From a virus (lineage: Duplodnaviria > Caudoviricetes): DNA of 58,793 nt. Location of the stretch: IMG/VR virus record IMGVR_UViG_3300048790_000047, positions 1-58,793 of that record, one strand, 5' to 3'. The translations under genes and the position numbers were made by a program. The notes below the pieces were generated by a model. It saw only the letters and a program-made list of their open reading frames with translations, ran no database searches and was not told where the DNA came from. This document shows positions 1 through 58,793 of the stretch, piece after piece. Every line of letters begins with the position of its first letter. Positions within the stretch are counted from its first letter, which is position 1.

Positions 1-356
1 CCGGTTGAGCCAAATCCTGTGGGGCCGGTCGCGCCAACGGAGCCGCCTGCACCAGCAGAACCGGTAGGGCCGGTCGCGCCAACGGAGCCGCCTGCACCGG
101 CAGAGCCAGTCGGGCCGGGCGTACCAGCGCTTCCTGGCGAGCCAGTGGGACCAGTCGGACCCGAAACACCGGCGGAACCTGTCGGACCAGCAGAGCCAGA
201 AGGGCCGGTAAAGCCAGAGTTTGAACCTGTCGGACCAGAGGGACCGGTCGGACCAGTGAAACCCGTGTCAGAGCCAGTCGGACCCGTCGGGCCGTTGTTG
301 ATGACAACAATCGGCCGCGCTCGAATAGGTGCTGCGGTTACTTGCTCTACAGCCAC
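1..356 (-). CDS. Collagen-like (Gly-X-Y, GPT-rich) fibre protein, N-terminal part; runs off the window start
   Basis: My translation of the minus strand from GTG at 356 gives [44 protein letters not shown]..., open to position 1. Not in the ORF track because it has no stop in the window. Confidence 0.85.
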
Positions 357-359
357 GGT

Positions 360-797
360 TTAATTCCCTGTAACGCCCTGCCCGACACGGACGGTACCGT
401 TCATCAATTCGACGCGTGTGGGCGGCGAATTGTTGTCGTACATGATCAGATCGTAGACGTACTCGCCCGGAGGGCGCTTTGGCTCATTGTCCTCAGCCCA
501 GCGATCCCACTCGTCTTCGTCTGAGAACGGTCCAGGCTGGAGCACAGACGCGATCGACGTGTCTGGGCAGCTAAAATAGAGCACGCGCTTGATCGGGTCC
601 GCGATCACGATAAAACCGTTGTCGGTTGACAGCGTTAGGAGCGCAGGGCCGGTTTTTGTCGCCTTCACGTCCATCCGGAAATTTTGCCCGTTGAAATTCC
701 AAGACGTGTCATCGCAATCACCGAACTGGAACGCGTCGTTCCACGTTGCGTTGTTTACGATAAAAAGCTTGACAAAGGCACTTGTGGCGCCGCGCAT
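360..797 (-). CDS. Putative virion structural protein (fibre-associated)
   Basis: ORF 360..884; ATG at 797 follows GGAG. Beta-rich sequence (YVYDLIMYD...LMNGTVRV) in the structural operon. Confidence 0.6.
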   Translation of the reverse strand: MRGATSAFVKLFIVNNATWNDAFQFGDCDDTSWNFNGQNFRMDVKATKTGPALLTLSTDNGFIVIADPIKRVLYFSCPDTSIASVLQPGPFSDEDEWDRWAEDNEPKRPPGEYVYDLIMYDNNSPPTRVELMNGTVRVGQGVTGN

Positions 798-808
798 GGG
801 TCGCTCCA

Positions 809-1510
809 TTAGAACCGAGTTGAGGTACCCGCGCCCCACAAGCCGTGTTGGGTACGAGTGCTGAAAGATTGCGGGAAGCGCCACGCCTGCGCGCCGTAGG
901 TGTTGGCTTTGATCGCGGCCACGCGCGCTCGGGAGATCGCCTCCTGGAAGCGCTTCAAATGGTACGTACCAAGCGCATCATTGCTGTAACTTTTAGATGC
1001 CTGGTTCATCATTTTGCCCATCAGGCCATCGAGGATGCCCAGATGATACCGCGGCAGGACCCAATCGGGCGCTATTGGCACCATGTCGCGCGTAGTCGGG
1101 AGCACGACGTTCTTGATCACCGTCGCGCGCATAAACTGGTTCGTGTTGGGGATCGAGCAGTTTGAAAGGACCATCACGCCAATATCCGGCATAGCGGCGC
1201 CCATTGGGTACCAGCCGCCCGGCTGCGCAGGGTTCAGCGCGAGAGCAGCTTCATAAGCCGCCTGTGTAGGGAACGTGCTGTTTGCAAAGCAGCCGCCAAA
1301 ACGAATAATTTGCCCCTCATGGATCGGTAGGGGGTACTCGCGCTGGTACGCGACACCATCGATCGGGATGTGCTCGCTCCAGCAAGATGACACATCAAAG
1401 AACTCCGTGAGCACGTCAAAAAGCTCTGCTTTCAAGGCAGCATCCGACGCGCCCATAATCTTGACGCGGGCCTGGTTCATCAACTGGTCAAAATCTTGTT
1501 TGGCGATCAC
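809..1510 (-). CDS. Putative head-tail adaptor / tail tubular protein
   Basis: 233 aa ORF downstream of the capsid gene, overlapping the upstream gene; size and position fit a podovirus adaptor. Confidence 0.55.
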   Translation of the reverse strand: MIAKQDFDQLMNQARVKIMGASDAALKAELFDVLTEFFDVSSCWSEHIPIDGVAYQREYPLPIHEGQIIRFGGCFANSTFPTQAAYEAALALNPAQPGGWYPMGAAMPDIGVMVLSNCSIPNTNQFMRATVIKNVVLPTTRDMVPIAPDWVLPRYHLGILDGLMGKMMNQASKSYSNDALGTYHLKRFQEAISRARVAAIKANTYGAQAWRFPQSFSTRTQHGLWGAGTSTRF

Positions 1511-1917
1511 GGGTGGCCTCCCTGCGCCGGCGGATGCGTGCCGGTGGCAATACCCGGCGAGGCCACGCCAATGAGCATGGCGTTGAACACGCCCATGAAT
1601 GAAGCCGCGCGGTTATCCTGAATGTCTTCTTGGTCGCGCGACAACGCGTGGGCGACGATCCCGTGCACGATAGCCAGACGGAACGGCTCTTCCATTTCCA
1701 GCCGATTATCGTTGATATCCATGAACATCGGCACGCGGCCGCCGTTCCGGAATATGAACAAGTCCGCGCGCAGGCGGCGCGCTTCAAGCAGCGTCACGTT
1801 AAGCGCCGCGAGGATTGACTCGTCGCTATAACGGTGGGGCCGCACGGTATCCTGCAAGAGGGTCCGCACGTCCGACACATAATCGCGAACTGTCTCCAGT
1901 GTGCCAAATGCGGCCAT
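1507..1917 (-). CDS. Putative head completion/adaptor protein
   Basis: VRTLLQD..RYSDESILAALN pattern typical of helical adaptor proteins; directly after the capsid gene. Confidence 0.55.
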   Translation of the reverse strand: MAAFGTLETVRDYVSDVRTLLQDTVRPHRYSDESILAALNVTLLEARRLRADLFIFRNGGRVPMFMDINDNRLEMEEPFRLAIVHGIVAHALSRDQEDIQDNRAASFMGVFNAMLIGVASPGIATGTHPPAQGGHP

Positions 1918-1931
1918 AACGAACCCCTGAT

Positions 1932-1946
1932 TTACCGCCACGGTAA
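1932..1946. repeat. Dispersed palindrome TTACCGYNRCGGTAA, first copy
   Basis: TTACCG CCA CGGTAA. Other exact copies start at 4328, 11479, 17551, 19708, 22982, 25457, 26571, 28697, 32739, 35314, 39770, 44619, 50213, 53654 and 56386. Near copies start at 21130, 29762, 31587, 33237, 38791 and 40623. Confidence 0.97.
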
Positions 1947-1956
1947 AGCCAGCACA

Positions 1957-1972
1957 CTAAGATTTTCTTAAC
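1957..1972. promoter_or_regulatory. CtrA-type box (CTAA-N7-TTAAC)
   Basis: ctaa gattttc ttaac, intergenic, upstream of the 1917 gene. Confidence 0.6.
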
Positions 1973-2007
1973 GAAAAGGCCGGCGAAGGATTTCTCCCCG
2001 CCGGCCT
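1973..2007 (-). terminator. Intrinsic terminator after the major capsid gene
   Basis: 9-bp stem aggccggcg/cgccggcct followed on the minus strand by TTTCGTT. Confidence 0.75.
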
Positions 2008-2031
2008 CTAACTTTTTCCGTTAGTCAGGGC

Positions 2032-3042
2032 TTAGCTGCCCGGAGTAACCTGCGCCTGCACGAGGGCCTTGCCGTCGACGATCTGGTAACCGTAGACCTG
2101 GAGGCCGCGCAGGATTTGACCGAAGGTCAACTCCGAACGAAGCGTCTCGACCTTGCTGATCTGGCTCGCGAAAGTCAGACCGTGCGCGTGGCCCGCGTAG
2201 ATCGGCCATTCGCCAGCGTTGAACTGCCCCGGATCGGAGCCGTTGTTCGGCAGCAAGTTGCTGATGTAGATGGTGAAACGGTCCACCATACCCAGCCGCC
2301 CGTTGCGGAGCATCGACACGCTGTCACCCGACAGATACGCCTGGCGGAGTTCGGACTGCTTGATCTGACGACCAGCCCAAGCCGGCATCACGACCCAGCG
2401 GCCCTCTTCCGGGATATTCTGCTCGTCTAGGCACTGGCCCATACGCATCAGAACATCGAGGAGTTCGACCTCGCCACCGGTGGGGTTCTTGGCGACCACC
2501 GAGAGCGCGGAGCCCTGCACGCCGAGGTTCAAGCTACCGGTGATGACACCAGCAGTCGTACCCTGGTTCGCAGCGGCCATTCCGCCGTAGATGCCGGTCA
2601 GAACGTCCTGATCGACAACGATTTTCAGTTGCTGCGCTGCGTCGTCCGACCACATGCTGAGGACATTCAGATCGCTCTGCATCTCCATCACGTCGTCGAG
2701 GATCAGCGAGAAGTACTTACCGTTGCCGATGTACAACTCGACAGTTCCACCCTGCGGACGGTCGAGGCCCAGGAGGCCGTCGGCGTCGTAGTTGTGGATC
2801 GAGATGGTCGGCTTGGTGCGGATTTTCACCCGATCACCCTTGCTTTTGATCTCGCCTTCGTAGTCGGTATTCGAGATCGCAGCCAACACGGTGCTGGCAT
2901 AGAACTTCTCGACGAGCTTGCCCGACCAGATTTCCGGGATGAACCCTGAAGCCTGGAGGCCGTTGCCCGAGGAACCTACCGGGTACAGCGGAGGCGTAGA
3001 GCCTGACGTTGCGCCGGGAAATGAACCGGAAGGAATAGACAT
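2032..3042 (-). CDS. Major capsid protein
   Basis: 336 aa; FIPEIWSGKL..F....VL..ISNTDYEGEI..KGDRVKI N-terminal signature of HK97-fold podovirus capsids; follows the scaffold gene and precedes a terminator. Confidence 0.9.
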   Translation of the reverse strand: MSIPSGSFPGATSGSTPPLYPVGSSGNGLQASGFIPEIWSGKLVEKFYASTVLAAISNTDYEGEIKSKGDRVKIRTKPTISIHNYDADGLLGLDRPQGGTVELYIGNGKYFSLILDDVMEMQSDLNVLSMWSDDAAQQLKIVVDQDVLTGIYGGMAAANQGTTAGVITGSLNLGVQGSALSVVAKNPTGGEVELLDVLMRMGQCLDEQNIPEEGRWVVMPAWAGRQIKQSELRQAYLSGDSVSMLRNGRLGMVDRFTIYISNLLPNNGSDPGQFNAGEWPIYAGHAHGLTFASQISKVETLRSELTFGQILRGLQVYGYQIVDGKALVQAQVTPGS

Positions 3043-3097
3043 GGGTTGCCCCTGCGTTTTGGAGGCAACCCACGCTCTGCGTTAGGTGCCCCCGGTG

Positions 3098-4183
3098 TTA
3101 GCGGACACGTCCTTCTCGCTGCGCCGCGAAGATTTCATTCTCCAAGCGGGCTTTTTCGGCTTCACGGCCGGCGTAACGCTGTTGGCGTACGTCGCTGTAA
3201 AACGCTGCGATCTGGGCGCGGGTGAAAACTGGTTTTTCGGCGGGCGCCCCGTTATCACCGGAGGCCGGTCGCGCTCGGCCGGGAGCAGCTAGAGAACTCA
3301 GCGGGACCGCGGGTTCACGAGGCGCCGGCGCTGCCGGTGGCTCATTCCGCGGGGCTGCACTCAACTGGCCCGTGGCGTTGGCTTCCGCGAGGAAGCCTTT
3401 GAAGAACGCGATCACCCGAGGGGCATTGGCCGCTGCGTGTGCTTCGTTCAACATTGTCTGGCGTACAGCACCAGAGTAAACATCTCGTAAACGCAGCCAG
3501 TTTTTGAATGACTGCATTACGTTTATTTCGCGCCAATTCGGCACGGCGGCATCGAGGGCCTGCACCATAGTCCCTTGGGAGTTCTGGTTCAGTTTCTGCT
3601 TGAGTTCGCGGTTCTCGTTCTCCAAAGCGGTGAGCTTCGGGGTTACCGCTTCAAGACCAGCGCGGCGCGCTAAGTCTATGATTTCAGGGCCATATTGAGC
3701 CACATCTGCCTCGGTGATCATAGGCTGGATAGGCTCATGAGCCGGGGCATTTTGGTTGTTTTGGATCAGCGCTTGGGTCCGAACAAGCTCGTCTCCAAGC
3801 TGTTGCAACTGCTCCTGCATGGAGCCAATTTCGCGCTGAGAGGCGTCGTAACGACCCCGCATCGAATTATATCGATGTTCCCAGTTCACGTTATTGTGAT
3901 CAGGATTTTTCGGCGGCTCGGGCTGCGGGGCTGCGTTTGCGTCCGGCTGAGGGGCTGGCGCGGGCTCGGGCGCAGCGTTTGCGTCCGGCTGCGGGGCCGG
4001 ATCAGGCTGCGGGGCTGCGTTTGCGTCCGGCTGAGGGGCCGGCGTGGGTTCAGCAGGCTCCTTGGGGTAGAAACTGTTGGCGCGCGCCGCGGCATCGCGG
4101 ACGCTCTTGGGTAGCTTTACTGACTCGTCGATCGGCGGCATGTTGCGGGGCGGCATATCGCGGACAACTTCGGTGGCAGGCAT
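3098..4183 (-). CDS. Capsid scaffolding protein
   Basis: Pro-rich N-terminus with three PAPQPDANAAP repeats, coiled coil, C-terminal EIFAAQREGRVR; immediately upstream of the capsid gene. Confidence 0.75.
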   Translation of the reverse strand: MPATEVVRDMPPRNMPPIDESVKLPKSVRDAAARANSFYPKEPAEPTPAPQPDANAAPQPDPAPQPDANAAPEPAPAPQPDANAAPQPEPPKNPDHNNVNWEHRYNSMRGRYDASQREIGSMQEQLQQLGDELVRTQALIQNNQNAPAHEPIQPMITEADVAQYGPEIIDLARRAGLEAVTPKLTALENENRELKQKLNQNSQGTMVQALDAAVPNWREINVMQSFKNWLRLRDVYSGAVRQTMLNEAHAAANAPRVIAFFKGFLAEANATGQLSAAPRNEPPAAPAPREPAVPLSSLAAPGRARPASGDNGAPAEKPVFTRAQIAAFYSDVRQQRYAGREAEKARLENEIFAAQREGRVR

Positions 4184-4208
4184 GGGAGGCTCCTATTGCG
4201 CGCGAGAG

Positions 4209-4445
4209 TTAGGTCGCGGGCTGTTTGGTTTGAGCGGTCAGATGGCACTCTTTGAAGACGCGCAGGAGCGCTCGGGCCTCCTGGGCATGTCCTTGTAAAC
4301 GCAGGATATTTCCTGAGTCAGCGTCCGTTACCGCGACGGTAACGAGATCGACGTGAGCCGTAAGCTCACGCACGAAATTCTCGAACATTTCCGGGGTCGC
4401 ATTGCGCAGGCGCAGGGCGGCAGCACTCAGGGGGGACTGGGCCAC
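4209..4445 (-). CDS. Hypothetical head-module protein
   Basis: 78 aa ORF abutting its neighbours; contains the palindrome copy at 4328. Confidence 0.65.
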   Translation of the reverse strand: MAQSPLSAAALRLRNATPEMFENFVRELTAHVDLVTVAVTDADSGNILRLQGHAQEARALLRVFKECHLTAQTKQPAT

Positions 4446-4694
4446 TTAAATTCCGTTTCCACCCCAGTCGCCGTCACCTAGCCCGTTGATCGAGGGGCTC
4501 GAATTGCTGGTGGGGCTCGCCATAGGGGTTGCTTTGGCGTAGTTGTTCATCGTCCGCTGGGCGGGGTCGCCCTGCGTCAAGCTCTGCATGGCGCCGGGAG
4601 CGGGGAGCGTCTGCTCCGTCGCGCCCTTACCCACCTGCTTGTGGATGGCGCCGCCTTTACCGAGGGGGGTCAAATGCTTCTTGAACACAGCCAT
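4446..4694 (-). CDS. Hypothetical small protein
   Basis: ATG at 4694 after GGAGAG; tightly packed operon. Confidence 0.6.
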   Translation of the reverse strand: MAVFKKHLTPLGKGGAIHKQVGKGATEQTLPAPGAMQSLTQGDPAQRTMNNYAKATPMASPTSNSSPSINGLGDGDWGGNGI

Positions 4695-4695
4695 T

Positions 4696-4887
4696 TTAGC
4701 TCTCCCCGGACATACCAGTGTCGTTAAACCCCGGATTTTGCGGGGCGCTGGCCTGTTTCCCGTACTGCGTCTGCCCCGTGAGAGGCTTAATGCGAGGCGC
4801 AATAAGATCGGGCGGCCGGGAGCCCCGAACGAAATTCGGGTGCTCCGGAGGCTTCGAGATCGTGACTTTGAGGCTGGCTTTAGCCAT
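4696..4887 (-). CDS. Hypothetical small protein
   Basis: 63 aa; start overlaps the upstream stop codon. Confidence 0.55.
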   Translation of the reverse strand: MAKASLKVTISKPPEHPNFVRGSRPPDLIAPRIKPLTGQTQYGKQASAPQNPGFNDTGMSGES

Positions 4888-5117
4888 TATCGGGCGCTGG
4901 TCTTGCCAGCTTGGGCCGGCAGCGCGCCGGTGTACCCGAACATCTTGCCTTTGCCGCCCGATGCGAACTTGTCGCTTCCGCCCGAGCCTACGTCGTGCGC
5001 AGTAGTGCCCGGCTTCTCTTCGCCGGCCTTCTGCGCGCCGAACATATGGGTTTTCCCACCCTCGGCAAACTTGGCGGATTTCTCGGTTTCTTTGCGGCCT
5101 GTGTTAAGTTCAGCCAT
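4887..5117 (-). CDS. Small Gly/Lys-rich protein with two KFAxGGK..MFG repeats
   Basis: KFAEGGKTHMFG and KFASGGKGKMFG; AGGAG RBS. Confidence 0.7.
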   Translation of the reverse strand: MAELNTGRKETEKSAKFAEGGKTHMFGAQKAGEEKPGTTAHDVGSGGSDKFASGGKGKMFGYTGALPAQAGKTSAR

Positions 5118-5197
5118 GACGGTATCTCCTGAAAACTGTGCGGCCGACGTACGCCGACCTCGCGGGTTAGACCCACGTGCAGATAATCAGAAGTCCG

Positions 5198-5212
5198 TAA
5201 ACAGAGAGTTAA
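5198..5212. promoter_or_regulatory. CtrA-type box (TAAA-N7-TTAA)
   Basis: taaa cagagag ttaa upstream of the 5117 gene; one half-site overlaps the methyltransferase stop codon. Confidence 0.5.
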
Positions 5213-5895
5213 TCGCGCCGGAAATGCAAGTTGCAGAACGTATAGTTCATACCGAGCCACTGGATGACCCGATCCTTGCAGTGCAGCTTGGTGGGCGATG
5301 TAATGCGAAGTCCCTGGCTGGCGCAGAAATTCACCATATCCAGTACCTCGTCTTTAGTGAAGACCTTAACCGGGGCGCCAAACGCCATTTGACCGCCGGT
5401 ATCGACTGGGTCTTTCCAGTAGTCAAACGACACAAAAAGCTCGCCGCCGCGGCGCAGTACGCGCGCGCAGGAGGCATAGAACGCGCGCCAGTCGACGCCG
5501 TGCTCGATGGTTGATAAGCAGGCAATGAAAGCAAAGTGCTGATCCGGGAACGGGATCGACGTGATATCCCCGTACTGATACGTGGCGCCGCCAACGGACA
5601 CCGGGGCGCCCTCGTCGAGGTTTATCCCATGCAAATCCGTGAAGTCGTGCAAAGCGAGCGTCGGCAAGAAAACAGACGCAGACTTGGGATCACGGCACGC
5701 GCCGGCGTCGAGCACCGGGCCACGTTCCGCGCGGATCGCATGGTACACCGCCAGGAAGTTATCCCAGTTCTTCGTGCGCTCCGGATGGAACGGCCACCCG
5801 CGGGCCATAGCCATAACCTCGGCTTGGCCTACTTCGAGATTACTCTTGAGCGCGCGGTTCGTCTGGGACTGCACCCACTCGTGATCAGTAACCAT
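5209..5895 (-). CDS. Class I SAM-dependent methyltransferase
   Basis: VLDAGAC motif I, GDITSIPFPD, CLSTIEH, RVLRRGGELF. Confidence 0.85.
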   Translation of the reverse strand: MVTDHEWVQSQTNRALKSNLEVGQAEVMAMARGWPFHPERTKNWDNFLAVYHAIRAERGPVLDAGACRDPKSASVFLPTLALHDFTDLHGINLDEGAPVSVGGATYQYGDITSIPFPDQHFAFIACLSTIEHGVDWRAFYASCARVLRRGGELFVSFDYWKDPVDTGGQMAFGAPVKVFTKDEVLDMVNFCASQGLRITSPTKLHCKDRVIQWLGMNYTFCNLHFRRD

Positions 5896-7867
5896 GTGAC
5901 AGCATCCAACTTACCTCTTCGGCATTGATCGTGGCCAGCCACGCGGAGTTGTCCTCACGCCCGTAGGATATGATCAATCGCCTCCCGTCTGGGTGCCACG
6001 CGAGGCCAGCGGCGAACTCGATCACCTTATCGTGAAAGCAGAACGGCATCGAGACTGCAACGAGCCGGCTCGATGTATCAAACATCACGAACCGGTGCTG
6101 GTAATAGCGCTTCCCACTGACAGGGAGCGCGCGCGCCTCGTGGATGACCGCCAGCCAGTTCGAGAAGAACGGGATCACCTGCGACCCGCCGCTTAGCGCG
6201 TCTAGCGATAGCTCTGGGTACTCATACTCCCAGGTTGTAACACCGCTAGGGTCCACTACCCTGTTGAGCCTATAGAAGAACTCAAGGCCAACGTCAGACA
6301 CCCGCGGCATCCAGTTCTTCTCATGAACCGGCGGCTGAGACATAACGTGTGGTTTACCCAGCACATCGCCATCGAGCAACTGGGTTAGCACCTGCTGCGC
6401 GCAGCCTTGGGCGTTTAATTCCCGCATCGTGGATGAAGTCCAAAGGTCGCCGTTCCACGAGAACAGGCGCATGTCTTCGAACCCGATCACGAGGTCAAAC
6501 TCGGGCTTCGGCAGGGGAGGCGGTATGATCCGTCTTGAGTTGGCTACGGTCAGATCAAGGGTCAGATCGACGATATAATTGACCGTGTTGATCGGGTTCG
6601 TGCTGTTGGCCTCGCCATTGGTGTCTTTGATCAGATACCGGCCGGCATCGTCAATCGTGTAATTGACGGTACGAACGGTCGTAACGAGGGCGCCTTTATG
6701 CTGGCATATGGACGGATTGAGTTGGGTGGCTTCGTACAAATTCGGAACCACCAATTCCCGCGCCTCGAACGACGGGCAAAAGTCACCGAGAGGCTTGATG
6801 TAGTGGTACAGGTTCGACTTCGCGCCCTCGCGGTTCATGGAGGGCATGTCCCCCTTGATTGCCAGCCGGCTGCACATTTCGTACCCCGCATGGCGGTGCG
6901 CCGGGTTATAGAACGCCGAGATCGCGAACTCCTCTTTGAGGCCCCAGTTGTATACGAAGTCACCCACGAAAAGTTGATCGTCAGGGCGCGGCATCCCTAG
7001 GCCGGCGCGGGCGAAGATCAGCGCGGTGTTGTCCTCACCCTTCTCGCGGTAGTATTTTGACAGGTCATAGAGCGGCTCGGCGCGCTGCGGCCGCATATTA
7101 TACGCCTTCTGGAGATTGAACACAAACCCGTCAGTGTTCCCCAAATTCTTCAGCATGTGCGCATAGTTACACTGGGCGTCGTAGGTCTCTTCTTCCCAGC
7201 CGCCCAGGTCAACGCGCTTCTTGTACGCCTGCGCGGCGTGTGACCACTGGCCCGCATCGCGGTATGACTGTGCGAGGTAAAACCAGGACCGGCCGTTATC
7301 TGGGTCGTCTCTCAGCGCGCCCAGCAACAGCTTGATATCCCGCTCGAACTTGTCTTTGCGGTTGGCACCGTCGGCATGATCGATGAAGTACACGCCCGAA
7401 ATTGCCCGGCCGCCATTGTGCGCCACATCGAGATATTCGTGGGTGACGCCGCGGTACCAGCCGGTCGTGTCCTTCTTGATGATCCGGCGGTTGTAATACG
7501 AAATGCCCGCAGCTTTCTGGAGGATATCGTAGGCGTCGTACTGGAGATTATCTTTGAACGCCGGGTCTTCGACGAAAAGCTCCATATCGGCATCGCAGAG
7601 CAGGATATATTCGCTCGGGTGGACGGCGTTGCGCGCGAGACGGAGCGCAGCATTACGGGCCTGCTCGAAGTTCTTGAAATCCCCGGTATGGATTTCTCCG
7701 GGGATTTCGTGCTCCGACATGATCTCTTCGATCTTTTCGATAGTGCCGTCAGTCGACCCTGTGTCGAAAATAACGTAACTATCGATGTACGGGGCAACGC
7801 TGTTGAGACAACGCTCGATCCGCTCCGCTTCGTTGCGGACGATCATATTCAGACACAGCTTCGGCAT
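5885..7867 (-). CDS. GT2 glycosyltransferase + TPR repeats + C-terminal beta-propeller (glycoside-hydrolase-like) domain
   Basis: LNMIVRNE...DTGSTDGT GT-A fold, DAD motif, YRGVTHE; TPR-like RSWFYLAQSYRD; C-terminal NPSI/EDMRLF/EKNW propeller motifs. Confidence 0.88.
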   Translation of the reverse strand: MPKLCLNMIVRNEAERIERCLNSVAPYIDSYVIFDTGSTDGTIEKIEEIMSEHEIPGEIHTGDFKNFEQARNAALRLARNAVHPSEYILLCDADMELFVEDPAFKDNLQYDAYDILQKAAGISYYNRRIIKKDTTGWYRGVTHEYLDVAHNGGRAISGVYFIDHADGANRKDKFERDIKLLLGALRDDPDNGRSWFYLAQSYRDAGQWSHAAQAYKKRVDLGGWEEETYDAQCNYAHMLKNLGNTDGFVFNLQKAYNMRPQRAEPLYDLSKYYREKGEDNTALIFARAGLGMPRPDDQLFVGDFVYNWGLKEEFAISAFYNPAHRHAGYEMCSRLAIKGDMPSMNREGAKSNLYHYIKPLGDFCPSFEARELVVPNLYEATQLNPSICQHKGALVTTVRTVNYTIDDAGRYLIKDTNGEANSTNPINTVNYIVDLTLDLTVANSRRIIPPPLPKPEFDLVIGFEDMRLFSWNGDLWTSSTMRELNAQGCAQQVLTQLLDGDVLGKPHVMSQPPVHEKNWMPRVSDVGLEFFYRLNRVVDPSGVTTWEYEYPELSLDALSGGSQVIPFFSNWLAVIHEARALPVSGKRYYQHRFVMFDTSSRLVAVSMPFCFHDKVIEFAAGLAWHPDGRRLIISYGREDNSAWLATINAEEVSWMLSHGY

Positions 7868-7900
7868 GAAAATCCTAGGGGGCTAGGGGTTTCGGGGGGA

Positions 7901-8473
7901 TCAACCTTTGGAGATTGCCAGGACGTTCGGTCCTGTTGCTCCGCCTGGGTTCCAGATACAGCCAACAATCCGAGGATCGGTCGTCGGCGGAATGAGTACG
8001 GTGTGGTTCCGCACAGGTCCTGGTACTCCAGTAGGCCCGGATTGTCCAGTGGAACCTGCGGCACCGGCGTGACCGGTGTTACCTTTGAAGCCCGGACCTG
8101 TGTTTCCAGTCGGACCGGTTACGCCGGTCGGACCCACTGGCATGGCGCCGGTCGGACCAACAAACGGACCCGTCGGACCAGCAACGCCGGTAGGACCAGT
8201 CGAAGCCGAAAACGTAGGACCAACGATACCATGAGGACCAGTCGGGCCGGTCGCGCCGGTAGGACCAGTCTGACCCAACGAAGGACCAGTCGGACCAACA
8301 CCGGCAGGGCCGGTTGTACCTGTGACGCCAGTGGTACCACTCTGCGGACCGGTGGCGCCAGCGGCGCCGGTCGGACCCGGAATGTTGCCCATGTTAATTC
8401 GATCCACGACCTCCTTGAGGGCGCCGGGGATCGAATTGTCGTCGTACGTGGTCGCTGCGCGAACGGTACTCAT
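7901..8473 (-). CDS. Collagen-like fibre protein
   Basis: Extensive GPT/GAT/GVT triplets; C-terminal IPPTTDP..G.IWN domain. Confidence 0.88.
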
Positions 8474-8490
8474 GTCAGCCCTCGTTCAGA

Positions 8491-9054
8491 TTAGCCTGCC
8501 GAAACAGTCAGCACGCCAGCGTTGTTCCACACCTGACCGCTGTTATGCGGATCGGACGTGGGCGGTACGATAAGGAAAGCCTGCGTTCCGGTCGGGCCGG
8601 TTGCGCCGGTCGGACCCGTGGTGCCAGCGCCAGTGGCGCCGGTCGGACCCGTCGGACCCGTGGTGCCGCCAGTGGGGCCGGTTACGCCCGTGACGCCAGG
8701 ACCCGTTGGACCCGTGGTGCCCGCGGGACCAGTCGGACCTGAAGCCTGACCAGTTGGGCCGGTGATACCTTGAGGACCCGTTGCGCCGGTGCCAGTCGGA
8801 CCAGCGGGGCCGGTTGCGCCCGTGCTACCAGCGGGGCCTGCCGGACCTTGCGGACCGCCAGAAGGACCCGTCGGGCCGGTTGAACCCGCGGCGCCCGTAG
8901 GGCCTGCGGGACCGGTGCTTGCACCAGTCGGACCAGTGGGACCGGCAACGCCCGTGGGGCCGCCGATGTTTCCCGCGTTTACTGCGGCAACGACCTGACC
9001 GAGGATGTTGCCGAGGTTATTGCGGTCGATATCAGTAGATGCCGGAATTGTCAT
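8491..9054 (-). CDS. Collagen-like fibre protein (paralogue of 7901..8473)
   Basis: GPT repeats; shares the VV..N.GNI.GPTG N-terminal and PPTSDP..GQVWN C-terminal motifs. Confidence 0.88.
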
Positions 9055-9103
9055 GGCCTAACCCCTATGGGACGAATTGTTCTCTACGATTAGCCGAAAC
9101 TTA

Positions 9104-9119
9104 TTACTCGATCGTTAAC
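9104..9119. promoter_or_regulatory. CtrA-type box (TTAC-N7-TTAAC)
   Basis: ttac tcgatcg ttaac upstream of the collagen operon; overlaps the portal stop codon. Confidence 0.5.
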
Positions 9120-11418
9120 CGACCCCCGGAGAGATTGGATTGGCGTGCGGACCAGGTGTATTCCCAGCAAGATTGGCGACTTGCGGGCTCATACCGCCAC
9201 CGCCAAGAGGACTTGTTTTTGTACCTTGACCGACGGCAGCGGCGCGCGCGCTATCACCGCCCGGCCCCAAGTCCATCGCAGGATTATTTGTCGCTGGCTG
9301 CTCACCACCGCCCGGCGGAGTGCCGATATGCGCCGGCGGACCTTCACCCATGCCGCCCCGCTCCGCGAGGATACCGGCCGTAAGTTCAGTCGCGATACGA
9401 GCAACGCCCGCTTCAACGCCCTTCTGGACGCCTTCATCAACACGCTGCTGGATTGCGCCGTTGCCATTTTGCTGTTGCTGCTGCTCGGCCTGGGCCATTT
9501 TCTCGATCTGGTCATCAGGCGGCACGATCTCCTCGCCGTCCAAGCCGATTGTGCTTGACACGGAGCGCAGGACTGCGGCGCGACCCTTGATGCCCATGAT
9601 CTTCTGATCGGTCGGGTTGATCGTGGCGCCGAGGAACTCGATCTGACGCTGGCGGAGCGTCTCGCGCTGGATCGCGACACTGACGCCCTGGACGCTGATC
9701 TTTTCTTCGCCGGTCAACAGGCCGGTGTTATCCGTCAGCATAATCAGGTCAGCGAGGTTCAGGAGCGCAGGCTCCATCACATCGTTGTCGACGTTCGCGC
9801 TGACCGACTGCAAAATCTTCGAGGCGTTGCCCATGAGCATGGCAAGGCCGGACGCCGTGCGCCCCGCTCCGCCGCCAGACTGGCCGCCGACGTACTTCGG
9901 GATCGCGGACACGTCGTCTGCGATGGACACAAAATCATTGAACACCTGCACCAACTGAGCGGCGTTTGAAGTCGGCATGAAGAACGAGATCGGGACCTGT
10001 GTGTTATTGCCCACCGGGTCGTTGCGAACGTGCCACCGCTTCCACGGATAAAGGTCGTCACCGTTCTCTTCGGGCGACAGCCGGTCGTCGTTCACGACCA
10101 CTTGCGGACCGGAGGCTATGCTCAAGTTATTGACAAGGCTGCGCAAAGTGGCGTTTGCCACCTCCTGCAAGTCCGACAGCAAATCCGTCAGGCCGTTGCC
10201 CACCGGGGTGCCGGGGACCTTCTCAAACGAGGTCGTAAAGTACGGGTGGCGCTGGCGCGGCGACGGCGACAGTTGTGCCTTGATGACATGCGAGCCAATG
10301 ACCCAGCACTGCACGGAGTAATCGCGAAGCTCGTCAGGGACGGCAAGGCCATATTCCTGGAGGACGCGTCCCTGCACGTTGCCGTTGAACTCCATCATGG
10401 AGATCATGGCCGATCGGTTCCACGCCGGGTTCTCGCGGCTTTCCAGCACGGCGCGCTCGGAGTCGGTGGTGTCCCAATTATCATACAGGCCGCCGCGGCC
10501 GTACTCGTCGAGCACCGCGCGAATTTCGTCGGCGTTGTAACCCGGCAGATCGAGCAGATCGTTTAGCTCGGCGCGTGTGACGCGCAGCTTCTCGATCACG
10601 TCGGCGTTCGCAATGTCCGAAACACCTGGCGTGAACCAGATATCGAACGGCGATACCCGGTTCCACGTCAGCTTCGGGTTCTGCTTTACCGTCGGCGTGC
10701 CACCGCCAGGCGGCCACACAACTTCGGGAACAACCTTGACCACAGGTCCCTTGATGCAGGCGAAGGGGAAGATGGGGAGGTCGACAAGGAACTCAGCCAG
10801 CGCATGATAAAATCCTCCGTCTCGGAGGAGACCTTCGATGGCCGTGTCTGAGTCACGCGCTTGCTGGACGGCTTTCTTTTTCGCGGCATCTTTCGCTGAC
10901 TCAAGGAGCGCTGTTTTGCGTTGCTGTACATCTTGGGGGTCCGGTGGTTGACTAGTTTGCTGTTGGATAAGTTGTGCCTCATGCTGCATCAACTGGTCGA
11001 TGCTCTGCAAGATTTCATCAGGCACGGCGGGGTCGGCAGGGGGCTTGATCGTCCAGGGCTGATCCTGACCCAGATAAATATCCCGCAAAAGAGAACTCGC
11101 TGCCCGGCACTTTTGGGCGATCAGCCGGGCATAAACCTTGCTGCCGCCAAACTTGTTTAGTTCCATGACCTTAGACGGGTCATACTGGCCGTTGAACGAC
11201 CGCAAGGCAGCGAGCAGCCGGTTCGACCAGCCCGCCTCGGTGTTGCGGTGGTTCCGGAAAATCTCAAACTGGCCTTTGATATAGCCGGCAAGCTGCGGCA
11301 CGGCGGGCGCTGCGGGTTGGGCCGCGGCGACCTTATCCCGCGCCTTTTGCTGAAGCTGTTGTTCGAGGGCCGCAGGGGGTACCACCTGCATTACACCCTG
11401 CTGGCCAATATCAGACAT
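9115..11418 (-). CDS. Portal protein
   Basis: 767 aa; VSPFDIWF.PG, PGTPVGNGL.DLL.D.Q..ANA.LR.LVNN and RTASGLAMLMGNA motifs of podovirus portals. Confidence 0.88.
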   Translation of the reverse strand: MSDIGQQGVMQVVPPAALEQQLQQKARDKVAAAQPAAPAVPQLAGYIKGQFEIFRNHRNTEAGWSNRLLAALRSFNGQYDPSKVMELNKFGGSKVYARLIAQKCRAASSLLRDIYLGQDQPWTIKPPADPAVPDEILQSIDQLMQHEAQLIQQQTSQPPDPQDVQQRKTALLESAKDAAKKKAVQQARDSDTAIEGLLRDGGFYHALAEFLVDLPIFPFACIKGPVVKVVPEVVWPPGGGTPTVKQNPKLTWNRVSPFDIWFTPGVSDIANADVIEKLRVTRAELNDLLDLPGYNADEIRAVLDEYGRGGLYDNWDTTDSERAVLESRENPAWNRSAMISMMEFNGNVQGRVLQEYGLAVPDELRDYSVQCWVIGSHVIKAQLSPSPRQRHPYFTTSFEKVPGTPVGNGLTDLLSDLQEVANATLRSLVNNLSIASGPQVVVNDDRLSPEENGDDLYPWKRWHVRNDPVGNNTQVPISFFMPTSNAAQLVQVFNDFVSIADDVSAIPKYVGGQSGGGAGRTASGLAMLMGNASKILQSVSANVDNDVMEPALLNLADLIMLTDNTGLLTGEEKISVQGVSVAIQRETLRQRQIEFLGATINPTDQKIMGIKGRAAVLRSVSSTIGLDGEEIVPPDDQIEKMAQAEQQQQQNGNGAIQQRVDEGVQKGVEAGVARIATELTAGILAERGGMGEGPPAHIGTPPGGGEQPATNNPAMDLGPGGDSARAAAVGQGTKTSPLGGGGMSPQVANLAGNTPGPHANPISPGVG

Positions 11419-11460
11419 GCGAGCTTCCCGTGTGTGTCCCGCACACTAAGCACGCGAGGG

Positions 11461-11513
11461 TTAACAGATGCCTAAGGATTACCGCCACGGTAACGGATTA
11501 AGGGTTTGTTAAC
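11461..11513. promoter_or_regulatory. Divergent portal/terS promoter: two CtrA-type boxes flanking a palindrome copy
   Basis: TTAA-cagatgc-CTAA (11461-11475), TTACCGCCACGGTAA (11479-11493), perfect TTAA-gggtttg-TTAAC (11498-11513). Confidence 0.8.
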
Positions 11514-11558
11514 CTTTTCCGGCGATATAGGAACCCTCACCTAGCGGGGGTTTACGAC

Positions 11559-12281
11559 GTGACAGAAAAGCTCAATGAGCCTGAGCAAAGCGCGCCAGCT
11601 TCAAACCTCCCAGAAGTGACCCCGGTAATACACAGCGCGCTTACGCCCGCAGGGCTAGCCGCACTGGCACGAGAGGTCGCCTTTGATATCCGCGAACTCC
11701 CTACGATCCTAAAAACATTCAAACTCACCGAAGCCCAGTATGAAGAAATTGGAAAAATCCCATTCTTCCAAAACGCGCTCACGAGCGCGACGATCGAATG
11801 GGAAAGCGTCAAAGGCACCGAGGAGCGCATCAAGCTCCGGTCGCAAATCATTCTCGAAGAAAATATCGGCATCGTCGCAGCCCGTATGCGCGACATTAAA
11901 GAGCCCCTCAACTCGGTCGTCGAGACCGGGAAGTTCTTCACGAAGCTCGCCGGTATCGGAGAGCAAAGCAAGTCTGGTGCCAGCGCCGGCGAAAAATTCG
12001 TCATCGAAATTAACCTCGGGGAAGACACCAAACTCCGATTTGAAAAAAACACCACTCCAGATAGCCCGAGCGAAGTACCAGCGCTCATTGAAGGGGAAGT
12101 TGTGCAGGAGACGGTACGACCGGACCCTGAAGGGGATTTTGAACTCGAAGCGAACCCGGAGCCGGTACGACCGGTCCCCGAAGGCGATAATGACCTACCA
12201 CAACTACAACCGAAGCCCACTCGGGCGCGCAAGACGCCACCGGTACGACACCTCGATAAAACGACACCTAGCACGGAGTAG
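11559..12281 (+). CDS. Putative terminase small subunit
   Basis: First gene of the packaging operon; helical N-terminus, FVIEINLG strand, disordered tail. Confidence 0.6.
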   Translation: MTEKLNEPEQSAPASNLPEVTPVIHSALTPAGLAALAREVAFDIRELPTILKTFKLTEAQYEEIGKIPFFQNALTSATIEWESVKGTEERIKLRSQIILEENIGIVAARMRDIKEPLNSVVETGKFFTKLAGIGEQSKSGASAGEKFVIEINLGEDTKLRFEKNTTPDSPSEVPALIEGEVVQETVRPDPEGDFELEANPEPVRPVPEGDNDLPQLQPKPTRARKTPPVRHLDKTTPSTE

Positions 12282-12286
12282 AAATA

Positions 12287-13396
12287 ATGCCCGCCGCATT
12301 GAAGGACGACGCATCGCGTCTGCATGACGCAAACGAGATCATTCGGAAGCAGAACGCTGCTGCGGTTGATCTCAAGCGCACCATCGAGGCACTCCGCCGG
12401 GAGAACGACACCGCGGAGAAAATCCGTGCCGAACTCTACGGGCTGTCAGAGCACAACCCGGAGCCGCCGGATTGGTTGTCACGACGCGAAGCGAAGCCCG
12501 GCAAGCGCGGCGGACCGATCACGATCTGGAGCGACTTCCATTATGGCGAGACCATCCAGAAGGATCAAACTGGCGGCGTCAACGAGTACAACATGAAGAT
12601 CGCCAAGAAGCGCTTCACCCGCCTCGTCGACACGACTATCGACTTGTCGTTCAACCATATGGGGCGCGCGGACACGCAGTACCCCGGTATCGTGGTGATG
12701 CTCGGCGGCGACATGATCGGCGGCGATATCCACGAAGAACTGCTCGCCACGAACGATCGCACGTCGCACCAGTCAGTCAATGACCTCACCGACATGCTGG
12801 CCGCTGGTATAGACAACCTGGCGACCAAGTTCGGCAAAGTCTACGCCACCGGCGTCGTAGGTAACCACGGCCGGTCGACCAAGAAAATGATGATGAAGAA
12901 CCGCGTCTATACGAACTACGACTGGTCGATCTACTGTAATCTCGCTCGGTACTTCCGTAAGGAAAAGAATATCCGAATCGACGTGCCAAACTCGGCCGAC
13001 GCGTTCGTGAATGTCTACGGTCATCGCTACATGCTCACACATGGCGACAGCATTGGCGTGAAGGGCGGCGACGGCATCATTGGCGCCATCGGCCCGATCA
13101 TGCGCGGCTCGCTCAAAGTCGGCCAGAGCCAAGCCCAGATGGGACGCGCGTTTGACACGCTGTGCCTGTGCCACTGGCACCAGTACATCACGCTCCCTGG
13201 GCTGATCGTAAACAACGCGCTCAAGGGCTTCGACGAGTACGCGATGCTCGCGCTGCGCGCCAAGTACAGCCGGCCGTCACAGGCCCTGTGGTTCACCCAC
13301 CCCGAGCACGGCATCACGGCACACTGGCAGGTTTACCTCGAAGGGATGAAACATGCCGAAGAAGCGAAGAAGAATTGGGTGAGTGTCTGGGAATAA
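12287..13396 (+). CDS. Calcineurin-like metallophosphoesterase with N-terminal coiled coil
   Basis: SDFHYG, GGDMIGG, VGNHG, THGD and CHWH motifs. Confidence 0.85.
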   Translation: MPAALKDDASRLHDANEIIRKQNAAAVDLKRTIEALRRENDTAEKIRAELYGLSEHNPEPPDWLSRREAKPGKRGGPITIWSDFHYGETIQKDQTGGVNEYNMKIAKKRFTRLVDTTIDLSFNHMGRADTQYPGIVVMLGGDMIGGDIHEELLATNDRTSHQSVNDLTDMLAAGIDNLATKFGKVYATGVVGNHGRSTKKMMMKNRVYTNYDWSIYCNLARYFRKEKNIRIDVPNSADAFVNVYGHRYMLTHGDSIGVKGGDGIIGAIGPIMRGSLKVGQSQAQMGRAFDTLCLCHWHQYITLPGLIVNNALKGFDEYAMLALRAKYSRPSQALWFTHPEHGITAHWQVYLEGMKHAEEAKKNWVSVWE

Positions 13397-13397
13397 C

Positions 13398-13715
13398 ATG
13401 CCATACGCGAACATCGAGGAGCGTCGTGCTTACCACCAGAACTGGCGGCAGAAGAACCGCCCAAGGCAGCGCCGTGCAAATCTAAAGGCGCTCTACGGGA
13501 TAACGCCAGAACGATATGATCTGATCCTGGCCGCGCAGAACGGCCACTGCGGGATGTGCCCCAGTACATCCCGCCTGGGGGTAGATCACTGCCACAAGAC
13601 AGGTCGCGTACGCGGCATCCTGTGTCGGGTTTGTAACGTCCACCTCGGCGGCCTTGGCGATGATGCCGAGGCGCTTCAACGCGGCCTTAAATATCTGGAA
13701 ACGCCATGTCCATAA
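13398..13715 (+). CDS. Endonuclease VII-like (His-Me) homing endonuclease
   Basis: YGIT...Y......Q..CGMC...VDHCHKTGRVRGILCRVCN. Confidence 0.85.
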   Translation: MPYANIEERRAYHQNWRQKNRPRQRRANLKALYGITPERYDLILAAQNGHCGMCPSTSRLGVDHCHKTGRVRGILCRVCNVHLGGLGDDAEALQRGLKYLETPCP

Positions 13716-15160
13716 GCTATACGGCCCCCGCTACTTGCGCGACCTTCATGAAGTCCGACGCGTTCGGCCGGCTAATAGCTGGGCCGGTGGGCTCGGGCAA
13801 GACAACGGCGTGCGTCATCGAGTTGATGAAGCGCTCGATGGCCCAGTCGAAAGCGCGCGATGGCTTCCGGTACACCCGCCACGCCATCGTCCGGCAGACG
13901 CTGAAACAGCTTAAAGACACCGTGCTGAAAGACGTGCGCTCATGGCTCGGCGGCCTGGGCGAATGGCGCGTGTCTGAAAATACTTTTCACCTGAACTTTG
14001 GCGACGTGCGCAGCGAATGGATTTTCATCCCCCTCGAAGACGCCGCCGACCAGGCGCGCTTGCTCTCGATGCAGCTTACAGGCGCGTGGTTGTCTGAGGC
14101 GATCGAAATGAACCTAGATGTTGTGGCTCCAATAACGGGTCGTCTCGGTCGTTTCCCGTCAGGCGCGCAAGGCACACCGACGTGGCACGGCTTGATCGCT
14201 GACACCAACATGCCTACTGAGTTGTCACCTTGGCACCAGTTCATGATCAACCCGACACCGGACTGGCAGATGTACATCCAGCCGTCAGGCTTGGCACCGA
14301 ACGCTGAGAACCTGAATTGGCTTGTGCAGAACGAACGCACGATCCTCCTCCCGATTGATCATCCGGATCGCATCGCGCAGGGGCGCAAGTACTATGAGCG
14401 CTTCGTCGAAATGTACGGCGAAGATAGCGACTGGGTGAAGCGCTACGTCAAGGCGCAGTACGGCGACGACCCAAGCGGTCTAGCTGTCTTCCGCGAGACC
14501 TTCCGTGCTGAGTTCCATGTGAAGGACAGCACTTTACTCATACCTGGATACCCGCTACTGGTGGCGCAGGACTTCGGCCGTAACCCGTGGTCGCTGATCT
14601 GCCAGGCTGACCACCAAGGCCGGCTCATTGTGCATGAGGAAGTTCCCGGCACGAACATAGGACTTGAGAAGCATGTCAACCAAAACCTGCGCCCTCGACT
14701 GCTTTCGGACAAATATGCAGGCTATAAAGTCGGTGTCATTGGCGACCCGGCAGGCGTTGCAAAAGGCTCGGTCTCCGAAGAGTCAAACTTTGACGCACTC
14801 AAGCGCATGGGCTTCCCCTGCTACCCGGCGCCCACAAACGACATTGACCCACGACTCCGGGCTGTCGAGAGCCTTCTCGGACGCCAAACGAACGGCGGTC
14901 CAACCCTGATTTTCAACCGCACCGGATGCCCAATGCTCATTCGCGCCATGAGCGGCGGCTACCGCTTCACCAAGATGAAGGGCGGCGCGCTGCGCGCGAT
15001 ACCAGACAAGAACGATAAAGAAGGTTTCTCGCACGTCGCGGACTGCTTGCAGTACGCGTGCCTTGCGATGGGCGGTGGAATTATTGGGGAGATCGCTCGT
15101 CGTCTACGGCCGCGGATGGGGGCAAAACGCCCGACGATATCTGCTGCCGGCTGGACGTGA
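13706..15160 (+). CDS. terL: Terminase large subunit
   Basis: Walker A GPVGSGKTT, Walker B-like GAWLSEA, DTN coupling motif, nuclease QDFG and SHVADCLQY. Confidence 0.93.
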   Translation: MSISYTAPATCATFMKSDAFGRLIAGPVGSGKTTACVIELMKRSMAQSKARDGFRYTRHAIVRQTLKQLKDTVLKDVRSWLGGLGEWRVSENTFHLNFGDVRSEWIFIPLEDAADQARLLSMQLTGAWLSEAIEMNLDVVAPITGRLGRFPSGAQGTPTWHGLIADTNMPTELSPWHQFMINPTPDWQMYIQPSGLAPNAENLNWLVQNERTILLPIDHPDRIAQGRKYYERFVEMYGEDSDWVKRYVKAQYGDDPSGLAVFRETFRAEFHVKDSTLLIPGYPLLVAQDFGRNPWSLICQADHQGRLIVHEEVPGTNIGLEKHVNQNLRPRLLSDKYAGYKVGVIGDPAGVAKGSVSEESNFDALKRMGFPCYPAPTNDIDPRLRAVESLLGRQTNGGPTLIFNRTGCPMLIRAMSGGYRFTKMKGGALRAIPDKNDKEGFSHVADCLQYACLAMGGGIIGEIARRLRPRMGAKRPTISAAGWT

Positions 15161-15398
15161 GCCGGTAGAGACCCGTCAGTAGCATCGTCATCCACGTAAT
15201 ACAGAACACGCTGTCGCACGCCTCGCGGTGCACGAGCGGCGCGTTGGTCCACGCGCGATCGACGCCCGCGGAGTTCATATCGTCGGTGAGTTTGAAGAGG
15301 ACCTCAAGTACATCGCGGCCGGTTGCGCCGGACGCCGCGATCAGGGTCTCCTCGCGCAGCTTCTGCACGAACGCTTCAATGTCCGTCGTCGTCGCCAT
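15081..15398 (-). CDS. Hypothetical protein
   Basis: ORF with ATG at 15398; converges on and overlaps the terL 3' end. Confidence 0.45.
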   Translation of the reverse strand: MATTTDIEAFVQKLREETLIAASGATGRDVLEVLFKLTDDMNSAGVDRAWTNAPLVHREACDSVFCITWMTMLLTGLYRLTSSRQQISSGVLPPSAAVDDERSPQ

Positions 15399-15640
15399 GA
15401 CCTTGCTCGTAATTCTCGAACGCCGCGGCAAACAAGGCAATAACAGTCAGGCACGAAAGAAGCCCCAACAAGCCCCACATCGTTCCAAAGATATCCTGCA
15501 AACTCTGGAACAGCGTGAGTGTAAGGATCATCAGCCTTTCCGCTTGGATGCGGTAACAAATCGTTGGATGACTACTGGGATTTTGCGGCCGCGCACCATG
15601 CGTGCTTGGCGGCGACGGCGTTTAGCGGTGGCGCAGACAG

Positions 15641-15985
15641 TCATATGCCTTTATCCTTGAGGGTCTCGGCTGTAGTTAGGGCAGCGTTTTCAGCTTCAAC
15701 GGCGGCAAGCTCGGTCTTGAGCAGGTTGATCTGCTTCAGCCGGGCGGCACGGAGGCGTGCGAGCTTCCGCACCTGCCACCCGATGATCCAGCCCTGCACC
15801 GTCTTGTCGCCGTAAATCTGTAGAAGGTAATAGGCCAAGCCAATAACGGCGGCGACTTGGGGCAGATACCCAAACGCGCTACCGAAGATGGTCCCCAACG
15901 ATACGACGTGGGCCATCCAAGTATGATAGTCGAAAAAATCTGTCACCGCCACGCCCCTGTCCGACATGATCTTGCTCCTAAGCAT
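15641..15985 (-). CDS. Membrane protein (holin/antiholin-like)
   Basis: Hydrophobic segments VVSLGTIFGSAFG and VAAVIGLAYYLLQIY followed by a basic coiled-coil tail; TTAC-N7-TTAA box at 16006-16020 upstream. Confidence 0.55.
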   Translation of the reverse strand: MLRSKIMSDRGVAVTDFFDYHTWMAHVVSLGTIFGSAFGYLPQVAAVIGLAYYLLQIYGDKTVQGWIIGWQVRKLARLRAARLKQINLLKTELAAVEAENAALTTAETLKDKGI

Positions 15986-16012
15986 GGGACGGTGCGCCTA
16001 GATCATTACCGG

Positions 16013-16423
16013 TTAGTTAATGGGATCGTCTTCGCAAGGAAGTTGCGCGATCAGTTCCATCCGCTTGATCATGCTCGCCCGCTTCGCTTCGGCCGTATTT
16101 GTCAGTCCGGTCAATGCCTCCCGCACCTTTTCGGCGTCAAAATCGTCGATCTGCATGAGATTGTCGATCGAGATTAACATTTCCAGGCGGCCGAGGGCGT
16201 CGCGCATTTTCAGGGCGTCGTCGATCATTTCGATGAACTCGTCCCGCGTGATCCGCCGGTCATACGCCGCCACCAGGGGCGACATGATCGCTGACCGCAG
16301 GTGCATGATCGACTCAGGCCCGACCGCGACCGACAGAACGTCTATGATGTACCGCTCGCTCAGCAGCGGATTAGTACCGCGCCGGCGCACCTTATTTTTA
16401 CGGGACGATAAGTTTTTTGGCAC
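16013..16423 (-). CDS. Hypothetical protein
   Basis: 136 aa ORF in the leftward cluster. Confidence 0.55.
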   Translation of the reverse strand: MPKNLSSRKNKVRRRGTNPLLSERYIIDVLSVAVGPESIMHLRSAIMSPLVAAYDRRITRDEFIEMIDDALKMRDALGRLEMLISIDNLMQIDDFDAEKVREALTGLTNTAEAKRASMIKRMELIAQLPCEDDPIN

Positions 16424-16610
16424 CAGACACCTTGAGCTTGGGTTTCTCGTTATCCGCGAGGGGCACCAGCTTGAAGCCAGCGAACCACGCTTGCACTAAA
16501 AACGAGGTTGCCTCGTTCGCACCGATGATGTTCGACAACCAGGCGAAGGCCGGGCTGGACTTAGCTGCCTGTAGCGTCGTTGGCGTTTCCGTCGGCTGGG
16601 TCTGGGACAT
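16398..16610 (-). CDS. Hypothetical protein
   Basis: ATG at 16610 after AGGA. Confidence 0.55.
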   Translation of the reverse strand: MSQTQPTETPTTLQAAKSSPAFAWLSNIIGANEATSFLVQAWFAGFKLVPLADNEKPKLKVSGAKKLIVP

Positions 16611-17283
16611 GGTGGATTCCTGTTGCGCCGCGCGCGATGATCTCGCCAACGGCAATGGGTTCAATCGCCATCGAGGACTCCTCCAGCGGGACCATTAGCT
16701 GTGAGCGTGTCACCGTGCCAGTAGACTGGAGGTTGATTAAGTCGAGGATGTGCTTCCGGTGGTTAGCCGGCATGTAGTAGCCCTTGCCCCATATTGTCGT
16801 GATCTCGATGTTGAGGGGGCGCAGCTTTTTGCGCAGCTTGCAGATAAAAACGTCGACGATTTTTATCTCGGTGGGGTCCGGCGGATTACCGCGGCACTCT
16901 TCACCGGCATTGTGAAGCATCTCTCGGGTGACTTCGTTCTTGCGCAGCATCAGCAGCATGTAGGCTGTCTCTACGCGTGTCAACCGAAAAAGGCGGCTGA
17001 GCCCCAGCCCTAAGTCTTCGTCGGTGCCCTTGATGTTCCGTACGAACGCTGGCTCGCGCGCATCGGCGTTGGTGCCGGGGGTCCAGTCGTCTTTTGGGGT
17101 ACGCGTGATGGCGCCCTTCTCGGCAGCGACCTGTATCGCACAGCGCACCCAGTCGGCCGGCTTATTGGTGGCCCGAGCAATCGCTCGGACGGGCACCCCT
17201 TCGCGGGCCATTAACGTCACGAGCGGTGATAGCACCGGGTCCGGGACGTAATTTTCGAGTGCGTCTGCATCGATCGCTGGCAT
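16561..17283 (-). CDS. CtrA-like transcription regulator (OmpR/PhoB winged helix, no receiver domain, extra N-terminal HTH-like segment)
   Basis: LRKNEVTREMLHN...PTEIKIVDVFICKLRKKL...ITTIWGKGYYM closely resembles the CtrA DNA-binding domain (ELKIIDVFICKLRKKL...IETVWGRGY, recalled from memory). Confidence 0.85.
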   Translation of the reverse strand: MPAIDADALENYVPDPVLSPLVTLMAREGVPVRAIARATNKPADWVRCAIQVAAEKGAITRTPKDDWTPGTNADAREPAFVRNIKGTDEDLGLGLSRLFRLTRVETAYMLLMLRKNEVTREMLHNAGEECRGNPPDPTEIKIVDVFICKLRKKLRPLNIEITTIWGKGYYMPANHRKHILDLINLQSTGTVTRSQLMVPLEESSMAIEPIAVGEIIARGATGIHHVPDPADGNANDATGS

Positions 17284-17337
17284 GGGAGCCCCCTGGGGAT
17301 GGGAAAATTCTTGGATTACTTTTTTATTGACCAACCC

Positions 17338-17352
17338 TTAACAAAGAGTTTA
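17338..17352. promoter_or_regulatory. CtrA-type box upstream of the CtrA-like gene (possible autoregulation)
   Basis: ttaa caaagag ttta, 55 bp upstream of the ATG. Confidence 0.6.
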
Positions 17353-17565
17353 CGTGGGGTACTTCAGATAAAGCAAGGGAAAAATGGTACCCCGGTAGTG
17401 TTTTTCAACACTCTGGTACCGCCCGAGCCCTATCTGTTGAAACCGGAAGGTGGGTCCGACGTGCAACCCCCGTCGAGCGGCCAGCGCGAAGCATAGCGAC
17501 CCATGCCGCCGGACCCGCGCTGACACTAGATGTGGTAGGATAACAAATCGTTACCGTGGCGGTAA

Positions 17566-17838
17566 TCACTCCACGATTTCCGCGGTTTCCCAGTCGGTCG
17601 CCAGCAGATCAGTCTGCGAGCACAGCCACGGCACCGTGTGCTTGTCCGCCGTATACATGACGATGAACGGCAGGGGTCCCTGCCAGTCCTTTGGGGCGCC
17701 TATTTTTTCAGGGCCGCCGCCGATACGGCCGACCCAGTCTGCGACCAGCGCGAGCCACATGCCCTTGCCATTCCAGCCAGCACGGCGCACGCGGCGCGCG
17801 TCCTTCATTTCGTTTACAGCCCAACCAATGTCGTACAT
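17566..17838 (-). CDS. DUF2829 / Tad2-like anti-defence sponge protein
   Basis: IGWAV..MK..RRVRRAGWNGKGMWL...PWLCSQTDLLATDWE signature. Confidence 0.85.
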   Translation of the reverse strand: MYDIGWAVNEMKDARRVRRAGWNGKGMWLALVADWVGRIGGGPEKIGAPKDWQGPLPFIVMYTADKHTVPWLCSQTDLLATDWETAEIVE

Positions 17839-17854
17839 GAGTTTCTCCGGGGGG

Positions 17855-18397
17855 TTAGATTTCGCTCGCCTTGACTTGTTCGAGGAGCCCGATCAGTTCG
17901 AGGCGGTTCACGCCGATCGAGTAGTAGGGGAAGTACGCAGCGCCGTTTTCGAACGGGGCGGGGCACGTGAACGCGATCACGACCCCGTCCGGCTGGAACG
18001 TGCCGTCGCTAATGTCCCCGATCGCCTCGTAAATGATCCCGAGGACTTCTAGCACAACATCTGAAACCGGCGCCTTTACATCCGAGGTCGCCGGCGCAGC
18101 GTTATCCTGGCCACCCATCGTGGTTGGTGACCGACCGGGGGTATCCAAGAGCGCTGCAATTTCGCGGTCAAAGGCTTCGTCCTCTGCCGACTGAACTGGT
18201 TGATCGCCCGGGCCGGGCAGCGATATCGCGCCCACCTTCAAACCCCCGTCGCCTTCCCTGCCGGGAAAAGGTAGCAAGGTGACACCCGCCTGGAGTTTTA
18301 CATTCAAAGGCGCGACAGGCTTACAAGGTGTCACCTTGCTAGGCTTGCCGTCGGGGCGCTTGAACGTCGTGCGGCCGTCTTCGTGCTTAGTCGGCAT
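17855..18397 (-). CDS. Hypothetical protein
   Basis: About 180 aa ORF in the leftward cluster. Confidence 0.55.
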   Translation of the reverse strand: MPTKHEDGRTTFKRPDGKPSKVTPCKPVAPLNVKLQAGVTLLPFPGREGDGGLKVGAISLPGPGDQPVQSAEDEAFDREIAALLDTPGRSPTTMGGQDNAAPATSDVKAPVSDVVLEVLGIIYEAIGDISDGTFQPDGVVIAFTCPAPFENGAAYFPYYSIGVNRLELIGLLEQVKASEI

Positions 18398-18724
18398 GGT
18401 TGAAGAGCCCCTCAAAGAGGATGATAGCTGCGCAGGCGAGCGCCAGGCAGATCACCGGCAGGAAGTACCATGGGTCGCCTTCGGTAATCATAGCGCCCCC
18501 GACACGTAGTTAGCCCAGAGGGCGGCAGCAACAAGCGAGATGACGAAGAATTCGGCCGCTATCATAAGCACCGCGCAGATTATCCTGATGAAGGTCCAAA
18601 TCATTCTGCGTCCCCTGCGTCACCAAAGTCGTCCATGAACAAATCGAAAAGTAAAATCGTAGCCGCTATCGAGCCGCCTACGATGAACGCGTAAATGAGC
18701 CAGTCGGGTATCACCGTGCCACCT

Positions 18725-18925
18725 TTAGGCCGCTGGCTCACAGGTGTGGGCCGTGATCTGATAACTCCCGGTGCCGTACTTCGCCTCAATATCTTTCATG
18801 AGTGCGTGCGCTTCGATCGGCGCCGCAAGCTCGCATTGGTTGGCGGTGACGAACGTGTGCTCCGCAGGGATGCCGAGGAACGGCGAGCCGTACACACCGA
18901 CCAAGAAAAATATCAAATGGAACAT
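18725..18925 (-). CDS. Small hypothetical protein with hydrophobic N-terminus
   Basis: MFHLIFFLVGVYG...; perfect CtrA box upstream. Confidence 0.45.
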   Translation of the reverse strand: MFHLIFFLVGVYGSPFLGIPAEHTFVTANQCELAAPIEAHALMKDIEAKYGTGSYQITAHTCEPAA

Positions 18926-18966
18926 CGCGGCCCCCAATCTGCACGGGGAGGATCGCCCCAAAAGAG

Positions 18967-18982
18967 TTAAAAAAGAGTTAAC
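18967..18982. promoter_or_regulatory. Perfect CtrA box TTAA-N7-TTAAC
   Basis: ttaa aaaagag ttaac, intergenic. Confidence 0.75.
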
Positions 18983-19160
18983 GTCACTTTGGACCCCAGA
19001 GATATTTCTAAAGCGGGTAGCAAAAGGAAGAAGCAGGGTCCTCTGTCCAGCATGGGGGGCGAGCGCGCCAAAGCCTTGCGCGGGGGGGGTTCCCTGCACA
19101 AGGCGAAACAATTTGGAGCAATCCCTAGCGCGACATATGCGCCACGCTAGGGGTATCAGG

Positions 19161-19496
19161 TTAAGCGGTTAACGAAATTCCGCTTGAGGCCTTCGCCTTG
19201 GGGGCGGAGGCAGTGGCCACCGCAACGCCGCGCATATAGCTATATTTGAGCACGCTATTCGCAGGGAATTTCCCATTGGCGTCCACTTTGAGCGTTGCCT
19301 TTGCAGCGGCTGGCAGCGCCTCGGCAATGGAAGCTAGTACCTTGTTAGCTTCCTGCTCAAATTCCGCCTTGGCCGCCTTAACTTGCGCAAACAAGTCCCG
19401 CACGATTTGATGCTTAGCCTGCAACGTCGGCGGGAGAGTTTCCACTTTGATTGCAAGCCACGAAAGCTCTTCTTTGAATTTAGGCATTTTAGTCAT
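19161..19496 (-). CDS. Hypothetical basic protein (first leftward gene from the control region)
   Basis: 111 aa, CTGAGGA RBS. Confidence 0.7.
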   Translation of the reverse strand: MTKMPKFKEELSWLAIKVETLPPTLQAKHQIVRDLFAQVKAAKAEFEQEANKVLASIAEALPAAAKATLKVDANGKFPANSVLKYSYMRGVAVATASAPKAKASSGISLTA

Positions 19497-19699
19497 TCCT
19501 CAGTTTTGCTCATTTGGCGTTATTGCCTATAGAGCGTTGGTTTTCCTTAGTCCCAGTGGCGACTAAGCCACTGGGACCACCGGAACCCATGCCGGCTCTC
19601 ATCGGGTCACTCCCGCCGCGTCGGGCAGCGCGCTTTCATTCTCTTATGGTGTCACCTTGCAAAGGTATACGACTTTCCGCTAACTCAACCGGACGCGTG

Positions 19700-20560
19700 C
19701 GAGGCTCTTACCGTCACGGTAAGCAGGTTGTAATCTCAAAAATACAACCAAGCCCAGAAACTGCATCACAAACACAAGTAGTTGTTGTCCGGAAGGCATT
19801 TTACTAGATGTAGTAGGTAGGCCGGCTCGAAAGCAGGTTGTACCGATAGGTATTAAATCGCTAGGTATTAGACAAAAATCCTATAAACACAAGATGTAGT
19901 GGGTAAAAATTTTCGACCTACTAGATGTAGCGTTTCTCAAAAGTTGTAACTTGAAACTAGACAATCGGATTTCCGTCGGTTAATTGTTTGGTTAATTATT
20001 TTCACCTTGTAACCTTTTGATATTGTTACCTTTTTGTATTGGTTAACGAGATATTTAACTTAATTCGCGTCGTTTTTTTTGCCTTTATCGACCTCGGCGC
20101 AGTAGTGGTTACGGAATAGTTAACGGATTGCGGCAGTAAATAGGCAGAAAGAGGCTGATCCTTACTGTGTAAGGGAACAAACCATAAACATTAACTATTC
20201 ATCAACTATTTGTTAACGATTTGTAAATCACTACTCCGGCGACCCCCCCCAAAGGTGTTTTTTTCAACGCGAATTAAGTTAAATATGTTGTTAACCATTG
20301 AAAAGGTGTAAAGGTATCAACTACTTACCCCACAATTTTAATTAACCAAATAATTCGCCACGACAAAACAGGTTGTAACTTTTGACCCTCCGAGTTGTAC
20401 TTTACAACCCAAAACGCTATAAACTGTTAACCACTACTTTCAAAAGTGTACAAATAGGAATTTATTTCCAGCGAGTTAGCGAAATAAACTGTTAACCTTT
20501 ATAAACGCGGCGTAAACGCTGCCGACAAGGTGGGCGCGTTTTTGCCGGCCTATAATGGAC
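19700..20560. other. AT-rich non-coding control region; putative replication origin or genome end
   Basis: Gene-free, low GC, between divergent gene blocks; contains a long imperfect inverted repeat, GTTGTA repeats, CtrA-type boxes and NrdR-like boxes. Confidence 0.65.
19981..20355. repeat. Long imperfect inverted repeat
   Basis: ggttaacgagatatttaacttaattcgcgt (20041-20070) vs acgcgaattaagttaaatatgttgttaacc (20267-20296), 28/30; outer arms aattgtttggttaatta / taattaaccaaataatt. Confidence 0.85.
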
Positions 20561-20610
20561 ACGGATGGATATGATTGGACACGACCTACTACATCTAGGG
20601 GCATCTGCTA

Positions 20611-20778
20611 CCGCGCGCGTTGGTCTCTGCCCGACGCGGCGGGGGCGTGACCATAGCGGCGCGGCAGGAACCGCACCCGAACAGGGCCATCCAATGCTGG
20701 CACTAGGGATTAACGCACAGCGTGAACACCTAGTCGCCAAGAGCGGCGGACGGCATACTAACCCGGTCGGTTCCTGCC
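20611..20778 (+). ncRNA. Candidate structured RNA / 5' leader
   Basis: Perfect 11-bp closing stem ggcaggaaccg (20663-73) / cggttcctgcc (20768-78) enclosing several hairpins; TATAAT at 20551. Confidence 0.4.
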
Positions 20779-20809
20779 AATGCCCACAACCAACGGCTGA
20801 GGAGCCAAC

Positions 20810-20968
20810 ATGAAGCACTTCAAGTACAACGAACCCCCGCGTGAGTTCAGTTCCTTGCTCACATACAGCGTGATCGAGGACGAGATTGACGAAACGCACG
20901 AACTGGCCCGGCGTACCTATGACAAGGTGGCACGGTGTCAGCGCGACGAAAATCGGCGTCAGTCATAA
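20810..20968 (+). CDS. Small early protein (52 aa)
   Basis: MKHFKYNEPPREF...; strong GAGGAG RBS within a 23-nt leader duplicated at 21203. Confidence 0.65.
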   Translation: MKHFKYNEPPREFSSLLTYSVIEDEIDETHELARRTYDKVARCQRDENRRQS

Positions 20969-20992
20969 AAAAGCGTGATTTATTATAAAGGA

Positions 20993-21047
20993 CCCTTATA
21001 AGGGACGTATATCCGGCATCCCTTAATTTATCAACCCCTTATAAGGG
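20993..21047. promoter_or_regulatory. Twin palindromes CCCTTATAAGGG (putative operators)
   Basis: Exact 12-bp palindromes at 20993-21004 and 21036-21047; TATAAT at 21081. Confidence 0.6.
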
Positions 21048-21116
21048 CTGGAGACATTTATACGCATTCCGCAAATTGCGTATAATTCTGAGGTGGCGGC
21101 TTCCTGATTGAAGCCA

Positions 21117-21160
21117 GTGGCACGCTGGATTACCGTGGCAGTAACAGCGTGCCACCTTTT
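21117..21160 (+). terminator. Long hairpin with a near-exact dispersed-palindrome copy at its apex, followed by a short U tract
   Basis: gtggcacgctg / cagcgtgccac stem around TTACCGTGGCAGTAA, then ctttt. Confidence 0.45.
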
Positions 21161-21221
21161 CTTAGCCCCTTTACAAAGAGGTTAAGAAAAGGTAACAAGG
21201 TTCAACGGCTGAGGAGCCAAC

Positions 21222-21464
21222 ATGAGCATATTCAAACGGCGGCATTACAACGAAATTGCCCGTTCTATGCAGGCGTCGGCGCTCGATGCCCTGTGGAGCG
21301 AAGATGCGCATATTGCGCGGGAAAACATCATCAACGCGTTGATCCGCATGTTCCGCAACGATAACAACAGGTTTGACGCTGAGCGTTTCCGTTGGGCGTG
21401 CCAGCCCGGTGCCAACGTATCAGCTAGATCGCCCGATAAGATGGGCAACTTGGAGGCAAAATGA
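21222..21464 (+). CDS. Hypothetical early protein
   Basis: Strong RBS; DNNRFDAERFRWAC motif resembles the DINRFNGHKFKIGC segment of the 23862 ORF. Confidence 0.75.
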   Translation: MSIFKRRHYNEIARSMQASALDALWSEDAHIARENIINALIRMFRNDNNRFDAERFRWACQPGANVSARSPDKMGNLEAK

Positions 21465-21646
21465 GTAAGATATCCAAATCTGACCAGATGCTCGCTGATA
21501 TGTACGCCGGCCACATCGCGTCGGCGCGCGCCCAGTATTGCAACGACGACATAGAGATTGACGATATAACGCGGGTGTCGCCTACAGATGACGGCTGTTG
21601 GGTGCAAGCGTGGGTGTGGGTCCATGACGACGAGGTAGGCGAGTGA
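21461..21646 (+). CDS. Hypothetical early protein
   Basis: GGAGG RBS; start overlaps the upstream stop. Confidence 0.7.
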   Translation: MSKISKSDQMLADMYAGHIASARAQYCNDDIEIDDITRVSPTDDGCWVQAWVWVHDDEVGE

Positions 21647-21937
21647 TCGGATACTGGACCGTTTTTCTGGTTATGCTCGCTGCCTACTTTGCCGTGCTTG
21701 GCCTTGCGATCGGCGCGGTAGCCACCGTCATATCGAAACTGCTGGGAGTGTGACATGCACGAATTGCTTTTGGGCGTAATCGCCATCTTGGTGTCGGTAT
21801 ATATCGGCCACCTGATCAGTGAGTGTATCGACAGTGGCTTGGAGGACTGACATGACCCTGTTCACTGACGCGCAGGTGCACGATGTGTGCGGCGCCCTCG
21901 TGCTGATCGTGGTCTTATACCTCCTGTTGAGGGCATA

Positions 21938-22147
21938 ATGAGCAACGTCATCCCCTTTGCGCCTTTCCTTGAGCGTCGTCGTAACACGCAGCGCGCGCTT
22001 GAGGCTGAAATCGCGGCTGATATGGAGATACTAGCCGGCACAGTTGGCCGGCCGCATCCGATGACGGTGGACCTGCGCCCTATTTGGGATAAAATGCTCG
22101 ATGATTTATACGCATCGGGTTGCAAGCCGACTGAGTTCAGACCATGA
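21938..22147 (+). CDS. Hypothetical protein
   Basis: MSNVIPFAPFLERRR; GAGGG RBS. Confidence 0.6.
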   Translation: MSNVIPFAPFLERRRNTQRALEAEIAADMEILAGTVGRPHPMTVDLRPIWDKMLDDLYASGCKPTEFRP

Positions 22148-22488
22148 AGCGCAAAAAGGGCATGGTGCAGACCGCGGTGTGGCTGGATCGTGCCACACAC
22201 AAGCTGCTCAAGAAGCAAGGTGGCAAGGGTGGACTGGGCAAGCAGATACGCGCTCGTATTGATCACTCGATCAATATCAACCCGGAGCCTATATCGCCAC
22301 TTGCTCACGCTATCACAGACCTGGTCGCTGCTGGGCTTGTAGAGCTTAACCTAGATGGGAAGTTTGTACTTACCACGAAAGCAAAAGACCTCGAAAACAG
22401 AAGGAGACTGAGACGTGAAGATGATCAAAGATCATACGAAACTGGGGATATCGTTCCCCGAACTGGGCGCGCTGCTGGGGACGCGTGA
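22144..22488 (+). CDS. Putative ribbon-helix-helix DNA-binding protein
   Basis: MVQTAVWLDRATHKLLKKQ...LGKQIRARIDH fits the RHH strand-helix-helix pattern. Confidence 0.5.
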   Translation: MKRKKGMVQTAVWLDRATHKLLKKQGGKGGLGKQIRARIDHSININPEPISPLAHAITDLVAAGLVELNLDGKFVLTTKAKDLENRRRLRREDDQRSYETGDIVPRTGRAAGDA

Positions 22489-22903
22489 GTTGCTGGCGCG
22501 CAAAGTGGTGTTCGACGCAAAAGGTCGCCAGTACGCCGGACGCGACGAACATGCGTTCAATATGCGCGTAGCGTGCAAGGTACAAGGGTGTGGCTCTGTA
22601 GCGTGCATCGGGGGCACGATGGCGCAAATTATGGGTATGAAACCAACAGAGGCTAACGACTATGTTAACAACTATGTTAGCAACGCGCACGACGCCCGAA
22701 TAATGCGTTCTGACATTCTGTCTGAGCTATTCTTTCCCAGCAGCAAGTATCAGCGTATTCCCTGCGCCGGCGCCTGGTGGGACGACATAACGCCAGCGAT
22801 TGCTGTGAAGGCTATTGACTACTTATTGGCCCACGGCAAGGTGAATTGGGACAAGGTGATGCCCAAGAAACTGCGCGCCAAGATCAAGCGGTTGTACGGC
22901 TAG
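22415..22903 (+). CDS. Hypothetical protein
   Basis: FNM....CGSVACIGG motif; GGAG RBS. Confidence 0.65.
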   Translation: MKMIKDHTKLGISFPELGALLGTRELLARKVVFDAKGRQYAGRDEHAFNMRVACKVQGCGSVACIGGTMAQIMGMKPTEANDYVNNYVSNAHDARIMRSDILSELFFPSSKYQRIPCAGAWWDDITPAIAVKAIDYLLAHGKVNWDKVMPKKLRAKIKRLYG

Positions 22904-22946
22904 GACGTTTTAACTCCGCCTCGGTCCCTGCTCGACGCTGCGGGGC

Positions 22947-22975
22947 TGGGGCGGATCGTAAAGCGCCCCGTTTTT
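22947..22975 (+). terminator. Intrinsic terminator overlapped by an alternative hairpin
   Basis: ggggcg/cgcccc stem + gttttt; competing stem at 22915-22955. Confidence 0.5.
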
Positions 22976-23021
22976 GAAGGGTTACCGTAGCGGTAATCCA
23001 AAACACTGAGGAGAATGGACC

Positions 23022-23723
23022 GTGACCACGCCAAGTACCAACGGCGTGTCCCTTTCGGACTTGATTGCTGCTGCCGCGCAGTTGGGCGGCGAGAACGGCA
23101 AGGGACGCGACACGCAGATTAAGATGGGCATCATGCTCGTCGAAGGCGGATACCATTCTGGTATCGACCTCGAAGCGAACAAGCACGGCACTGACATTGA
23201 CGACGCCACGAAGATTGCCGAGGCGTATGTCAAGGCACAGTCCGGGGCCGTTGTGTTCGATGCGAAAGCGCCGAACCAGCGCAAGCTGATCAGCACGTTC
23301 CGTACCTGCATCAAGCTGGGTATGTGGCCCAAGGGCGGCAATGGCGAGCCTCTCGCCACTGTCAACCAGATGATCAGTGATCGCCAGAAGCTACGCGCCA
23401 TACCGGCCGAAGCTAAGAAGCTAGATGATGCGTTCAACGCGCTGCTCAAGTATGCGCGTGCACAGATCAAGGCCGATCAACTGTTGTCGCCGGCCGAGAT
23501 CACTAGCTTCCTGTACAAGTCGATCAACCCGCTCAAGACGGCAGAGGAAGTCGTCGAAGCACAGCGCGATGCCTTGCAGAAACTGTACGAGGGCAAGGCA
23601 GCGAACGGCACGGCACAGGACCACTCGCCGCAAATCAAGGCGGCGATTGATGCGCTCACTAAGCGCCTCAAGGAGATCGCAACGGCACGCGCTCCCGCAC
23701 AGGGAGCCGTTACTAGCGTCTAA
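23022..23723 (+). CDS. Hypothetical helical protein
   Basis: 233 aa, GAGGAG RBS. Confidence 0.75.
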   Translation: MTTPSTNGVSLSDLIAAAAQLGGENGKGRDTQIKMGIMLVEGGYHSGIDLEANKHGTDIDDATKIAEAYVKAQSGAVVFDAKAPNQRKLISTFRTCIKLGMWPKGGNGEPLATVNQMISDRQKLRAIPAEAKKLDDAFNALLKYARAQIKADQLLSPAEITSFLYKSINPLKTAEEVVEAQRDALQKLYEGKAANGTAQDHSPQIKAAIDALTKRLKEIATARAPAQGAVTSV

Positions 23724-23771
23724 GTTCGCGCGTCACCTGCGTTCTTGTCAGTCCGCGGTGGCAGTGTGAAG

Positions 23772-23806
23772 GTGGCAGTAGATGGCTCCTCAGCGTCTAC
23801 TGCCAC
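23772..23806 (+). other. 13-bp hairpin with an anti-Shine-Dalgarno loop
   Basis: gtggcagtagatg [gctcctcag] cgtctactgccac. Confidence 0.7.
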
Positions 23807-23861
23807 TTCCCCCTTTCACTGAGGTAACAGTTTGTGGCATTACCAACTGAGGACTGAGGAC

Positions 23862-24053
23862 ATGACCAAGCAAGACTTTGAGTTGATTGAAAACGTGCTG
23901 CATAAGGTGAAGCCGCACTCGCAAGGTGTCGCGCTGACACAGTGGCAGCACACTGTCGACACGTTCAAGGACTGGCTGGAGTATGATATCAACCGGTTCA
24001 ACGGGCACAAGTTCAAGATCGGTTGCGAGCATGGCAACCGCCAGCGTTCGTAA
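23862..24053 (+). CDS. Hypothetical protein
   Basis: CTGAGGA RBS, 63 aa. Confidence 0.65.
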   Translation: MTKQDFELIENVLHKVKPHSQGVALTQWQHTVDTFKDWLEYDINRFNGHKFKIGCEHGNRQRS

Positions 24054-24083
24054 TAGCACTCTAACCTAACGGAGACTGAGGAT

Positions 24084-25220
24084 ATGAATTTACGGGACGC
24101 ACAGAATGAATTGCTGGCGCAGGTGGAGGCGGGTAACGCCGTACTCCTACGTTCCGGCTCTGGTATCGGCAAGTCGCAGATCGTGGCACAGACCTTCGAG
24201 AAGCTGAAGGCCGATGGTGCCACGCGTGGCGAGACATGGGGTCTGGGTATTATCTTCGCAGCTACCCAGACGCCGCCTGATCTTATTGGTTATCAGTTCA
24301 AAGGCGAGCGCGAGTTCGACGATGGCAAAGGTGGCAAGGTGTCAGTCACTGTGACTGACCCAAGCGTACCGTTGTGGATGATATCCACCGAGGGTAAGCC
24401 CGCTTGGATGTATGACCGTTTCTTCCTGCTCATTGACGAGTACGGGCAGGGTGAGCCGGATACCAAGCGCGCCATCGCTGAAATCTTTTTGAACGGTGGC
24501 ACATCGCCGTGGTATCTGCCCAAGGGCAGCGTGCGTGTGGCCTGTACCAATGCTGGTGCACGCTACGGTGTGACCAAGGACTTCGACTTCTGTATCACTC
24601 GTCGTTCTGTCATCGATATAACTGGCGACGTGGACCTGTGGCTGGCGTATGCTGACAAGCCCTACGCCTATCAAGGTGCCATGTGGCAGACGATGCCCGT
24701 GATCAAAGCGTGGGCCGCTACTCACCCTGAGGTTCTGTTCGAGAGTGAGCCGCAAGAGCAGGGACCGTGGTGCAACCCGCGTGCCTTGATGGCAGCGGAT
24801 CGCTACCTGCAAATGAAGGCCAAGAATAACAACGGTGTGATCCCGACGGATGCACTCACAACGGAGAGCTTGTCTGGTATCCTTGGTATGCCTGCCACTC
24901 AGTCACTTGTTAACCACTTGCAGTTCAGGTTGGAGCTTCCGTCTTATGACGACGTGATCGCTGACCCGGCGAACTGTAAGGTGCCGACGCGTGCTGACCT
25001 GATCATGCTCATGGCGTATGAGTTGGCAGGGCACACCAAGAAACAAGACCTTGGGCCGTGCATCACGTACATGCAGCGCTTGCCCAAGGACATGGGTGTG
25101 ACGTATATCTCGTCGCTCCTGCGGCGGGACTACAAGGGCATGATCAACGAGCCGGCGATGCAGGGCTGGATCAACAAGAACGCGGCGCTGGTGTCGATCA
25201 TCGCATCGCTCGCAGCGTAG
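24084..25220 (+). CDS. MoxR-like AAA+ ATPase
   Basis: Walker A SGSGIGKS, Walker B LLIDE, ACTN sensor, NPRA; VWA partner gene downstream. Confidence 0.82.
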   Translation: MNLRDAQNELLAQVEAGNAVLLRSGSGIGKSQIVAQTFEKLKADGATRGETWGLGIIFAATQTPPDLIGYQFKGEREFDDGKGGKVSVTVTDPSVPLWMISTEGKPAWMYDRFFLLIDEYGQGEPDTKRAIAEIFLNGGTSPWYLPKGSVRVACTNAGARYGVTKDFDFCITRRSVIDITGDVDLWLAYADKPYAYQGAMWQTMPVIKAWAATHPEVLFESEPQEQGPWCNPRALMAADRYLQMKAKNNNGVIPTDALTTESLSGILGMPATQSLVNHLQFRLELPSYDDVIADPANCKVPTRADLIMLMAYELAGHTKKQDLGPCITYMQRLPKDMGVTYISSLLRRDYKGMINEPAMQGWINKNAALVSIIASLAA

Positions 25221-25223
25221 CTC

Positions 25224-25673
25224 ATGCCCGGATATAAGGAGTATTGCGCTGCCAAATGTATCGACCCACGCCTGTACTTGACGTGGTGCTCGATGCGTTG
25301 GCGATGTAATAACCCTAAGCGGGATGACTATAAAAACTACGGCGGGCGCGGGATAAAGGTTTGCGCCCGCTGGAATACCTTCGCGTTGTTCGCCGCGGAC
25401 ATGGGGCCGCACCCCGGTAGGGGTTGGACATTGGAACGCAAGCGAGTGAACCAAGGTTACCGTCGCGGTAATTGTCGGTGGGCAACGATGACCGAGCAGA
25501 ACCGGAACCGCCGGTATCCGATACGTGCTAAGGACGTGAAACGAATTAGGAAGATGTATCGCGGCGATCCTCGCCGCACCGCTGGTCGCGTTACACAGCA
25601 AGCGATAGCGGATATGTTTGGGGTCAATCGCTCAACGGTATCTTATATCGTTGCCCGAAAGACCTGGCTGTAG
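25224..25673 (+). CDS. HNH homing endonuclease with C-terminal HTH
   Basis: W.SM..RC.NP....YKNYGGRGI...TLERK....GNCRWAT..EQ.RN; QQAIADMFGVNRSTVS. Confidence 0.85.
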   Translation: MPGYKEYCAAKCIDPRLYLTWCSMRWRCNNPKRDDYKNYGGRGIKVCARWNTFALFAADMGPHPGRGWTLERKRVNQGYRRGNCRWATMTEQNRNRRYPIRAKDVKRIRKMYRGDPRRTAGRVTQQAIADMFGVNRSTVSYIVARKTWL

Positions 25674-25703
25674 GGAGAGCGTGTCACGCAGCGCCAATTT
25701 ACA

Positions 25704-25970
25704 ATGGAATTAAGAGTTGACTACGCGGACAACGAGAAGAACGAGACGATGCGCAACGCGTTGCAGGCTGCGGCTCGCCATGTGTACGCCACTGCCGTCC
25801 TACTCAATGACGGAGTGAAGCCACAGATCGCAATCTTCAGCGACGACTTCTTCAGTGGCCATGAAGAGATACAGCTACTCGAAGACACAATCGCGAAGGG
25901 GCTGGGCGAAGTAGGCCAAGCCGAAGCGCAGGACAAGCCATCGCAAGAGTTGTTGGATGCGCTCAAGTAA
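25704..25970 (+). CDS. Hypothetical protein
   Basis: 88 aa acidic ORF. Confidence 0.65.
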   Translation: MELRVDYADNEKNETMRNALQAAARHVYATAVLLNDGVKPQIAIFSDDFFSGHEEIQLLEDTIAKGLGEVGQAEAQDKPSQELLDALK

Positions 25971-26331
25971 TCCGGCCAATCCGGTGAACAATACGTTCGC
26001 CTCCGAGGCACAGGCACGGCGCGCGCATAGACACAAGCTGCGTAAATACGCCGCCGAGTTGATGCGTGGGTATGATCGCGTCGATGTGCATCGGATGCCA
26101 ACAGAAGACAGGCTAAGGCTGCGCGAATGGATACGGGGAGTACGGGCGTGGGTATTAAGAGATTATCCATATCCGAAGGTGCCACCAAAGAAGAAGCGCG
26201 GCGTGACGACGGGCGCCTTACCAATCGTAAGTGGGAATATGTACATCAGGGAACGCGACCGCGTGCTAATCTCCCCGACAATTCAAGGTGGCACGCGTGG
26301 CAAGTAGCTGGATTATACTGGGCGGATCGCG

Positions 26332-26541
26332 ATGAAACGCAAGCGAGACAAGAGCCTGTCGCCAGCGGAGCATGTGGCGATGACCACGCACGCGAAGAAG
26401 CGTAGGTGGATGACTAGGTATACCTCGCATGTATACGCGCTTTCCCAGCATGGAGTGGTACCAAAATATAATACTGACGCGCGCTTTGCTTACAACAAGT
26501 GGATAGATGGTTTCAAAGATTGGGTGATGCGCGATGAATAG
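26332..26541 (+). CDS. Hypothetical protein
   Basis: 69 aa ORF. Confidence 0.45.
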   Translation: MKRKRDKSLSPAEHVAMTTHAKKRRWMTRYTSHVYALSQHGVVPKYNTDARFAYNKWIDGFKDWVMRDE

Positions 26542-26631
26542 CTGTGCTGCTCTCGCTTGGTTCTCCGTCGTTACCGTCGCGGTAATCGCCGCGCTGTGGT
26601 TTGGCATGTTCACATACGGAGTAATGCTGCA

Positions 26632-26931
26632 ATGACTGACGACGAGACAAGGTTCAGATCGTTTGCCGAGCGCTACTTAGTTGGGCGAGCGCACCACTTC
26701 GAGGTAGGCAAGGAGAAGGAGCAAGCGTTCCTTACTATCGAAGATGCGCGTTATGCGTATGACCAGATCGCCACGGTCGCTGCCCGACGCTACGGGGTTA
26801 AGGACGACGGCGCGATGGCGCCAGCATACGGATATGCTGTAGCTACTGAGCCGGCCGGCTATGTGCCAAGCGCAGCGCAGGCTGCGAGTACAGTCAAGAA
26901 ACAACTAAAGCAACTGAGGGGAAAAATATGA
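26632..26931 (+). CDS. Hypothetical protein
   Basis: Stop overlaps the VWA gene start. Confidence 0.6.
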   Translation: MTDDETRFRSFAERYLVGRAHHFEVGKEKEQAFLTIEDARYAYDQIATVAARRYGVKDDGAMAPAYGYAVATEPAGYVPSAAQAASTVKKQLKQLRGKI

Positions 26932-28172
26932 GCGAACCTATTCAAGGCGAAGAGCTTACACCGGAGCAATCACAGCAGTGGCAAGACACACTGTCGCTGA
27001 TGGCGTGGACAGCACCGGGCTTCCGGCACATCTTCTATAAGTTGCTGGCGAACAACGACGGCAAGTACGTGGCCGTACCCACGCGCGCCGTGCCGATTGC
27101 AGCGACTGACGCGAAGAACATTCTGATCAACCCAGATACATTCTTCAAGTACAGCTTGAAAGAGCGAGCGTTCATACTTGCCCATGAGATCGTGCACAAC
27201 GTGTACGGTGACGTGGAGCTACTGCATCGCTGCAAGACAGCGGGCAAGGTGCCCATGCACGGTGGCAAGGAACTACCCTTCGACAATAAGACGATGCAAC
27301 ATGCGATGGACTACCGCATCAACGCTCTCTTGAAAGAGAGTAAGATCGGTACGCCGCCAAAGGCTTGCTTGCTCGATCCCAAGATGGCTGGCCCCAATGA
27401 CAGCGTGCTCGAAGTGTACGGCAAGCTGTACAAGAAGAAGAAAGAAGACGGCGACCTAGATGGTGAAGGCTTCGACGAGTTGCTATCACCCGGTGCCAGC
27501 ACTGGCCAGACGCCGTCGCAAGCGCAGCGCAACGCACAGCAATGGGCGGTGGAAACTGCGGCGGCACAGACCATTGAGCAGATGCGTTCACAGGGCAAGA
27601 TGGCTGGCGCGCTGCGGCGTATGTTCAAGGATATCCTTGAGCCTGAGATACCGTGGACCGAGCACATTCAGTCCATCTTCGCACGCAAGGTGGGCACTGG
27701 GTCATACGACTGGAAGCGTCCCGACCGGCGTTTCATCGTGCGGGATATCCATATGCCGTCACGGTCCGGGAAGGGTGCGGGCTGGCTAGTAGTGTGGGGC
27801 GACACATCGGGCAGCATCGGAGCCAGCGAGTTGAACAAGTATCTGGGCGAGTTGTCCGGTATCATCGAGGACACGCGGCCGCGCAGGCTCACAGTCATAT
27901 GGTGTGACGCTGCTATATCGCACATCGATGAACTCGAAGAGGCGATGGACTTGCAGACCATTAAGCGCCGTGGCGTTGGCGGCGGCGGTGGCACAAGCTG
28001 TGACCCAGTGTTCAAGTGGATCGCTGACAGCCTTGAGGTACCCGATATGTTCATCGGGTTCACGGATGGCTATGTCACGTTCCCCAAGATGGAGCCTACG
28101 TTCCCTGTGATCTGGGCGTCAGTGTCCGACGTTAAGTATCCCTGGGGCGACGTGGTTCGCATCCACCCATGA
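26928..28172 (+). CDS. DUF2201-type HEXXH metallopeptidase-like + VWA domain protein
   Basis: ILAHEIVH; MIDAS motif GDTSGS, GGGGT, FTDGY. Confidence 0.88.
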   Translation: MSEPIQGEELTPEQSQQWQDTLSLMAWTAPGFRHIFYKLLANNDGKYVAVPTRAVPIAATDAKNILINPDTFFKYSLKERAFILAHEIVHNVYGDVELLHRCKTAGKVPMHGGKELPFDNKTMQHAMDYRINALLKESKIGTPPKACLLDPKMAGPNDSVLEVYGKLYKKKKEDGDLDGEGFDELLSPGASTGQTPSQAQRNAQQWAVETAAAQTIEQMRSQGKMAGALRRMFKDILEPEIPWTEHIQSIFARKVGTGSYDWKRPDRRFIVRDIHMPSRSGKGAGWLVVWGDTSGSIGASELNKYLGELSGIIEDTRPRRLTVIWCDAAISHIDELEEAMDLQTIKRRGVGGGGGTSCDPVFKWIADSLEVPDMFIGFTDGYVTFPKMEPTFPVIWASVSDVKYPWGDVVRIHP

Positions 28173-28494
28173 AGAGCAGGTACCAATGTGCAAGGGAAAT
28201 TAAGGTAGCGTACATGAATCCGATGCACCGGTACCAAAGCGGGCCCGCCTCTATGAGGAATAAAGAAGCGTGGGATAGGTGGCGCAAGTGGCGGGCTGAC
28301 TGGCTTGATTATGTGAAGCAGGTGGAACACGATGCCAAAGAAAAAGAAGTCGGTCAGTATCGCCCGCCAAGTCTACATAGCATACACGTCTCACTGCGTC
28401 GAAGGCAGGCTCTCACTGCCGTGCAATCTGCCGCACGAAAAACTACGGAGCGAGTGGCAGGAAGCATGGTTTGTACTGTGCAGGAAGATGATCA

Positions 28495-28728
28495 ATGAAG
28501 AGCGAGATAACGCCAGAGCAAATAATACAAAACGGTGAAGCTATTCGCGAAGCAATTCGCGAAAGGTATTGGGCTGATAGCTTCAGGCTACCGGAAGCGG
28601 GCGAGGCTAGGGAGCGCTATGCCAAATGGTTCAGCGATGGGATCAGTTATATCTATGACGTACTAGAGCAGGCGCGCACTGATCAGCAAAAAACCGTTAC
28701 CGCGGCGGTAAAAAATCCCGCGGCGTAG
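28495..28728 (+). CDS. Hypothetical protein
   Basis: 77 aa; ends across the palindrome copy at 28697. Confidence 0.6.
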   Translation: MKSEITPEQIIQNGEAIREAIRERYWADSFRLPEAGEARERYAKWFSDGISYIYDVLEQARTDQQKTVTAAVKNPAA

Positions 28729-28749
28729 AATAACTTGGTTCGTTCGTTG

Positions 28750-28774
28750 CTCTAAACCTCACCGAGGTTTAGAG
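28750..28774. promoter_or_regulatory. Perfect 11-bp inverted repeat with a 3-nt loop
   Basis: ctctaaacctc acc gaggtttagag upstream of the 28813 gene. Confidence 0.5.
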
Positions 28775-28812
28775 TGGTTTCTGAAATAAGTCAACCCCTG
28801 AGGAGCAAAAAT

Positions 28813-29538
28813 ATGTCACGTCGAAAAAGAATTTTCCCCATAAAAGAATACGATACCGCTACCGGTGCGTTAATCCGCAACACGATGGGCCGGTTCAGAA
28901 CCGTAGCTATAGCGCGTTGCAACAAGCTGACGACCGATACCGTGAACGTAATGACGCGCTTCGATTACACGGTTGCGGAGGTGATCCCGTGGTTCGTCAA
29001 GCCCGAATACAGGGCGCTGCTAGAAAAAGCGTATAATCTGGCAGAGACACCGTCCTACGTGACGGCCTCCGTACCAGAGGATTGTGATCTTCACTTCCAG
29101 TTTCAGGGTATAGAGATGCTGACGCCATCACCGGCCTGTATGATTTTTGATAAAACGCTGGGTGCGCCTCTCGCTGACTTTATCAAAGAGGTACGCGCCA
29201 TCCATGCTGACTGGGCTGTGGTCAAGTACGTTGTGAATTGGCTAGATAAGTTCGCCACGCCCGGCGCGATACGATACTATTTTCCATCGATCATGGCGCT
29301 TGCGCCTGAGTGGGACGGCATTAGCGAGGACACGGCTAAGCGTTTCGTTGATCCGATTGGCGTTGCCAAGATGATGCCACTCTTTCGCGATGCTGCTTCG
29401 ACTGTGGCAAGCGCGCAGTTGCTCCCCGCCGTTGTGCCCTTAAAAAACCATAAAGGGTTAACCCTTTATTTAGATAGTAGCGTCATTGTGCGGCACGACG
29501 TTCCCATTGACGCTGAAACTCAACAGTTTTTTATCTGA
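28813..29538 (+). CDS. Hypothetical protein
   Basis: CTGAGGAG RBS, about 241 aa. Confidence 0.7.
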   Translation: MSRRKRIFPIKEYDTATGALIRNTMGRFRTVAIARCNKLTTDTVNVMTRFDYTVAEVIPWFVKPEYRALLEKAYNLAETPSYVTASVPEDCDLHFQFQGIEMLTPSPACMIFDKTLGAPLADFIKEVRAIHADWAVVKYVVNWLDKFATPGAIRYYFPSIMALAPEWDGISEDTAKRFVDPIGVAKMMPLFRDAASTVASAQLLPAVVPLKNHKGLTLYLDSSVIVRHDVPIDAETQQFFI

Positions 29539-29550
29539 GCATCCCCCCGG

Positions 29551-31446
29551 ATGATTGATCCCAAAGCGCACCGTCTGTTGTTCCTGGACGCCGAGACATA
29601 TTTCGACGACGAGTATTCGTTGCGAAAAATGCCGACGCCCAATTACATCTTGGACCCACGGTTCGAGTTGCAGATGGTGGCTGTCAAAGAAGGGCGAGGC
29701 CAGACCCATATCATAGACGGGCCGGACTTCAGTGCGTTCCTCTCTGGGTTCGATCTAAAAAATACCACCACGGTAACATTCAACTCGCTCTTCGATAACT
29801 CGATCTTGGCGTGGCAGTACGGGTTCGTGCCCGCGCGCATGTTGGATGCGATGGGCATGGCGCGCACGCTGATGGGGCACAAGCTGCGGCGGTTCTCACT
29901 CGCTGCCGTTGGCGAGGCTCTGGGCGTAGGTATCAAAGGTGACGCCCTGATGAAGGTCAAAGGGATGCGAGCCGCGCAGATAAAGGCGGCTGGCCTCTGG
30001 CCTGAGTTTTCCAAGTACGCCATCCAAGACGTTGACGTGATGTTCGGCATCTTTACAAAGCTGATCAAGGACTTTCCCGCATCCGAGCAAAGGCTCATGG
30101 ACCTAGTGCTCCGCTGTTGCGTTGAGCCGCGCTTCCAGTTTGACATACCCCTAGCGACTTCGCACCTGCAAGAGGTCAAGGACGCCAAGAGCGCCATGCT
30201 TGCAGTGTCGGGCGTTGACGTGGTTACCCTTATGTCGGCGGTTAAATTCACCGACACGTTGCGAGGTTTGGGCGTCGATGTTGAAACGAAGACTTCGCCC
30301 ACCGGCCGGCAAGTGCCAGCTATCGCAAAGACTGATAAGTTTATGGAGACGCTGCTAGATCATCCCGACATGCGGGTGCAGGCTCTGGCTACTGCGAGGC
30401 TTGGCCACAAGAGCACGCTGGAGGAGACGCGCACCGAGAAGCTGCTGAGCATCGGCAATCTCGATTGGTCGCGTTACCACGGCGGTAAAAATCTCATGCC
30501 CGTCCCGCTGCGGTTCGGCGGCGCGCACACCCACCGCCTGTCTGGCGACTGGGGCATGAACATGCAGAACCTGCCATCGTCGCGCCAAGCCAAGTCGAAG
30601 CTGCGGCGCGCACTGATCGCGCCACCGGGCCACAAAGTTTTGACGTGCGACTTAGGACAGATCGAGGCGAGGCTTGTCGCGTGGATATGCGGTTGCGAGA
30701 ACTTGGTAAAGCAATTTGCGGACAAACTCGACCCATATTCCCTACTAGCTGAGGCTATCTTTGGCTATTCAGTTGATCGTAAAGGCGCGCAGAAGGCCGA
30801 GGGCTTCATTGGCAAGACCGGCATCTTGGGGCTGGGCTACGGCTGCGGAGCCGAGAAATTCTATACAATGGTCGCCATGCTGGCGCGCACGTCCGGTATT
30901 GACTTTCCCGCGCTGGGTATCACCTGGGACCGCAAGCTGGCGCAGAAGGCCGTTGACACGTATCGGCAAGAATACGAGGCGATAAAGTACGGCTGGTATC
31001 GGCTAGACCGCATACTAAAGACGGCATGGCTGGGGCTGAGCGGCCCGGCGAAATTCGGGCCATGCCTCATTGGTCACGGCGAGGTTAAGCTGCCGAGCGG
31101 CTTGAGCCTTATGTATGAGCGCCCGCACCTAGACCCTGAGAACGCCGAGTTGATGTATTTTTACGGCGGCGTCCCGCACAAAATTTATGGTGCGAAGATG
31201 CTTGAAAACATCGTGCAGGCTCTGGCGCGGATCGTCGTGATGAACGCCGCGCTGCGGCTTGCTGATCGCGGCTATCGCTTTGTCTTGCAGGCGCATGACG
31301 AGCTAGTGTTCATTGTTCCTGACGCGGACGTTGACAACGCTAAAAAGATCATTCATGGTGAAATGGTAAGGGTGCCCTCATGGGCAACGGGTTTGCCACT
31401 CACCGCTGACGTAGGCGTGGGAAACTCGTACGGGGAAGCGAAATGA
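29551..31446 (+). CDS. polA: Family A DNA polymerase with 3'-5' exonuclease domain
   Basis: Exonuclease LDAET, FNSLFD, YAIQD; NMQNLP; motif A DLGQIEAR; motif B K...LGLGYG; motif C AHDE. Confidence 0.95.
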   Translation: MIDPKAHRLLFLDAETYFDDEYSLRKMPTPNYILDPRFELQMVAVKEGRGQTHIIDGPDFSAFLSGFDLKNTTTVTFNSLFDNSILAWQYGFVPARMLDAMGMARTLMGHKLRRFSLAAVGEALGVGIKGDALMKVKGMRAAQIKAAGLWPEFSKYAIQDVDVMFGIFTKLIKDFPASEQRLMDLVLRCCVEPRFQFDIPLATSHLQEVKDAKSAMLAVSGVDVVTLMSAVKFTDTLRGLGVDVETKTSPTGRQVPAIAKTDKFMETLLDHPDMRVQALATARLGHKSTLEETRTEKLLSIGNLDWSRYHGGKNLMPVPLRFGGAHTHRLSGDWGMNMQNLPSSRQAKSKLRRALIAPPGHKVLTCDLGQIEARLVAWICGCENLVKQFADKLDPYSLLAEAIFGYSVDRKGAQKAEGFIGKTGILGLGYGCGAEKFYTMVAMLARTSGIDFPALGITWDRKLAQKAVDTYRQEYEAIKYGWYRLDRILKTAWLGLSGPAKFGPCLIGHGEVKLPSGLSLMYERPHLDPENAELMYFYGGVPHKIYGAKMLENIVQALARIVVMNAALRLADRGYRFVLQAHDELVFIVPDADVDNAKKIIHGEMVRVPSWATGLPLTADVGVGNSYGEAK

Positions 31447-31589
31447 AACTGAGCATCGCACTGCTGCTGATCCCGACTGTGTGCTACTCTGGCATATCAG
31501 CCAATGAAGCATGGCAAGGTCACTGGCCGCAAGCGCTAGTGTTCTTTGGCTATGCGCTGGCGAACACTGGCCTGATGGTGACGCTGTGA
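31443..31589 (+). CDS. Small membrane protein (48 aa)
   Basis: My translation: MKLSIALLLIPTVCYSG...LVFFGYALANTGLMVTL; ATGA and GTGA overlaps with both neighbours. Confidence 0.55.
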   Translation: MKLSIALLLIPTVCYSGISANEAWQGHWPQALVFFGYALANTGLMVTL

Positions 31590-32188
31590 CCGCGACGGTA
31601 ACAAAACCCACAACGGCCTTTGAAGGTGACAAGCGTACAGGCGCGGACGACCGCGGCTTCTACATTCGCACGTTCACCGGCAAGCAATTTTACTGGGATG
31701 AAATCGAAAAGAACGAGTACGACATTCGTGACATTGCGCACGCGCTGTCGATGAACTGTCGCTGGACCGGACACGTAAAAAAATTCTACTCCGTGGCACA
31801 GCACAGCCTGATGTGCTCGATGCAGGTGCCGACCAAGCACGCGCTGGCAGCGCTGCTCCATGACGCGACCGAGGCATATGTTCACGATACTCCGTCGCCC
31901 CTTAAATGGTACCTACGCGAGCGCGGGTTCACGTCATTCGCAGACCTTGAGAAGCGGATCGACGTTGCCCTCAATAAGACGTTCGGCGTCACTCTGCCGC
32001 GAGACCCCTGTATAAAGGAAGCCGACCTCCGCATGTTGGCCACCGAGAACCGGGACCTTATGGAGCAGGGGCAAGAGAGCGAGTGGATGGTGAAGCCATA
32101 CGATTTTCGGATCACGCCGATCCCCCCGGAGCAGGCCGAGGCGTACTTTCTTAACCGCTACACCGCACTAACAGGAGTGACCCCATGA
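31586..32188 (+). CDS. HD-domain 5'-deoxynucleotidase (YfbR-like)
   Basis: DIAHALS..CRW.GH..FYSVAQHS, ALLHDATEAY..D, ADL.MLATE.RDL. Confidence 0.88.
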   Translation: MTATVTKPTTAFEGDKRTGADDRGFYIRTFTGKQFYWDEIEKNEYDIRDIAHALSMNCRWTGHVKKFYSVAQHSLMCSMQVPTKHALAALLHDATEAYVHDTPSPLKWYLRERGFTSFADLEKRIDVALNKTFGVTLPRDPCIKEADLRMLATENRDLMEQGQESEWMVKPYDFRITPIPPEQAEAYFLNRYTALTGVTP

Positions 32189-32736
32189 AAGCGTTTGAAG
32201 CCCTAGCACCGAGCGAAGAGCGTTTTGTACTTCCGCAACACGGACTTCCGCAATCGCAATCTGTGACTACCGCGCGTGCGCGCGCAGGAGAAAAAGCCGA
32301 GCCGACCCCGGCGGCCGCCGAGGCCCCCCGCCCAGGCGACGACATAAAGGGTGGCGCGCTAAAGATGGACATGGGCAAAGCCCCCCTCTTTACGCTGGTC
32401 ATGCAATACTTCCCGAAGGCTCTGACCGCGGTGGCGAACGTGAGCGAGTACGGCCTGCGGAAATATAATCCGGGTGGACCCGGTACAGGTTGGAAGCGCG
32501 TACCCGACGGCGCCAATAGGTATGGCGACGGATTGGTGCGGCACATCGTTAAAGAGTCTGTCGAAGGCCCGTACGACTTACAAGACAGCGGACTGGCGCA
32601 CGCCGCGCAGGCTGCGTGGAACGCACTAGCCCGTCTTGAGATACTACTGGAAGACGGATTGCTCCTCGACATGCGCGGCAACGAAATCGTGGACGGCAAG
32701 CCCGTGCTGGGTACAGCGCGTCCGGTCAAGATTTGA
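32185..32736 (+). CDS. dATP/dGTP diphosphohydrolase-domain protein (DUF5664-like)
   Basis: K.D.GK, AL..VA.V..YG..KY, W, D..SGLAHAAQAAWNAL. Confidence 0.8.
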   Translation: MKAFEALAPSEERFVLPQHGLPQSQSVTTARARAGEKAEPTPAAAEAPRPGDDIKGGALKMDMGKAPLFTLVMQYFPKALTAVANVSEYGLRKYNPGGPGTGWKRVPDGANRYGDGLVRHIVKESVEGPYDLQDSGLAHAAQAAWNALARLEILLEDGLLLDMRGNEIVDGKPVLGTARPVKI

Positions 32737-32759
32737 TTTTACCGCGACGGTAACAGACT

Positions 32760-33056
32760 ATGTCTCGATCTCCAGGCGGCTGGGTTGAAACTGAAATTCG
32801 TCCGGCGCGCGAGTTTAGCGAAAAGACGAAGCTGGAGATTGCAGCCGGACAAAGGCAGGTGCGCAAGCACCTACGCGCGGAAACGATGCGCTTGTTCAGT
32901 GATCTATATAACTGCGACGTACACTATGTGGCCGCGACCGACGAAATGCACGTTTACGTTGGCAATACGCTGGTGTGGAAAGAAGACGTGGGAGTGTTTC
33001 CGACAGACCTATGTACGGCGCATGTCGCGCTGGCAATCGAAGCAGGTGTGAAGTGA
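32760..33056 (+). CDS. Hypothetical protein (F/Y-P-S/T-D/E family, member 1)
   Basis: C-terminal EDVGVFPTDLCTAHVALAI. Confidence 0.65.
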   Translation: MSRSPGGWVETEIRPAREFSEKTKLEIAAGQRQVRKHLRAETMRLFSDLYNCDVHYVAATDEMHVYVGNTLVWKEDVGVFPTDLCTAHVALAIEAGVK

Positions 33057-33337
33057 GCGAGTTGACGGGTGAAGCATTTAAGCTGGCGACTGACGCGCTA
33101 AACGCACGCAGCGACCGAGTAGAGCTTGTAGAGCGCTGGGCGCGAGCAAAGAAGATAACGGTGTACGAATTAAAAGAAGTGGAAAAGAATAACGGGTCAT
33201 TGCTTTTGCCGCGCCCCCCGTTTGGGGGGACAGACATTACCGTGGCAGTAAACGGGGCCAGACTTACCGAGCCGGCTAAGGTTTTTCCTAGTGAGCACAT
33301 GATCGCGCAGATCGCGCTTGGGATCGGAGCAGAGTGA
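33053..33337 (+). CDS. Hypothetical protein (F/Y-P-S/T-D/E family, member 2)
   Basis: C-terminal EPAKVFPSEHMIAQIALGI; GTGA overlap. Confidence 0.6.
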   Translation: MSELTGEAFKLATDALNARSDRVELVERWARAKKITVYELKEVEKNNGSLLLPRPPFGGTDITVAVNGARLTEPAKVFPSEHMIAQIALGIGAE

Positions 33338-33383
33338 TGGCTAACAATGATTTTTATCATCGAAGCAGGGCAGAGTAACAAAA

Positions 33384-34058
33384 ATGGGTAAGCAATTCGC
33401 GTGGTCATTCTCGAAGCTGAAAAATTTCGAGACGTGCCCGAAGCGCCACTACGAAATCGATATCGCCAAAACGTACGCAGAGGCCATGGAGCCTGGCGGC
33501 GCGCTGGACTGGGGCAACCAAGTGCACAAGGCGCTGGCGCTGGCGTGCGACGGTAAAGCGCCGCTGCCGCCTGAAATGGCCGATTACCAAAAGTGGGTTG
33601 ACAAGGTGCGAGCCGGCCCCGGTGATCTGTACGTTGAACAAAAATACGCGATCACAAAAGACTTCCAGAAAACAAGTTGGTTCGGTCACAACGCGTGGTA
33701 CCGGGGCATAGGCGACGTGGTGCGAGTAGCTGGCCCCGTGGCGCTGATCATGGACTGGAAGACGGGCAAGATACTCGTCGACAGCGTGCAGCTTATGCTG
33801 ATGGCGCAGTGTATCTTCAGCCACTTTCCACAGGTCAAGAAGGTCCGAAGCGAGTACGTATGGCTCAAAGAGGATTGCTCGACGCCAGAGTTGTTCGACC
33901 GGCAGGACGTGGCCGATGCTTGGGTGGGTGTGCTCGATCGCGTCGTCAACTTGGAGAACGCCGCCAAGTCGCAGAACTATCCGCCGAAGCCGGGCAAGCT
34001 GTGTCGTAAGTGGTGCCCAGTCATGAGTTGTCCCTACCACGGCAAGGGAGGCTACTGA
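33384..34058 (+). CDS. PD-(D/E)XK exonuclease (Cas4/AddB-like)
   Basis: WSFSKL..FETCP, GNQVH, GIGD...DWKTGK, C-terminal CRKWCPVMSC. Confidence 0.88.
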   Translation: MGKQFAWSFSKLKNFETCPKRHYEIDIAKTYAEAMEPGGALDWGNQVHKALALACDGKAPLPPEMADYQKWVDKVRAGPGDLYVEQKYAITKDFQKTSWFGHNAWYRGIGDVVRVAGPVALIMDWKTGKILVDSVQLMLMAQCIFSHFPQVKKVRSEYVWLKEDCSTPELFDRQDVADAWVGVLDRVVNLENAAKSQNYPPKPGKLCRKWCPVMSCPYHGKGGY

Positions 34059-34228
34059 TGCGACGATCCCACGTTGAAATGCGGTCTAACCAAAGCGTGA
34101 TTGCCCGGCAGTTCGTTAGCGAGACACACGATCACAAGCCAGATGCACCGGCAAGAGCAGCGCCGAAGCCGCTGACTAAAGAAGAGTTGATGGCGCGGTT
34201 GAGCGCCAAGTTCAAAGTTCGCAGTTAA
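34058..34228 (+). CDS. Hypothetical protein
   Basis: TGATG overlap with the upstream gene. Confidence 0.5.
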   Translation: MRRSHVEMRSNQSVIARQFVSETHDHKPDAPARAAPKPLTKEELMARLSAKFKVRS

Positions 34229-34243
34229 CGGGACAGGAATGAC

Positions 34244-34699
34244 ATGGATACCAAAGAACGCAGATTTATCACGGCGGCAGAGGAACTCTACAGCGCGGTC
34301 GCGCAAGGAAGCCGCATGGCTTGGCCTCCGCATCTTGTGAAGGCGATGGACGAGTTTGCCGCTGCCAGCAACGACAACGGCCCGATAACCGCCGCCGATC
34401 TTGCGAAGGCGCTGCGCCACATGGGCGTTAACGAGGACAAGTGGGATTGGTTGGCGCAGGAAGCCGCAATCATGCTTGAGGATCAAGCCGCCGAGATTAC
34501 CGACCTCCGCAACGGGAAACCGCAAGCCGGGAATGGCGCTGTGACGCCTGCGAAGCACATAATGTCCACAAACCTTTTAGCCATCGCGCAGCGCGAGGAA
34601 AGCCTTGGCCATGCCGAGTTGGCTAAGATCATAGAGGTCGCCGCGCACGAACTTGAGCGGCTATACGAACGCGAGCATTCATACATTCATAAGCCATAA
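34244..34699 (+). CDS. Hypothetical protein
   Basis: 151 aa, AGGA RBS. Confidence 0.65.
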   Translation: MDTKERRFITAAEELYSAVAQGSRMAWPPHLVKAMDEFAAASNDNGPITAADLAKALRHMGVNEDKWDWLAQEAAIMLEDQAAEITDLRNGKPQAGNGAVTPAKHIMSTNLLAIAQREESLGHAELAKIIEVAAHELERLYEREHSYIHKP

Positions 34700-34805
34700 G
34701 AGGTCACAGTGTCTGCTCGACGCGGCGTAGAACAAGGACGTGTATTTGCGATGCTCAAGCGCGAGATAGCCGCGCTGCCCGCTGGCGACCCGTTGCGTAT
34801 TCGAC

Positions 34806-35108
34806 GTGAACGTACATTGGAGGCAAAAGTTGCCCGACGACAAAGACGACGACTTAGAAATTCCGGAGTGCCTTCGCAGGTATCCGGGCGAAATACGCCC
34901 CGCGTGGAAACCTACGCCAGCAGTAGTCGCTGCCAAGGAGGAGTGGGAGCGCCGCGAGGAAGTGATCCGCGAGCAGAAAGCTGCGGAGCGCAAGGCTAAG
35001 AACGCCAGAGGGCTGGCAAAGGTGAGAGCTAAACACCCCGGTGAGAGATATGACCGGAAGCGAAAAATCTGGGTGCCTGTGGAGAAGATCGATGCGCTGG
35101 AAACGTGA
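34806..35108 (+). CDS. Hypothetical protein
   Basis: DDLEIPECLRR motif (resembles the FtsZ C-terminal peptide pattern) followed by a basic helix. Confidence 0.55.
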   Translation: MNVHWRQKLPDDKDDDLEIPECLRRYPGEIRPAWKPTPAVVAAKEEWERREEVIREQKAAERKAKNARGLAKVRAKHPGERYDRKRKIWVPVEKIDALET

Positions 35109-35346
35109 GACAAGGCAAGCCCGGCGAGACCGGCAAGACAGCGAGCATTTTGCGTGGATCAAACTCGTGTCAGAATGGCATCGCACATTTGCGTGGCGGC
35201 CCCGGTACACCGAGGACGGTGGTATCTGCATGTGGATGGAGTTTGTCTTAACACGCAGGGTGTCGGGTGGGCACTGGCAATACCGCCCGATCACGATTTT
35301 GGAAACAGACATTTTACCGCGACGGTAACGAAACAGGAGAACAAAA

Positions 35347-35847
35347 ATGTCTATATCAGACCGAGTGTACCCATACGAGTACGAGAACCGCCCTGCGACA
35401 GCCGCGCCTAGTCTTCCGCAGGGGTACTTGTCGGTGAGCGAAGTAGAGCGCCTCGCGAAAGCCGGCGTCAGCATTTCATACGACGCTATCCGCGAGAGGA
35501 TATATTCAGACATACCGGCTGAGGGGCCGCTTAACGAGACCGAGCGCATGATCAGGGCGTTCCAAGACCGCTGGTCCCTTGCACACGCGCCGCACGCGGA
35601 TTGTTATAACCATTCCAGTATCGTTGCCCTCATGCCGGTGCGGCACGGTGGCAAGGTGTATGTCATGGTCCAGATGCTTGGTCTCCCGCCGGTCATGCTC
35701 GAAGACGACGCCATGATGTATCCGTCGGATGCGCTCATAGCGAAGATCATCCTCTACAAAGAGACGCAGAAGAACACCGAAGACTTTGGGTCCGGGACGG
35801 GCGCAAACGCTACGCCTACTTCTACGAATGGGCGATTGACGCGATGA
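35347..35847 (+). CDS. Hypothetical protein (F/Y-P-S/T-D/E family, member 3)
   Basis: EDDAMMYPSDALIAKIILY; AGGAG RBS. Confidence 0.7.
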   Translation: MSISDRVYPYEYENRPATAAPSLPQGYLSVSEVERLAKAGVSISYDAIRERIYSDIPAEGPLNETERMIRAFQDRWSLAHAPHADCYNHSSIVALMPVRHGGKVYVMVQMLGLPPVMLEDDAMMYPSDALIAKIILYKETQKNTEDFGSGTGANATPTSTNGRLTR

Positions 35848-36146
35848 CACCCGAAGGCCGCGTCAAAGCAAAAGTCAACCGGCTGATCGCCAGCTACGAC
35901 TTAGTGTGGAAGTTCATGCCGGTGCAGATGGGTATGGGCGCTCCGTCGCTGGACTACATGCTGTGCGTGAACGGCCACTTTGACTGTGTCGAGACCAAGG
36001 TTAAGGGCAAGAAGATGACGCCGCGCCAAGAAGCAACCGCCGCGGCGATACGCGCTGCTGGCGGTACGGTGTTCGTGGTCGATGACGACACCTCGCTGCT
36101 GGTATTCGAGAGATATCTAATCAGCATGGGATGCAAGAAAAAATGA
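35844..36146 (+). CDS. VRR-NUC domain nuclease
   Basis: MTPEGRVK...G.PSLD.....ETK....TPRQ......GG.VFVV. Confidence 0.88.
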   Translation: MTPEGRVKAKVNRLIASYDLVWKFMPVQMGMGAPSLDYMLCVNGHFDCVETKVKGKKMTPRQEATAAAIRAAGGTVFVVDDDTSLLVFERYLISMGCKKK

Positions 36147-36394
36147 TCAAACACACTAAGAAAACCTTTACCCGTTGGACGCTACAGTGGCGCTCCGAAA
36201 ATAAACGCGACGGTCGCCGGGAGTATATGTGTGCCTCGATGAAAGGGCTGTTCGACACGCGTGCGGAAGCGCGAGCAGCCCAAGAGAACGAGTACTGTTA
36301 CCTGCAAGGGCGCCCTGATTTACGCGCTGAACCACATGGCTGGCTAGTCCCCAAAGTCGTCAAGGTAAAAGTCACAATCTCCATATGTCGATAG
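36143..36394 (+). CDS. Hypothetical protein
   Basis: Overlapping start/stop coupling with neighbours. Confidence 0.55.
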   Translation: MIKHTKKTFTRWTLQWRSENKRDGRREYMCASMKGLFDTRAEARAAQENEYCYLQGRPDLRAEPHGWLVPKVVKVKVTISICR

Positions 36395-37926
36395 TTGTCT
36401 CAAAAACAAACAAGTCCCTTGTGATCCCTAGCACCAACGGGACGCTTGGCCTATTCCCGAACGCCAAGTCGCTAGGCGATAGGCTCGTCGTGCCGCATGG
36501 GCTGCGCGAGTACCTCCTGTTGAAGCACCTTGGGTATAACCTGCCCCACCCGATGCTCACATACTATGACTGGCGCAAGGGCAAGCCGTTCGATGTGCAG
36601 CGCAAGACGTGTGCGATGCTCACGGCAAACCCACGGTCGTACGTCCTCAATCATATGGGCACCGGCAAAACGAAGAGCGCGCTGTGGGCTTGGGATTACC
36701 TTCGCGGTAACAACTACGCGAAGAAGGCCCTCGTCGTTGCTCCGCTGAGCACACTCAATTTCGTTTGGGGCCGAGAGATTTTCGCTACGCTACCCAACGT
36801 GAAGTACGCGATCCTGCACGGTAGCAAGAAGCAAAGGTTGAACCGGCTCGCTGATCCTGACGTGGACGTGTTCATTATCAATCACGACGGCCTCAAGGTG
36901 ATCGAGGATGATCTGCACGCGCGCACTGATATCGACACGCTGATCATCGACGAGCTTGCTGTGTATCGGAATAACTCTGACCGATCCAAGGGTATGCGCA
37001 AATTCGCTGAGCGCTTCGATTGGGTGTGGGGCATGACGGGCGCTCCGATGCCAAACCAGCCAACTGACGTGTGGGCGCAGGCGCGTATCGTGACCCCGAA
37101 CACGGTGCCTACGTACTTCAAGAATGCACGCGACATGCTGATGACGAAGGTAGATCAGTTCAAGTACATTCCAAAACCTGATGCCGTGGAAAAAGCGTTT
37201 GCCATGATGCAGCCGGCGGTTCGCTTCGAGCTTGACGATGTAGTTGAACTTCCTGACGTGGTGTCCCGGACAATCGACGTGGACCTGACTAAAGCGCAAG
37301 CGGACGCCTACGCAAAAATGTCAAAGCTGTTCCAGGTGATGATCGACAACGAAACGATCACCGCTGTGAACGCGGGTGCCGCCATGCAGAAACTGCTCCA
37401 GGTTTCTACCGGATGTGTGTACACCCATACTCCAACGTATGTTGTGCTCGACAGCGCGCCGCGTCAGCAGACGCTCTTGGACTTGATCGACAGCGCCGCG
37501 AACAAGGTGCTCGTATTTGTACCGTATCGTCATGCACTGGCCGAGCTAAGCAAGCTGCTCGACGCGGCGAAGATCGAACATGCCGTTGTGCATGGTGAGG
37601 TCCATGACCGAGACAAGATTTTTAACGCGTTTCAGAACACCACAAAATACAAGGTGTTACTCGCGCACCCGCAATGTCTGGCACACGGCCTGACCTTGAC
37701 AGTAGCAGATACTATTGTATGGTACTCGCCTACCGCTTCGCTGGAAATTTATGAGCAAGCAAACGCTCGCATCCGGCGCGTAGGGCAGAAAAATCGACAG
37801 CAGATACTCCACCTACAGAGTACACCAGTCGAGAAAAAAATCTACGCGCTGCTTCGCAGCAAGCAGAAAATCCAGAACCGGTTACTCGAACTTTTCCAAG
37901 ACGCAACAGCAGGGGTAAGATCATGA
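36385..37926 (+). CDS. SNF2-family (SF2) helicase
   Basis: MGTGKT, IIDE, MTGAP, HGLTL, QANARIRRVGQ. Confidence 0.92.
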   Translation: MSIVVSKTNKSLVIPSTNGTLGLFPNAKSLGDRLVVPHGLREYLLLKHLGYNLPHPMLTYYDWRKGKPFDVQRKTCAMLTANPRSYVLNHMGTGKTKSALWAWDYLRGNNYAKKALVVAPLSTLNFVWGREIFATLPNVKYAILHGSKKQRLNRLADPDVDVFIINHDGLKVIEDDLHARTDIDTLIIDELAVYRNNSDRSKGMRKFAERFDWVWGMTGAPMPNQPTDVWAQARIVTPNTVPTYFKNARDMLMTKVDQFKYIPKPDAVEKAFAMMQPAVRFELDDVVELPDVVSRTIDVDLTKAQADAYAKMSKLFQVMIDNETITAVNAGAAMQKLLQVSTGCVYTHTPTYVVLDSAPRQQTLLDLIDSAANKVLVFVPYRHALAELSKLLDAAKIEHAVVHGEVHDRDKIFNAFQNTTKYKVLLAHPQCLAHGLTLTVADTIVWYSPTASLEIYEQANARIRRVGQKNRQQILHLQSTPVEKKIYALLRSKQKIQNRLLELFQDATAGVRS

Positions 37927-38336
37927 ACTACAAGCACGGTGGATCAAAAGACAGAACGTACTTTGTGTGGCAGCAAATGTTCTCTCGATGCCAAAACCCT
38001 AATCACGCTGACTATAAAAACTATGGCGGCCGCGGTATTCGCGTTATCCGCCGGTGGGAGAGCTACGAAGACTTCATGGCTGACATGGGACCGCGCCCAG
38101 AAGGCATGACCTTGGAGCGGAAGAACGTCAACGGAAACTACTCGAAGCGCAACTGCAAGTGGGCGTCGAATAAAGAGCAACAGCGCAACAAGAGAAACAA
38201 CGTAATGACGCTGCCTCTCGTGCGACGTATCCGGCGGCAGCGAGCAAACGGCGCTAGGTACTGCACGCTCGCTGCCCGATATAAAACCTCAAGACAGCTA
38301 ATCCGCTATGTTTGCATAGGTAGGATTTGGGCATGA
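37923..38336 (+). CDS. HNH homing endonuclease (paralogue of 25224..25673)
   Basis: KHG..TY.VW..M..RC.NP....YKNYGGRGI...TLERKNVNGNY...NC.WA. Confidence 0.85.
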   Translation: MNYKHGGSKDRTYFVWQQMFSRCQNPNHADYKNYGGRGIRVIRRWESYEDFMADMGPRPEGMTLERKNVNGNYSKRNCKWASNKEQQRNKRNNVMTLPLVRRIRRQRANGARYCTLAARYKTSRQLIRYVCIGRIWA

Positions 38337-38353
38337 ACACAACAGCTAGGAGT

Positions 38354-38785
38354 ATGAGCATGACTGAGACACCAGATGATGTGTCCGCCACCGTCGATAA
38401 GCGTATCCAGCAGTACGTGGCTGTACGCGACCGTATCAAGGCGCTTGAAGAAAAGCACAAAGAAGAACTCAAGCCCTTCGTCGAAGTTCAGAATATGTTA
38501 ACCGGATGGGTGCAATCTTTCCTGGACAAGACCGGCGTTGAGTCGGTCAAGACCAAACATGGGACGGCGTACTCCTCGACGCGCTATTCCGCATCCCTCG
38601 CTGACGCAGACGCATTTATGAACTTCGTCAAGACGACCAGCAATTACGATCTACTTGATCGCCGCGCCAACGTGACGGCGGTTAAAGACTACGTTGCCGA
38701 GCATGGCAACTTACCACCCGGCTGCAATTTAACGGCGCTCAAAACGATTGGCGTCCGACGCGGCCCAGCGAAAAAAGACGATTAA
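38354..38785 (+). CDS. Hypothetical coiled-coil protein of the replication module
   Basis: YVAVRD..K.L, SVKT.HGT, PPG; AGGAG RBS. Confidence 0.75.
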   Translation: MSMTETPDDVSATVDKRIQQYVAVRDRIKALEEKHKEELKPFVEVQNMLTGWVQSFLDKTGVESVKTKHGTAYSSTRYSASLADADAFMNFVKTTSNYDLLDRRANVTAVKDYVAEHGNLPPGCNLTALKTIGVRRGPAKKDD

Positions 38786-38823
38786 CCCTTTTACCTTCAC
38801 GGTAAATAACCGGAGAGCCGAAC

Positions 38824-39894
38824 ATGGCAAATGAGTTGACTATCCCCTTTGCTGGACAAGCGCCAGCACAAGCGTTTTCGAGCTACGCGAACACCCAAGA
38901 AAAAGAGAGCCTGTCCGATGGCATTGGCTCTTCGTATGGCGTCATTGGATACAAGGGCAAGGTCTGGTCCCTTCGTGTTCGTGGCGAGAAGCACACGTTT
39001 ACGCGCAAGGACGATGGCTCGCCGTCGTCTTACATCGACGTGATCATCCTCCGCCAAGCACGCGCCAAGTCCAAGTCGTTCTACGACGCGTACGACCCGG
39101 ATGCTTCGCAGGGTGTGCGACCTATTTGTGCCTCGCTCAACGGCATCATCCCTGACAACGACGTGCAGGAGAAGCAGGCGACAGCGTGCGCTCTGTGCCC
39201 GCGCAACGTCTGGAAGGTCAACGACAAGGGCAAGAAGGTGCGCGAGTGCACGGACTACAAGCGCCTCGCGGTTCTCGTCCTGCCGAACCTGACCCAAGAC
39301 TTGCTGGGATCGCCGCTCATGGAGCCGTTGTTCTTGCGCGTGCCCCCGGCATCGCTCAATGATCTGGCTACGTTTGGTGAGGCGATGGCCAACCAGGGCT
39401 ATCCGTACTTCAGCTTCGTGACGCGGATCAGCTTCGACCCGAACCAGCCGCATCCGAAGATGGTGTTCCGCCCGCTCCAGGTGCTCACCAACGCCGAGGC
39501 CCCCGTTGTGCTGGCGCTCCGCGATGATCCTATCGCTTTGCGCATCACAGGCGAAGACAACACCGCGGCTATCTCTGGTGCAGCTACGCCGGCCGCGTTG
39601 TCGAAGTCTCAACCGCTCGCGACTGGTATCGTTCCTCAGCCGGCACAGCCAGAAGTACAAGCCACACAGGAGCAAGCCGTGCAGTTAGTACAGCAGGCTA
39701 AAGCACCGCCGCCGATGCTCGACTTGCAGGCGAACAAGCCCGCCGAGCCTGAACGGGTTTCGACTGGGCTTACCGCGGCGGTAACGCCCAAAGCGACAGC
39801 GGCGCTCACACCAGCGATCCAGACAGTAGCAGACGTAGGTGAGGCCACCGAGTCCGATGCTGCTCTCGACGCTCAAATCGCGGCGCTCCTGTAA
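38824..39894 (+). CDS. Putative ssDNA-binding/annealing protein
   Basis: PIC.S.NG..PD, CALCPRN...C, LRVPPASL; low-complexity tail with acidic end; lies between the helicase and the primase. Confidence 0.6.
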   Translation: MANELTIPFAGQAPAQAFSSYANTQEKESLSDGIGSSYGVIGYKGKVWSLRVRGEKHTFTRKDDGSPSSYIDVIILRQARAKSKSFYDAYDPDASQGVRPICASLNGIIPDNDVQEKQATACALCPRNVWKVNDKGKKVRECTDYKRLAVLVLPNLTQDLLGSPLMEPLFLRVPPASLNDLATFGEAMANQGYPYFSFVTRISFDPNQPHPKMVFRPLQVLTNAEAPVVLALRDDPIALRITGEDNTAAISGAATPAALSKSQPLATGIVPQPAQPEVQATQEQAVQLVQQAKAPPPMLDLQANKPAEPERVSTGLTAAVTPKATAALTPAIQTVADVGEATESDAALDAQIAALL

Positions 39895-39913
39895 AGCGAA
39901 CCACTAGGCGTAC

Positions 39914-42900
39914 ATGACTACCACCAAGAGCGTCCTCGAAGATTTCATGTCTCGCGTTGTCCCGTGGCCTAAGTCGGCCACGGGCGATGGTTATGTGAAT
40001 ATCCATTGGAAGGTGCCAGCACGAACTGGCCCTAAGATGATCTGGACGGGAAAGCCGGCGAAGACCGTCGACGAGTTTGTGAACCTAGTGAACTGGGGCA
40101 AGGGCAAGCCGCACATTCAGGACATATACTACTGCCTCTCGCTGCAATCGCATTGTAGCTCGAAAGAAGGTGGCAGAAAGAGTGTGCTCCGATCGCAGGC
40201 ATATGCGATGGCGCTCAAGTCGCTCTGGCTGGATATCGATATCAAGCCGGACCCTAAAAAGGGCTACGCGACTATCTCTGATGCAATCACAGCGCTGAGC
40301 ATCTTCTGCAAGAAGTGTTCGCTTCCGAAACCTAGCGCACTGATCGGGTCCGGCGGCGGCTTGCACGTATATTGGATATCGAAAGAAGCGCTCCCCAAGG
40401 CGGAGTGGCAACGCTACGCTGACGGGCTTTGGGCGCTTGCACAACGCGAGGGTCTACGCGCCGATCCGGTGACAACGGATAGCGCTCGCATCCTGCGGGT
40501 GCCATTCACAAACAATTACAAGACCAAGCCGCCGAAGCCGGTAAAGGTCCTCTTTCTGGGTAAGCCAGAAGACGATTACGACTTTGCGACCGCGCTAAGC
40601 GCGCTGCCCGCTCTGGCGCCCGTTACCACCACGGTAACGCAGGGCACGCAAGTGGCGCCGTTTGACCTGACGAATTTTCCACGCAAAAACGATAAAGTAG
40701 AGAGCCTTGCCGAGGGTATCGAGCACCAGGAATATCCTCCGTTAGCGTTCGCCCCCATTATAAAAGGCTGCGAGTTCATTCGCAATGCCCTCAAGACCGG
40801 CGGCAAGGACTATTCCCAGCCGCTTTGGATGCTCACCACCTTGGCTTCAACCTTTATGGAAAGGGGACACGACCTTGCACATAAAATGGCCAATAAACAC
40901 CCAGGCTATACATTTGAAAGCACCGAGGCCATGTGGCAGCGGAAGCAAGAAGACCGACAAGTACGGGGGATCGGCTGGCCTTCATGTAAAGCTATCAGTT
41001 CGGCAGGATGCGCGTCATGCGCTTCGTGCCCACACTTTACAAAGGGCAAATCGCCGCTGAATTTGGCTGTCGGCATCCCGCCGGCGGTTACCTCTGCTGC
41101 GCTTCAGACCATTGCTGCTCTCCATCTACCGAAGGGTTACGCCTTAAACGAGCACGGCGTGATCTGCGTCATTGTGGAAGACGACGACGCGAAGGACAAC
41201 GCCGGGAAAGGGCAGTTGGTTCCAATCTTTAATTGTGTGCTGTCGCATCCGTGGCCTTCGTCTAAAGGCTCCGAGGGTGGTGACGCGCTCAATTTCAAAA
41301 CTACCGTGTCCAAAGGCGAGGTGCGCGACGTGCACATCTTGCTGGAGGACATGATACCCGGCCCCGATATGTGGCGCAAAGTACAGCGCCAAGGTGTGAA
41401 GCCTGTACCTTCACGACGTAACCAAGCAGGAGATTATTTCATGGCGTGGATCAGCACACTACACGATCAATTTGCGTCAATAAAGACGGTCTCGTTCGGA
41501 TGGCTCGAAGAAAAGGGCAAGCTCGAAGGGTTCATCTACGGGGGCGTTGCAATGAAGCGTGACGGCTCGGAAGGCCCCGCTGGATTGGCCGACCCGAAGT
41601 TGCGCGGCACGTACTCGCCGTGTGGCTCTATCGACCCCTGGTTCCGTGCCTGTAAGATGATCACCGACCGTAAGCGTGCTGATCTGAACGCGATTATCGC
41701 ATCGGCGTTCGCTTCGCCGCTCATGCGCTTTGGCGCGGAGTACAGCGCGCTGGTGAGCGCGTGGGGCGAGTCAGGCACCGGCAAGTCGGCGGCGTCGTAC
41801 ATCGGGCTGGCCGTGTGGGGTCACCCTAAGCTGACCAAGGAAGGCCCGAACGCCACGTCGAAGAAGTTCATCAAGCACATGGGCGAGGTCCGTAACCTGC
41901 CCCTGTACTGGGACGAGATCAAAGGACCAGAAGGCCAGAAGCGCGTCATTGACGTGCTCTTTAACGCGACCGAAGGCGTTGAAGGTGGCCGTCTTAATCG
42001 CGGTTCACAGATGATGGACCAAACCGACTGGCAGAACCTGATCACTGTCTGCTCGAACAACAGCATCGTGGAAGCGGTGCTCGCGCAACAGAAGACCACG
42101 GACGCCGGCGCCAATCGTATCTTCGAGTTCTTCGTGCCGAAGATCGATAACGAAGTCGTTGGCGACACGATGGATGGCTCCCGCATCATCCAGAGCCTTG
42201 AGAGCAACTATGGCAACATCGGCCTACGCTACGCCAAGATGCTGGCGATGGACCCGGAGGGCGCTGATACTCGCACACAGGCGTGGGTGAAGCGGTTTTC
42301 GGCCGCGGTACATCAGCGCCAGTCTGAACGCTACTGGGTTGTCGTCTGTGGCACCTTGATGGCTGGTGCGGAGAACGCCAACGCCCTTGGGTGTGAGATC
42401 GATCTGGCTGGCCTCCAAACGTATCTGGTTCAACAGTACATGGAGAACCGTAAAAAGGTGGCACAGGCGGGCGTGATCGGCGGTTCGACGGTGAACACCG
42501 AGGACGTGGTCACCAAGTTCTTGAAGCACTACGCGGGCCAGCACCTGTATACAGATATCTTCCCGCTCGGCGTCGGCCGACCGCAAAAGGCTACGATCAT
42601 CTACCAGCCTGCGCTCACAGGGCTCGTCCGTGCGATCGAAGTACACTGGGCTGTCAGTGACCGGACGCTGCGCTTCTCGCGTCGGGCGTTCGCGGATTTC
42701 TTGGAAACCAACAAGATACCCGCGGGTCCGATCATGCGCGGCTTGGAAAACCATATGAACGCTACCGTTGCCCGGCAGACGTTGGGTTCAGGTACGCAAT
42801 GGTCAAAAGGACCGGAGTACCTGTGGGTGATCCCGATCCCGGCGGGCTCGTCATATGAGCAGCAACTCTTCGCGTATGACCCGGAGGCGCGTGCTGGGTT

Positions 42901-43036
42901 GGAAGCGCTACCGCCGGCCGAGGAAACGGGCATCGTGACACCCTTCCCGGCCAGCACACCGAGTGAGCCAACGAGCATCAACGCTGCTGCGGCGCAAGCG
43001 GCGGCTGACCTGAACCTCGTCCGGAGCCGCACATGA
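39914..43036 (+). CDS. Primase-helicase (AEP/RepB-like primase + Cys cluster + DUF927-type helicase)
   Basis: WLDID, SGGGLHVYW, RILRVP; CKAI...CASCASCPH; Walker A GESGTGKS, YWDE. Confidence 0.88.
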   Translation: MTTTKSVLEDFMSRVVPWPKSATGDGYVNIHWKVPARTGPKMIWTGKPAKTVDEFVNLVNWGKGKPHIQDIYYCLSLQSHCSSKEGGRKSVLRSQAYAMALKSLWLDIDIKPDPKKGYATISDAITALSIFCKKCSLPKPSALIGSGGGLHVYWISKEALPKAEWQRYADGLWALAQREGLRADPVTTDSARILRVPFTNNYKTKPPKPVKVLFLGKPEDDYDFATALSALPALAPVTTTVTQGTQVAPFDLTNFPRKNDKVESLAEGIEHQEYPPLAFAPIIKGCEFIRNALKTGGKDYSQPLWMLTTLASTFMERGHDLAHKMANKHPGYTFESTEAMWQRKQEDRQVRGIGWPSCKAISSAGCASCASCPHFTKGKSPLNLAVGIPPAVTSAALQTIAALHLPKGYALNEHGVICVIVEDDDAKDNAGKGQLVPIFNCVLSHPWPSSKGSEGGDALNFKTTVSKGEVRDVHILLEDMIPGPDMWRKVQRQGVKPVPSRRNQAGDYFMAWISTLHDQFASIKTVSFGWLEEKGKLEGFIYGGVAMKRDGSEGPAGLADPKLRGTYSPCGSIDPWFRACKMITDRKRADLNAIIASAFASPLMRFGAEYSALVSAWGESGTGKSAASYIGLAVWGHPKLTKEGPNATSKKFIKHMGEVRNLPLYWDEIKGPEGQKRVIDVLFNATEGVEGGRLNRGSQMMDQTDWQNLITVCSNNSIVEAVLAQQKTTDAGANRIFEFFVPKIDNEVVGDTMDGSRIIQSLESNYGNIGLRYAKMLAMDPEGADTRTQAWVKRFSAAVHQRQSERYWVVVCGTLMAGAENANALGCEIDLAGLQTYLVQQYMENRKKVAQAGVIGGSTVNTEDVVTKFLKHYAGQHLYTDIFPLGVGRPQKATIIYQPALTGLVRAIEVHWAVSDRTLRFSRRAFADFLETNKIPAGPIMRGLENHMNATVARQTLGSGTQWSKGPEYLWVIPIPAGSSYEQQLFAYDPEARAGLEALPPAEETGIVTPFPASTPSEPTSINAAAAQAAADLNLVRSRT

Positions 43037-43257
43037 GCCTGCTCCCTAAAGACGACTACTACGAGCCTTGGCATCTAGCGTCTATAAAAGAAGCCGAGGA
43101 GAACCTCGTTAACTTAACCCGGCTGTTGGCCGAGTTCGACTCAGGGCGGCACGATAATTCACGATTGCCATCGCGTGAGCTTATCGTGCACGCCATACAA
43201 TCAACCGAGGCCTTTCTTCAGACACTACAAGGGAGCAACGCGCGTGCCAATTCGTAA
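43033..43257 (+). CDS. Hypothetical protein
   Basis: ATGA overlap. Confidence 0.55.
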   Translation: MSLLPKDDYYEPWHLASIKEAEENLVNLTRLLAEFDSGRHDNSRLPSRELIVHAIQSTEAFLQTLQGSNARANS

Positions 43258-43447
43258 AGCTGTACTGCTGGGTGAGTGCGACAAGCGTGTAGGGGCCGCC
43301 TCTGTGCCTGAGACAACATTTGCCATCAGGCACAAAGGCGAGACCTACATACGCACCGAGCAGGGTATAAGGCTACCCGGTGGCGGAATTGGCGCGGTCT
43401 TTGTCCTTACAGACGTTCTTGTACGTGACAGCCTCGACCCGGCTTAG
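43244..43447 (+). CDS. Hypothetical protein
   Basis: GGGAG RBS, GTG start. Confidence 0.5.
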   Translation: MPIRKAVLLGECDKRVGAASVPETTFAIRHKGETYIRTEQGIRLPGGGIGAVFVLTDVLVRDSLDPA

Positions 43448-43585
43448 CCCTGTCAAGTGACGCACGCTCCCACACCCTAAGCACTCGAAGACGTACTTCG
43501 TGAGTTCGTGGTCGGCCTCGACCACGGATATGCGCATATGCTTGTTGCAACGCAGGCATAGAACCTGTCCGAACTGGGAGATCAT
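43373..43585 (-). CDS. Possible zinc-ribbon protein
   Basis: CLRC...FECLGC. Confidence 0.45.
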   Translation of the reverse strand: MISQFGQVLCLRCNKHMRISVVEADHELTKYVFECLGCGSVRHLTGLSRVEAVTYKNVCKDKDRANSATG

Positions 43586-43673
43586 TTTTGCTACCCCACT
43601 ACCGGGGAACCCGGCGCAGTATGTCTACTAAGAGACATAACGCCTGACTGTATAAAACAGCACACTTCTGTAA

Positions 43674-44120
43674 TTATTTTTTGGGTAGCTTCGCTAGGCG
43701 GACGAAGGTGACTTTTCCACCCGAGTACACGTCACGCTTGGCGCCGATCTTCGCTGCCTCGATGGCAGAGGCGCCGGCGTCCATAGCGGCCATAGCGAAG
43801 ATACTGCCAGAGCCGATCGCGTAGTACGGGATCGTGATCCGCTGCCAGATGTTACCTTCGTAGAGCCAGATGCGCCCCTTGAGGTCGATGCGCAGCGCGT
43901 TCACGCACTCCAACTTGGGCGGCGGAAGTTTCTTGGTCAGGGCCTCATACAATCGCGTCCCATCTTCAGAGCCCTTCGACGCGCCAAACAGTTGCCCGTC
44001 GGGGAGTTTGAACACCTTGCGGCATCGGTCGTTGAGAACCATCGGGCTCTCGTCTTCAGCAATGGCTGTCTCGCGGCCGTCACCGGCGAGCACCCCCGAC
44101 CTGTATGCTATGGTGGTCAT
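43674..44120 (-). CDS. HslV/proteasome-like N-terminal-Thr (Ntn) peptidase
   Basis: MTTIAY..GVLAGD.R, KVF, YAIGSGS.FA.AAMD.G, D.YSGG. Confidence 0.82.
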   Translation of the reverse strand: MTTIAYRSGVLAGDGRETAIAEDESPMVLNDRCRKVFKLPDGQLFGASKGSEDGTRLYEALTKKLPPPKLECVNALRIDLKGRIWLYEGNIWQRITIPYYAIGSGSIFAMAAMDAGASAIEAAKIGAKRDVYSGGKVTFVRLAKLPKK

Positions 44121-44383
44121 TTTTTGTTCCAGCCCCGATTTTTGTGCTCTGAAATAACGCGCCAGTTTTTCGGACTGTTACTACCGCCGTCTTTCAGCAT
44201 ATGCTTATGGTCTACATCGCGATGGTCGCCTTTATGCACTTTGCCCTCGCGCATGAGGGTGCGGCGCGCAAGGTGGCGCTCTACGATAGCGTCCTGATGC
44301 TGGACGTTGTAGCCCTTATCCATTTGATGAATTTGGGCCAGCGTCCGATGGCTGGATGGATCGCGTTTGTCATAGTCGCGCAC
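44117..44383 (-). CDS. Small HNH endonuclease
   Basis: GDHRDVDHK..L.DGGSN...N.RVIS...NR. Confidence 0.8.
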   Translation of the reverse strand: MRDYDKRDPSSHRTLAQIHQMDKGYNVQHQDAIVERHLARRTLMREGKVHKGDHRDVDHKHMLKDGGSNSPKNWRVISEHKNRGWNKK

Positions 44384-44394
44384 GGGAGTATTCC

Positions 44395-44592
44395 TTAGCT
44401 GCGCGGGACTATGGCTTTCTCGGATTTGTCCTCGCCCTTAGGCTTCTTGCCTGTGGCGTAGTTCGGGTTGGGCACACCAGCACTGCGGAACGCCTCAGGG
44501 GCGTCCTTCATGAAGTCCTTGGCGCGGGAGGTTACACCGCCGCCCTTGGCGTACGACGCGTTCTGGGGCTTGGAGCCCTTCGAGTAAGCCAT
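44395..44592 (-). CDS. Small basic protein with a YAKGG motif
   Basis: GGAG RBS; palindrome at 44619 and CTAA-N7-TTAA at 44645-44659 upstream. Confidence 0.65.
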   Translation of the reverse strand: MAYSKGSKPQNASYAKGGGVTSRAKDFMKDAPEAFRSAGVPNPNYATGKKPKGEDKSEKAIVPRS

Positions 44593-44655
44593 GACAGTCT
44601 CCGTGCGGTGGCGTTTGGTTACCGCCACGGTAAGCAGGGACCCCCTAAAAATCCG

Positions 44656-47600
44656 TTAAAGGGGGCTCGTATAGTAGTCATAGGCACGTTCAAGCGAGCC
44701 CCGCGGTTTCTTGAACCGGTTGATGGCCTCCTGATTGGCCTTCTTCTGGGCCTCAATCTGGAACTTACTAGACGCAGGGCTCGGGTTCTTGATAGCCAGG
44801 GCCTCGTCGCGGATGCCACTGGCCAAACCCAGCCCCTTGGCGCCGGCGTTCTCGCCAGTGTTGAACGGGCTCACCAGCCCGCGGACTGCGTGCTCACCTG
44901 CCTGAACACCCACCCGCCCCGCTGCTGTAACGCTACCGTGCATCGCGGCGGATACGTCGCCGGGCGACATAATTGTTCGGCCGGCAAAGTCTCGATTGTC
45001 GTATAGCTCTTTGGCCGCCGACAGCAACGGCGAGACGCTCGCGATATTGCGAAATGCCTGTGTCGGGTCGGCGCGACCTTCGCGCGTGTCAGCCAGTGTA
45101 GACGTGACAGCCCACGGGCCGCTGCGCGCTATTGAGGCGAAGTTGTTGCCTGTGATGTATTTCGCCGCCTTATCGAGTTGCGGGTACACAAAGTACGCGA
45201 TGGCACCCAGAAGGATCATGCGCGCTGCTGCGTCGACGCGCTGGCTCTTCGTGCCCGATCGTGCGTCTTTAATCGTGTTAGCCATCGCGTTGATGACGCC
45301 GTTATGATACCGGCTGAACGAGAACCCCAGTGGATCGGAATAGACTTTTGACAGCATACGGGAGCCGGCCAAGCGAGTTGGCATACGATATGTGGGAATG
45401 TCCTTGGCGATGTAGTTCGCTGCTGCCTTTGGCGTAAACCCGCGCGCCTTGGCTTCCAGGTACGCCTGGGTGTTCAGCATGTCGTTGACGGCCCACATGG
45501 TGTGCTTCGACACGTCGTAAATTTTTGCCGCGATCTCTCCAAGGCCGACCCCAAGGTGGTCCGCGATAAATTTGTACTGCCCGGCATTGCTCTGGATTTC
45601 ATGCCCCAGCTTGCGGGCGATGTTGTTCACAAAATCTTGCGTGGCCACGCCGCCATAGATATTGGCAGCGCCGACTTCGCGCATTTCTTTCTGGATCGGG
45701 CCTTGGTTGATCACATCGCGAATTGCCACAGGAGCAGTCTTCGCCAACTGCTTCCAGCCTTCTGGTGTCACCCACCCAGCGCCGCGATGGATAGTCCAGT
45801 GGGCGCCGACGTTGAGAATGTGTTTCACCGGCAACCAGAATAGAGTCTTCGTGACGTTCTGCGACAGCTTACGTGCGCTGTCCCAGCCGTTCTCGCTGAG
45901 GCCAGGCTTGTTGTAGTCGTCGAAGACCTCCTTCAACTCGGGGGCCATATACCACTGCGAGCCCGGCCGGTTAAAGGTGTCCATCTCGGTCTTCTCAAAG
46001 CCTTCATCCTCCGCCCGCTTTTTGTCGGTGGTCATGTACTTGTTCTCCACCGTCCCCGGCGTGTTCGCTTTAGCCTTCAGATCGTCGACGTACTTCAAAG
46101 AGTTGTACACCTCGGTCAACTCTTGGTTCGCCGCGACAGCGCTAAGGTGCGCGTCCTGCAAATACTTGACAGGCTTGCCATTGAGCATGGCGTGCTTCTC
46201 GATCTCGTCGGTGAGTGCCTCGGTCATCTTGTACGTGTCGTTGCCGATTTTCACCTGCTTACCGTCCTTATACTCAAAGCCCGGATCGGTCACTTGCTTG
46301 CCTACGCGGTTCTGCCATTGCGTAAACCCTTTAGAGTTAGGCGACATAATGGTACGCTGGCCGTCCTTCACACGCTCAAGCGCGTAAAACGCACGGTCTT
46401 TCAAGGTGCCACGCCGGCGCGTTGCGAGGTCCCGGTTTTGGGTCGGGTCCGCGGTTTGGTTCGCGCTCGCGTTCGGGTCTAGCTCAGACGCGCCGTTATC
46501 CAAGACACGACGTACGTGGTTCACCACGTCAGGGCCAACGAAGTTCTTGCCCGCCAACTTTTTAATGGCATCACGAATAACCGTGTTCTTGTCGAGGATT
46601 GGCTGCGTGTACTTGTCGTACGCAGCCTTGAGTTTCGCTGGCAAATGTTGCAGCGCGCCACCTTCTTGGGCCTTGTACGCCTGTTTGCGGTCGGCATCGG
46701 TATAGTTCGGGTCGGCACGCGCCTCGTCGGCTACCTTGCCATTATCGACCTTGTTCTGCTCGTTCTTCTTTGTGTTCTTGAACAGGTCATCATCGATCGA
46801 GCGCGAGTATTCTTCCGCGGGGGACGCTGCATTTTTAGCCCGGAACGAGCCGGGCTTCTCCATTTCCGCGATCTCTTCTTTCGAGGGCGTACGGATTTCG
46901 TTAATTTTATCATTCGCGCGTTTAGCGGCGTCTTTCACCTTCTGTAGGTCGAGCGCGCCGCTCTCGTCACTGGCGAATTTCTTGGCAGGGCTCTCGCTCT
47001 TCTCAGCTTGCGCTGCTTCTTTGAGCGCCTTCAAGCGCGCGGTCTTTTCGGCCTGCAAGCGCAACCGCTCGGCTTCGATGTTCTTGAAGTTGCCAGTGAT
47101 CGACGCCGGGTCCACATACGTGTCCGGCTTCGTCAGGTCTAGCGTCTTGCCGGTGGGCTCTTTGATCTGGGATGCGTCCGTAATCGGTTCGGGCGTGGTC
47201 GTGGCTTCCGCGTCCTCGTGCGGCGTCTCTCCAGGAAAGTCTTGAGCGCGCGTTGCTTCGGCTTGCTCAACCGTAGGCGCGCGTCGGAGTTCGCTGTCGG
47301 CTTTGATCCGTCGGGTCTGGTTGACATTCTCCACGTCCTCTGCTTTGCCGGACCGTAGCTGCAACTCGTCTGCCGTGAACTTGGCGATATCATTGGTGGT
47401 CATACGGCCACCGACGAGCTTCTTCGCCGCCTTCAACCAAGCGTACGCAGCGTCTTTCTTTGCGGGCTGGTAGCCGCCGTCTTTCAGCTTACCCAATGGG
47501 TCCTTGCCACCGTTGGCTTCCTTGGCATGGTCAAGCGCGCCCTGGAGGCGGTCACGCAGCGCAGCCACATACTCAGACGACGGCGGACCCGGCGGCAAGT

Positions 47601-49314
47601 TTGAGGCCGGCGGCGGGAACTTCTCGAACGCAGACTTCACAGCCGTGTACGCGCCCTGCTTACGGGCAATGTCGGCTTTGCTGCGGCCAGTGACGTTGAG
47701 ACCGTCCACAACCGGCGCCTTCGACGGCACGCGAACCGTTGTACGTTCTGACTGGCCCGTGCGGCCAGTCTTCGCCGCAAGATACTGCGCTGCGAGCACC
47801 GCCTGTTTCGCAGGGGGAGCCTTCTCGAGGGCGTCAGCAACTTCGTTGGCGCCGATCTCGCGCATATGCGATATGGCTTCGGTAACAACTTTTGGCTGGG
47901 GACCCGTACCGGTCCGTTCGCCGCCCATATCGAGCGCCATAGTACCATTTGCCCGCTGCACCATCTGCGGTTGGCGCGCGTCTGCCATCGCCTGTAGGCG
48001 ATCATGATCGAGACCACGCTCGGCCAAGTGACCGGGCAGTTCTTCGTCAGATATATCATGCCCTGCGGCTTCGTCGTGCGGTCCAGCCTCGTAGGCATCG
48101 GGCTGCGCGTTAGCAGGGAGCGTGTCGTCCTCGCCAATAGCGGCATCGCCATAGTCGGCTTCGCTCTTGGGCTCGTGGTACGCGTCAGGATCGAGCGTGA
48201 TACCCTTATTCTCTTTGGGTGCGATCCCAGTGTCGAGAGGGAGGGACTCACCTGAGAGGGCGAGTTTCTCCGCCGGCGCCACGCCGTTCTCGATAGGCGT
48301 GATCGCGCCGTTCGGCTCGCCGCCACTCATGTCGATACCCTTAGGGTATTCACGCTCCGAGCGCTGCGGTGCGCTTTGCTCATTGCCCACCGTGTCCGGC
48401 GGGTACTCAGCGTTGACCGGCGGGTTATCCGCCGCGATACCTGGGGCAGTCGTCGTCACGTCGTCCTGGTCAACCGCGGCCGCGTCAGCTTCTTTATTAG
48501 GTGCATCTTGGTCAGGGCGACCGGGTGTGTTCGGGCCAGCGTGACCCGGCATAAGGCGCGCAGTCCCCGAGCGAGGTTCGTTGAACACGGCGCCAAGGAC
48601 GCCAGACACCGCGGCCTGTTTCCAGTCGATTGGCTGGTCGCTGCCCTTAGTGAGTTCTTGCTGCCCAACGTCAAAGCCCGCCATGCCGCCGCCAGTGAGC
48701 AAGCGTGATGCGAGGCTCCCTGCCAATTTGCCAGACTTGAACGCAGCAACGCTTTCGATACCCTGTGCAACGAGTGCAGCGTTCGGGTTGGCAGCGTCGT
48801 TCGCCTGGTTCTGAGCAGTGTCGTCCAGTCCGAGGGCGCGCTTGATAAGGTCCTGTGCTTTGCCAGCGATCCAGCCAGCACCTGCGCCAGCAACACCAGC
48901 ACCGATGAACCCGCCAACAGGTATCGAAAGACCGCCGGTGAACGGCGCCAATGGGGCACCGGCGGCGGCGCCGGCTGCAAAACCGGGACCCATCGCAGGG
49001 AGAGACGCTGCAAAAGGAAGCGCTTCGTCGGCAACGTGGCGCACGACGCTCCCGATCGGGCCTTCAGCTTGGGGTTTATCTTCAGCGGGAGCATACCCCG
49101 CGGCCTTGGCTTCCTCTGGCGTCATTACGCCGGGATCGACCTCGTGCGCAGGGGCGTACCCTGCCGCGCGTGCCTCTTCATCGGTCATTACATCGGAAGC
49201 AGCAGGGGCGTCAGATTGGGGCGCAGACGCAGGGCTACTAGCCTCGTCAGCAGGGGCGTACCCTGCCGCGCGTGCCTCTGCGTCGGTCATAACGTCGTCG
49301 TCAGTGTCGGCCAC
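44656..49314 (-). CDS. Large internal virion / DNA ejection protein
   Basis: 1552 aa, Ala/Gly-rich hydrophobic segments, three N-terminal VMT..EA.AAGYAPA repeats; last of three large genes after the tail genes. Confidence 0.7.
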   Translation of the reverse strand: MADTDDDVMTDAEARAAGYAPADEASSPASAPQSDAPAASDVMTDEEARAAGYAPAHEVDPGVMTPEEAKAAGYAPAEDKPQAEGPIGSVVRHVADEALPFAASLPAMGPGFAAGAAAGAPLAPFTGGLSIPVGGFIGAGVAGAGAGWIAGKAQDLIKRALGLDDTAQNQANDAANPNAALVAQGIESVAAFKSGKLAGSLASRLLTGGGMAGFDVGQQELTKGSDQPIDWKQAAVSGVLGAVFNEPRSGTARLMPGHAGPNTPGRPDQDAPNKEADAAAVDQDDVTTTAPGIAADNPPVNAEYPPDTVGNEQSAPQRSEREYPKGIDMSGGEPNGAITPIENGVAPAEKLALSGESLPLDTGIAPKENKGITLDPDAYHEPKSEADYGDAAIGEDDTLPANAQPDAYEAGPHDEAAGHDISDEELPGHLAERGLDHDRLQAMADARQPQMVQRANGTMALDMGGERTGTGPQPKVVTEAISHMREIGANEVADALEKAPPAKQAVLAAQYLAAKTGRTGQSERTTVRVPSKAPVVDGLNVTGRSKADIARKQGAYTAVKSAFEKFPPPASNLPPGPPSSEYVAALRDRLQGALDHAKEANGGKDPLGKLKDGGYQPAKKDAAYAWLKAAKKLVGGRMTTNDIAKFTADELQLRSGKAEDVENVNQTRRIKADSELRRAPTVEQAEATRAQDFPGETPHEDAEATTTPEPITDASQIKEPTGKTLDLTKPDTYVDPASITGNFKNIEAERLRLQAEKTARLKALKEAAQAEKSESPAKKFASDESGALDLQKVKDAAKRANDKINEIRTPSKEEIAEMEKPGSFRAKNAASPAEEYSRSIDDDLFKNTKKNEQNKVDNGKVADEARADPNYTDADRKQAYKAQEGGALQHLPAKLKAAYDKYTQPILDKNTVIRDAIKKLAGKNFVGPDVVNHVRRVLDNGASELDPNASANQTADPTQNRDLATRRRGTLKDRAFYALERVKDGQRTIMSPNSKGFTQWQNRVGKQVTDPGFEYKDGKQVKIGNDTYKMTEALTDEIEKHAMLNGKPVKYLQDAHLSAVAANQELTEVYNSLKYVDDLKAKANTPGTVENKYMTTDKKRAEDEGFEKTEMDTFNRPGSQWYMAPELKEVFDDYNKPGLSENGWDSARKLSQNVTKTLFWLPVKHILNVGAHWTIHRGAGWVTPEGWKQLAKTAPVAIRDVINQGPIQKEMREVGAANIYGGVATQDFVNNIARKLGHEIQSNAGQYKFIADHLGVGLGEIAAKIYDVSKHTMWAVNDMLNTQAYLEAKARGFTPKAAANYIAKDIPTYRMPTRLAGSRMLSKVYSDPLGFSFSRYHNGVINAMANTIKDARSGTKSQRVDAAARMILLGAIAYFVYPQLDKAAKYITGNNFASIARSGPWAVTSTLADTREGRADPTQAFRNIASVSPLLSAAKELYDNRDFAGRTIMSPGDVSAAMHGSVTAAGRVGVQAGEHAVRGLVSPFNTGENAGAKGLGLASGIRDEALAIKNPSPASSKFQIEAQKKANQEAINRFKKPRGSLERAYDYYTSPL

Positions 49315-49325
49315 GACTTATCGCC

Positions 49326-51107
49326 TTACTGCGCTACTTTCACGTATCCCGGCGGGGGGCGCTTACCCCCAGCGGAAGGTTGAGTCTGTCCTGGTGCAGG
49401 CGCCTGCGGGGCCTGGACCTGAGGAGCTTGATCCTGCGGAGCTTGCGGTTGCTGTCCATTTTGAGGCACAGCGGCGTACATAGCGTTCAGCACCTTGGTT
49501 GCCTGCGGTGTCAACTGACCACCGGTAAGGGGCATATTGGTAATTTCCCGGTCCAACGCACCGGCAGCGGCCTGGAACTGTTTACCCATGAGGCCCATCT
49601 TGGCGGCCTGGATCACGCCGTCTCGACGAAGGCTCTCCGCGTCGACAAGCCCCTTGGCACGGTTAGCCGACGATGCTTCACGCGAGCTTGCGTTCATCGC
49701 TGCGACGTTCTCCGCGGTATTACCGCGAATACTCCACGCCTTCGCGGCGTTCTCGCCCTGGGTTTTGGCGACTGTCACCTTGTTACCTTGGTCCGCGCGC
49801 TCTTTCATCGTGTCCTGTATCCACTTGTTGCGCTGTGGCTGCGCATCGGTGCCGGGGAACATTTCGTTGCCCTGGGCAACCAAGTCAGCCGGCAAAGTAG
49901 ACTTAGGCACGACGGAGTGGCTACCGCGCTTTGCCATCGCTGCATCGTCGTTGATATCGTTCTGATCGTCAGCCGCGCTCACGCGCGAACTCCCAGCGGA
50001 GTCAGGCGCTTGATCAGTATAACCTGGCGCACGGCCCGCGCCGAACTTGGCGTCGGCTGGTTGAATTTGGTCCAGCCCCTTGGTGAGGGACGCGATTACA
50101 GCCGGGCCGCTCTTTTCGTACACGTTGTCATACTGGCCATCAGGCCCGTTGACGAATTTATTGTACGCCTGCACAGGCATCTGAACCTGTTTTGTTTGGG
50201 CGCCGGGCGTGGTTACCGCCGCGGTAACGGACTTGCCGTCAACGCCGGGCTGGAACACGATGCTCGTGCCATCGAGCATGTTCGAGTACGCCTTGGTCGC
50301 GTACTGCGTCGACGCTGCGAGGTTCGGTGGTTTCCCATTGGCCCCGTTGAGCGCTGCGCCGGCGACCGCCTTCCATGCGTCATATTTTTGGCGATAGTGC
50401 TGCACGATGCCCCATGCTTTCGACGGGTCGCCCTGGCCATCCTCGCCGCCGGCCGCCGCCTGCACGGTCAGGAGTTTGCGCGTACCCTCGTCCATCTGCC
50501 CCTGCGGGTCGACTTGCTGCTCGATCTGCTGCACGGCCTGCGGGGGAGCCGCATCGGCGCCCTGGAGGTAGCGCATGATCTTGGCGCCCGCGCCCTGGAC
50601 CGCTCCCACGGCCGCTTGCACCGGCGGGTTATCAGTTGTGAGCGCGCCAGCGACTTTGCCCGGCGCGGCAGCGATATCGTTAATCGCGCCCTGGCTGATC
50701 GCTCCACGTCCTTGCGGCGTATCACCGGTAAAGATCGAGTTGTCAGGCGAGTTGGCCTGGTATGCGTCCGCTGCGGGTTCGCTATCAGGCGCGCCGCTTG
50801 CACCGGGCGCAAACTGCGCAGCAGGGCCAGCTTGATATGCGGCAGCAGCAGGGTCTTCGTCGACCGCGCCGCCTTCGTCAAAAGATATAGCGCCCTGTTG
50901 CGCGGGAGCTTGCGCGCTGTCATCCGAAGAGCCAGCACCGCCCAAGCCATTCAGCTTGCGGCCGTAGTCCATCGCCGCGTCGACGATATCGAGCGCGCCG
51001 TTGATATCAGGCTGACCCTGACCTTGCGAAGGATCAGCGCCAATGTTGATGGCTCCGCCGGCTGCGTAACCCATAGGCTGAGTACCTGGCATAGTTGAGA
51101 GAGACAT
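49326..51107 (-). CDS. Putative internal virion protein
   Basis: 593 aa, Ala/Gln-rich; YAAGGAI and FDEGGAV motifs. Confidence 0.65.
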   Translation of the reverse strand: MSLSTMPGTQPMGYAAGGAINIGADPSQGQGQPDINGALDIVDAAMDYGRKLNGLGGAGSSDDSAQAPAQQGAISFDEGGAVDEDPAAAAYQAGPAAQFAPGASGAPDSEPAADAYQANSPDNSIFTGDTPQGRGAISQGAINDIAAAPGKVAGALTTDNPPVQAAVGAVQGAGAKIMRYLQGADAAPPQAVQQIEQQVDPQGQMDEGTRKLLTVQAAAGGEDGQGDPSKAWGIVQHYRQKYDAWKAVAGAALNGANGKPPNLAASTQYATKAYSNMLDGTSIVFQPGVDGKSVTAAVTTPGAQTKQVQMPVQAYNKFVNGPDGQYDNVYEKSGPAVIASLTKGLDQIQPADAKFGAGRAPGYTDQAPDSAGSSRVSAADDQNDINDDAAMAKRGSHSVVPKSTLPADLVAQGNEMFPGTDAQPQRNKWIQDTMKERADQGNKVTVAKTQGENAAKAWSIRGNTAENVAAMNASSREASSANRAKGLVDAESLRRDGVIQAAKMGLMGKQFQAAAGALDREITNMPLTGGQLTPQATKVLNAMYAAVPQNGQQPQAPQDQAPQVQAPQAPAPGQTQPSAGGKRPPPGYVKVAQ

Positions 51108-51110
51108 TTG

Positions 51111-52829
51111 TTACCCCATCGCCTGACGTTGCGGGCGCTGCATCGGTTGAGTTGGGCGCATGGCGGGACGCGGCGCCGGGCGCGATGCGAACGTAGTCGG
51201 TTGACCAGCGTTCTGTCCCGGCGTTGCAGGCTTACCCTTTGCCGGGGCAGTGACCCGCGCCTTGCGCGACTGCGCAATGAGCTTCTGGAAGAACTCCTGG
51301 CCCTTCCACATGGCAACGTCGCGCGGGATGATGAACTCGCCCGCGTTCACGTTCGCTTTGATATCGTCGGTTTGCGCACCCTGGCTGGGACTGGCCGAGA
51401 ATGGTATGCCGCCGCCGGTTGTCGGAGCAGCCGACGGACCTCCCATAGGGATCGCGCCACCAGCAGCATAATCACTGTCAGAACCATCGCCGCCCGAAGT
51501 CGGGTCATAGCTCGATCCACCAGTCGTGTCATCGCCGTAATTGCTCGTGTCCGGCGCGGAATACGTCGATCCGCTCGTGTCGGGGGGCGTGTATGTGCCA
51601 CCCCCACCTGCGCCGGCATAGGGGTCACCGAACCCGCCGACCCCGCCCACTGAATTATCCGCCCACGGGGCGCCCGATTGTCCTGCTGAATTGGAGCCGC
51701 CAAACTGGAACGGATCGTAACCCGGCGTCGGGTTGTTTGCGTCAAAGCCATTGTCTACTCCACCATAGTTGTATGCGTTCGCGGGGTTACCGGACGAACC
51801 AGAGTCAGACGGGTTAGAAAACGTAGAAGCGCCGGCCGGCGCCCCATAGTTCTCCCACCCTGTGTTCACGTTATCAAACGGGCTCATAGGGTCGATCGCC
51901 CCCGGCGTGTTCTGCGGCCCATCAGGCGTGTTCTGCGGCCCATCAGGCGGGTGATTACCCCCCTGGGGCATCGGGCTTTTGTTGTTTATCAAATAGTCAT
52001 ACCCAGGGATGCCCGGGTTCGTGGGGTCGTTCCCGCTGCCCTGCTGGCTGCTGCGCTGACCCTGACCCTGGTTCGGGTTGCCCTGGCTCTGCGAACGCTG
52101 GCTGCTTCCGCTCGCGGTCCCAAGAGGAGGATACTTGAGCGAAGACGCCGTTTGCAGGAACTGATTGGGCGAAGTTGTTAGAGCAACGCCCGTATTGGCG
52201 TTCCCCAGCGCGGCGCCCTCGGCACCGGCCACGCCTTGAAGCTCGCTGTTCAGCGCGTTGACGGCCTGCCCCGGATACTGTTGGCCCACCTGGATCGCCT
52301 GTTCGCGAAGCTGGCGGCCGACGTTTTCGGTGTTCTCCTCAGCCTGGTTACCGGCGCCGGCTTCCGTCGCGGCGGCCTGGGACCGTTGGGCTTCTTCGAG
52401 GTCGGCATACCGGCCCGAGGACGGGTCGACGCCGAACGAGCGAAGGTTATCCTCAGCGCTAAGGCGGTTGCCGTTGGCGGCCTGCGCGGCATCGCTCTCC
52501 GCGGCGCCCATGTTCTGCGCGATGCGCGGGCTGCTGTTATAGCTGTCCGCGTCCGCAACAAGCTGGTTCTCTTCCGGCTGGAAGATGTTCTCATAGCGGT
52601 CGATGTTATTGATCGCCAAACCACCAGCGGCATCGGCCGCGGTGAGGTACTGGGCGATATTTTGGTCGGTGATGGCTGAGGTAGTGGCGTACGTCTGCTG
52701 CGCCCACGACGCCTGCTGTTGGGCAAGCTGGTTCGCATACTGTGCAATTTGGGTTAGAAGGCCAGCTTGGGAGTAGTCCGGAATAAATGAACTAGAGCCG
52801 GATGCCCCGCTGCTGCTACTTTCAGACAT
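51111..52829 (-). CDS. Putative DNA pilot/ejection protein
   Basis: Helical N-terminal half (GVDPSSGR), Gly/Ser-rich linker, YAAGGAI, TDDIKANVNAGEFIIPRDV. Confidence 0.65.
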   Translation of the reverse strand: MSESSSSGASGSSSFIPDYSQAGLLTQIAQYANQLAQQQASWAQQTYATTSAITDQNIAQYLTAADAAGGLAINNIDRYENIFQPEENQLVADADSYNSSPRIAQNMGAAESDAAQAANGNRLSAEDNLRSFGVDPSSGRYADLEEAQRSQAAATEAGAGNQAEENTENVGRQLREQAIQVGQQYPGQAVNALNSELQGVAGAEGAALGNANTGVALTTSPNQFLQTASSLKYPPLGTASGSSQRSQSQGNPNQGQGQRSSQQGSGNDPTNPGIPGYDYLINNKSPMPQGGNHPPDGPQNTPDGPQNTPGAIDPMSPFDNVNTGWENYGAPAGASTFSNPSDSGSSGNPANAYNYGGVDNGFDANNPTPGYDPFQFGGSNSAGQSGAPWADNSVGGVGGFGDPYAGAGGGGTYTPPDTSGSTYSAPDTSNYGDDTTGGSSYDPTSGGDGSDSDYAAGGAIPMGGPSAAPTTGGGIPFSASPSQGAQTDDIKANVNAGEFIIPRDVAMWKGQEFFQKLIAQSRKARVTAPAKGKPATPGQNAGQPTTFASRPAPRPAMRPTQPMQRPQRQAMG

Positions 52830-52872
52830 ATTACGGCCCCTGTACTGGTCCTAAACCATTACGCAAAAAGGG

Positions 52873-52887
52873 TAAACAGACGCTTAA
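52873..52887. promoter_or_regulatory. CtrA-type box (TAAA-N7-TTAA)
   Basis: taaa cagacgc ttaa upstream of the 52829 gene; overlaps the upstream stop codon. Confidence 0.5.
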
Positions 52888-53516
52888 AACGCCTTATTGT
52901 AGGTCATATACGCGACCGCCGGCAGGTGCTCTATGCTGAAGGTGAAGATGTTGAACACGTTAAGGGGGGACAGAAGATCGTGATTACCCTCGTATGGGCC
53001 AATAACGGTCTGAGTTATCAGCCCGGTAGCCGGATCAGGCACGTTCGTCGTCAATTCCGGGTAGGGCTGGGACGAGCTAGAATACGAGATAATCTGCTCC
53101 GTGGGGTTTGACCCCACCGGCGCATAGTACGAATAGCTGGGATCAGTGACTTTTCCACCGGCAGGAAGCGGCCCTGGAACGCCAGTGTCAAAGCCGTTCA
53201 GCGCAGTCATATACGGGCCGGCATACCCTTCGAGCACTATTCCGCCGTCAAATGTCGCTACGTATGTGATCGCGCTGATGCAATCAGAATACTTCACGCC
53301 GCTGAAGATGCTACCGAGATTGGGCGACCCAGACGAAACTAGGGTGCTATACTCGGCGGCGCTTATCGGAACCCAATATGCCGGAAATGCCCCTGGCCCA
53401 GGTAGATTGGCGCTCTTCACATAGATTTTGTTCTGGGCCGGCCCGGTCGGGTTTACGCCCGAGCGCCAGTGCACAGCCGTTATCTGTTCAAGAAAGTCTT
53501 CTGCGTAATCGACCAT
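52884..53516 (-). CDS. Hypothetical virion/tail protein
   Basis: 210 aa in the tail operon. Confidence 0.6.
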   Translation of the reverse strand: MVDYAEDFLEQITAVHWRSGVNPTGPAQNKIYVKSANLPGPGAFPAYWVPISAAEYSTLVSSGSPNLGSIFSGVKYSDCISAITYVATFDGGIVLEGYAGPYMTALNGFDTGVPGPLPAGGKVTDPSYSYYAPVGSNPTEQIISYSSSSQPYPELTTNVPDPATGLITQTVIGPYEGNHDLLSPLNVFNIFTFSIEHLPAVAYMTYNKAF

Positions 53517-53519
53517 AGG

Positions 53520-53909
53520 TTACTGTCCCGAGGGGTCCCCGGTTGCAGCACGGTTCCATATCCACTTTTCGCCGGTGATCGAGTCCCCCATCGTAAGCTG
53601 GTTGATGCGAAGCACGTCAATGTACTGCGTCTTGTCGCTTGGATTGTAAATCCTTACCGTCGCGGTAACGCGACTGCCGGGAAGCTCCACCCACCGGCCG
53701 ACGGTCTTTCCGCTGCCGCCAGCAACATTGACTCCGCCGCTTTTGGCAAGGAGCCCAGAAGTCAGGGACACGATGTTATTGAGCGCAGCGACGGACGCCA
53801 TCAGGCCAGCGATAGTCGGCGTTGGCGGGATCACTCCGGTCAGCTTGATGTTCGGCGCCGACGCAGCAGGCGTGAGCGGCTTCACGTAGCAAATTGGTGC
53901 GTTGGCCAT
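53520..53909 (-). CDS. Hypothetical virion/tail protein
   Basis: 129 aa; start overlaps the upstream stop; contains the palindrome copy at 53654. Confidence 0.65.
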   Translation of the reverse strand: MANAPICYVKPLTPAASAPNIKLTGVIPPTPTIAGLMASVAALNNIVSLTSGLLAKSGGVNVAGGSGKTVGRWVELPGSRVTATVRIYNPSDKTQYIDVLRINQLTMGDSITGEKWIWNRAATGDPSGQ

Positions 53910-56683
53910 TACACATCTCCTAGCTCGTGCACCGTCGGCGCAACCTGCATATTGGAAATGAGCACGCGCGCATTAAGCTCGAACTGCCACTGCTCGACTT
54001 TGTAGCCCGAAATGATGCGCAGGAGTTCGCCAGACTTGCGGAGTTCGCGAACCGTCACGAGATTGCCATCCGCGAACACGCGGACAATTCCGTACTGACC
54101 CGTTGCGAGGGTGTTCCACGCAGGGTCGTCCGTCTCAAGCTCCTGGCGCTTCGCAGACTGTGTGGGTGTGTTTGGCGGCACAGTGAAGAACACCCGCATA
54201 GCCGACAAGTTCGCCTTCGCCTTCTGCTGATATATTTTTGAGCGCCACGTATAAGGCTGAATGAGCGGAGCCTCGTCAGTGAAGTCAAAGTAGTACACAC
54301 CCCCGTTCTGCACGAGCAGGCCGATGCCTGTCCACGGGTCGGTGAGCACATTCTGAATGTCAAAGCCATTGGGCGAGCCCAACGAGTTGAACCCGAGGCG
54401 GTGGCCGCCTGGCTGTGGCCAGATCGAAAAGCTCTGCGCGTCGGACGGGTTGAGTTCAATCGTGAACCCTTGCTGCGCATAGGTGTCGACGCCATTGGTG
54501 ACAGACCCATATGCAAAGTAGGACGACGCCAAAAGAATGGCGCGCGTAGACATAGGCGGCGTGAGCTTCGCCCAGTTCTCGCGGGTGATCCACAACTCAG
54601 TTGTGTTCGTCGCCTGGCCGAAAGACGTGACCAATATCAAGCCGTTCAGGCTCGTGTAATACACGCCGGTGTCGCCACCTAGGATCGACCCGCGCGAACT
54701 GCACGGCTCTTTTAGGGCCGACTTTGAGAGCGCCATGTTGGCCGGGTTAACGCCGGTCAACGTGTAGGGCGTGCCCGATGTGCAGACGACAAGCGTTTGT
54801 CCCGTCACGCCAAGTCCCACGATCGGGAACTCAGTCGTAACAACATAAGACGGCGGCCACGCGTGCGGGAAATACGGCTCGCTGAACCAGACCTCGTTAC
54901 CTTTGAAGCCGACGGTCATGCCATTAGGCATCGCGACAATCCCGAGGAGCCCTTCCGGCGGCGGGAACCACAGGGTGCTGGGCATCTGCAAGTTGAAGGC
55001 GACCACTACATCTGAGAGCGTGTCGATCACCTGACCGGCCGGGGAGCCGGCCACAACCGTGCCGTTCGTACCCCCAGTGACGGACACCGTATTGTTGTTC
55101 GACAGCGTGACAGCCCCGGTGGCGATATCAATATCGCACACCCAGAAGAACACAGTCTGGCCTGTGGCGCCGCTGACAGTCCGGTAGAGGCGGATCGTCT
55201 TGAGGTTGCGCGCAACGCCCATGTCATCAGGCGGCGGACCGAACGTGTCCACCGTCCATGTGCCGTTGTCCCAGCCGTTTACAAGCGTGGGCGGGCTGGG
55301 CGGACCCTCTTCGCCATATTCCGTGATCCAGGTGTAAACATACGCGCGCGCCTCGATCACCGACGAAGTCGTGAGGTCACCCCACATCTGCCAATCGGGC
55401 TGGCCACCGGCCATCGCAGGCGCTTCGCCGGGAGGACCGTTCGTCCAAGTCGCAGCCTGCGCGCCGTTACCCGCGTTCGCGTTATCGTCAGCCAGCGCAA
55501 TCGGGATCGCCGTATCCATGAGGAAGCCAATCCAGTACTGGGTGTCCATCAGGAGCCCAGTTGGATTGACGAACTGTGACGACAGCGCAACGCTGATCTG
55601 GCATCCAGTCACGATAGCGCCGGTGTTTAGAAGCTGCCCTGGCGTCCCGTTATTGTCATCGTATACGACCGCGGCGAAGTTGGCCGTAGTGCTGAGGGCC
55701 AGCGGCATGAGCGAGACTTCGTTGAGCGTCATAGCGCCGGTGGGCGTAACCGGCGTCAGGATCAGCATGTTGCCACCTGGCGTAGCGCTATTTGTCGAGA
55801 TTGAATTAGGGAAGCCTAGCTGCGCGCTGTCGCCGCCACCGGTGACGGACACCATAGGTTCGCAACCCGGCGCGGGCACGCCCAATAGCCACGGCGCCTG
55901 TCCGGCGCTAATACGCGCGTGCGTGTTGTACTGTGGCGGCAGCGACGGACTGGCAAAATAGTAGCGGTCGTATTGGTCATCGACGACTGGCGAGCGCAAC
56001 ACGTTCGTGTCCGGGTCCGCGAACTCCAGCCACGTCGCGGCACCGGTGATCGAGCTATCGAAATTCGGGTTTATGCCTCCCGTAAAATAGGGAGTGGCCC
56101 AGCTAAAGCGCGCGCCGCTAGTCGACTCAGCGACAGCCAGCGTATTATACGCCTCGCCATAGTCTGCGGCCTGGACGTAGATAACCGCGCCATTGATGGT
56201 GTTAGGTGCAAACGTCGTAGGATTTTTGAGGGCGCCCGACAGATCGAGCGCTGTGTTCGCGCTGGTATCGGTGCCATACAAGACGCCGGCATTGGTAGAG
56301 AGCCCGTTGTCCGCCGTGAGTGCGTCAAGCAGATTTTGAGCGCTTATTGCAGCCGTAGCGCCAATGAGCACGTCGAACGCGTTCGTTACCGTCGCGGTAA
56401 ACTTGTACGTCATCTCCCCGAGTGTCACCGTGTCACCTTCATGGGGGACACCGAGGACCGTCAGCGTGTCGCTCGCGGCGGCCTGCGTGACTGTGGGTAC
56501 GCGATAGACGTACTTGGCAGCGCTGTTCAAAAGCGTGCGCAGGAGCTTCGGCGTGCGCCATCCGTTGAGGGCACCTGAGAACAGATACCCGTTTACGGAG
56601 TTCGCAGCCTGCCCCGCTGGCAGAAGATGGTCATCCCATGCCGGCAACATTCCGCCATATTGATCGAGCTTAATGCCCGGCAT
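53909..56683 (-). CDS. Tail tubular/nozzle (stabilisation) protein
   Basis: GM.P....LLP...A, LGVPAP, RAYVYTW...GEEGPPS, WFSEPY.PHAWP, Y.WRSK motifs; apparent insertion domains. Confidence 0.75.
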   Translation of the reverse strand: MPGIKLDQYGGMLPAWDDHLLPAGQAANSVNGYLFSGALNGWRTPKLLRTLLNSAAKYVYRVPTVTQAAASDTLTVLGVPHEGDTVTLGEMTYKFTATVTNAFDVLIGATAAISAQNLLDALTADNGLSTNAGVLYGTDTSANTALDLSGALKNPTTFAPNTINGAVIYVQAADYGEAYNTLAVAESTSGARFSWATPYFTGGINPNFDSSITGAATWLEFADPDTNVLRSPVVDDQYDRYYFASPSLPPQYNTHARISAGQAPWLLGVPAPGCEPMVSVTGGGDSAQLGFPNSISTNSATPGGNMLILTPVTPTGAMTLNEVSLMPLALSTTANFAAVVYDDNNGTPGQLLNTGAIVTGCQISVALSSQFVNPTGLLMDTQYWIGFLMDTAIPIALADDNANAGNGAQAATWTNGPPGEAPAMAGGQPDWQMWGDLTTSSVIEARAYVYTWITEYGEEGPPSPPTLVNGWDNGTWTVDTFGPPPDDMGVARNLKTIRLYRTVSGATGQTVFFWVCDIDIATGAVTLSNNNTVSVTGGTNGTVVAGSPAGQVIDTLSDVVVAFNLQMPSTLWFPPPEGLLGIVAMPNGMTVGFKGNEVWFSEPYFPHAWPPSYVVTTEFPIVGLGVTGQTLVVCTSGTPYTLTGVNPANMALSKSALKEPCSSRGSILGGDTGVYYTSLNGLILVTSFGQATNTTELWITRENWAKLTPPMSTRAILLASSYFAYGSVTNGVDTYAQQGFTIELNPSDAQSFSIWPQPGGHRLGFNSLGSPNGFDIQNVLTDPWTGIGLLVQNGGVYYFDFTDEAPLIQPYTWRSKIYQQKAKANLSAMRVFFTVPPNTPTQSAKRQELETDDPAWNTLATGQYGIVRVFADGNLVTVRELRKSGELLRIISGYKVEQWQFELNARVLISNMQVAPTVHELGDV

Positions 56684-56695
56684 GGGACTGAGACC

Positions 56696-57148
56696 TTACG
56701 AGATACGGGAACGCCCCGCGATGTTAGACTGATCATTGGAGCCGGCGCCGTCGACGGGACGGAAGACAGGGGTAGAGCTACCCGAGGTTTCGTCTCGCTT
56801 CATGGGCGGCCGGTTCTTCTGCTGATCAGCGTAGAACTGCGCGCGCTTGCGCCCAGCCTCTTGTTCAAGTTGGATCGTCGACTTCTGGCGATCATTGAGC
56901 GGCGCCGGTTTGTGCACGACGGGCGGCCGGTTGCGGTGCTCGGTCATCTTTGCCACAAAGTCGTCGATCTTGATCTGCTTGTCGTTACGCACTTCAGCCG
57001 TGGCTTCAGCCGTGGCTTCTTGCGCAGCGACCGGCTTTACATCGGACAGCGGCGCAGCTTTAGCCTTGGCGCGCTTCGGCGCCGGTGTTTCAGCGGCCGG
57101 GCTTGACGCTTCCGCTATCTGATCCTGGGGTGCTTGGTCCGTCGGCAT
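56696..57148 (-). CDS. Hypothetical protein
   Basis: AGGAG RBS; low-complexity sequence. Confidence 0.6.
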   Translation of the reverse strand: MPTDQAPQDQIAEASSPAAETPAPKRAKAKAAPLSDVKPVAAQEATAEATAEVRNDKQIKIDDFVAKMTEHRNRPPVVHKPAPLNDRQKSTIQLEQEAGRKRAQFYADQQKNRPPMKRDETSGSSTPVFRPVDGAGSNDQSNIAGRSRIS

Positions 57149-57322
57149 TGTCAACTCCTTGTGAGACTACGGGTGTCGAGGCATCAAAACTACCGCCAAT
57201 GGCGGCTCTTCGCGCTCCATGGTCCGCGCGCTCGGCACGGCCCTGGGAGTACAAAATACGGGGACGTTTGGCGTTGGCGTCCATCGCGGCCTGGAGATTG
57301 GCATGAGGACGTTTACGCTTCA

Positions 57323-57562
57323 TTAAAGCAAGCCCGTGCGGAACAGAGGGCAGTGTAACGCCTGCCCTATCTGGTTACGCTTTTTCAGGTCCAACGCCAG
57401 CAGAGCGGCAGCGAAGCGCTTGCTCTTGGGGTCGTACGTGTTGTATTTGAGCGGCCCCACTAAAGCCTTACATATTAACGAAATCTGCGGGGGTCTCGGC
57501 TGAAATGTGGCACAGCCAGATACCAGCGACAGAATTATGAGCAGTGGTGCTAGGTACTTCAT
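57323..57562 (-). CDS. o-spanin (Rz1-like lipoprotein)
   Basis: Signal peptide with lipobox VSGC, after the i-spanin. Confidence 0.7.
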   Translation of the reverse strand: MKYLAPLLIILSLVSGCATFQPRPPQISLICKALVGPLKYNTYDPKSKRFAAALLALDLKKRNQIGQALHCPLFRTGLL

Positions 57563-57565
57563 GGC

Positions 57566-57904
57566 TCAATAGTCCTTACGGTCCCAGGGGTCGGGCTTGG
57601 CTACGGATGCAGGCGTGTTGACACTTTCGGTCGCGTTGTTAACCGTTGTGTTTACGACAGCCGACTGGGCGTGATCCCGATTAAGCTGGAGCTTGACGCC
57701 GACACCCATCATGAACGTGGCAATGGCAACGGCAACGGCCGCCCACCACAGGTCTTTCCGCATCCCGGTCAAGAACGGCCCGATCACAGGGATAGCTGTA
57801 GTGAACCAGCCCGCGGCGAACAGCAGGATGGCAAGCCCAAAACCGGTGCCAAAATGCCACACCAAACCCCAAAGCCCGGCAAAGAAAACGTGGAGCGCGA
57901 TCAT
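57566..57904 (-). CDS. i-spanin (Rz-like) membrane protein
   Basis: TM segments plus a periplasmic tail ending DPWDRKD; follows the endolysin. Confidence 0.6.
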   Translation of the reverse strand: MIALHVFFAGLWGLVWHFGTGFGLAILLFAAGWFTTAIPVIGPFLTGMRKDLWWAAVAVAIATFMMGVGVKLQLNRDHAQSAVVNTTVNNATESVNTPASVAKPDPWDRKDY

Positions 57905-57905
57905 G

Positions 57906-58529
57906 TTATTTCCCGTTCATAAAATTCGAGAACAGCGTCCAGTACCCTGCATGGGGGGTAACTTTTTCAGCGGGCGCAGCTTTCTTGATTACCAGTTCTG
58001 GCGGCGGCGTCACGTCCGGCGAAGGAGGGCCGAGGTCAGCTATTTTGATTGCAATCGGCGGCCCGTTGATCCCCTTCAAGCATGACGCCTGCTCAGCGCG
58101 ACGGCGCGTATCGAGCCCCTTGATCACGCGACCACCTGCCCGATTATAGAGCCGTAGCGCGTCACACGCGGCGGTCCAGTTACCTTCGTTCGAGAACTTA
58201 GCCATAGACGATCGACAGAAGCCGCCGACGCCAATGTTATAAGTCGTCGAGATAAACACGACGTGCACGCCGTCGGGTAGATCGCGGTTGAGGCACGCAG
58301 TGAGCCCGTCATCGTACTTGACGAGGGCCTTTTCAAGCCGGACTTTGCAGCCGGCCGGTGTGTCAACGTCGCCCATTTTCACAGGGCTATCTGCGTTCGT
58401 CTCGCCGTAGCAGATCGTAACGACGCCGACTACGTCCTTGTACGCGTGCGTGTCCAGCCCCTCGAATGGCATGATCATGGCCGCCGCGGCAGCTAAAACT
58501 CCAGCCGATGCACGCGATGCCCGGTTCAT
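57906..58529 (-). CDS. SAR endolysin (GH24 lysozyme)
   Basis: Ala-rich N-terminus; E-X8-D-X5-T triad (FEG...KD..GVVT), YNIG, GL..RR.AE; Pro-rich C-terminal extension. Confidence 0.92.
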   Translation of the reverse strand: MNRASRASAGVLAAAAAMIMPFEGLDTHAYKDVVGVVTICYGETNADSPVKMGDVDTPAGCKVRLEKALVKYDDGLTACLNRDLPDGVHVVFISTTYNIGVGGFCRSSMAKFSNEGNWTAACDALRLYNRAGGRVIKGLDTRRRAEQASCLKGINGPPIAIKIADLGPPSPDVTPPPELVIKKAAPAEKVTPHAGYWTLFSNFMNGK

Positions 58530-58747
58530 GACACGTCAAACTTCTTCTGAGTGACGAAACGCGCGATAAGCGCAGCGAAGACCACTACGAACAACAAGCT
58601 CGCAAGTTCGAGTGGCGTGATTGGCAGATACGGCCCGATTACCGGGAGAGCTACCTCAAGACCAGAGAGAACGGCGGCGCCAATTAGAAGTCGAACGCTC
58701 CACGCGTACTTCAACAAGTCGCGCCAATCGTCTCCGATATTGAGCAT
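58526..58747 (-). CDS. Holin
   Basis: 73 aa, two TM helices, immediately upstream of the endolysin. Confidence 0.75.
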   Translation of the reverse strand: MLNIGDDWRDLLKYAWSVRLLIGAAVLSGLEVALPVIGPYLPITPLELASLLFVVVFAALIARFVTQKKFDVS

Positions 58748-58750
58748 CTT

Positions 58751-58793
58751 TCATGCTCCAGTGGGACCAGTTGTGGCAGCGGCCGGGAGCGGG
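58751..58793 (-). CDS. C-terminal end of a collagen-like protein (probably continues the 1..356 gene)
   Basis: Reads PLPAAATTGPTGA*; frame-compatible with the gene running off position 1. Confidence 0.6.
   Translation of the reverse strand, partial: PLPAAATTGPTGA

Follow-up and report, generated by a model that had tools for sequence, protein, structure and literature searches.

A 15-bp palindrome repeated across podovirus genomes related to Rhizobium phage RHph_TM27A co-occurs with a gene cassette beside the DNA polymerase gene

Short sites scattered over phages and plasmids

Cluster A mycobacteriophages such as L5 and Bxb1 carry two dozen 13- to 14-bp stoperators genome-wide, many of them in short intergenic gaps. 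These sites are asymmetric and oriented with transcription, are read by one phage protein with a specificity that varies among related phages, and belong to temperate phages with an HTH repressor and an integrase. In the Streptomyces phage phiC31, a palindrome of approximately 17 bp (the CIR) occurs in many copies at intergenic junctions genome-wide and is bound by repressor c. The KorB operators (OB) of the IncP plasmid RK2 and the parS/ParB sites are 13- to 16-bp palindromes present in about a dozen copies per replicon of ~60 kb, both at promoters and far away from them, and their dimeric reader acts globally. REP elements are short palindromes found just after stop codons and dependent on a cognate RAYT transposase gene.

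The stretch of DNA analyzed here (the window; 58,793 nucleotides) is the whole genome of an uncultivated podovirus, kin of the Rhizobium phages RHph_TM27A/B. Like stoperators, its 15-bp palindrome is a short site present in many copies over a whole phage genome with lineage-specific variants, but it is perfectly palindromic, about half of its copies are intragenic, and neither a repressor nor an integrase gene was found. Unlike the intergenic CIRs, many copies here are coding. No homolog of phiC31 repressor c was found, its Pfam family was not among the matches of members of A1 (a cassette protein described below) at an E value of ≤1, and the only lead was a weak language-model one (0.81) for an A1 homolog. 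KorB and parS sites share the scattered short palindrome, but the replicon here is a lytic-looking podovirus, and Pfam scans of 69 ORFs contained no ParB/KorB-type (ParBc) or ParA-type protein. With REP elements, the likeness is in placement after stop codons and a presence tied to a gene; in contrast, no RAYT-like gene accompanies the copies described here, which are exact, evenly spaced, and also present in coding sequence.

Copy number, placement, and variants of the palindrome

The palindrome is a real, conserved signal. All 16 exact copies of TTACCGNNNCGGTAA (TTACCG-N3-CGGTAA) were located at exactly the positions given in a preliminary description of this genome, and the Y-N-R spacer claimed there was present in each; 100 dinucleotide-preserving shuffles gave no copy (mean, 0; maximum, 0). 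Allowing up to two mismatches, 27 matches were found (16 exact, 7 with one mismatch, and 4 with two), compared with 1.87 ± 1.52 (maximum, 10) in shuffles. The five one-mismatch copies listed earlier were all recovered (21130 to 21144, 31587 to 31601, and 33237 to 33251, with those starting at 38791 and 40623), and two omitted from that list were added, at 30474 to 30488 within the DNA polymerase gene and at 36696 to 36710 within the SNF2 helicase gene. The reported two-mismatch copy at 29762 is also present, with further matches of this kind at 16006, 28859, and 33264, a level at which chance alone predicts about two. Using the gene set of the codon-preserving shuffle, 5 of the exact copies were placed as intergenic, 2 as crossing an ORF edge, and 9 as intra-ORF, 3 of the latter no more than 35 nt from an ORF end (26571, 28697, and 35314). 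This shuffle, which had been proposed with the preliminary description, was run for 300 replicates with noncoding DNA kept as is and did not reproduce the coding copies (mean, 5.35, and maximum, 7, versus 16 observed). As this count approximates that of the untouched intergenic copies, the 9 intra-ORF and 2 ORF-edge copies are not a by-product of protein sequence and codon usage, and selection acts at the DNA level. The plus strand carries 31 TTACCG half-sites, 16 of them within palindromes, against approximately 13 expected from base composition; lone half-sites are not enriched, and both halves are therefore required. Across 160 sites, all 15 positions were informative, including the central Y-S-R, with none informative beyond ±2 bp.

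Sites occur at approximately one per 3.5 kb across the whole genome, with a higher density in the early/replication arm, as had been described. Spacing is even: the coefficient of variation of circular gaps was 0.43 to 0.86 in 11 of 11 genomes, versus ~0.92 for random placement, with a smallest gap of 578 bp, and evenness reached a P value of <0.02 in 6 of the 11. Sites are mostly wedged between a stop codon and the following ribosome-binding site, directly 3' of the stop and 6 to 30 nt ahead of the next start, where the same junctions in motif-less relatives have just 9 to 12 nt. The copy at 32739 to 32753 lies 2 nt past the stop of the MazG-like gene, a junction where 8 of 11 other motif-bearing genomes also have a site; the TAA of the copy at 35314 to 35328 is the stop codon of ORF 35041-35328, with the next start 18 nt on; and that at 44619 to 44633 follows a gene for a 1,552-aa product, its junction holding a site in 7 of the 11 motif-bearing genomes that have a homolog. 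The one-mismatch copy at 38791 to 38805 fills a 38-nt junction (38785|38824) in which seven other genomes have exact copies. Copies at 17551 to 17565 and 19708 to 19722 are intergenic in the early region, that at 11479 to 11493 is in the divergent portal/TerS intergenic region, and that at 1932 to 1946 (TTACCGCCACGGTAA) lies where ORF 1507-1941 (minus strand) is predicted to start, 86 nt downstream of the stop codon of the major capsid gene. Further copies accompany the cassette: 22982 to 22996, 26 nt upstream of the A1 start; 26571 to 26585, at the start of ORF 26557-26931; and 28697 to 28711, 63 nt upstream of A2, where at least five other genomes also have a site.

Within coding sequence, the copy at 4328 to 4342 is read as V-T-V-A-V-T in the small ORF 4209-4445 (minus strand), a column kept in six genomes. 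That at 25457 to 25471 lies in an HNH-like ORF (25224-25673), at the same relative place as in the homolog in genome G002, and the copy at 50213 to 50227 lies in gene 49326-51107 (minus strand), which has a copy at 0.33 to 0.50 of its length in seven genomes. Others are at 39770 to 39784, in the indel-rich 3' part of gene 38824-39894; at 53654 to 53668, in ORF 53520-53909 (minus strand); at 40623 to 40637 (one mismatch), in the primase/helicase gene; and at 56386 to 56400, read as F-T-A-T-V-T in the internal-virion-protein gene, with copies in near, not identical, columns in four other genomes.

Three of the four CtrA-like boxes in the window lie within 4 to 11 bp of a palindrome copy (P = 0.0005), namely, 10 nt from the copy at 1932, 4 nt from that at 11479 (a TTAA-N7-TTAA box), and 11 nt from that at 44619; these copies thus lie inside likely late promoters. 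Across 12 genomes, five such cases were found versus 1.1 expected, three of the five from this window, and the adjacency is not general. Folding of RNA gave a core hairpin of approximately −5 kcal/mol, with a z score of <−2 in one of eight contexts and U tracts absent, in agreement with the earlier statement that these are not terminators. No enrichment of terminator-like and promoter-like sites was found over 15 to 35 kb.

The search of related phages called for in the preliminary description found the motif conserved in 11 of 16 whole relatives, with 7 to 21 exact copies each and none of a reversed control pattern. The palindrome-bearing genomes are described as soil phages. The cultured phage RHph_TM27A has 31 copies of TTACC-N5/6-GGTAA within its first 50 kb, including the form GTTACC-N6-GGTAAC, and 12 of the 31 fall outside annotated coding sequences, noncoding DNA making up 11%. 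Symmetric variants occur as TTACGG-N3-CCGTAA (18 copies in G009) and TTACTG-N3-CAGTAA (6 copies in G007), and spacers of N2 and N3 both occur among lineages. G009 is the sister of the TTACCG-bearing G012 in the portal tree (support, 96/92). Homologs of ORF 4209-4445 retain the peptide VTVAVT, with ACC changed to ACG and GCG to GCC in G009, and by this comparison one lineage switch of the motif consisted of synonymous changes in both arms. A close relative with a portal 77% identical (G008) is motif-less. In distant cassette-bearing phages, the palindromes take the form AACCTACA-N3-TGTAGGTT, with arms of 8 to 10 bp in distant relatives, but are restricted to ~7 kb of the early region, and small local palindrome clusters also occur in the cassette-less phages L199 and L166; both observations count against the reading favored below.

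A cassette beside the DNA polymerase gene

The gene set that tracks the motif is a plus-strand cassette at 23022 to 29538 that the preliminary description did not mention. Its first gene, A1 (23022 to 23723), encodes a 233-aa all-helical protein of no known family and is present in TM27A and in each of the 12 fetched genomes that bear the motif, and in none of 4 motif-less genomes. It is followed by a gene for an AAA+ ATPase (24084 to 25220; phrog_1297), AAA_5/MoxR-like by language-model and structural look-alikes, and by A4 (25704 to 25970), which encodes a small acidic protein with a core of ~88 aa and lies between the ATPase and vWA genes. A small protein with the conserved motif RFRSFAERY (26557 to 26931) is found in 8 of the 12 motif-bearing genomes. 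A5 (26928 to 28172) combines a DUF2201_N domain (HExxH) with a DUF2201 vWA-like domain carrying the MIDAS motif DxSxS, and A2 (28774 to 29538; 254 aa, no known fold) adjoins the DNA polymerase gene and occurs only in close motif-bearing genomes.

Using HMM searches of near-complete genomes, motif and cassette were found together in 14 and both were missing from 4, with no discordant genome. In a set of 53 polymerase loci having 7 kb or more of upstream sequence, a palindrome was present in at least five copies at 29 of 36 cassette-bearing loci versus 1 of 17 cassette-less loci. Against this link, the cassette-bearing loci L186, L187, and L226 have no more than three copies of any palindrome, and G016 (70% complete) has seven copies with no vWA gene found in that portion. 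On the portal tree, the co-occurrence needs two changes, and an AU test did not reject a single clade of three motif-less genomes (P = 0.235); it may rest on few evolutionary events.

The structure models of A1 and A2 are confident (pLDDT, 83 and 82) and gave no informative match. For A1, the best PDB hit by Foldseek had an E value of 0.84, the VIA Z score of 6.6 reflected only a generic helical hairpin, and matches in BFVD were limited to two uncharacterized phage proteins; for A2, the best Z score was 4.7. PADLOC models did not match the ATPase, vWA, A4, or A2 proteins and matched A1 only weakly (DrmMI; E = 0.0054). MoxR/vWA pairs are protein remodelers, and we know of none linked to DNA sites, which counts against tying the palindrome to the cassette. 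The nearest parallel in gene content is with "ternary" conflict systems and gene pairs of the vWA-MoxR type (Kaur, Burroughs, Iyer, and Aravind, eLife 2020, PMC7159879), in which a MoxR/AAA_5 AAA+ ATPase likewise stands beside a vWA protein with an intact MIDAS and small partners. The cassette differs in the HExxH peptidase-like domain (DUF2201_N) of its vWA protein and in the accompanying palindrome, as no DNA motif is described for those systems in the literature searched.

Candidate readers and the role of the sites

The preliminary description proposed a selected element that is not a terminator and is bound by a dimeric protein, and to this extent it agrees with the data; the binders that it named do not. 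None of the three tracks the motif: for ORFs 22144-22488 and 19161-19496, Pfam and PHROG gave no match and BLASTP gave no relative (E ≤ 1e−5) in any of 10 related genomes, a set in which 8 have the motif or a symmetric form of it, and the CtrA-like winged-helix protein (16561 to 17334) occurs in 15 of 15 fetched relatives, including all 4 motif-less ones. ParB/KorB-type, repressor-type, and integrase genes were not found, so the episome-partition and L5-like repressor versions of that proposal have no gene to rest on.

The sites might instead serve DNA transactions (programmed nicks or breaks, recombination hot spots, or priming and restart of recombination-dependent replication) carried out by the replication/recombination module that holds the cassette, an account that we regard as possible but doubtful. 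Even spacing genome-wide, copies in long genes whatever the gene function, and the position of the cassette directly upstream of the DNA polymerase gene would suit it, as would neighbors that include an Mre11-like exonuclease, endonuclease VII, a RecB-family exonuclease, a VRR-NUC protein, and an SNF2 helicase; the constant cassette core, however, has no recognizable nuclease or recombinase. An exonuclease gene between TerS and TerL (phrog_284; 12287 to 13396, plus strand) co-occurs in 10 of 11 fetched motif-bearing relatives, but its absence from G010 and the lack of a tblastn match within the first 50 kb of TM27A mean that it is not obligatory. Contigs from two peat metagenomes jump between copies exactly at the palindrome: in X2, sequence from the left of the 4328 copy continues into sequence from the right of the 35314 copy, two loci with just 18 nt in common by their flanks, and in X3, the 26571 copy runs into the left flank of the 4328 copy in inverted orientation. 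These joints were seen in assembled contigs and may be chimeras of the library or of the assembly. Pairs of closely related contigs stay collinear across the sites, without rearrangement there, and the ends of blocks between G002 and G003 show no clear tie to sites. That the element is a small hairpin in RNA (an intercistronic stabilizer or a processing or translational coupling signal) or in single-stranded DNA, met by a structure- and sequence-specific factor, is unlikely. Placement directly after stop codons, covariation of stem positions 5 and 6 among lineages (CCG/CGG, CGG/CCG, and CTG/CAG), centers of 2 to 6 nt, and the longer arms of distant relatives are as expected of a stem, but within a single genome the stem is invariant and does not covary, the weak core is missing from the minimum-energy fold in two of eight contexts, and no Rfam family matched. 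Position 7 stays Y and position 9 stays R although the two are noncomplementary (C..A in 6 of 16), which fits two half-sites rather than pairing; one-mismatch copies in plus-strand genes give A-C rather than G-U on the mRNA strand, and the third to half of copies that are intra-ORF would be melted by ribosomes.

A host protein, such as an alphaproteobacterial regulator or nucleoid protein, could read sites that the phage accumulated, the cassette link being indirect. The frame of the 15-bp site, TTAC-N7-GTAA, is similar to the CtrA box (TTAA-N7-TTAA), which three window copies abut, and no phage DNA-binding protein could be assigned; yet sister phages differ in variant (G012 and G009), close motif-less relatives exist, and the spacing in TM27A is unexplained by a CtrA-type direct-repeat reader. 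Searching GTTACCG-N3-CGGTAAC in one genome per bacterial species gave, among the matches listed, scattered single ones in unrelated taxa and no bacterial genome with many copies, and we consider a host reader very unlikely. More improbable still is a selfish origin, in which the palindromes would be REP-like mini-elements that a phage-borne activity spreads and from which the phage gains nothing. They do look like discrete 15-bp insertions at junctions, missing from motif-less relatives, and are bound to a particular gene set much as REP elements are to RAYT genes; PHROG and Pfam scans (99 and 69 ORFs), however, detected no HUH/RAYT-type transposase. Even spacing, positions conserved across genomes at ~50% protein identity, and intragenic copies that arise by point substitutions preserving the reading frame point to selection for the sites.

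We favor, with moderate confidence, the reading of (G)TTACCG-Y-S-R-CGGTAA(C) as a selected, cis-acting double-stranded DNA site that is read by a two-fold symmetric, sequence-specific factor of the phage lineage and is functionally tied to the cassette. The two-fold symmetry, the need for both halves, and the lineage-specific symmetric variants would fit a dimeric reader specified by the phage lineage itself, although spacers of 2 and 3 (or 5 and 6) together in one genome are unusual for a rigid dimer. No DNA-binding domain was identified in any cassette protein, and for this reason protein binding, the identity of the binder, and the effect of binding are matters that we infer. On this reading, the phage would maintain its sites over the whole genome by fitting 15 bases, at gene junctions, into the gap that separates a stop codon from the ribosome-binding site after it and by writing them into long genes via tolerated codons, and the sites would be functionally linked with A1, the MoxR-like AAA+ ATPase, the small acidic protein, and the HExxH-peptidase/vWA(MIDAS) protein. 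Most likely, an array of DNA-bound protein would act in an operator-like manner, as a global silencer or as an organizer of the phage chromosome, and the loading, remodeling, or stripping of this protein at a defined point of the infection would fall to the AAA+/vWA-peptidase pair.

Form and statistical support of the palindrome

All 16 exact copies of TTACCG-N3-CGGTAA reported in the preliminary description were found where it had placed them, and none occurred in 100 dinucleotide shuffles of the window. Each has the Y-N-R spacer it had noted; its list of one-mismatch copies was correct but two short, as seven are present. Allowing up to two mismatches raised the total to 27, where 1.9 would be expected; besides the 16 exact copies, 7 carried one mismatch and 4 carried two, the two-mismatch class being close to chance level. 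When synonymous codons were permuted within each of 61 ORFs and noncoding DNA was kept as is, a mean of 5.35 copies (maximum, 7) remained, compared with the 16 observed. As these shuffles leave only the intergenic copies, protein sequence and codon usage do not account for the 9 to 11 coding copies. Lone half-sites were near the level expected from composition by our own arithmetic, indicating that the selected unit is the entire palindrome.

A logo built from 160 sites in 10 genomes gave the symmetric consensus (G)TTACCG-Y-S-R-CGGTAA(C), with no information more than 2 bp outside it. Y7 and R9 are kept though they are not complementary, which fits two 7-base half-sites on opposite strands rather than base pairing. 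In every variant identified, the half-site centers are 8 to 11 bp apart, approximately one helical turn. The RNA hairpin predicted for the core is weak (approximately -5 kcal/mol), reached a z score below -2 relative to shuffles in one of eight contexts, and went unused in two of the eight. No U tracts were found at the copies, a terminator scan flagged just two of them, both on the antisense strand, and neither promoter-like nor terminator-like sites were enriched between 15 and 35 kb. The weak folding, missing U tracts, and unconserved flanks led us to reject the palindrome as a terminator or a promoter, and the earlier statement that the copies are not terminators therefore holds. Two other apparent palindrome signals, ACCGG-N5-CCGGT in loci L063 and L058 and the most frequent k-mers in genome G008, were rejected as collagen-like G-X-Y repeats of tail-fiber genes; such repeats dominate k-mer counts at 7901-9054 of the window and in these three relatives.

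The phage, its relatives, and the placement of sites

The record, a single 58,793-bp IMG/VR entry labeled "linear" with a CheckV completeness of 93%, has podovirus-like gene content. PHROG scans of 99 ORFs identified genes for the major head protein (2032-3042, minus strand), portal/adaptor (9115-11418, minus strand), TerL (13706-15160, plus strand), and family-A DNA polymerase (29551-31446, plus strand), together with a SNF2 helicase, a primase/helicase, internal virion proteins, and, at the right end, an endolysin and a holin. The minus-strand structural operon exits at the left end and resumes at the right end, so the record represents a permuted circle. Scans for tRNAs and Rfam families gave no match in the window. 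The early region at 17300-22100 has low GC (0.52) and small ORFs lacking relatives even in the closest genomes, implying rapid turnover there. A 1,552-amino-acid protein of the virion module (44656-49314) has no PHROG, Pfam, or PADLOC match, and its relatives within the clade are only 26 to 35% identical.

No phage record near-identical to the window was found. The closest isolates are the Rhizobium phages RHph_TM27A/B, TM29, and TM3_14A (portal identity, 58%), and IMG/VR contains 476 stretches coding for portal relatives and 566 coding for DNA polymerase relatives. The phage itself also occurs, almost letter for letter, in contigs from at least four other peat metagenome runs; across four peat runs it is nearly identical, with one substitution and one 1-base deletion listed. 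A metagenome scan for the locus around the copy at 4328 gave no match, in a set from which the window's own genome and records close to it may be missing.

The search of related phages that had been proposed recovered 7 to 21 exact copies in 11 of 16 whole related records, and a reversed control pattern was absent from all 16. Two of the five "empty" records carry a symmetric variant instead, with 18 copies of TTACGG-N3-CCGTAA in G009 and six of TTACTG-N3-CAGTAA in G007. Centers of 2 and 3 bases are mixed in G011, G001, and G019, and within the first 50 kb of the cultured phage RHph_TM27A (TM27A), (G)TTACC-N5/6-GGTAA(C) occurs 31 times. Coding copies never use the frame that would give a stop codon; the frame xTT ACC GYS RCG GTA Axx (V-T-V/A-A/T-V-T) was used in 39 of 49 cases and the reading Y-R-x-G-K in the others, an example of the latter being the conserved YRYGK of the polymerase. 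Homologues of ORF 4209-4445 keep the peptide VTVAVT, with ACC replaced by ACG and GCG by GCC in G009, a change that, read from the codons, is a synonymous, two-sided switch to the variant of G009 itself. In the internal-virion-protein gene, copies of different genomes occupy neighboring, nonidentical alignment columns, indicating that the site has been re-created there and not merely inherited. The element is real, strongly selected, and widespread.

Many site positions are syntenic between genomes at approximately 50% protein identity, including those after the MazG-like gene, at the 38785/38824 junction, after the gene for the 1,552-amino-acid protein, and upstream of both A2 (a gene of the cassette discussed below) and the small acidic protein; several long genes also contain syntenic copies. 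Junction copies sit between a stop codon, from which they are 0 to 3 nt away or with which they share the TAA, and the following gene's ribosome-binding site. The stop-to-start gap after the gene at 38327-38785 is 12 nt in G008 and 9 nt in G018, both of which lack the motif. By the deposited annotation of TM27A, 12 of its 31 sites lie outside coding sequences though 89% of the DNA is coding, and seven lie 1 to 8 nt past a stop. The coefficient of variation of circular gaps was 0.43 to 0.86 in all 11 genomes tested, compared with approximately 0.92 for random placement (six of these genomes reached P < 0.02), and the smallest gap between sites in these genomes was at least 578 bp. Even spacing and placement together were read as selection to cover the entire chromosome, for which junctions would be the cheapest places, long genes being used where a junction is not at hand.

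Just four CtrA-like boxes, (N)TAA-N7-TTAA, are present genome-wide (1957-1971, 11498-11512, 18967-18981, and 44645-44659). Three of them, identical in sequence (TTACCGCCACGGTAA) and situated upstream of late genes on the minus strand, are 4 to 11 bp away from a copy of the palindrome; at least those copies therefore overlap likely promoters. This adjacency was rejected as a general rule, as it is limited to the window and is not general in relatives. The two elements also differ in form: the CtrA box consists of TTAA direct repeats 7 apart, whereas the palindrome is a TTAC-N7-GTAA inverted repeat, with N8 between TTAC and GTAA in TM27A. A CtrA-like winged-helix protein is encoded at 16561-17334. 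A CtrA regulon was not borne out by tracking this gene, which is present in all 15 relatives fetched, including four without the motif. A TTTTTAA element is conserved after the gene for the 1,552-amino-acid protein (44634-44670 in the window and the corresponding junctions of G010, G012, G003, G002, and G011). It lies 10 to 11 nt upstream of the palindrome in G012, G003, G002, and G011, reads TTTTTAG in G000, and is present without the palindrome in G010; it is possibly a promoter or a CtrA half-site.

Co-occurrence with a MoxR/vWA gene cassette

Presence of the cassette beside the polymerase gene was scored by BLASTP, tblastn, and HMM searches across 16 whole genomes. Four of its genes, A1 (23022-23723), the AAA+ ATPase gene (24084-25220), A5 (26928-28172), and A2 (28774-29538), were found in all 12 motif-bearing genomes fetched and in none of the four motif-less ones (G008, G018, G014, and G027); A4, encoding a small acidic protein, follows the motif likewise in HMM searches. 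Adding G004 and G013, scored on the motif and the vWA gene, 14 near-complete genomes have both motif and cassette, 4 have neither, and none is discordant. G016, which is 70% complete, has seven copies, and the vWA gene is absent from the part recovered. TM27A carries A1 (EVB29_028, 97% by hhalign, elsewhere in the genome), the ATPase gene (EVB29_051), A4, and A5. A2 was not found in TM27A, EVB29_056 showing no similarity to it, and the exonuclease had no match within the first 50 kb. The TM27A record (MN988461.1; L125) marks an "attL" at 24636-24649 and labels the gene at 42248-45331 a "putative integrase"; by the PHROG matches of its homologue in the window, the predicted product is a primase/helicase rather than an integrase, and no integrase was seen.

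Among 53 polymerase-centered loci with at least 7 kb upstream, which are related and include some duplicates of one phage, 29 of the 36 cassette-bearing loci and 1 of the 17 cassette-less loci had a palindrome in at least five well-separated copies. Two state changes are required on the portal tree, and three gene trees place G008 among motif-bearing genomes; in an AU test, however, a single motif-less clade was not rejected (P = 0.235). Three loci (L186, L187, and L226) have the cassette and at most three copies of any palindrome. In distant cassette-bearing phages, AACCTACA-N3-TGTAGGTT is confined to approximately 7 kb of the early region. Distant relatives whose polymerase is 36% identical carry perfect palindromes of 19 to 21 bp, AACCTACA-N3-TGTAGGTT and AACCTAGTTT-N-AAACTAGGTT (L230, 1793-9617; G035, 33805-40332; G036, 40988-44355), those of L230 lying mostly between predicted ORFs of the early/cassette region, with two abutting a TAA stop and GGAG. 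The early regions of two cassette-less loci hold local clusters, five copies of TAGGACA-N3-TGTCCTA in L199 (1075-5130) and four of GCGCAA-A-TTGCGC in L166 (2531-5340), which are probably operators of an early regulator.

The paralogous HNH-like genes at 25224-25673 and 37923-38336 (phrog_3377/8790) are confined to few relatives, with BLASTP relatives only in G012 and G002 among the first ten genomes. The former interrupts the ATPase-A4 pair, has an HTH-like C-terminal stretch, and contains a palindrome copy whose relative position matches that in the G002 homologue. In the peat samples, loose ends at 25578/25907 and 38071/38104 point to variants that lack these insertions.

The ATPase had no Pfam AAA match; its neighbors by language model and structure belong to AAA_5/AAA clusters, including one named MoxR (TM scores, 0.76 to 0.85). 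A5 combines DUF2201_N, with an invariant HExxHN, and a vWA-like domain (DUF2201, 21 bits above the cutoff) in which D-x-S-G-S, GGGGT, and FTDG are all invariant and form a complete MIDAS site, and it had no relative in a search of one genome per bacterial species. A MoxR-type AAA+ ATPase is accordingly adjacent to a vWA protein with a MIDAS motif, and these features define the cassette as a MoxR/vWA-peptidase remodeling pair with phage-specific partners. In 8 of 12 genomes, a small RFRSFAERY protein is encoded between A4 and A5. Structure prediction was confident for both A1 and A2 (pLDDT, 83.2 and 81.6, respectively), and no informative match emerged from PDB sequence search, Foldseek against PDB, or a VIA-wide structure search. 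The A1 family comprises 297 representative clusters and 320 homologues, all unnamed; its members and 30 distant homologues gave no nameable Pfam family, and A1, the sole protein searched in BFVD, matched two uncharacterized phage proteins there. In PADLOC, A1 had a weak match to DrmMI (E = 0.0054), and the exonuclease, the ATPase, A4, A5, and A2 had none. None of the cassette proteins can yet be named as a DNA reader.

Candidate functions and known site arrays

To our knowledge, whole-genome arrays of one binding site are found in very few systems, namely, stoperators, phiC31 CIRs, and KorB operators. Each of these revealed a global control principle. Stoperators of Cluster A mycobacteriophages resemble the present array in having many copies of one short site genome-wide, but they are asymmetric and oriented with transcription, whereas the element described here is a perfect palindrome. 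PHROG, Pfam, and NCBIfam scans, which small DNA-binding proteins can escape, detected neither a stoperator-type HTH repressor nor an integrase. The phiC31 repressor c family (Pfam Phage_Repressor_c) was not among the matches of 10 A1 members at E ≤ 1, and repressor c is a language-model neighbor of an A1 homologue at 0.81 only. ParB and KorB sites (parS/OB) are likewise 13- to 16-bp palindromes scattered over a replicon; ParBc had no match in 69 ORFs at E ≤ 0.01, a threshold that a divergent member could escape. With repressor, ParB, and integrase genes not found in these scans, the partition and L5-like repressor readings offered in the preliminary description lack a supporting gene, and the three binders it named are either not conserved or found also in motif-less genomes. 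No RAYT-type HUH (Y1) transposase was detected in PHROG and Pfam scans. Similar in kind to stoperators, CIRs, and KorB operators, the array differs from them in being palindromic rather than oriented, in its many coding copies, and in that no repressor, ParB, or integrase gene was found; it adds a further form to the genome-wide binding-site arrays of phages and may be more than that. The host-genome search for the motif that had been suggested, covering one genome per bacterial species, gave scattered single matches among the matches listed.

We give an even chance to the reading that the palindromes are sites of a phage-specified, 2-fold symmetric DNA-binding factor functionally coupled to the cassette. 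As a guess, the bound array would silence or organize the phage chromosome, and the AAA+/vWA-peptidase pair would set or remove it. In the main rival, the palindrome is a site of DNA transactions. It is best supported by the even spacing, by the location of the cassette within the replication/recombination module, and by two contigs from different peat runs that cross between copies exactly at the palindrome. One passes from the left flank of the 4328 copy to the right side of the 35314 copy; in the other, joined at 26585, the 26571 copy continues into the left flank of the 4328 copy in inverted orientation. Both are either products of recombination or chimeras that arose precisely at the motif. 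However, breakpoints of mosaicism or rearrangement gave no clear signal at the sites, and we judge a DNA-transaction site unlikely. A further reading, put forward as a tentative and rather doubtful possibility, is that the palindromes are the DNA "address" of a new phage machine. A MoxR-type AAA+ ATPase and the HExxH/vWA protein, together with A1 and a small acidic adaptor, would in this case work on the DNA itself or on an array of protein at evenly spaced marks, possibly to switch the genome between silent and active states or to start or resolve replication and recombination.

The array's companion genes are a vWA-MoxR pair of the kind treated in PMC7159879. In an abstract-level literature search, no description was found of a DNA motif linked to vWA-MoxR systems, nor of the palindrome, RHph_TM27A, or a palindrome tied to phage MoxR/vWA genes. 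Should the palindromes be such an address, a vWA-MoxR pair would for the first time have a DNA-site-directed role, in a system common to hundreds of phages from soil, peat, and the rhizosphere, cultured Rhizobium phages among them. As TM27A is cultured and has both a motif variant and the cassette, bench tests are feasible. Present in a large group of phages, most of them uncultivated, the array switches specificity cleanly and symmetrically between sister genomes, and is absent from relatives without the AAA+/vWA-peptidase cassette; it thereby offers a testable handle on the role of phage MoxR/vWA pairs and on that of the array itself.
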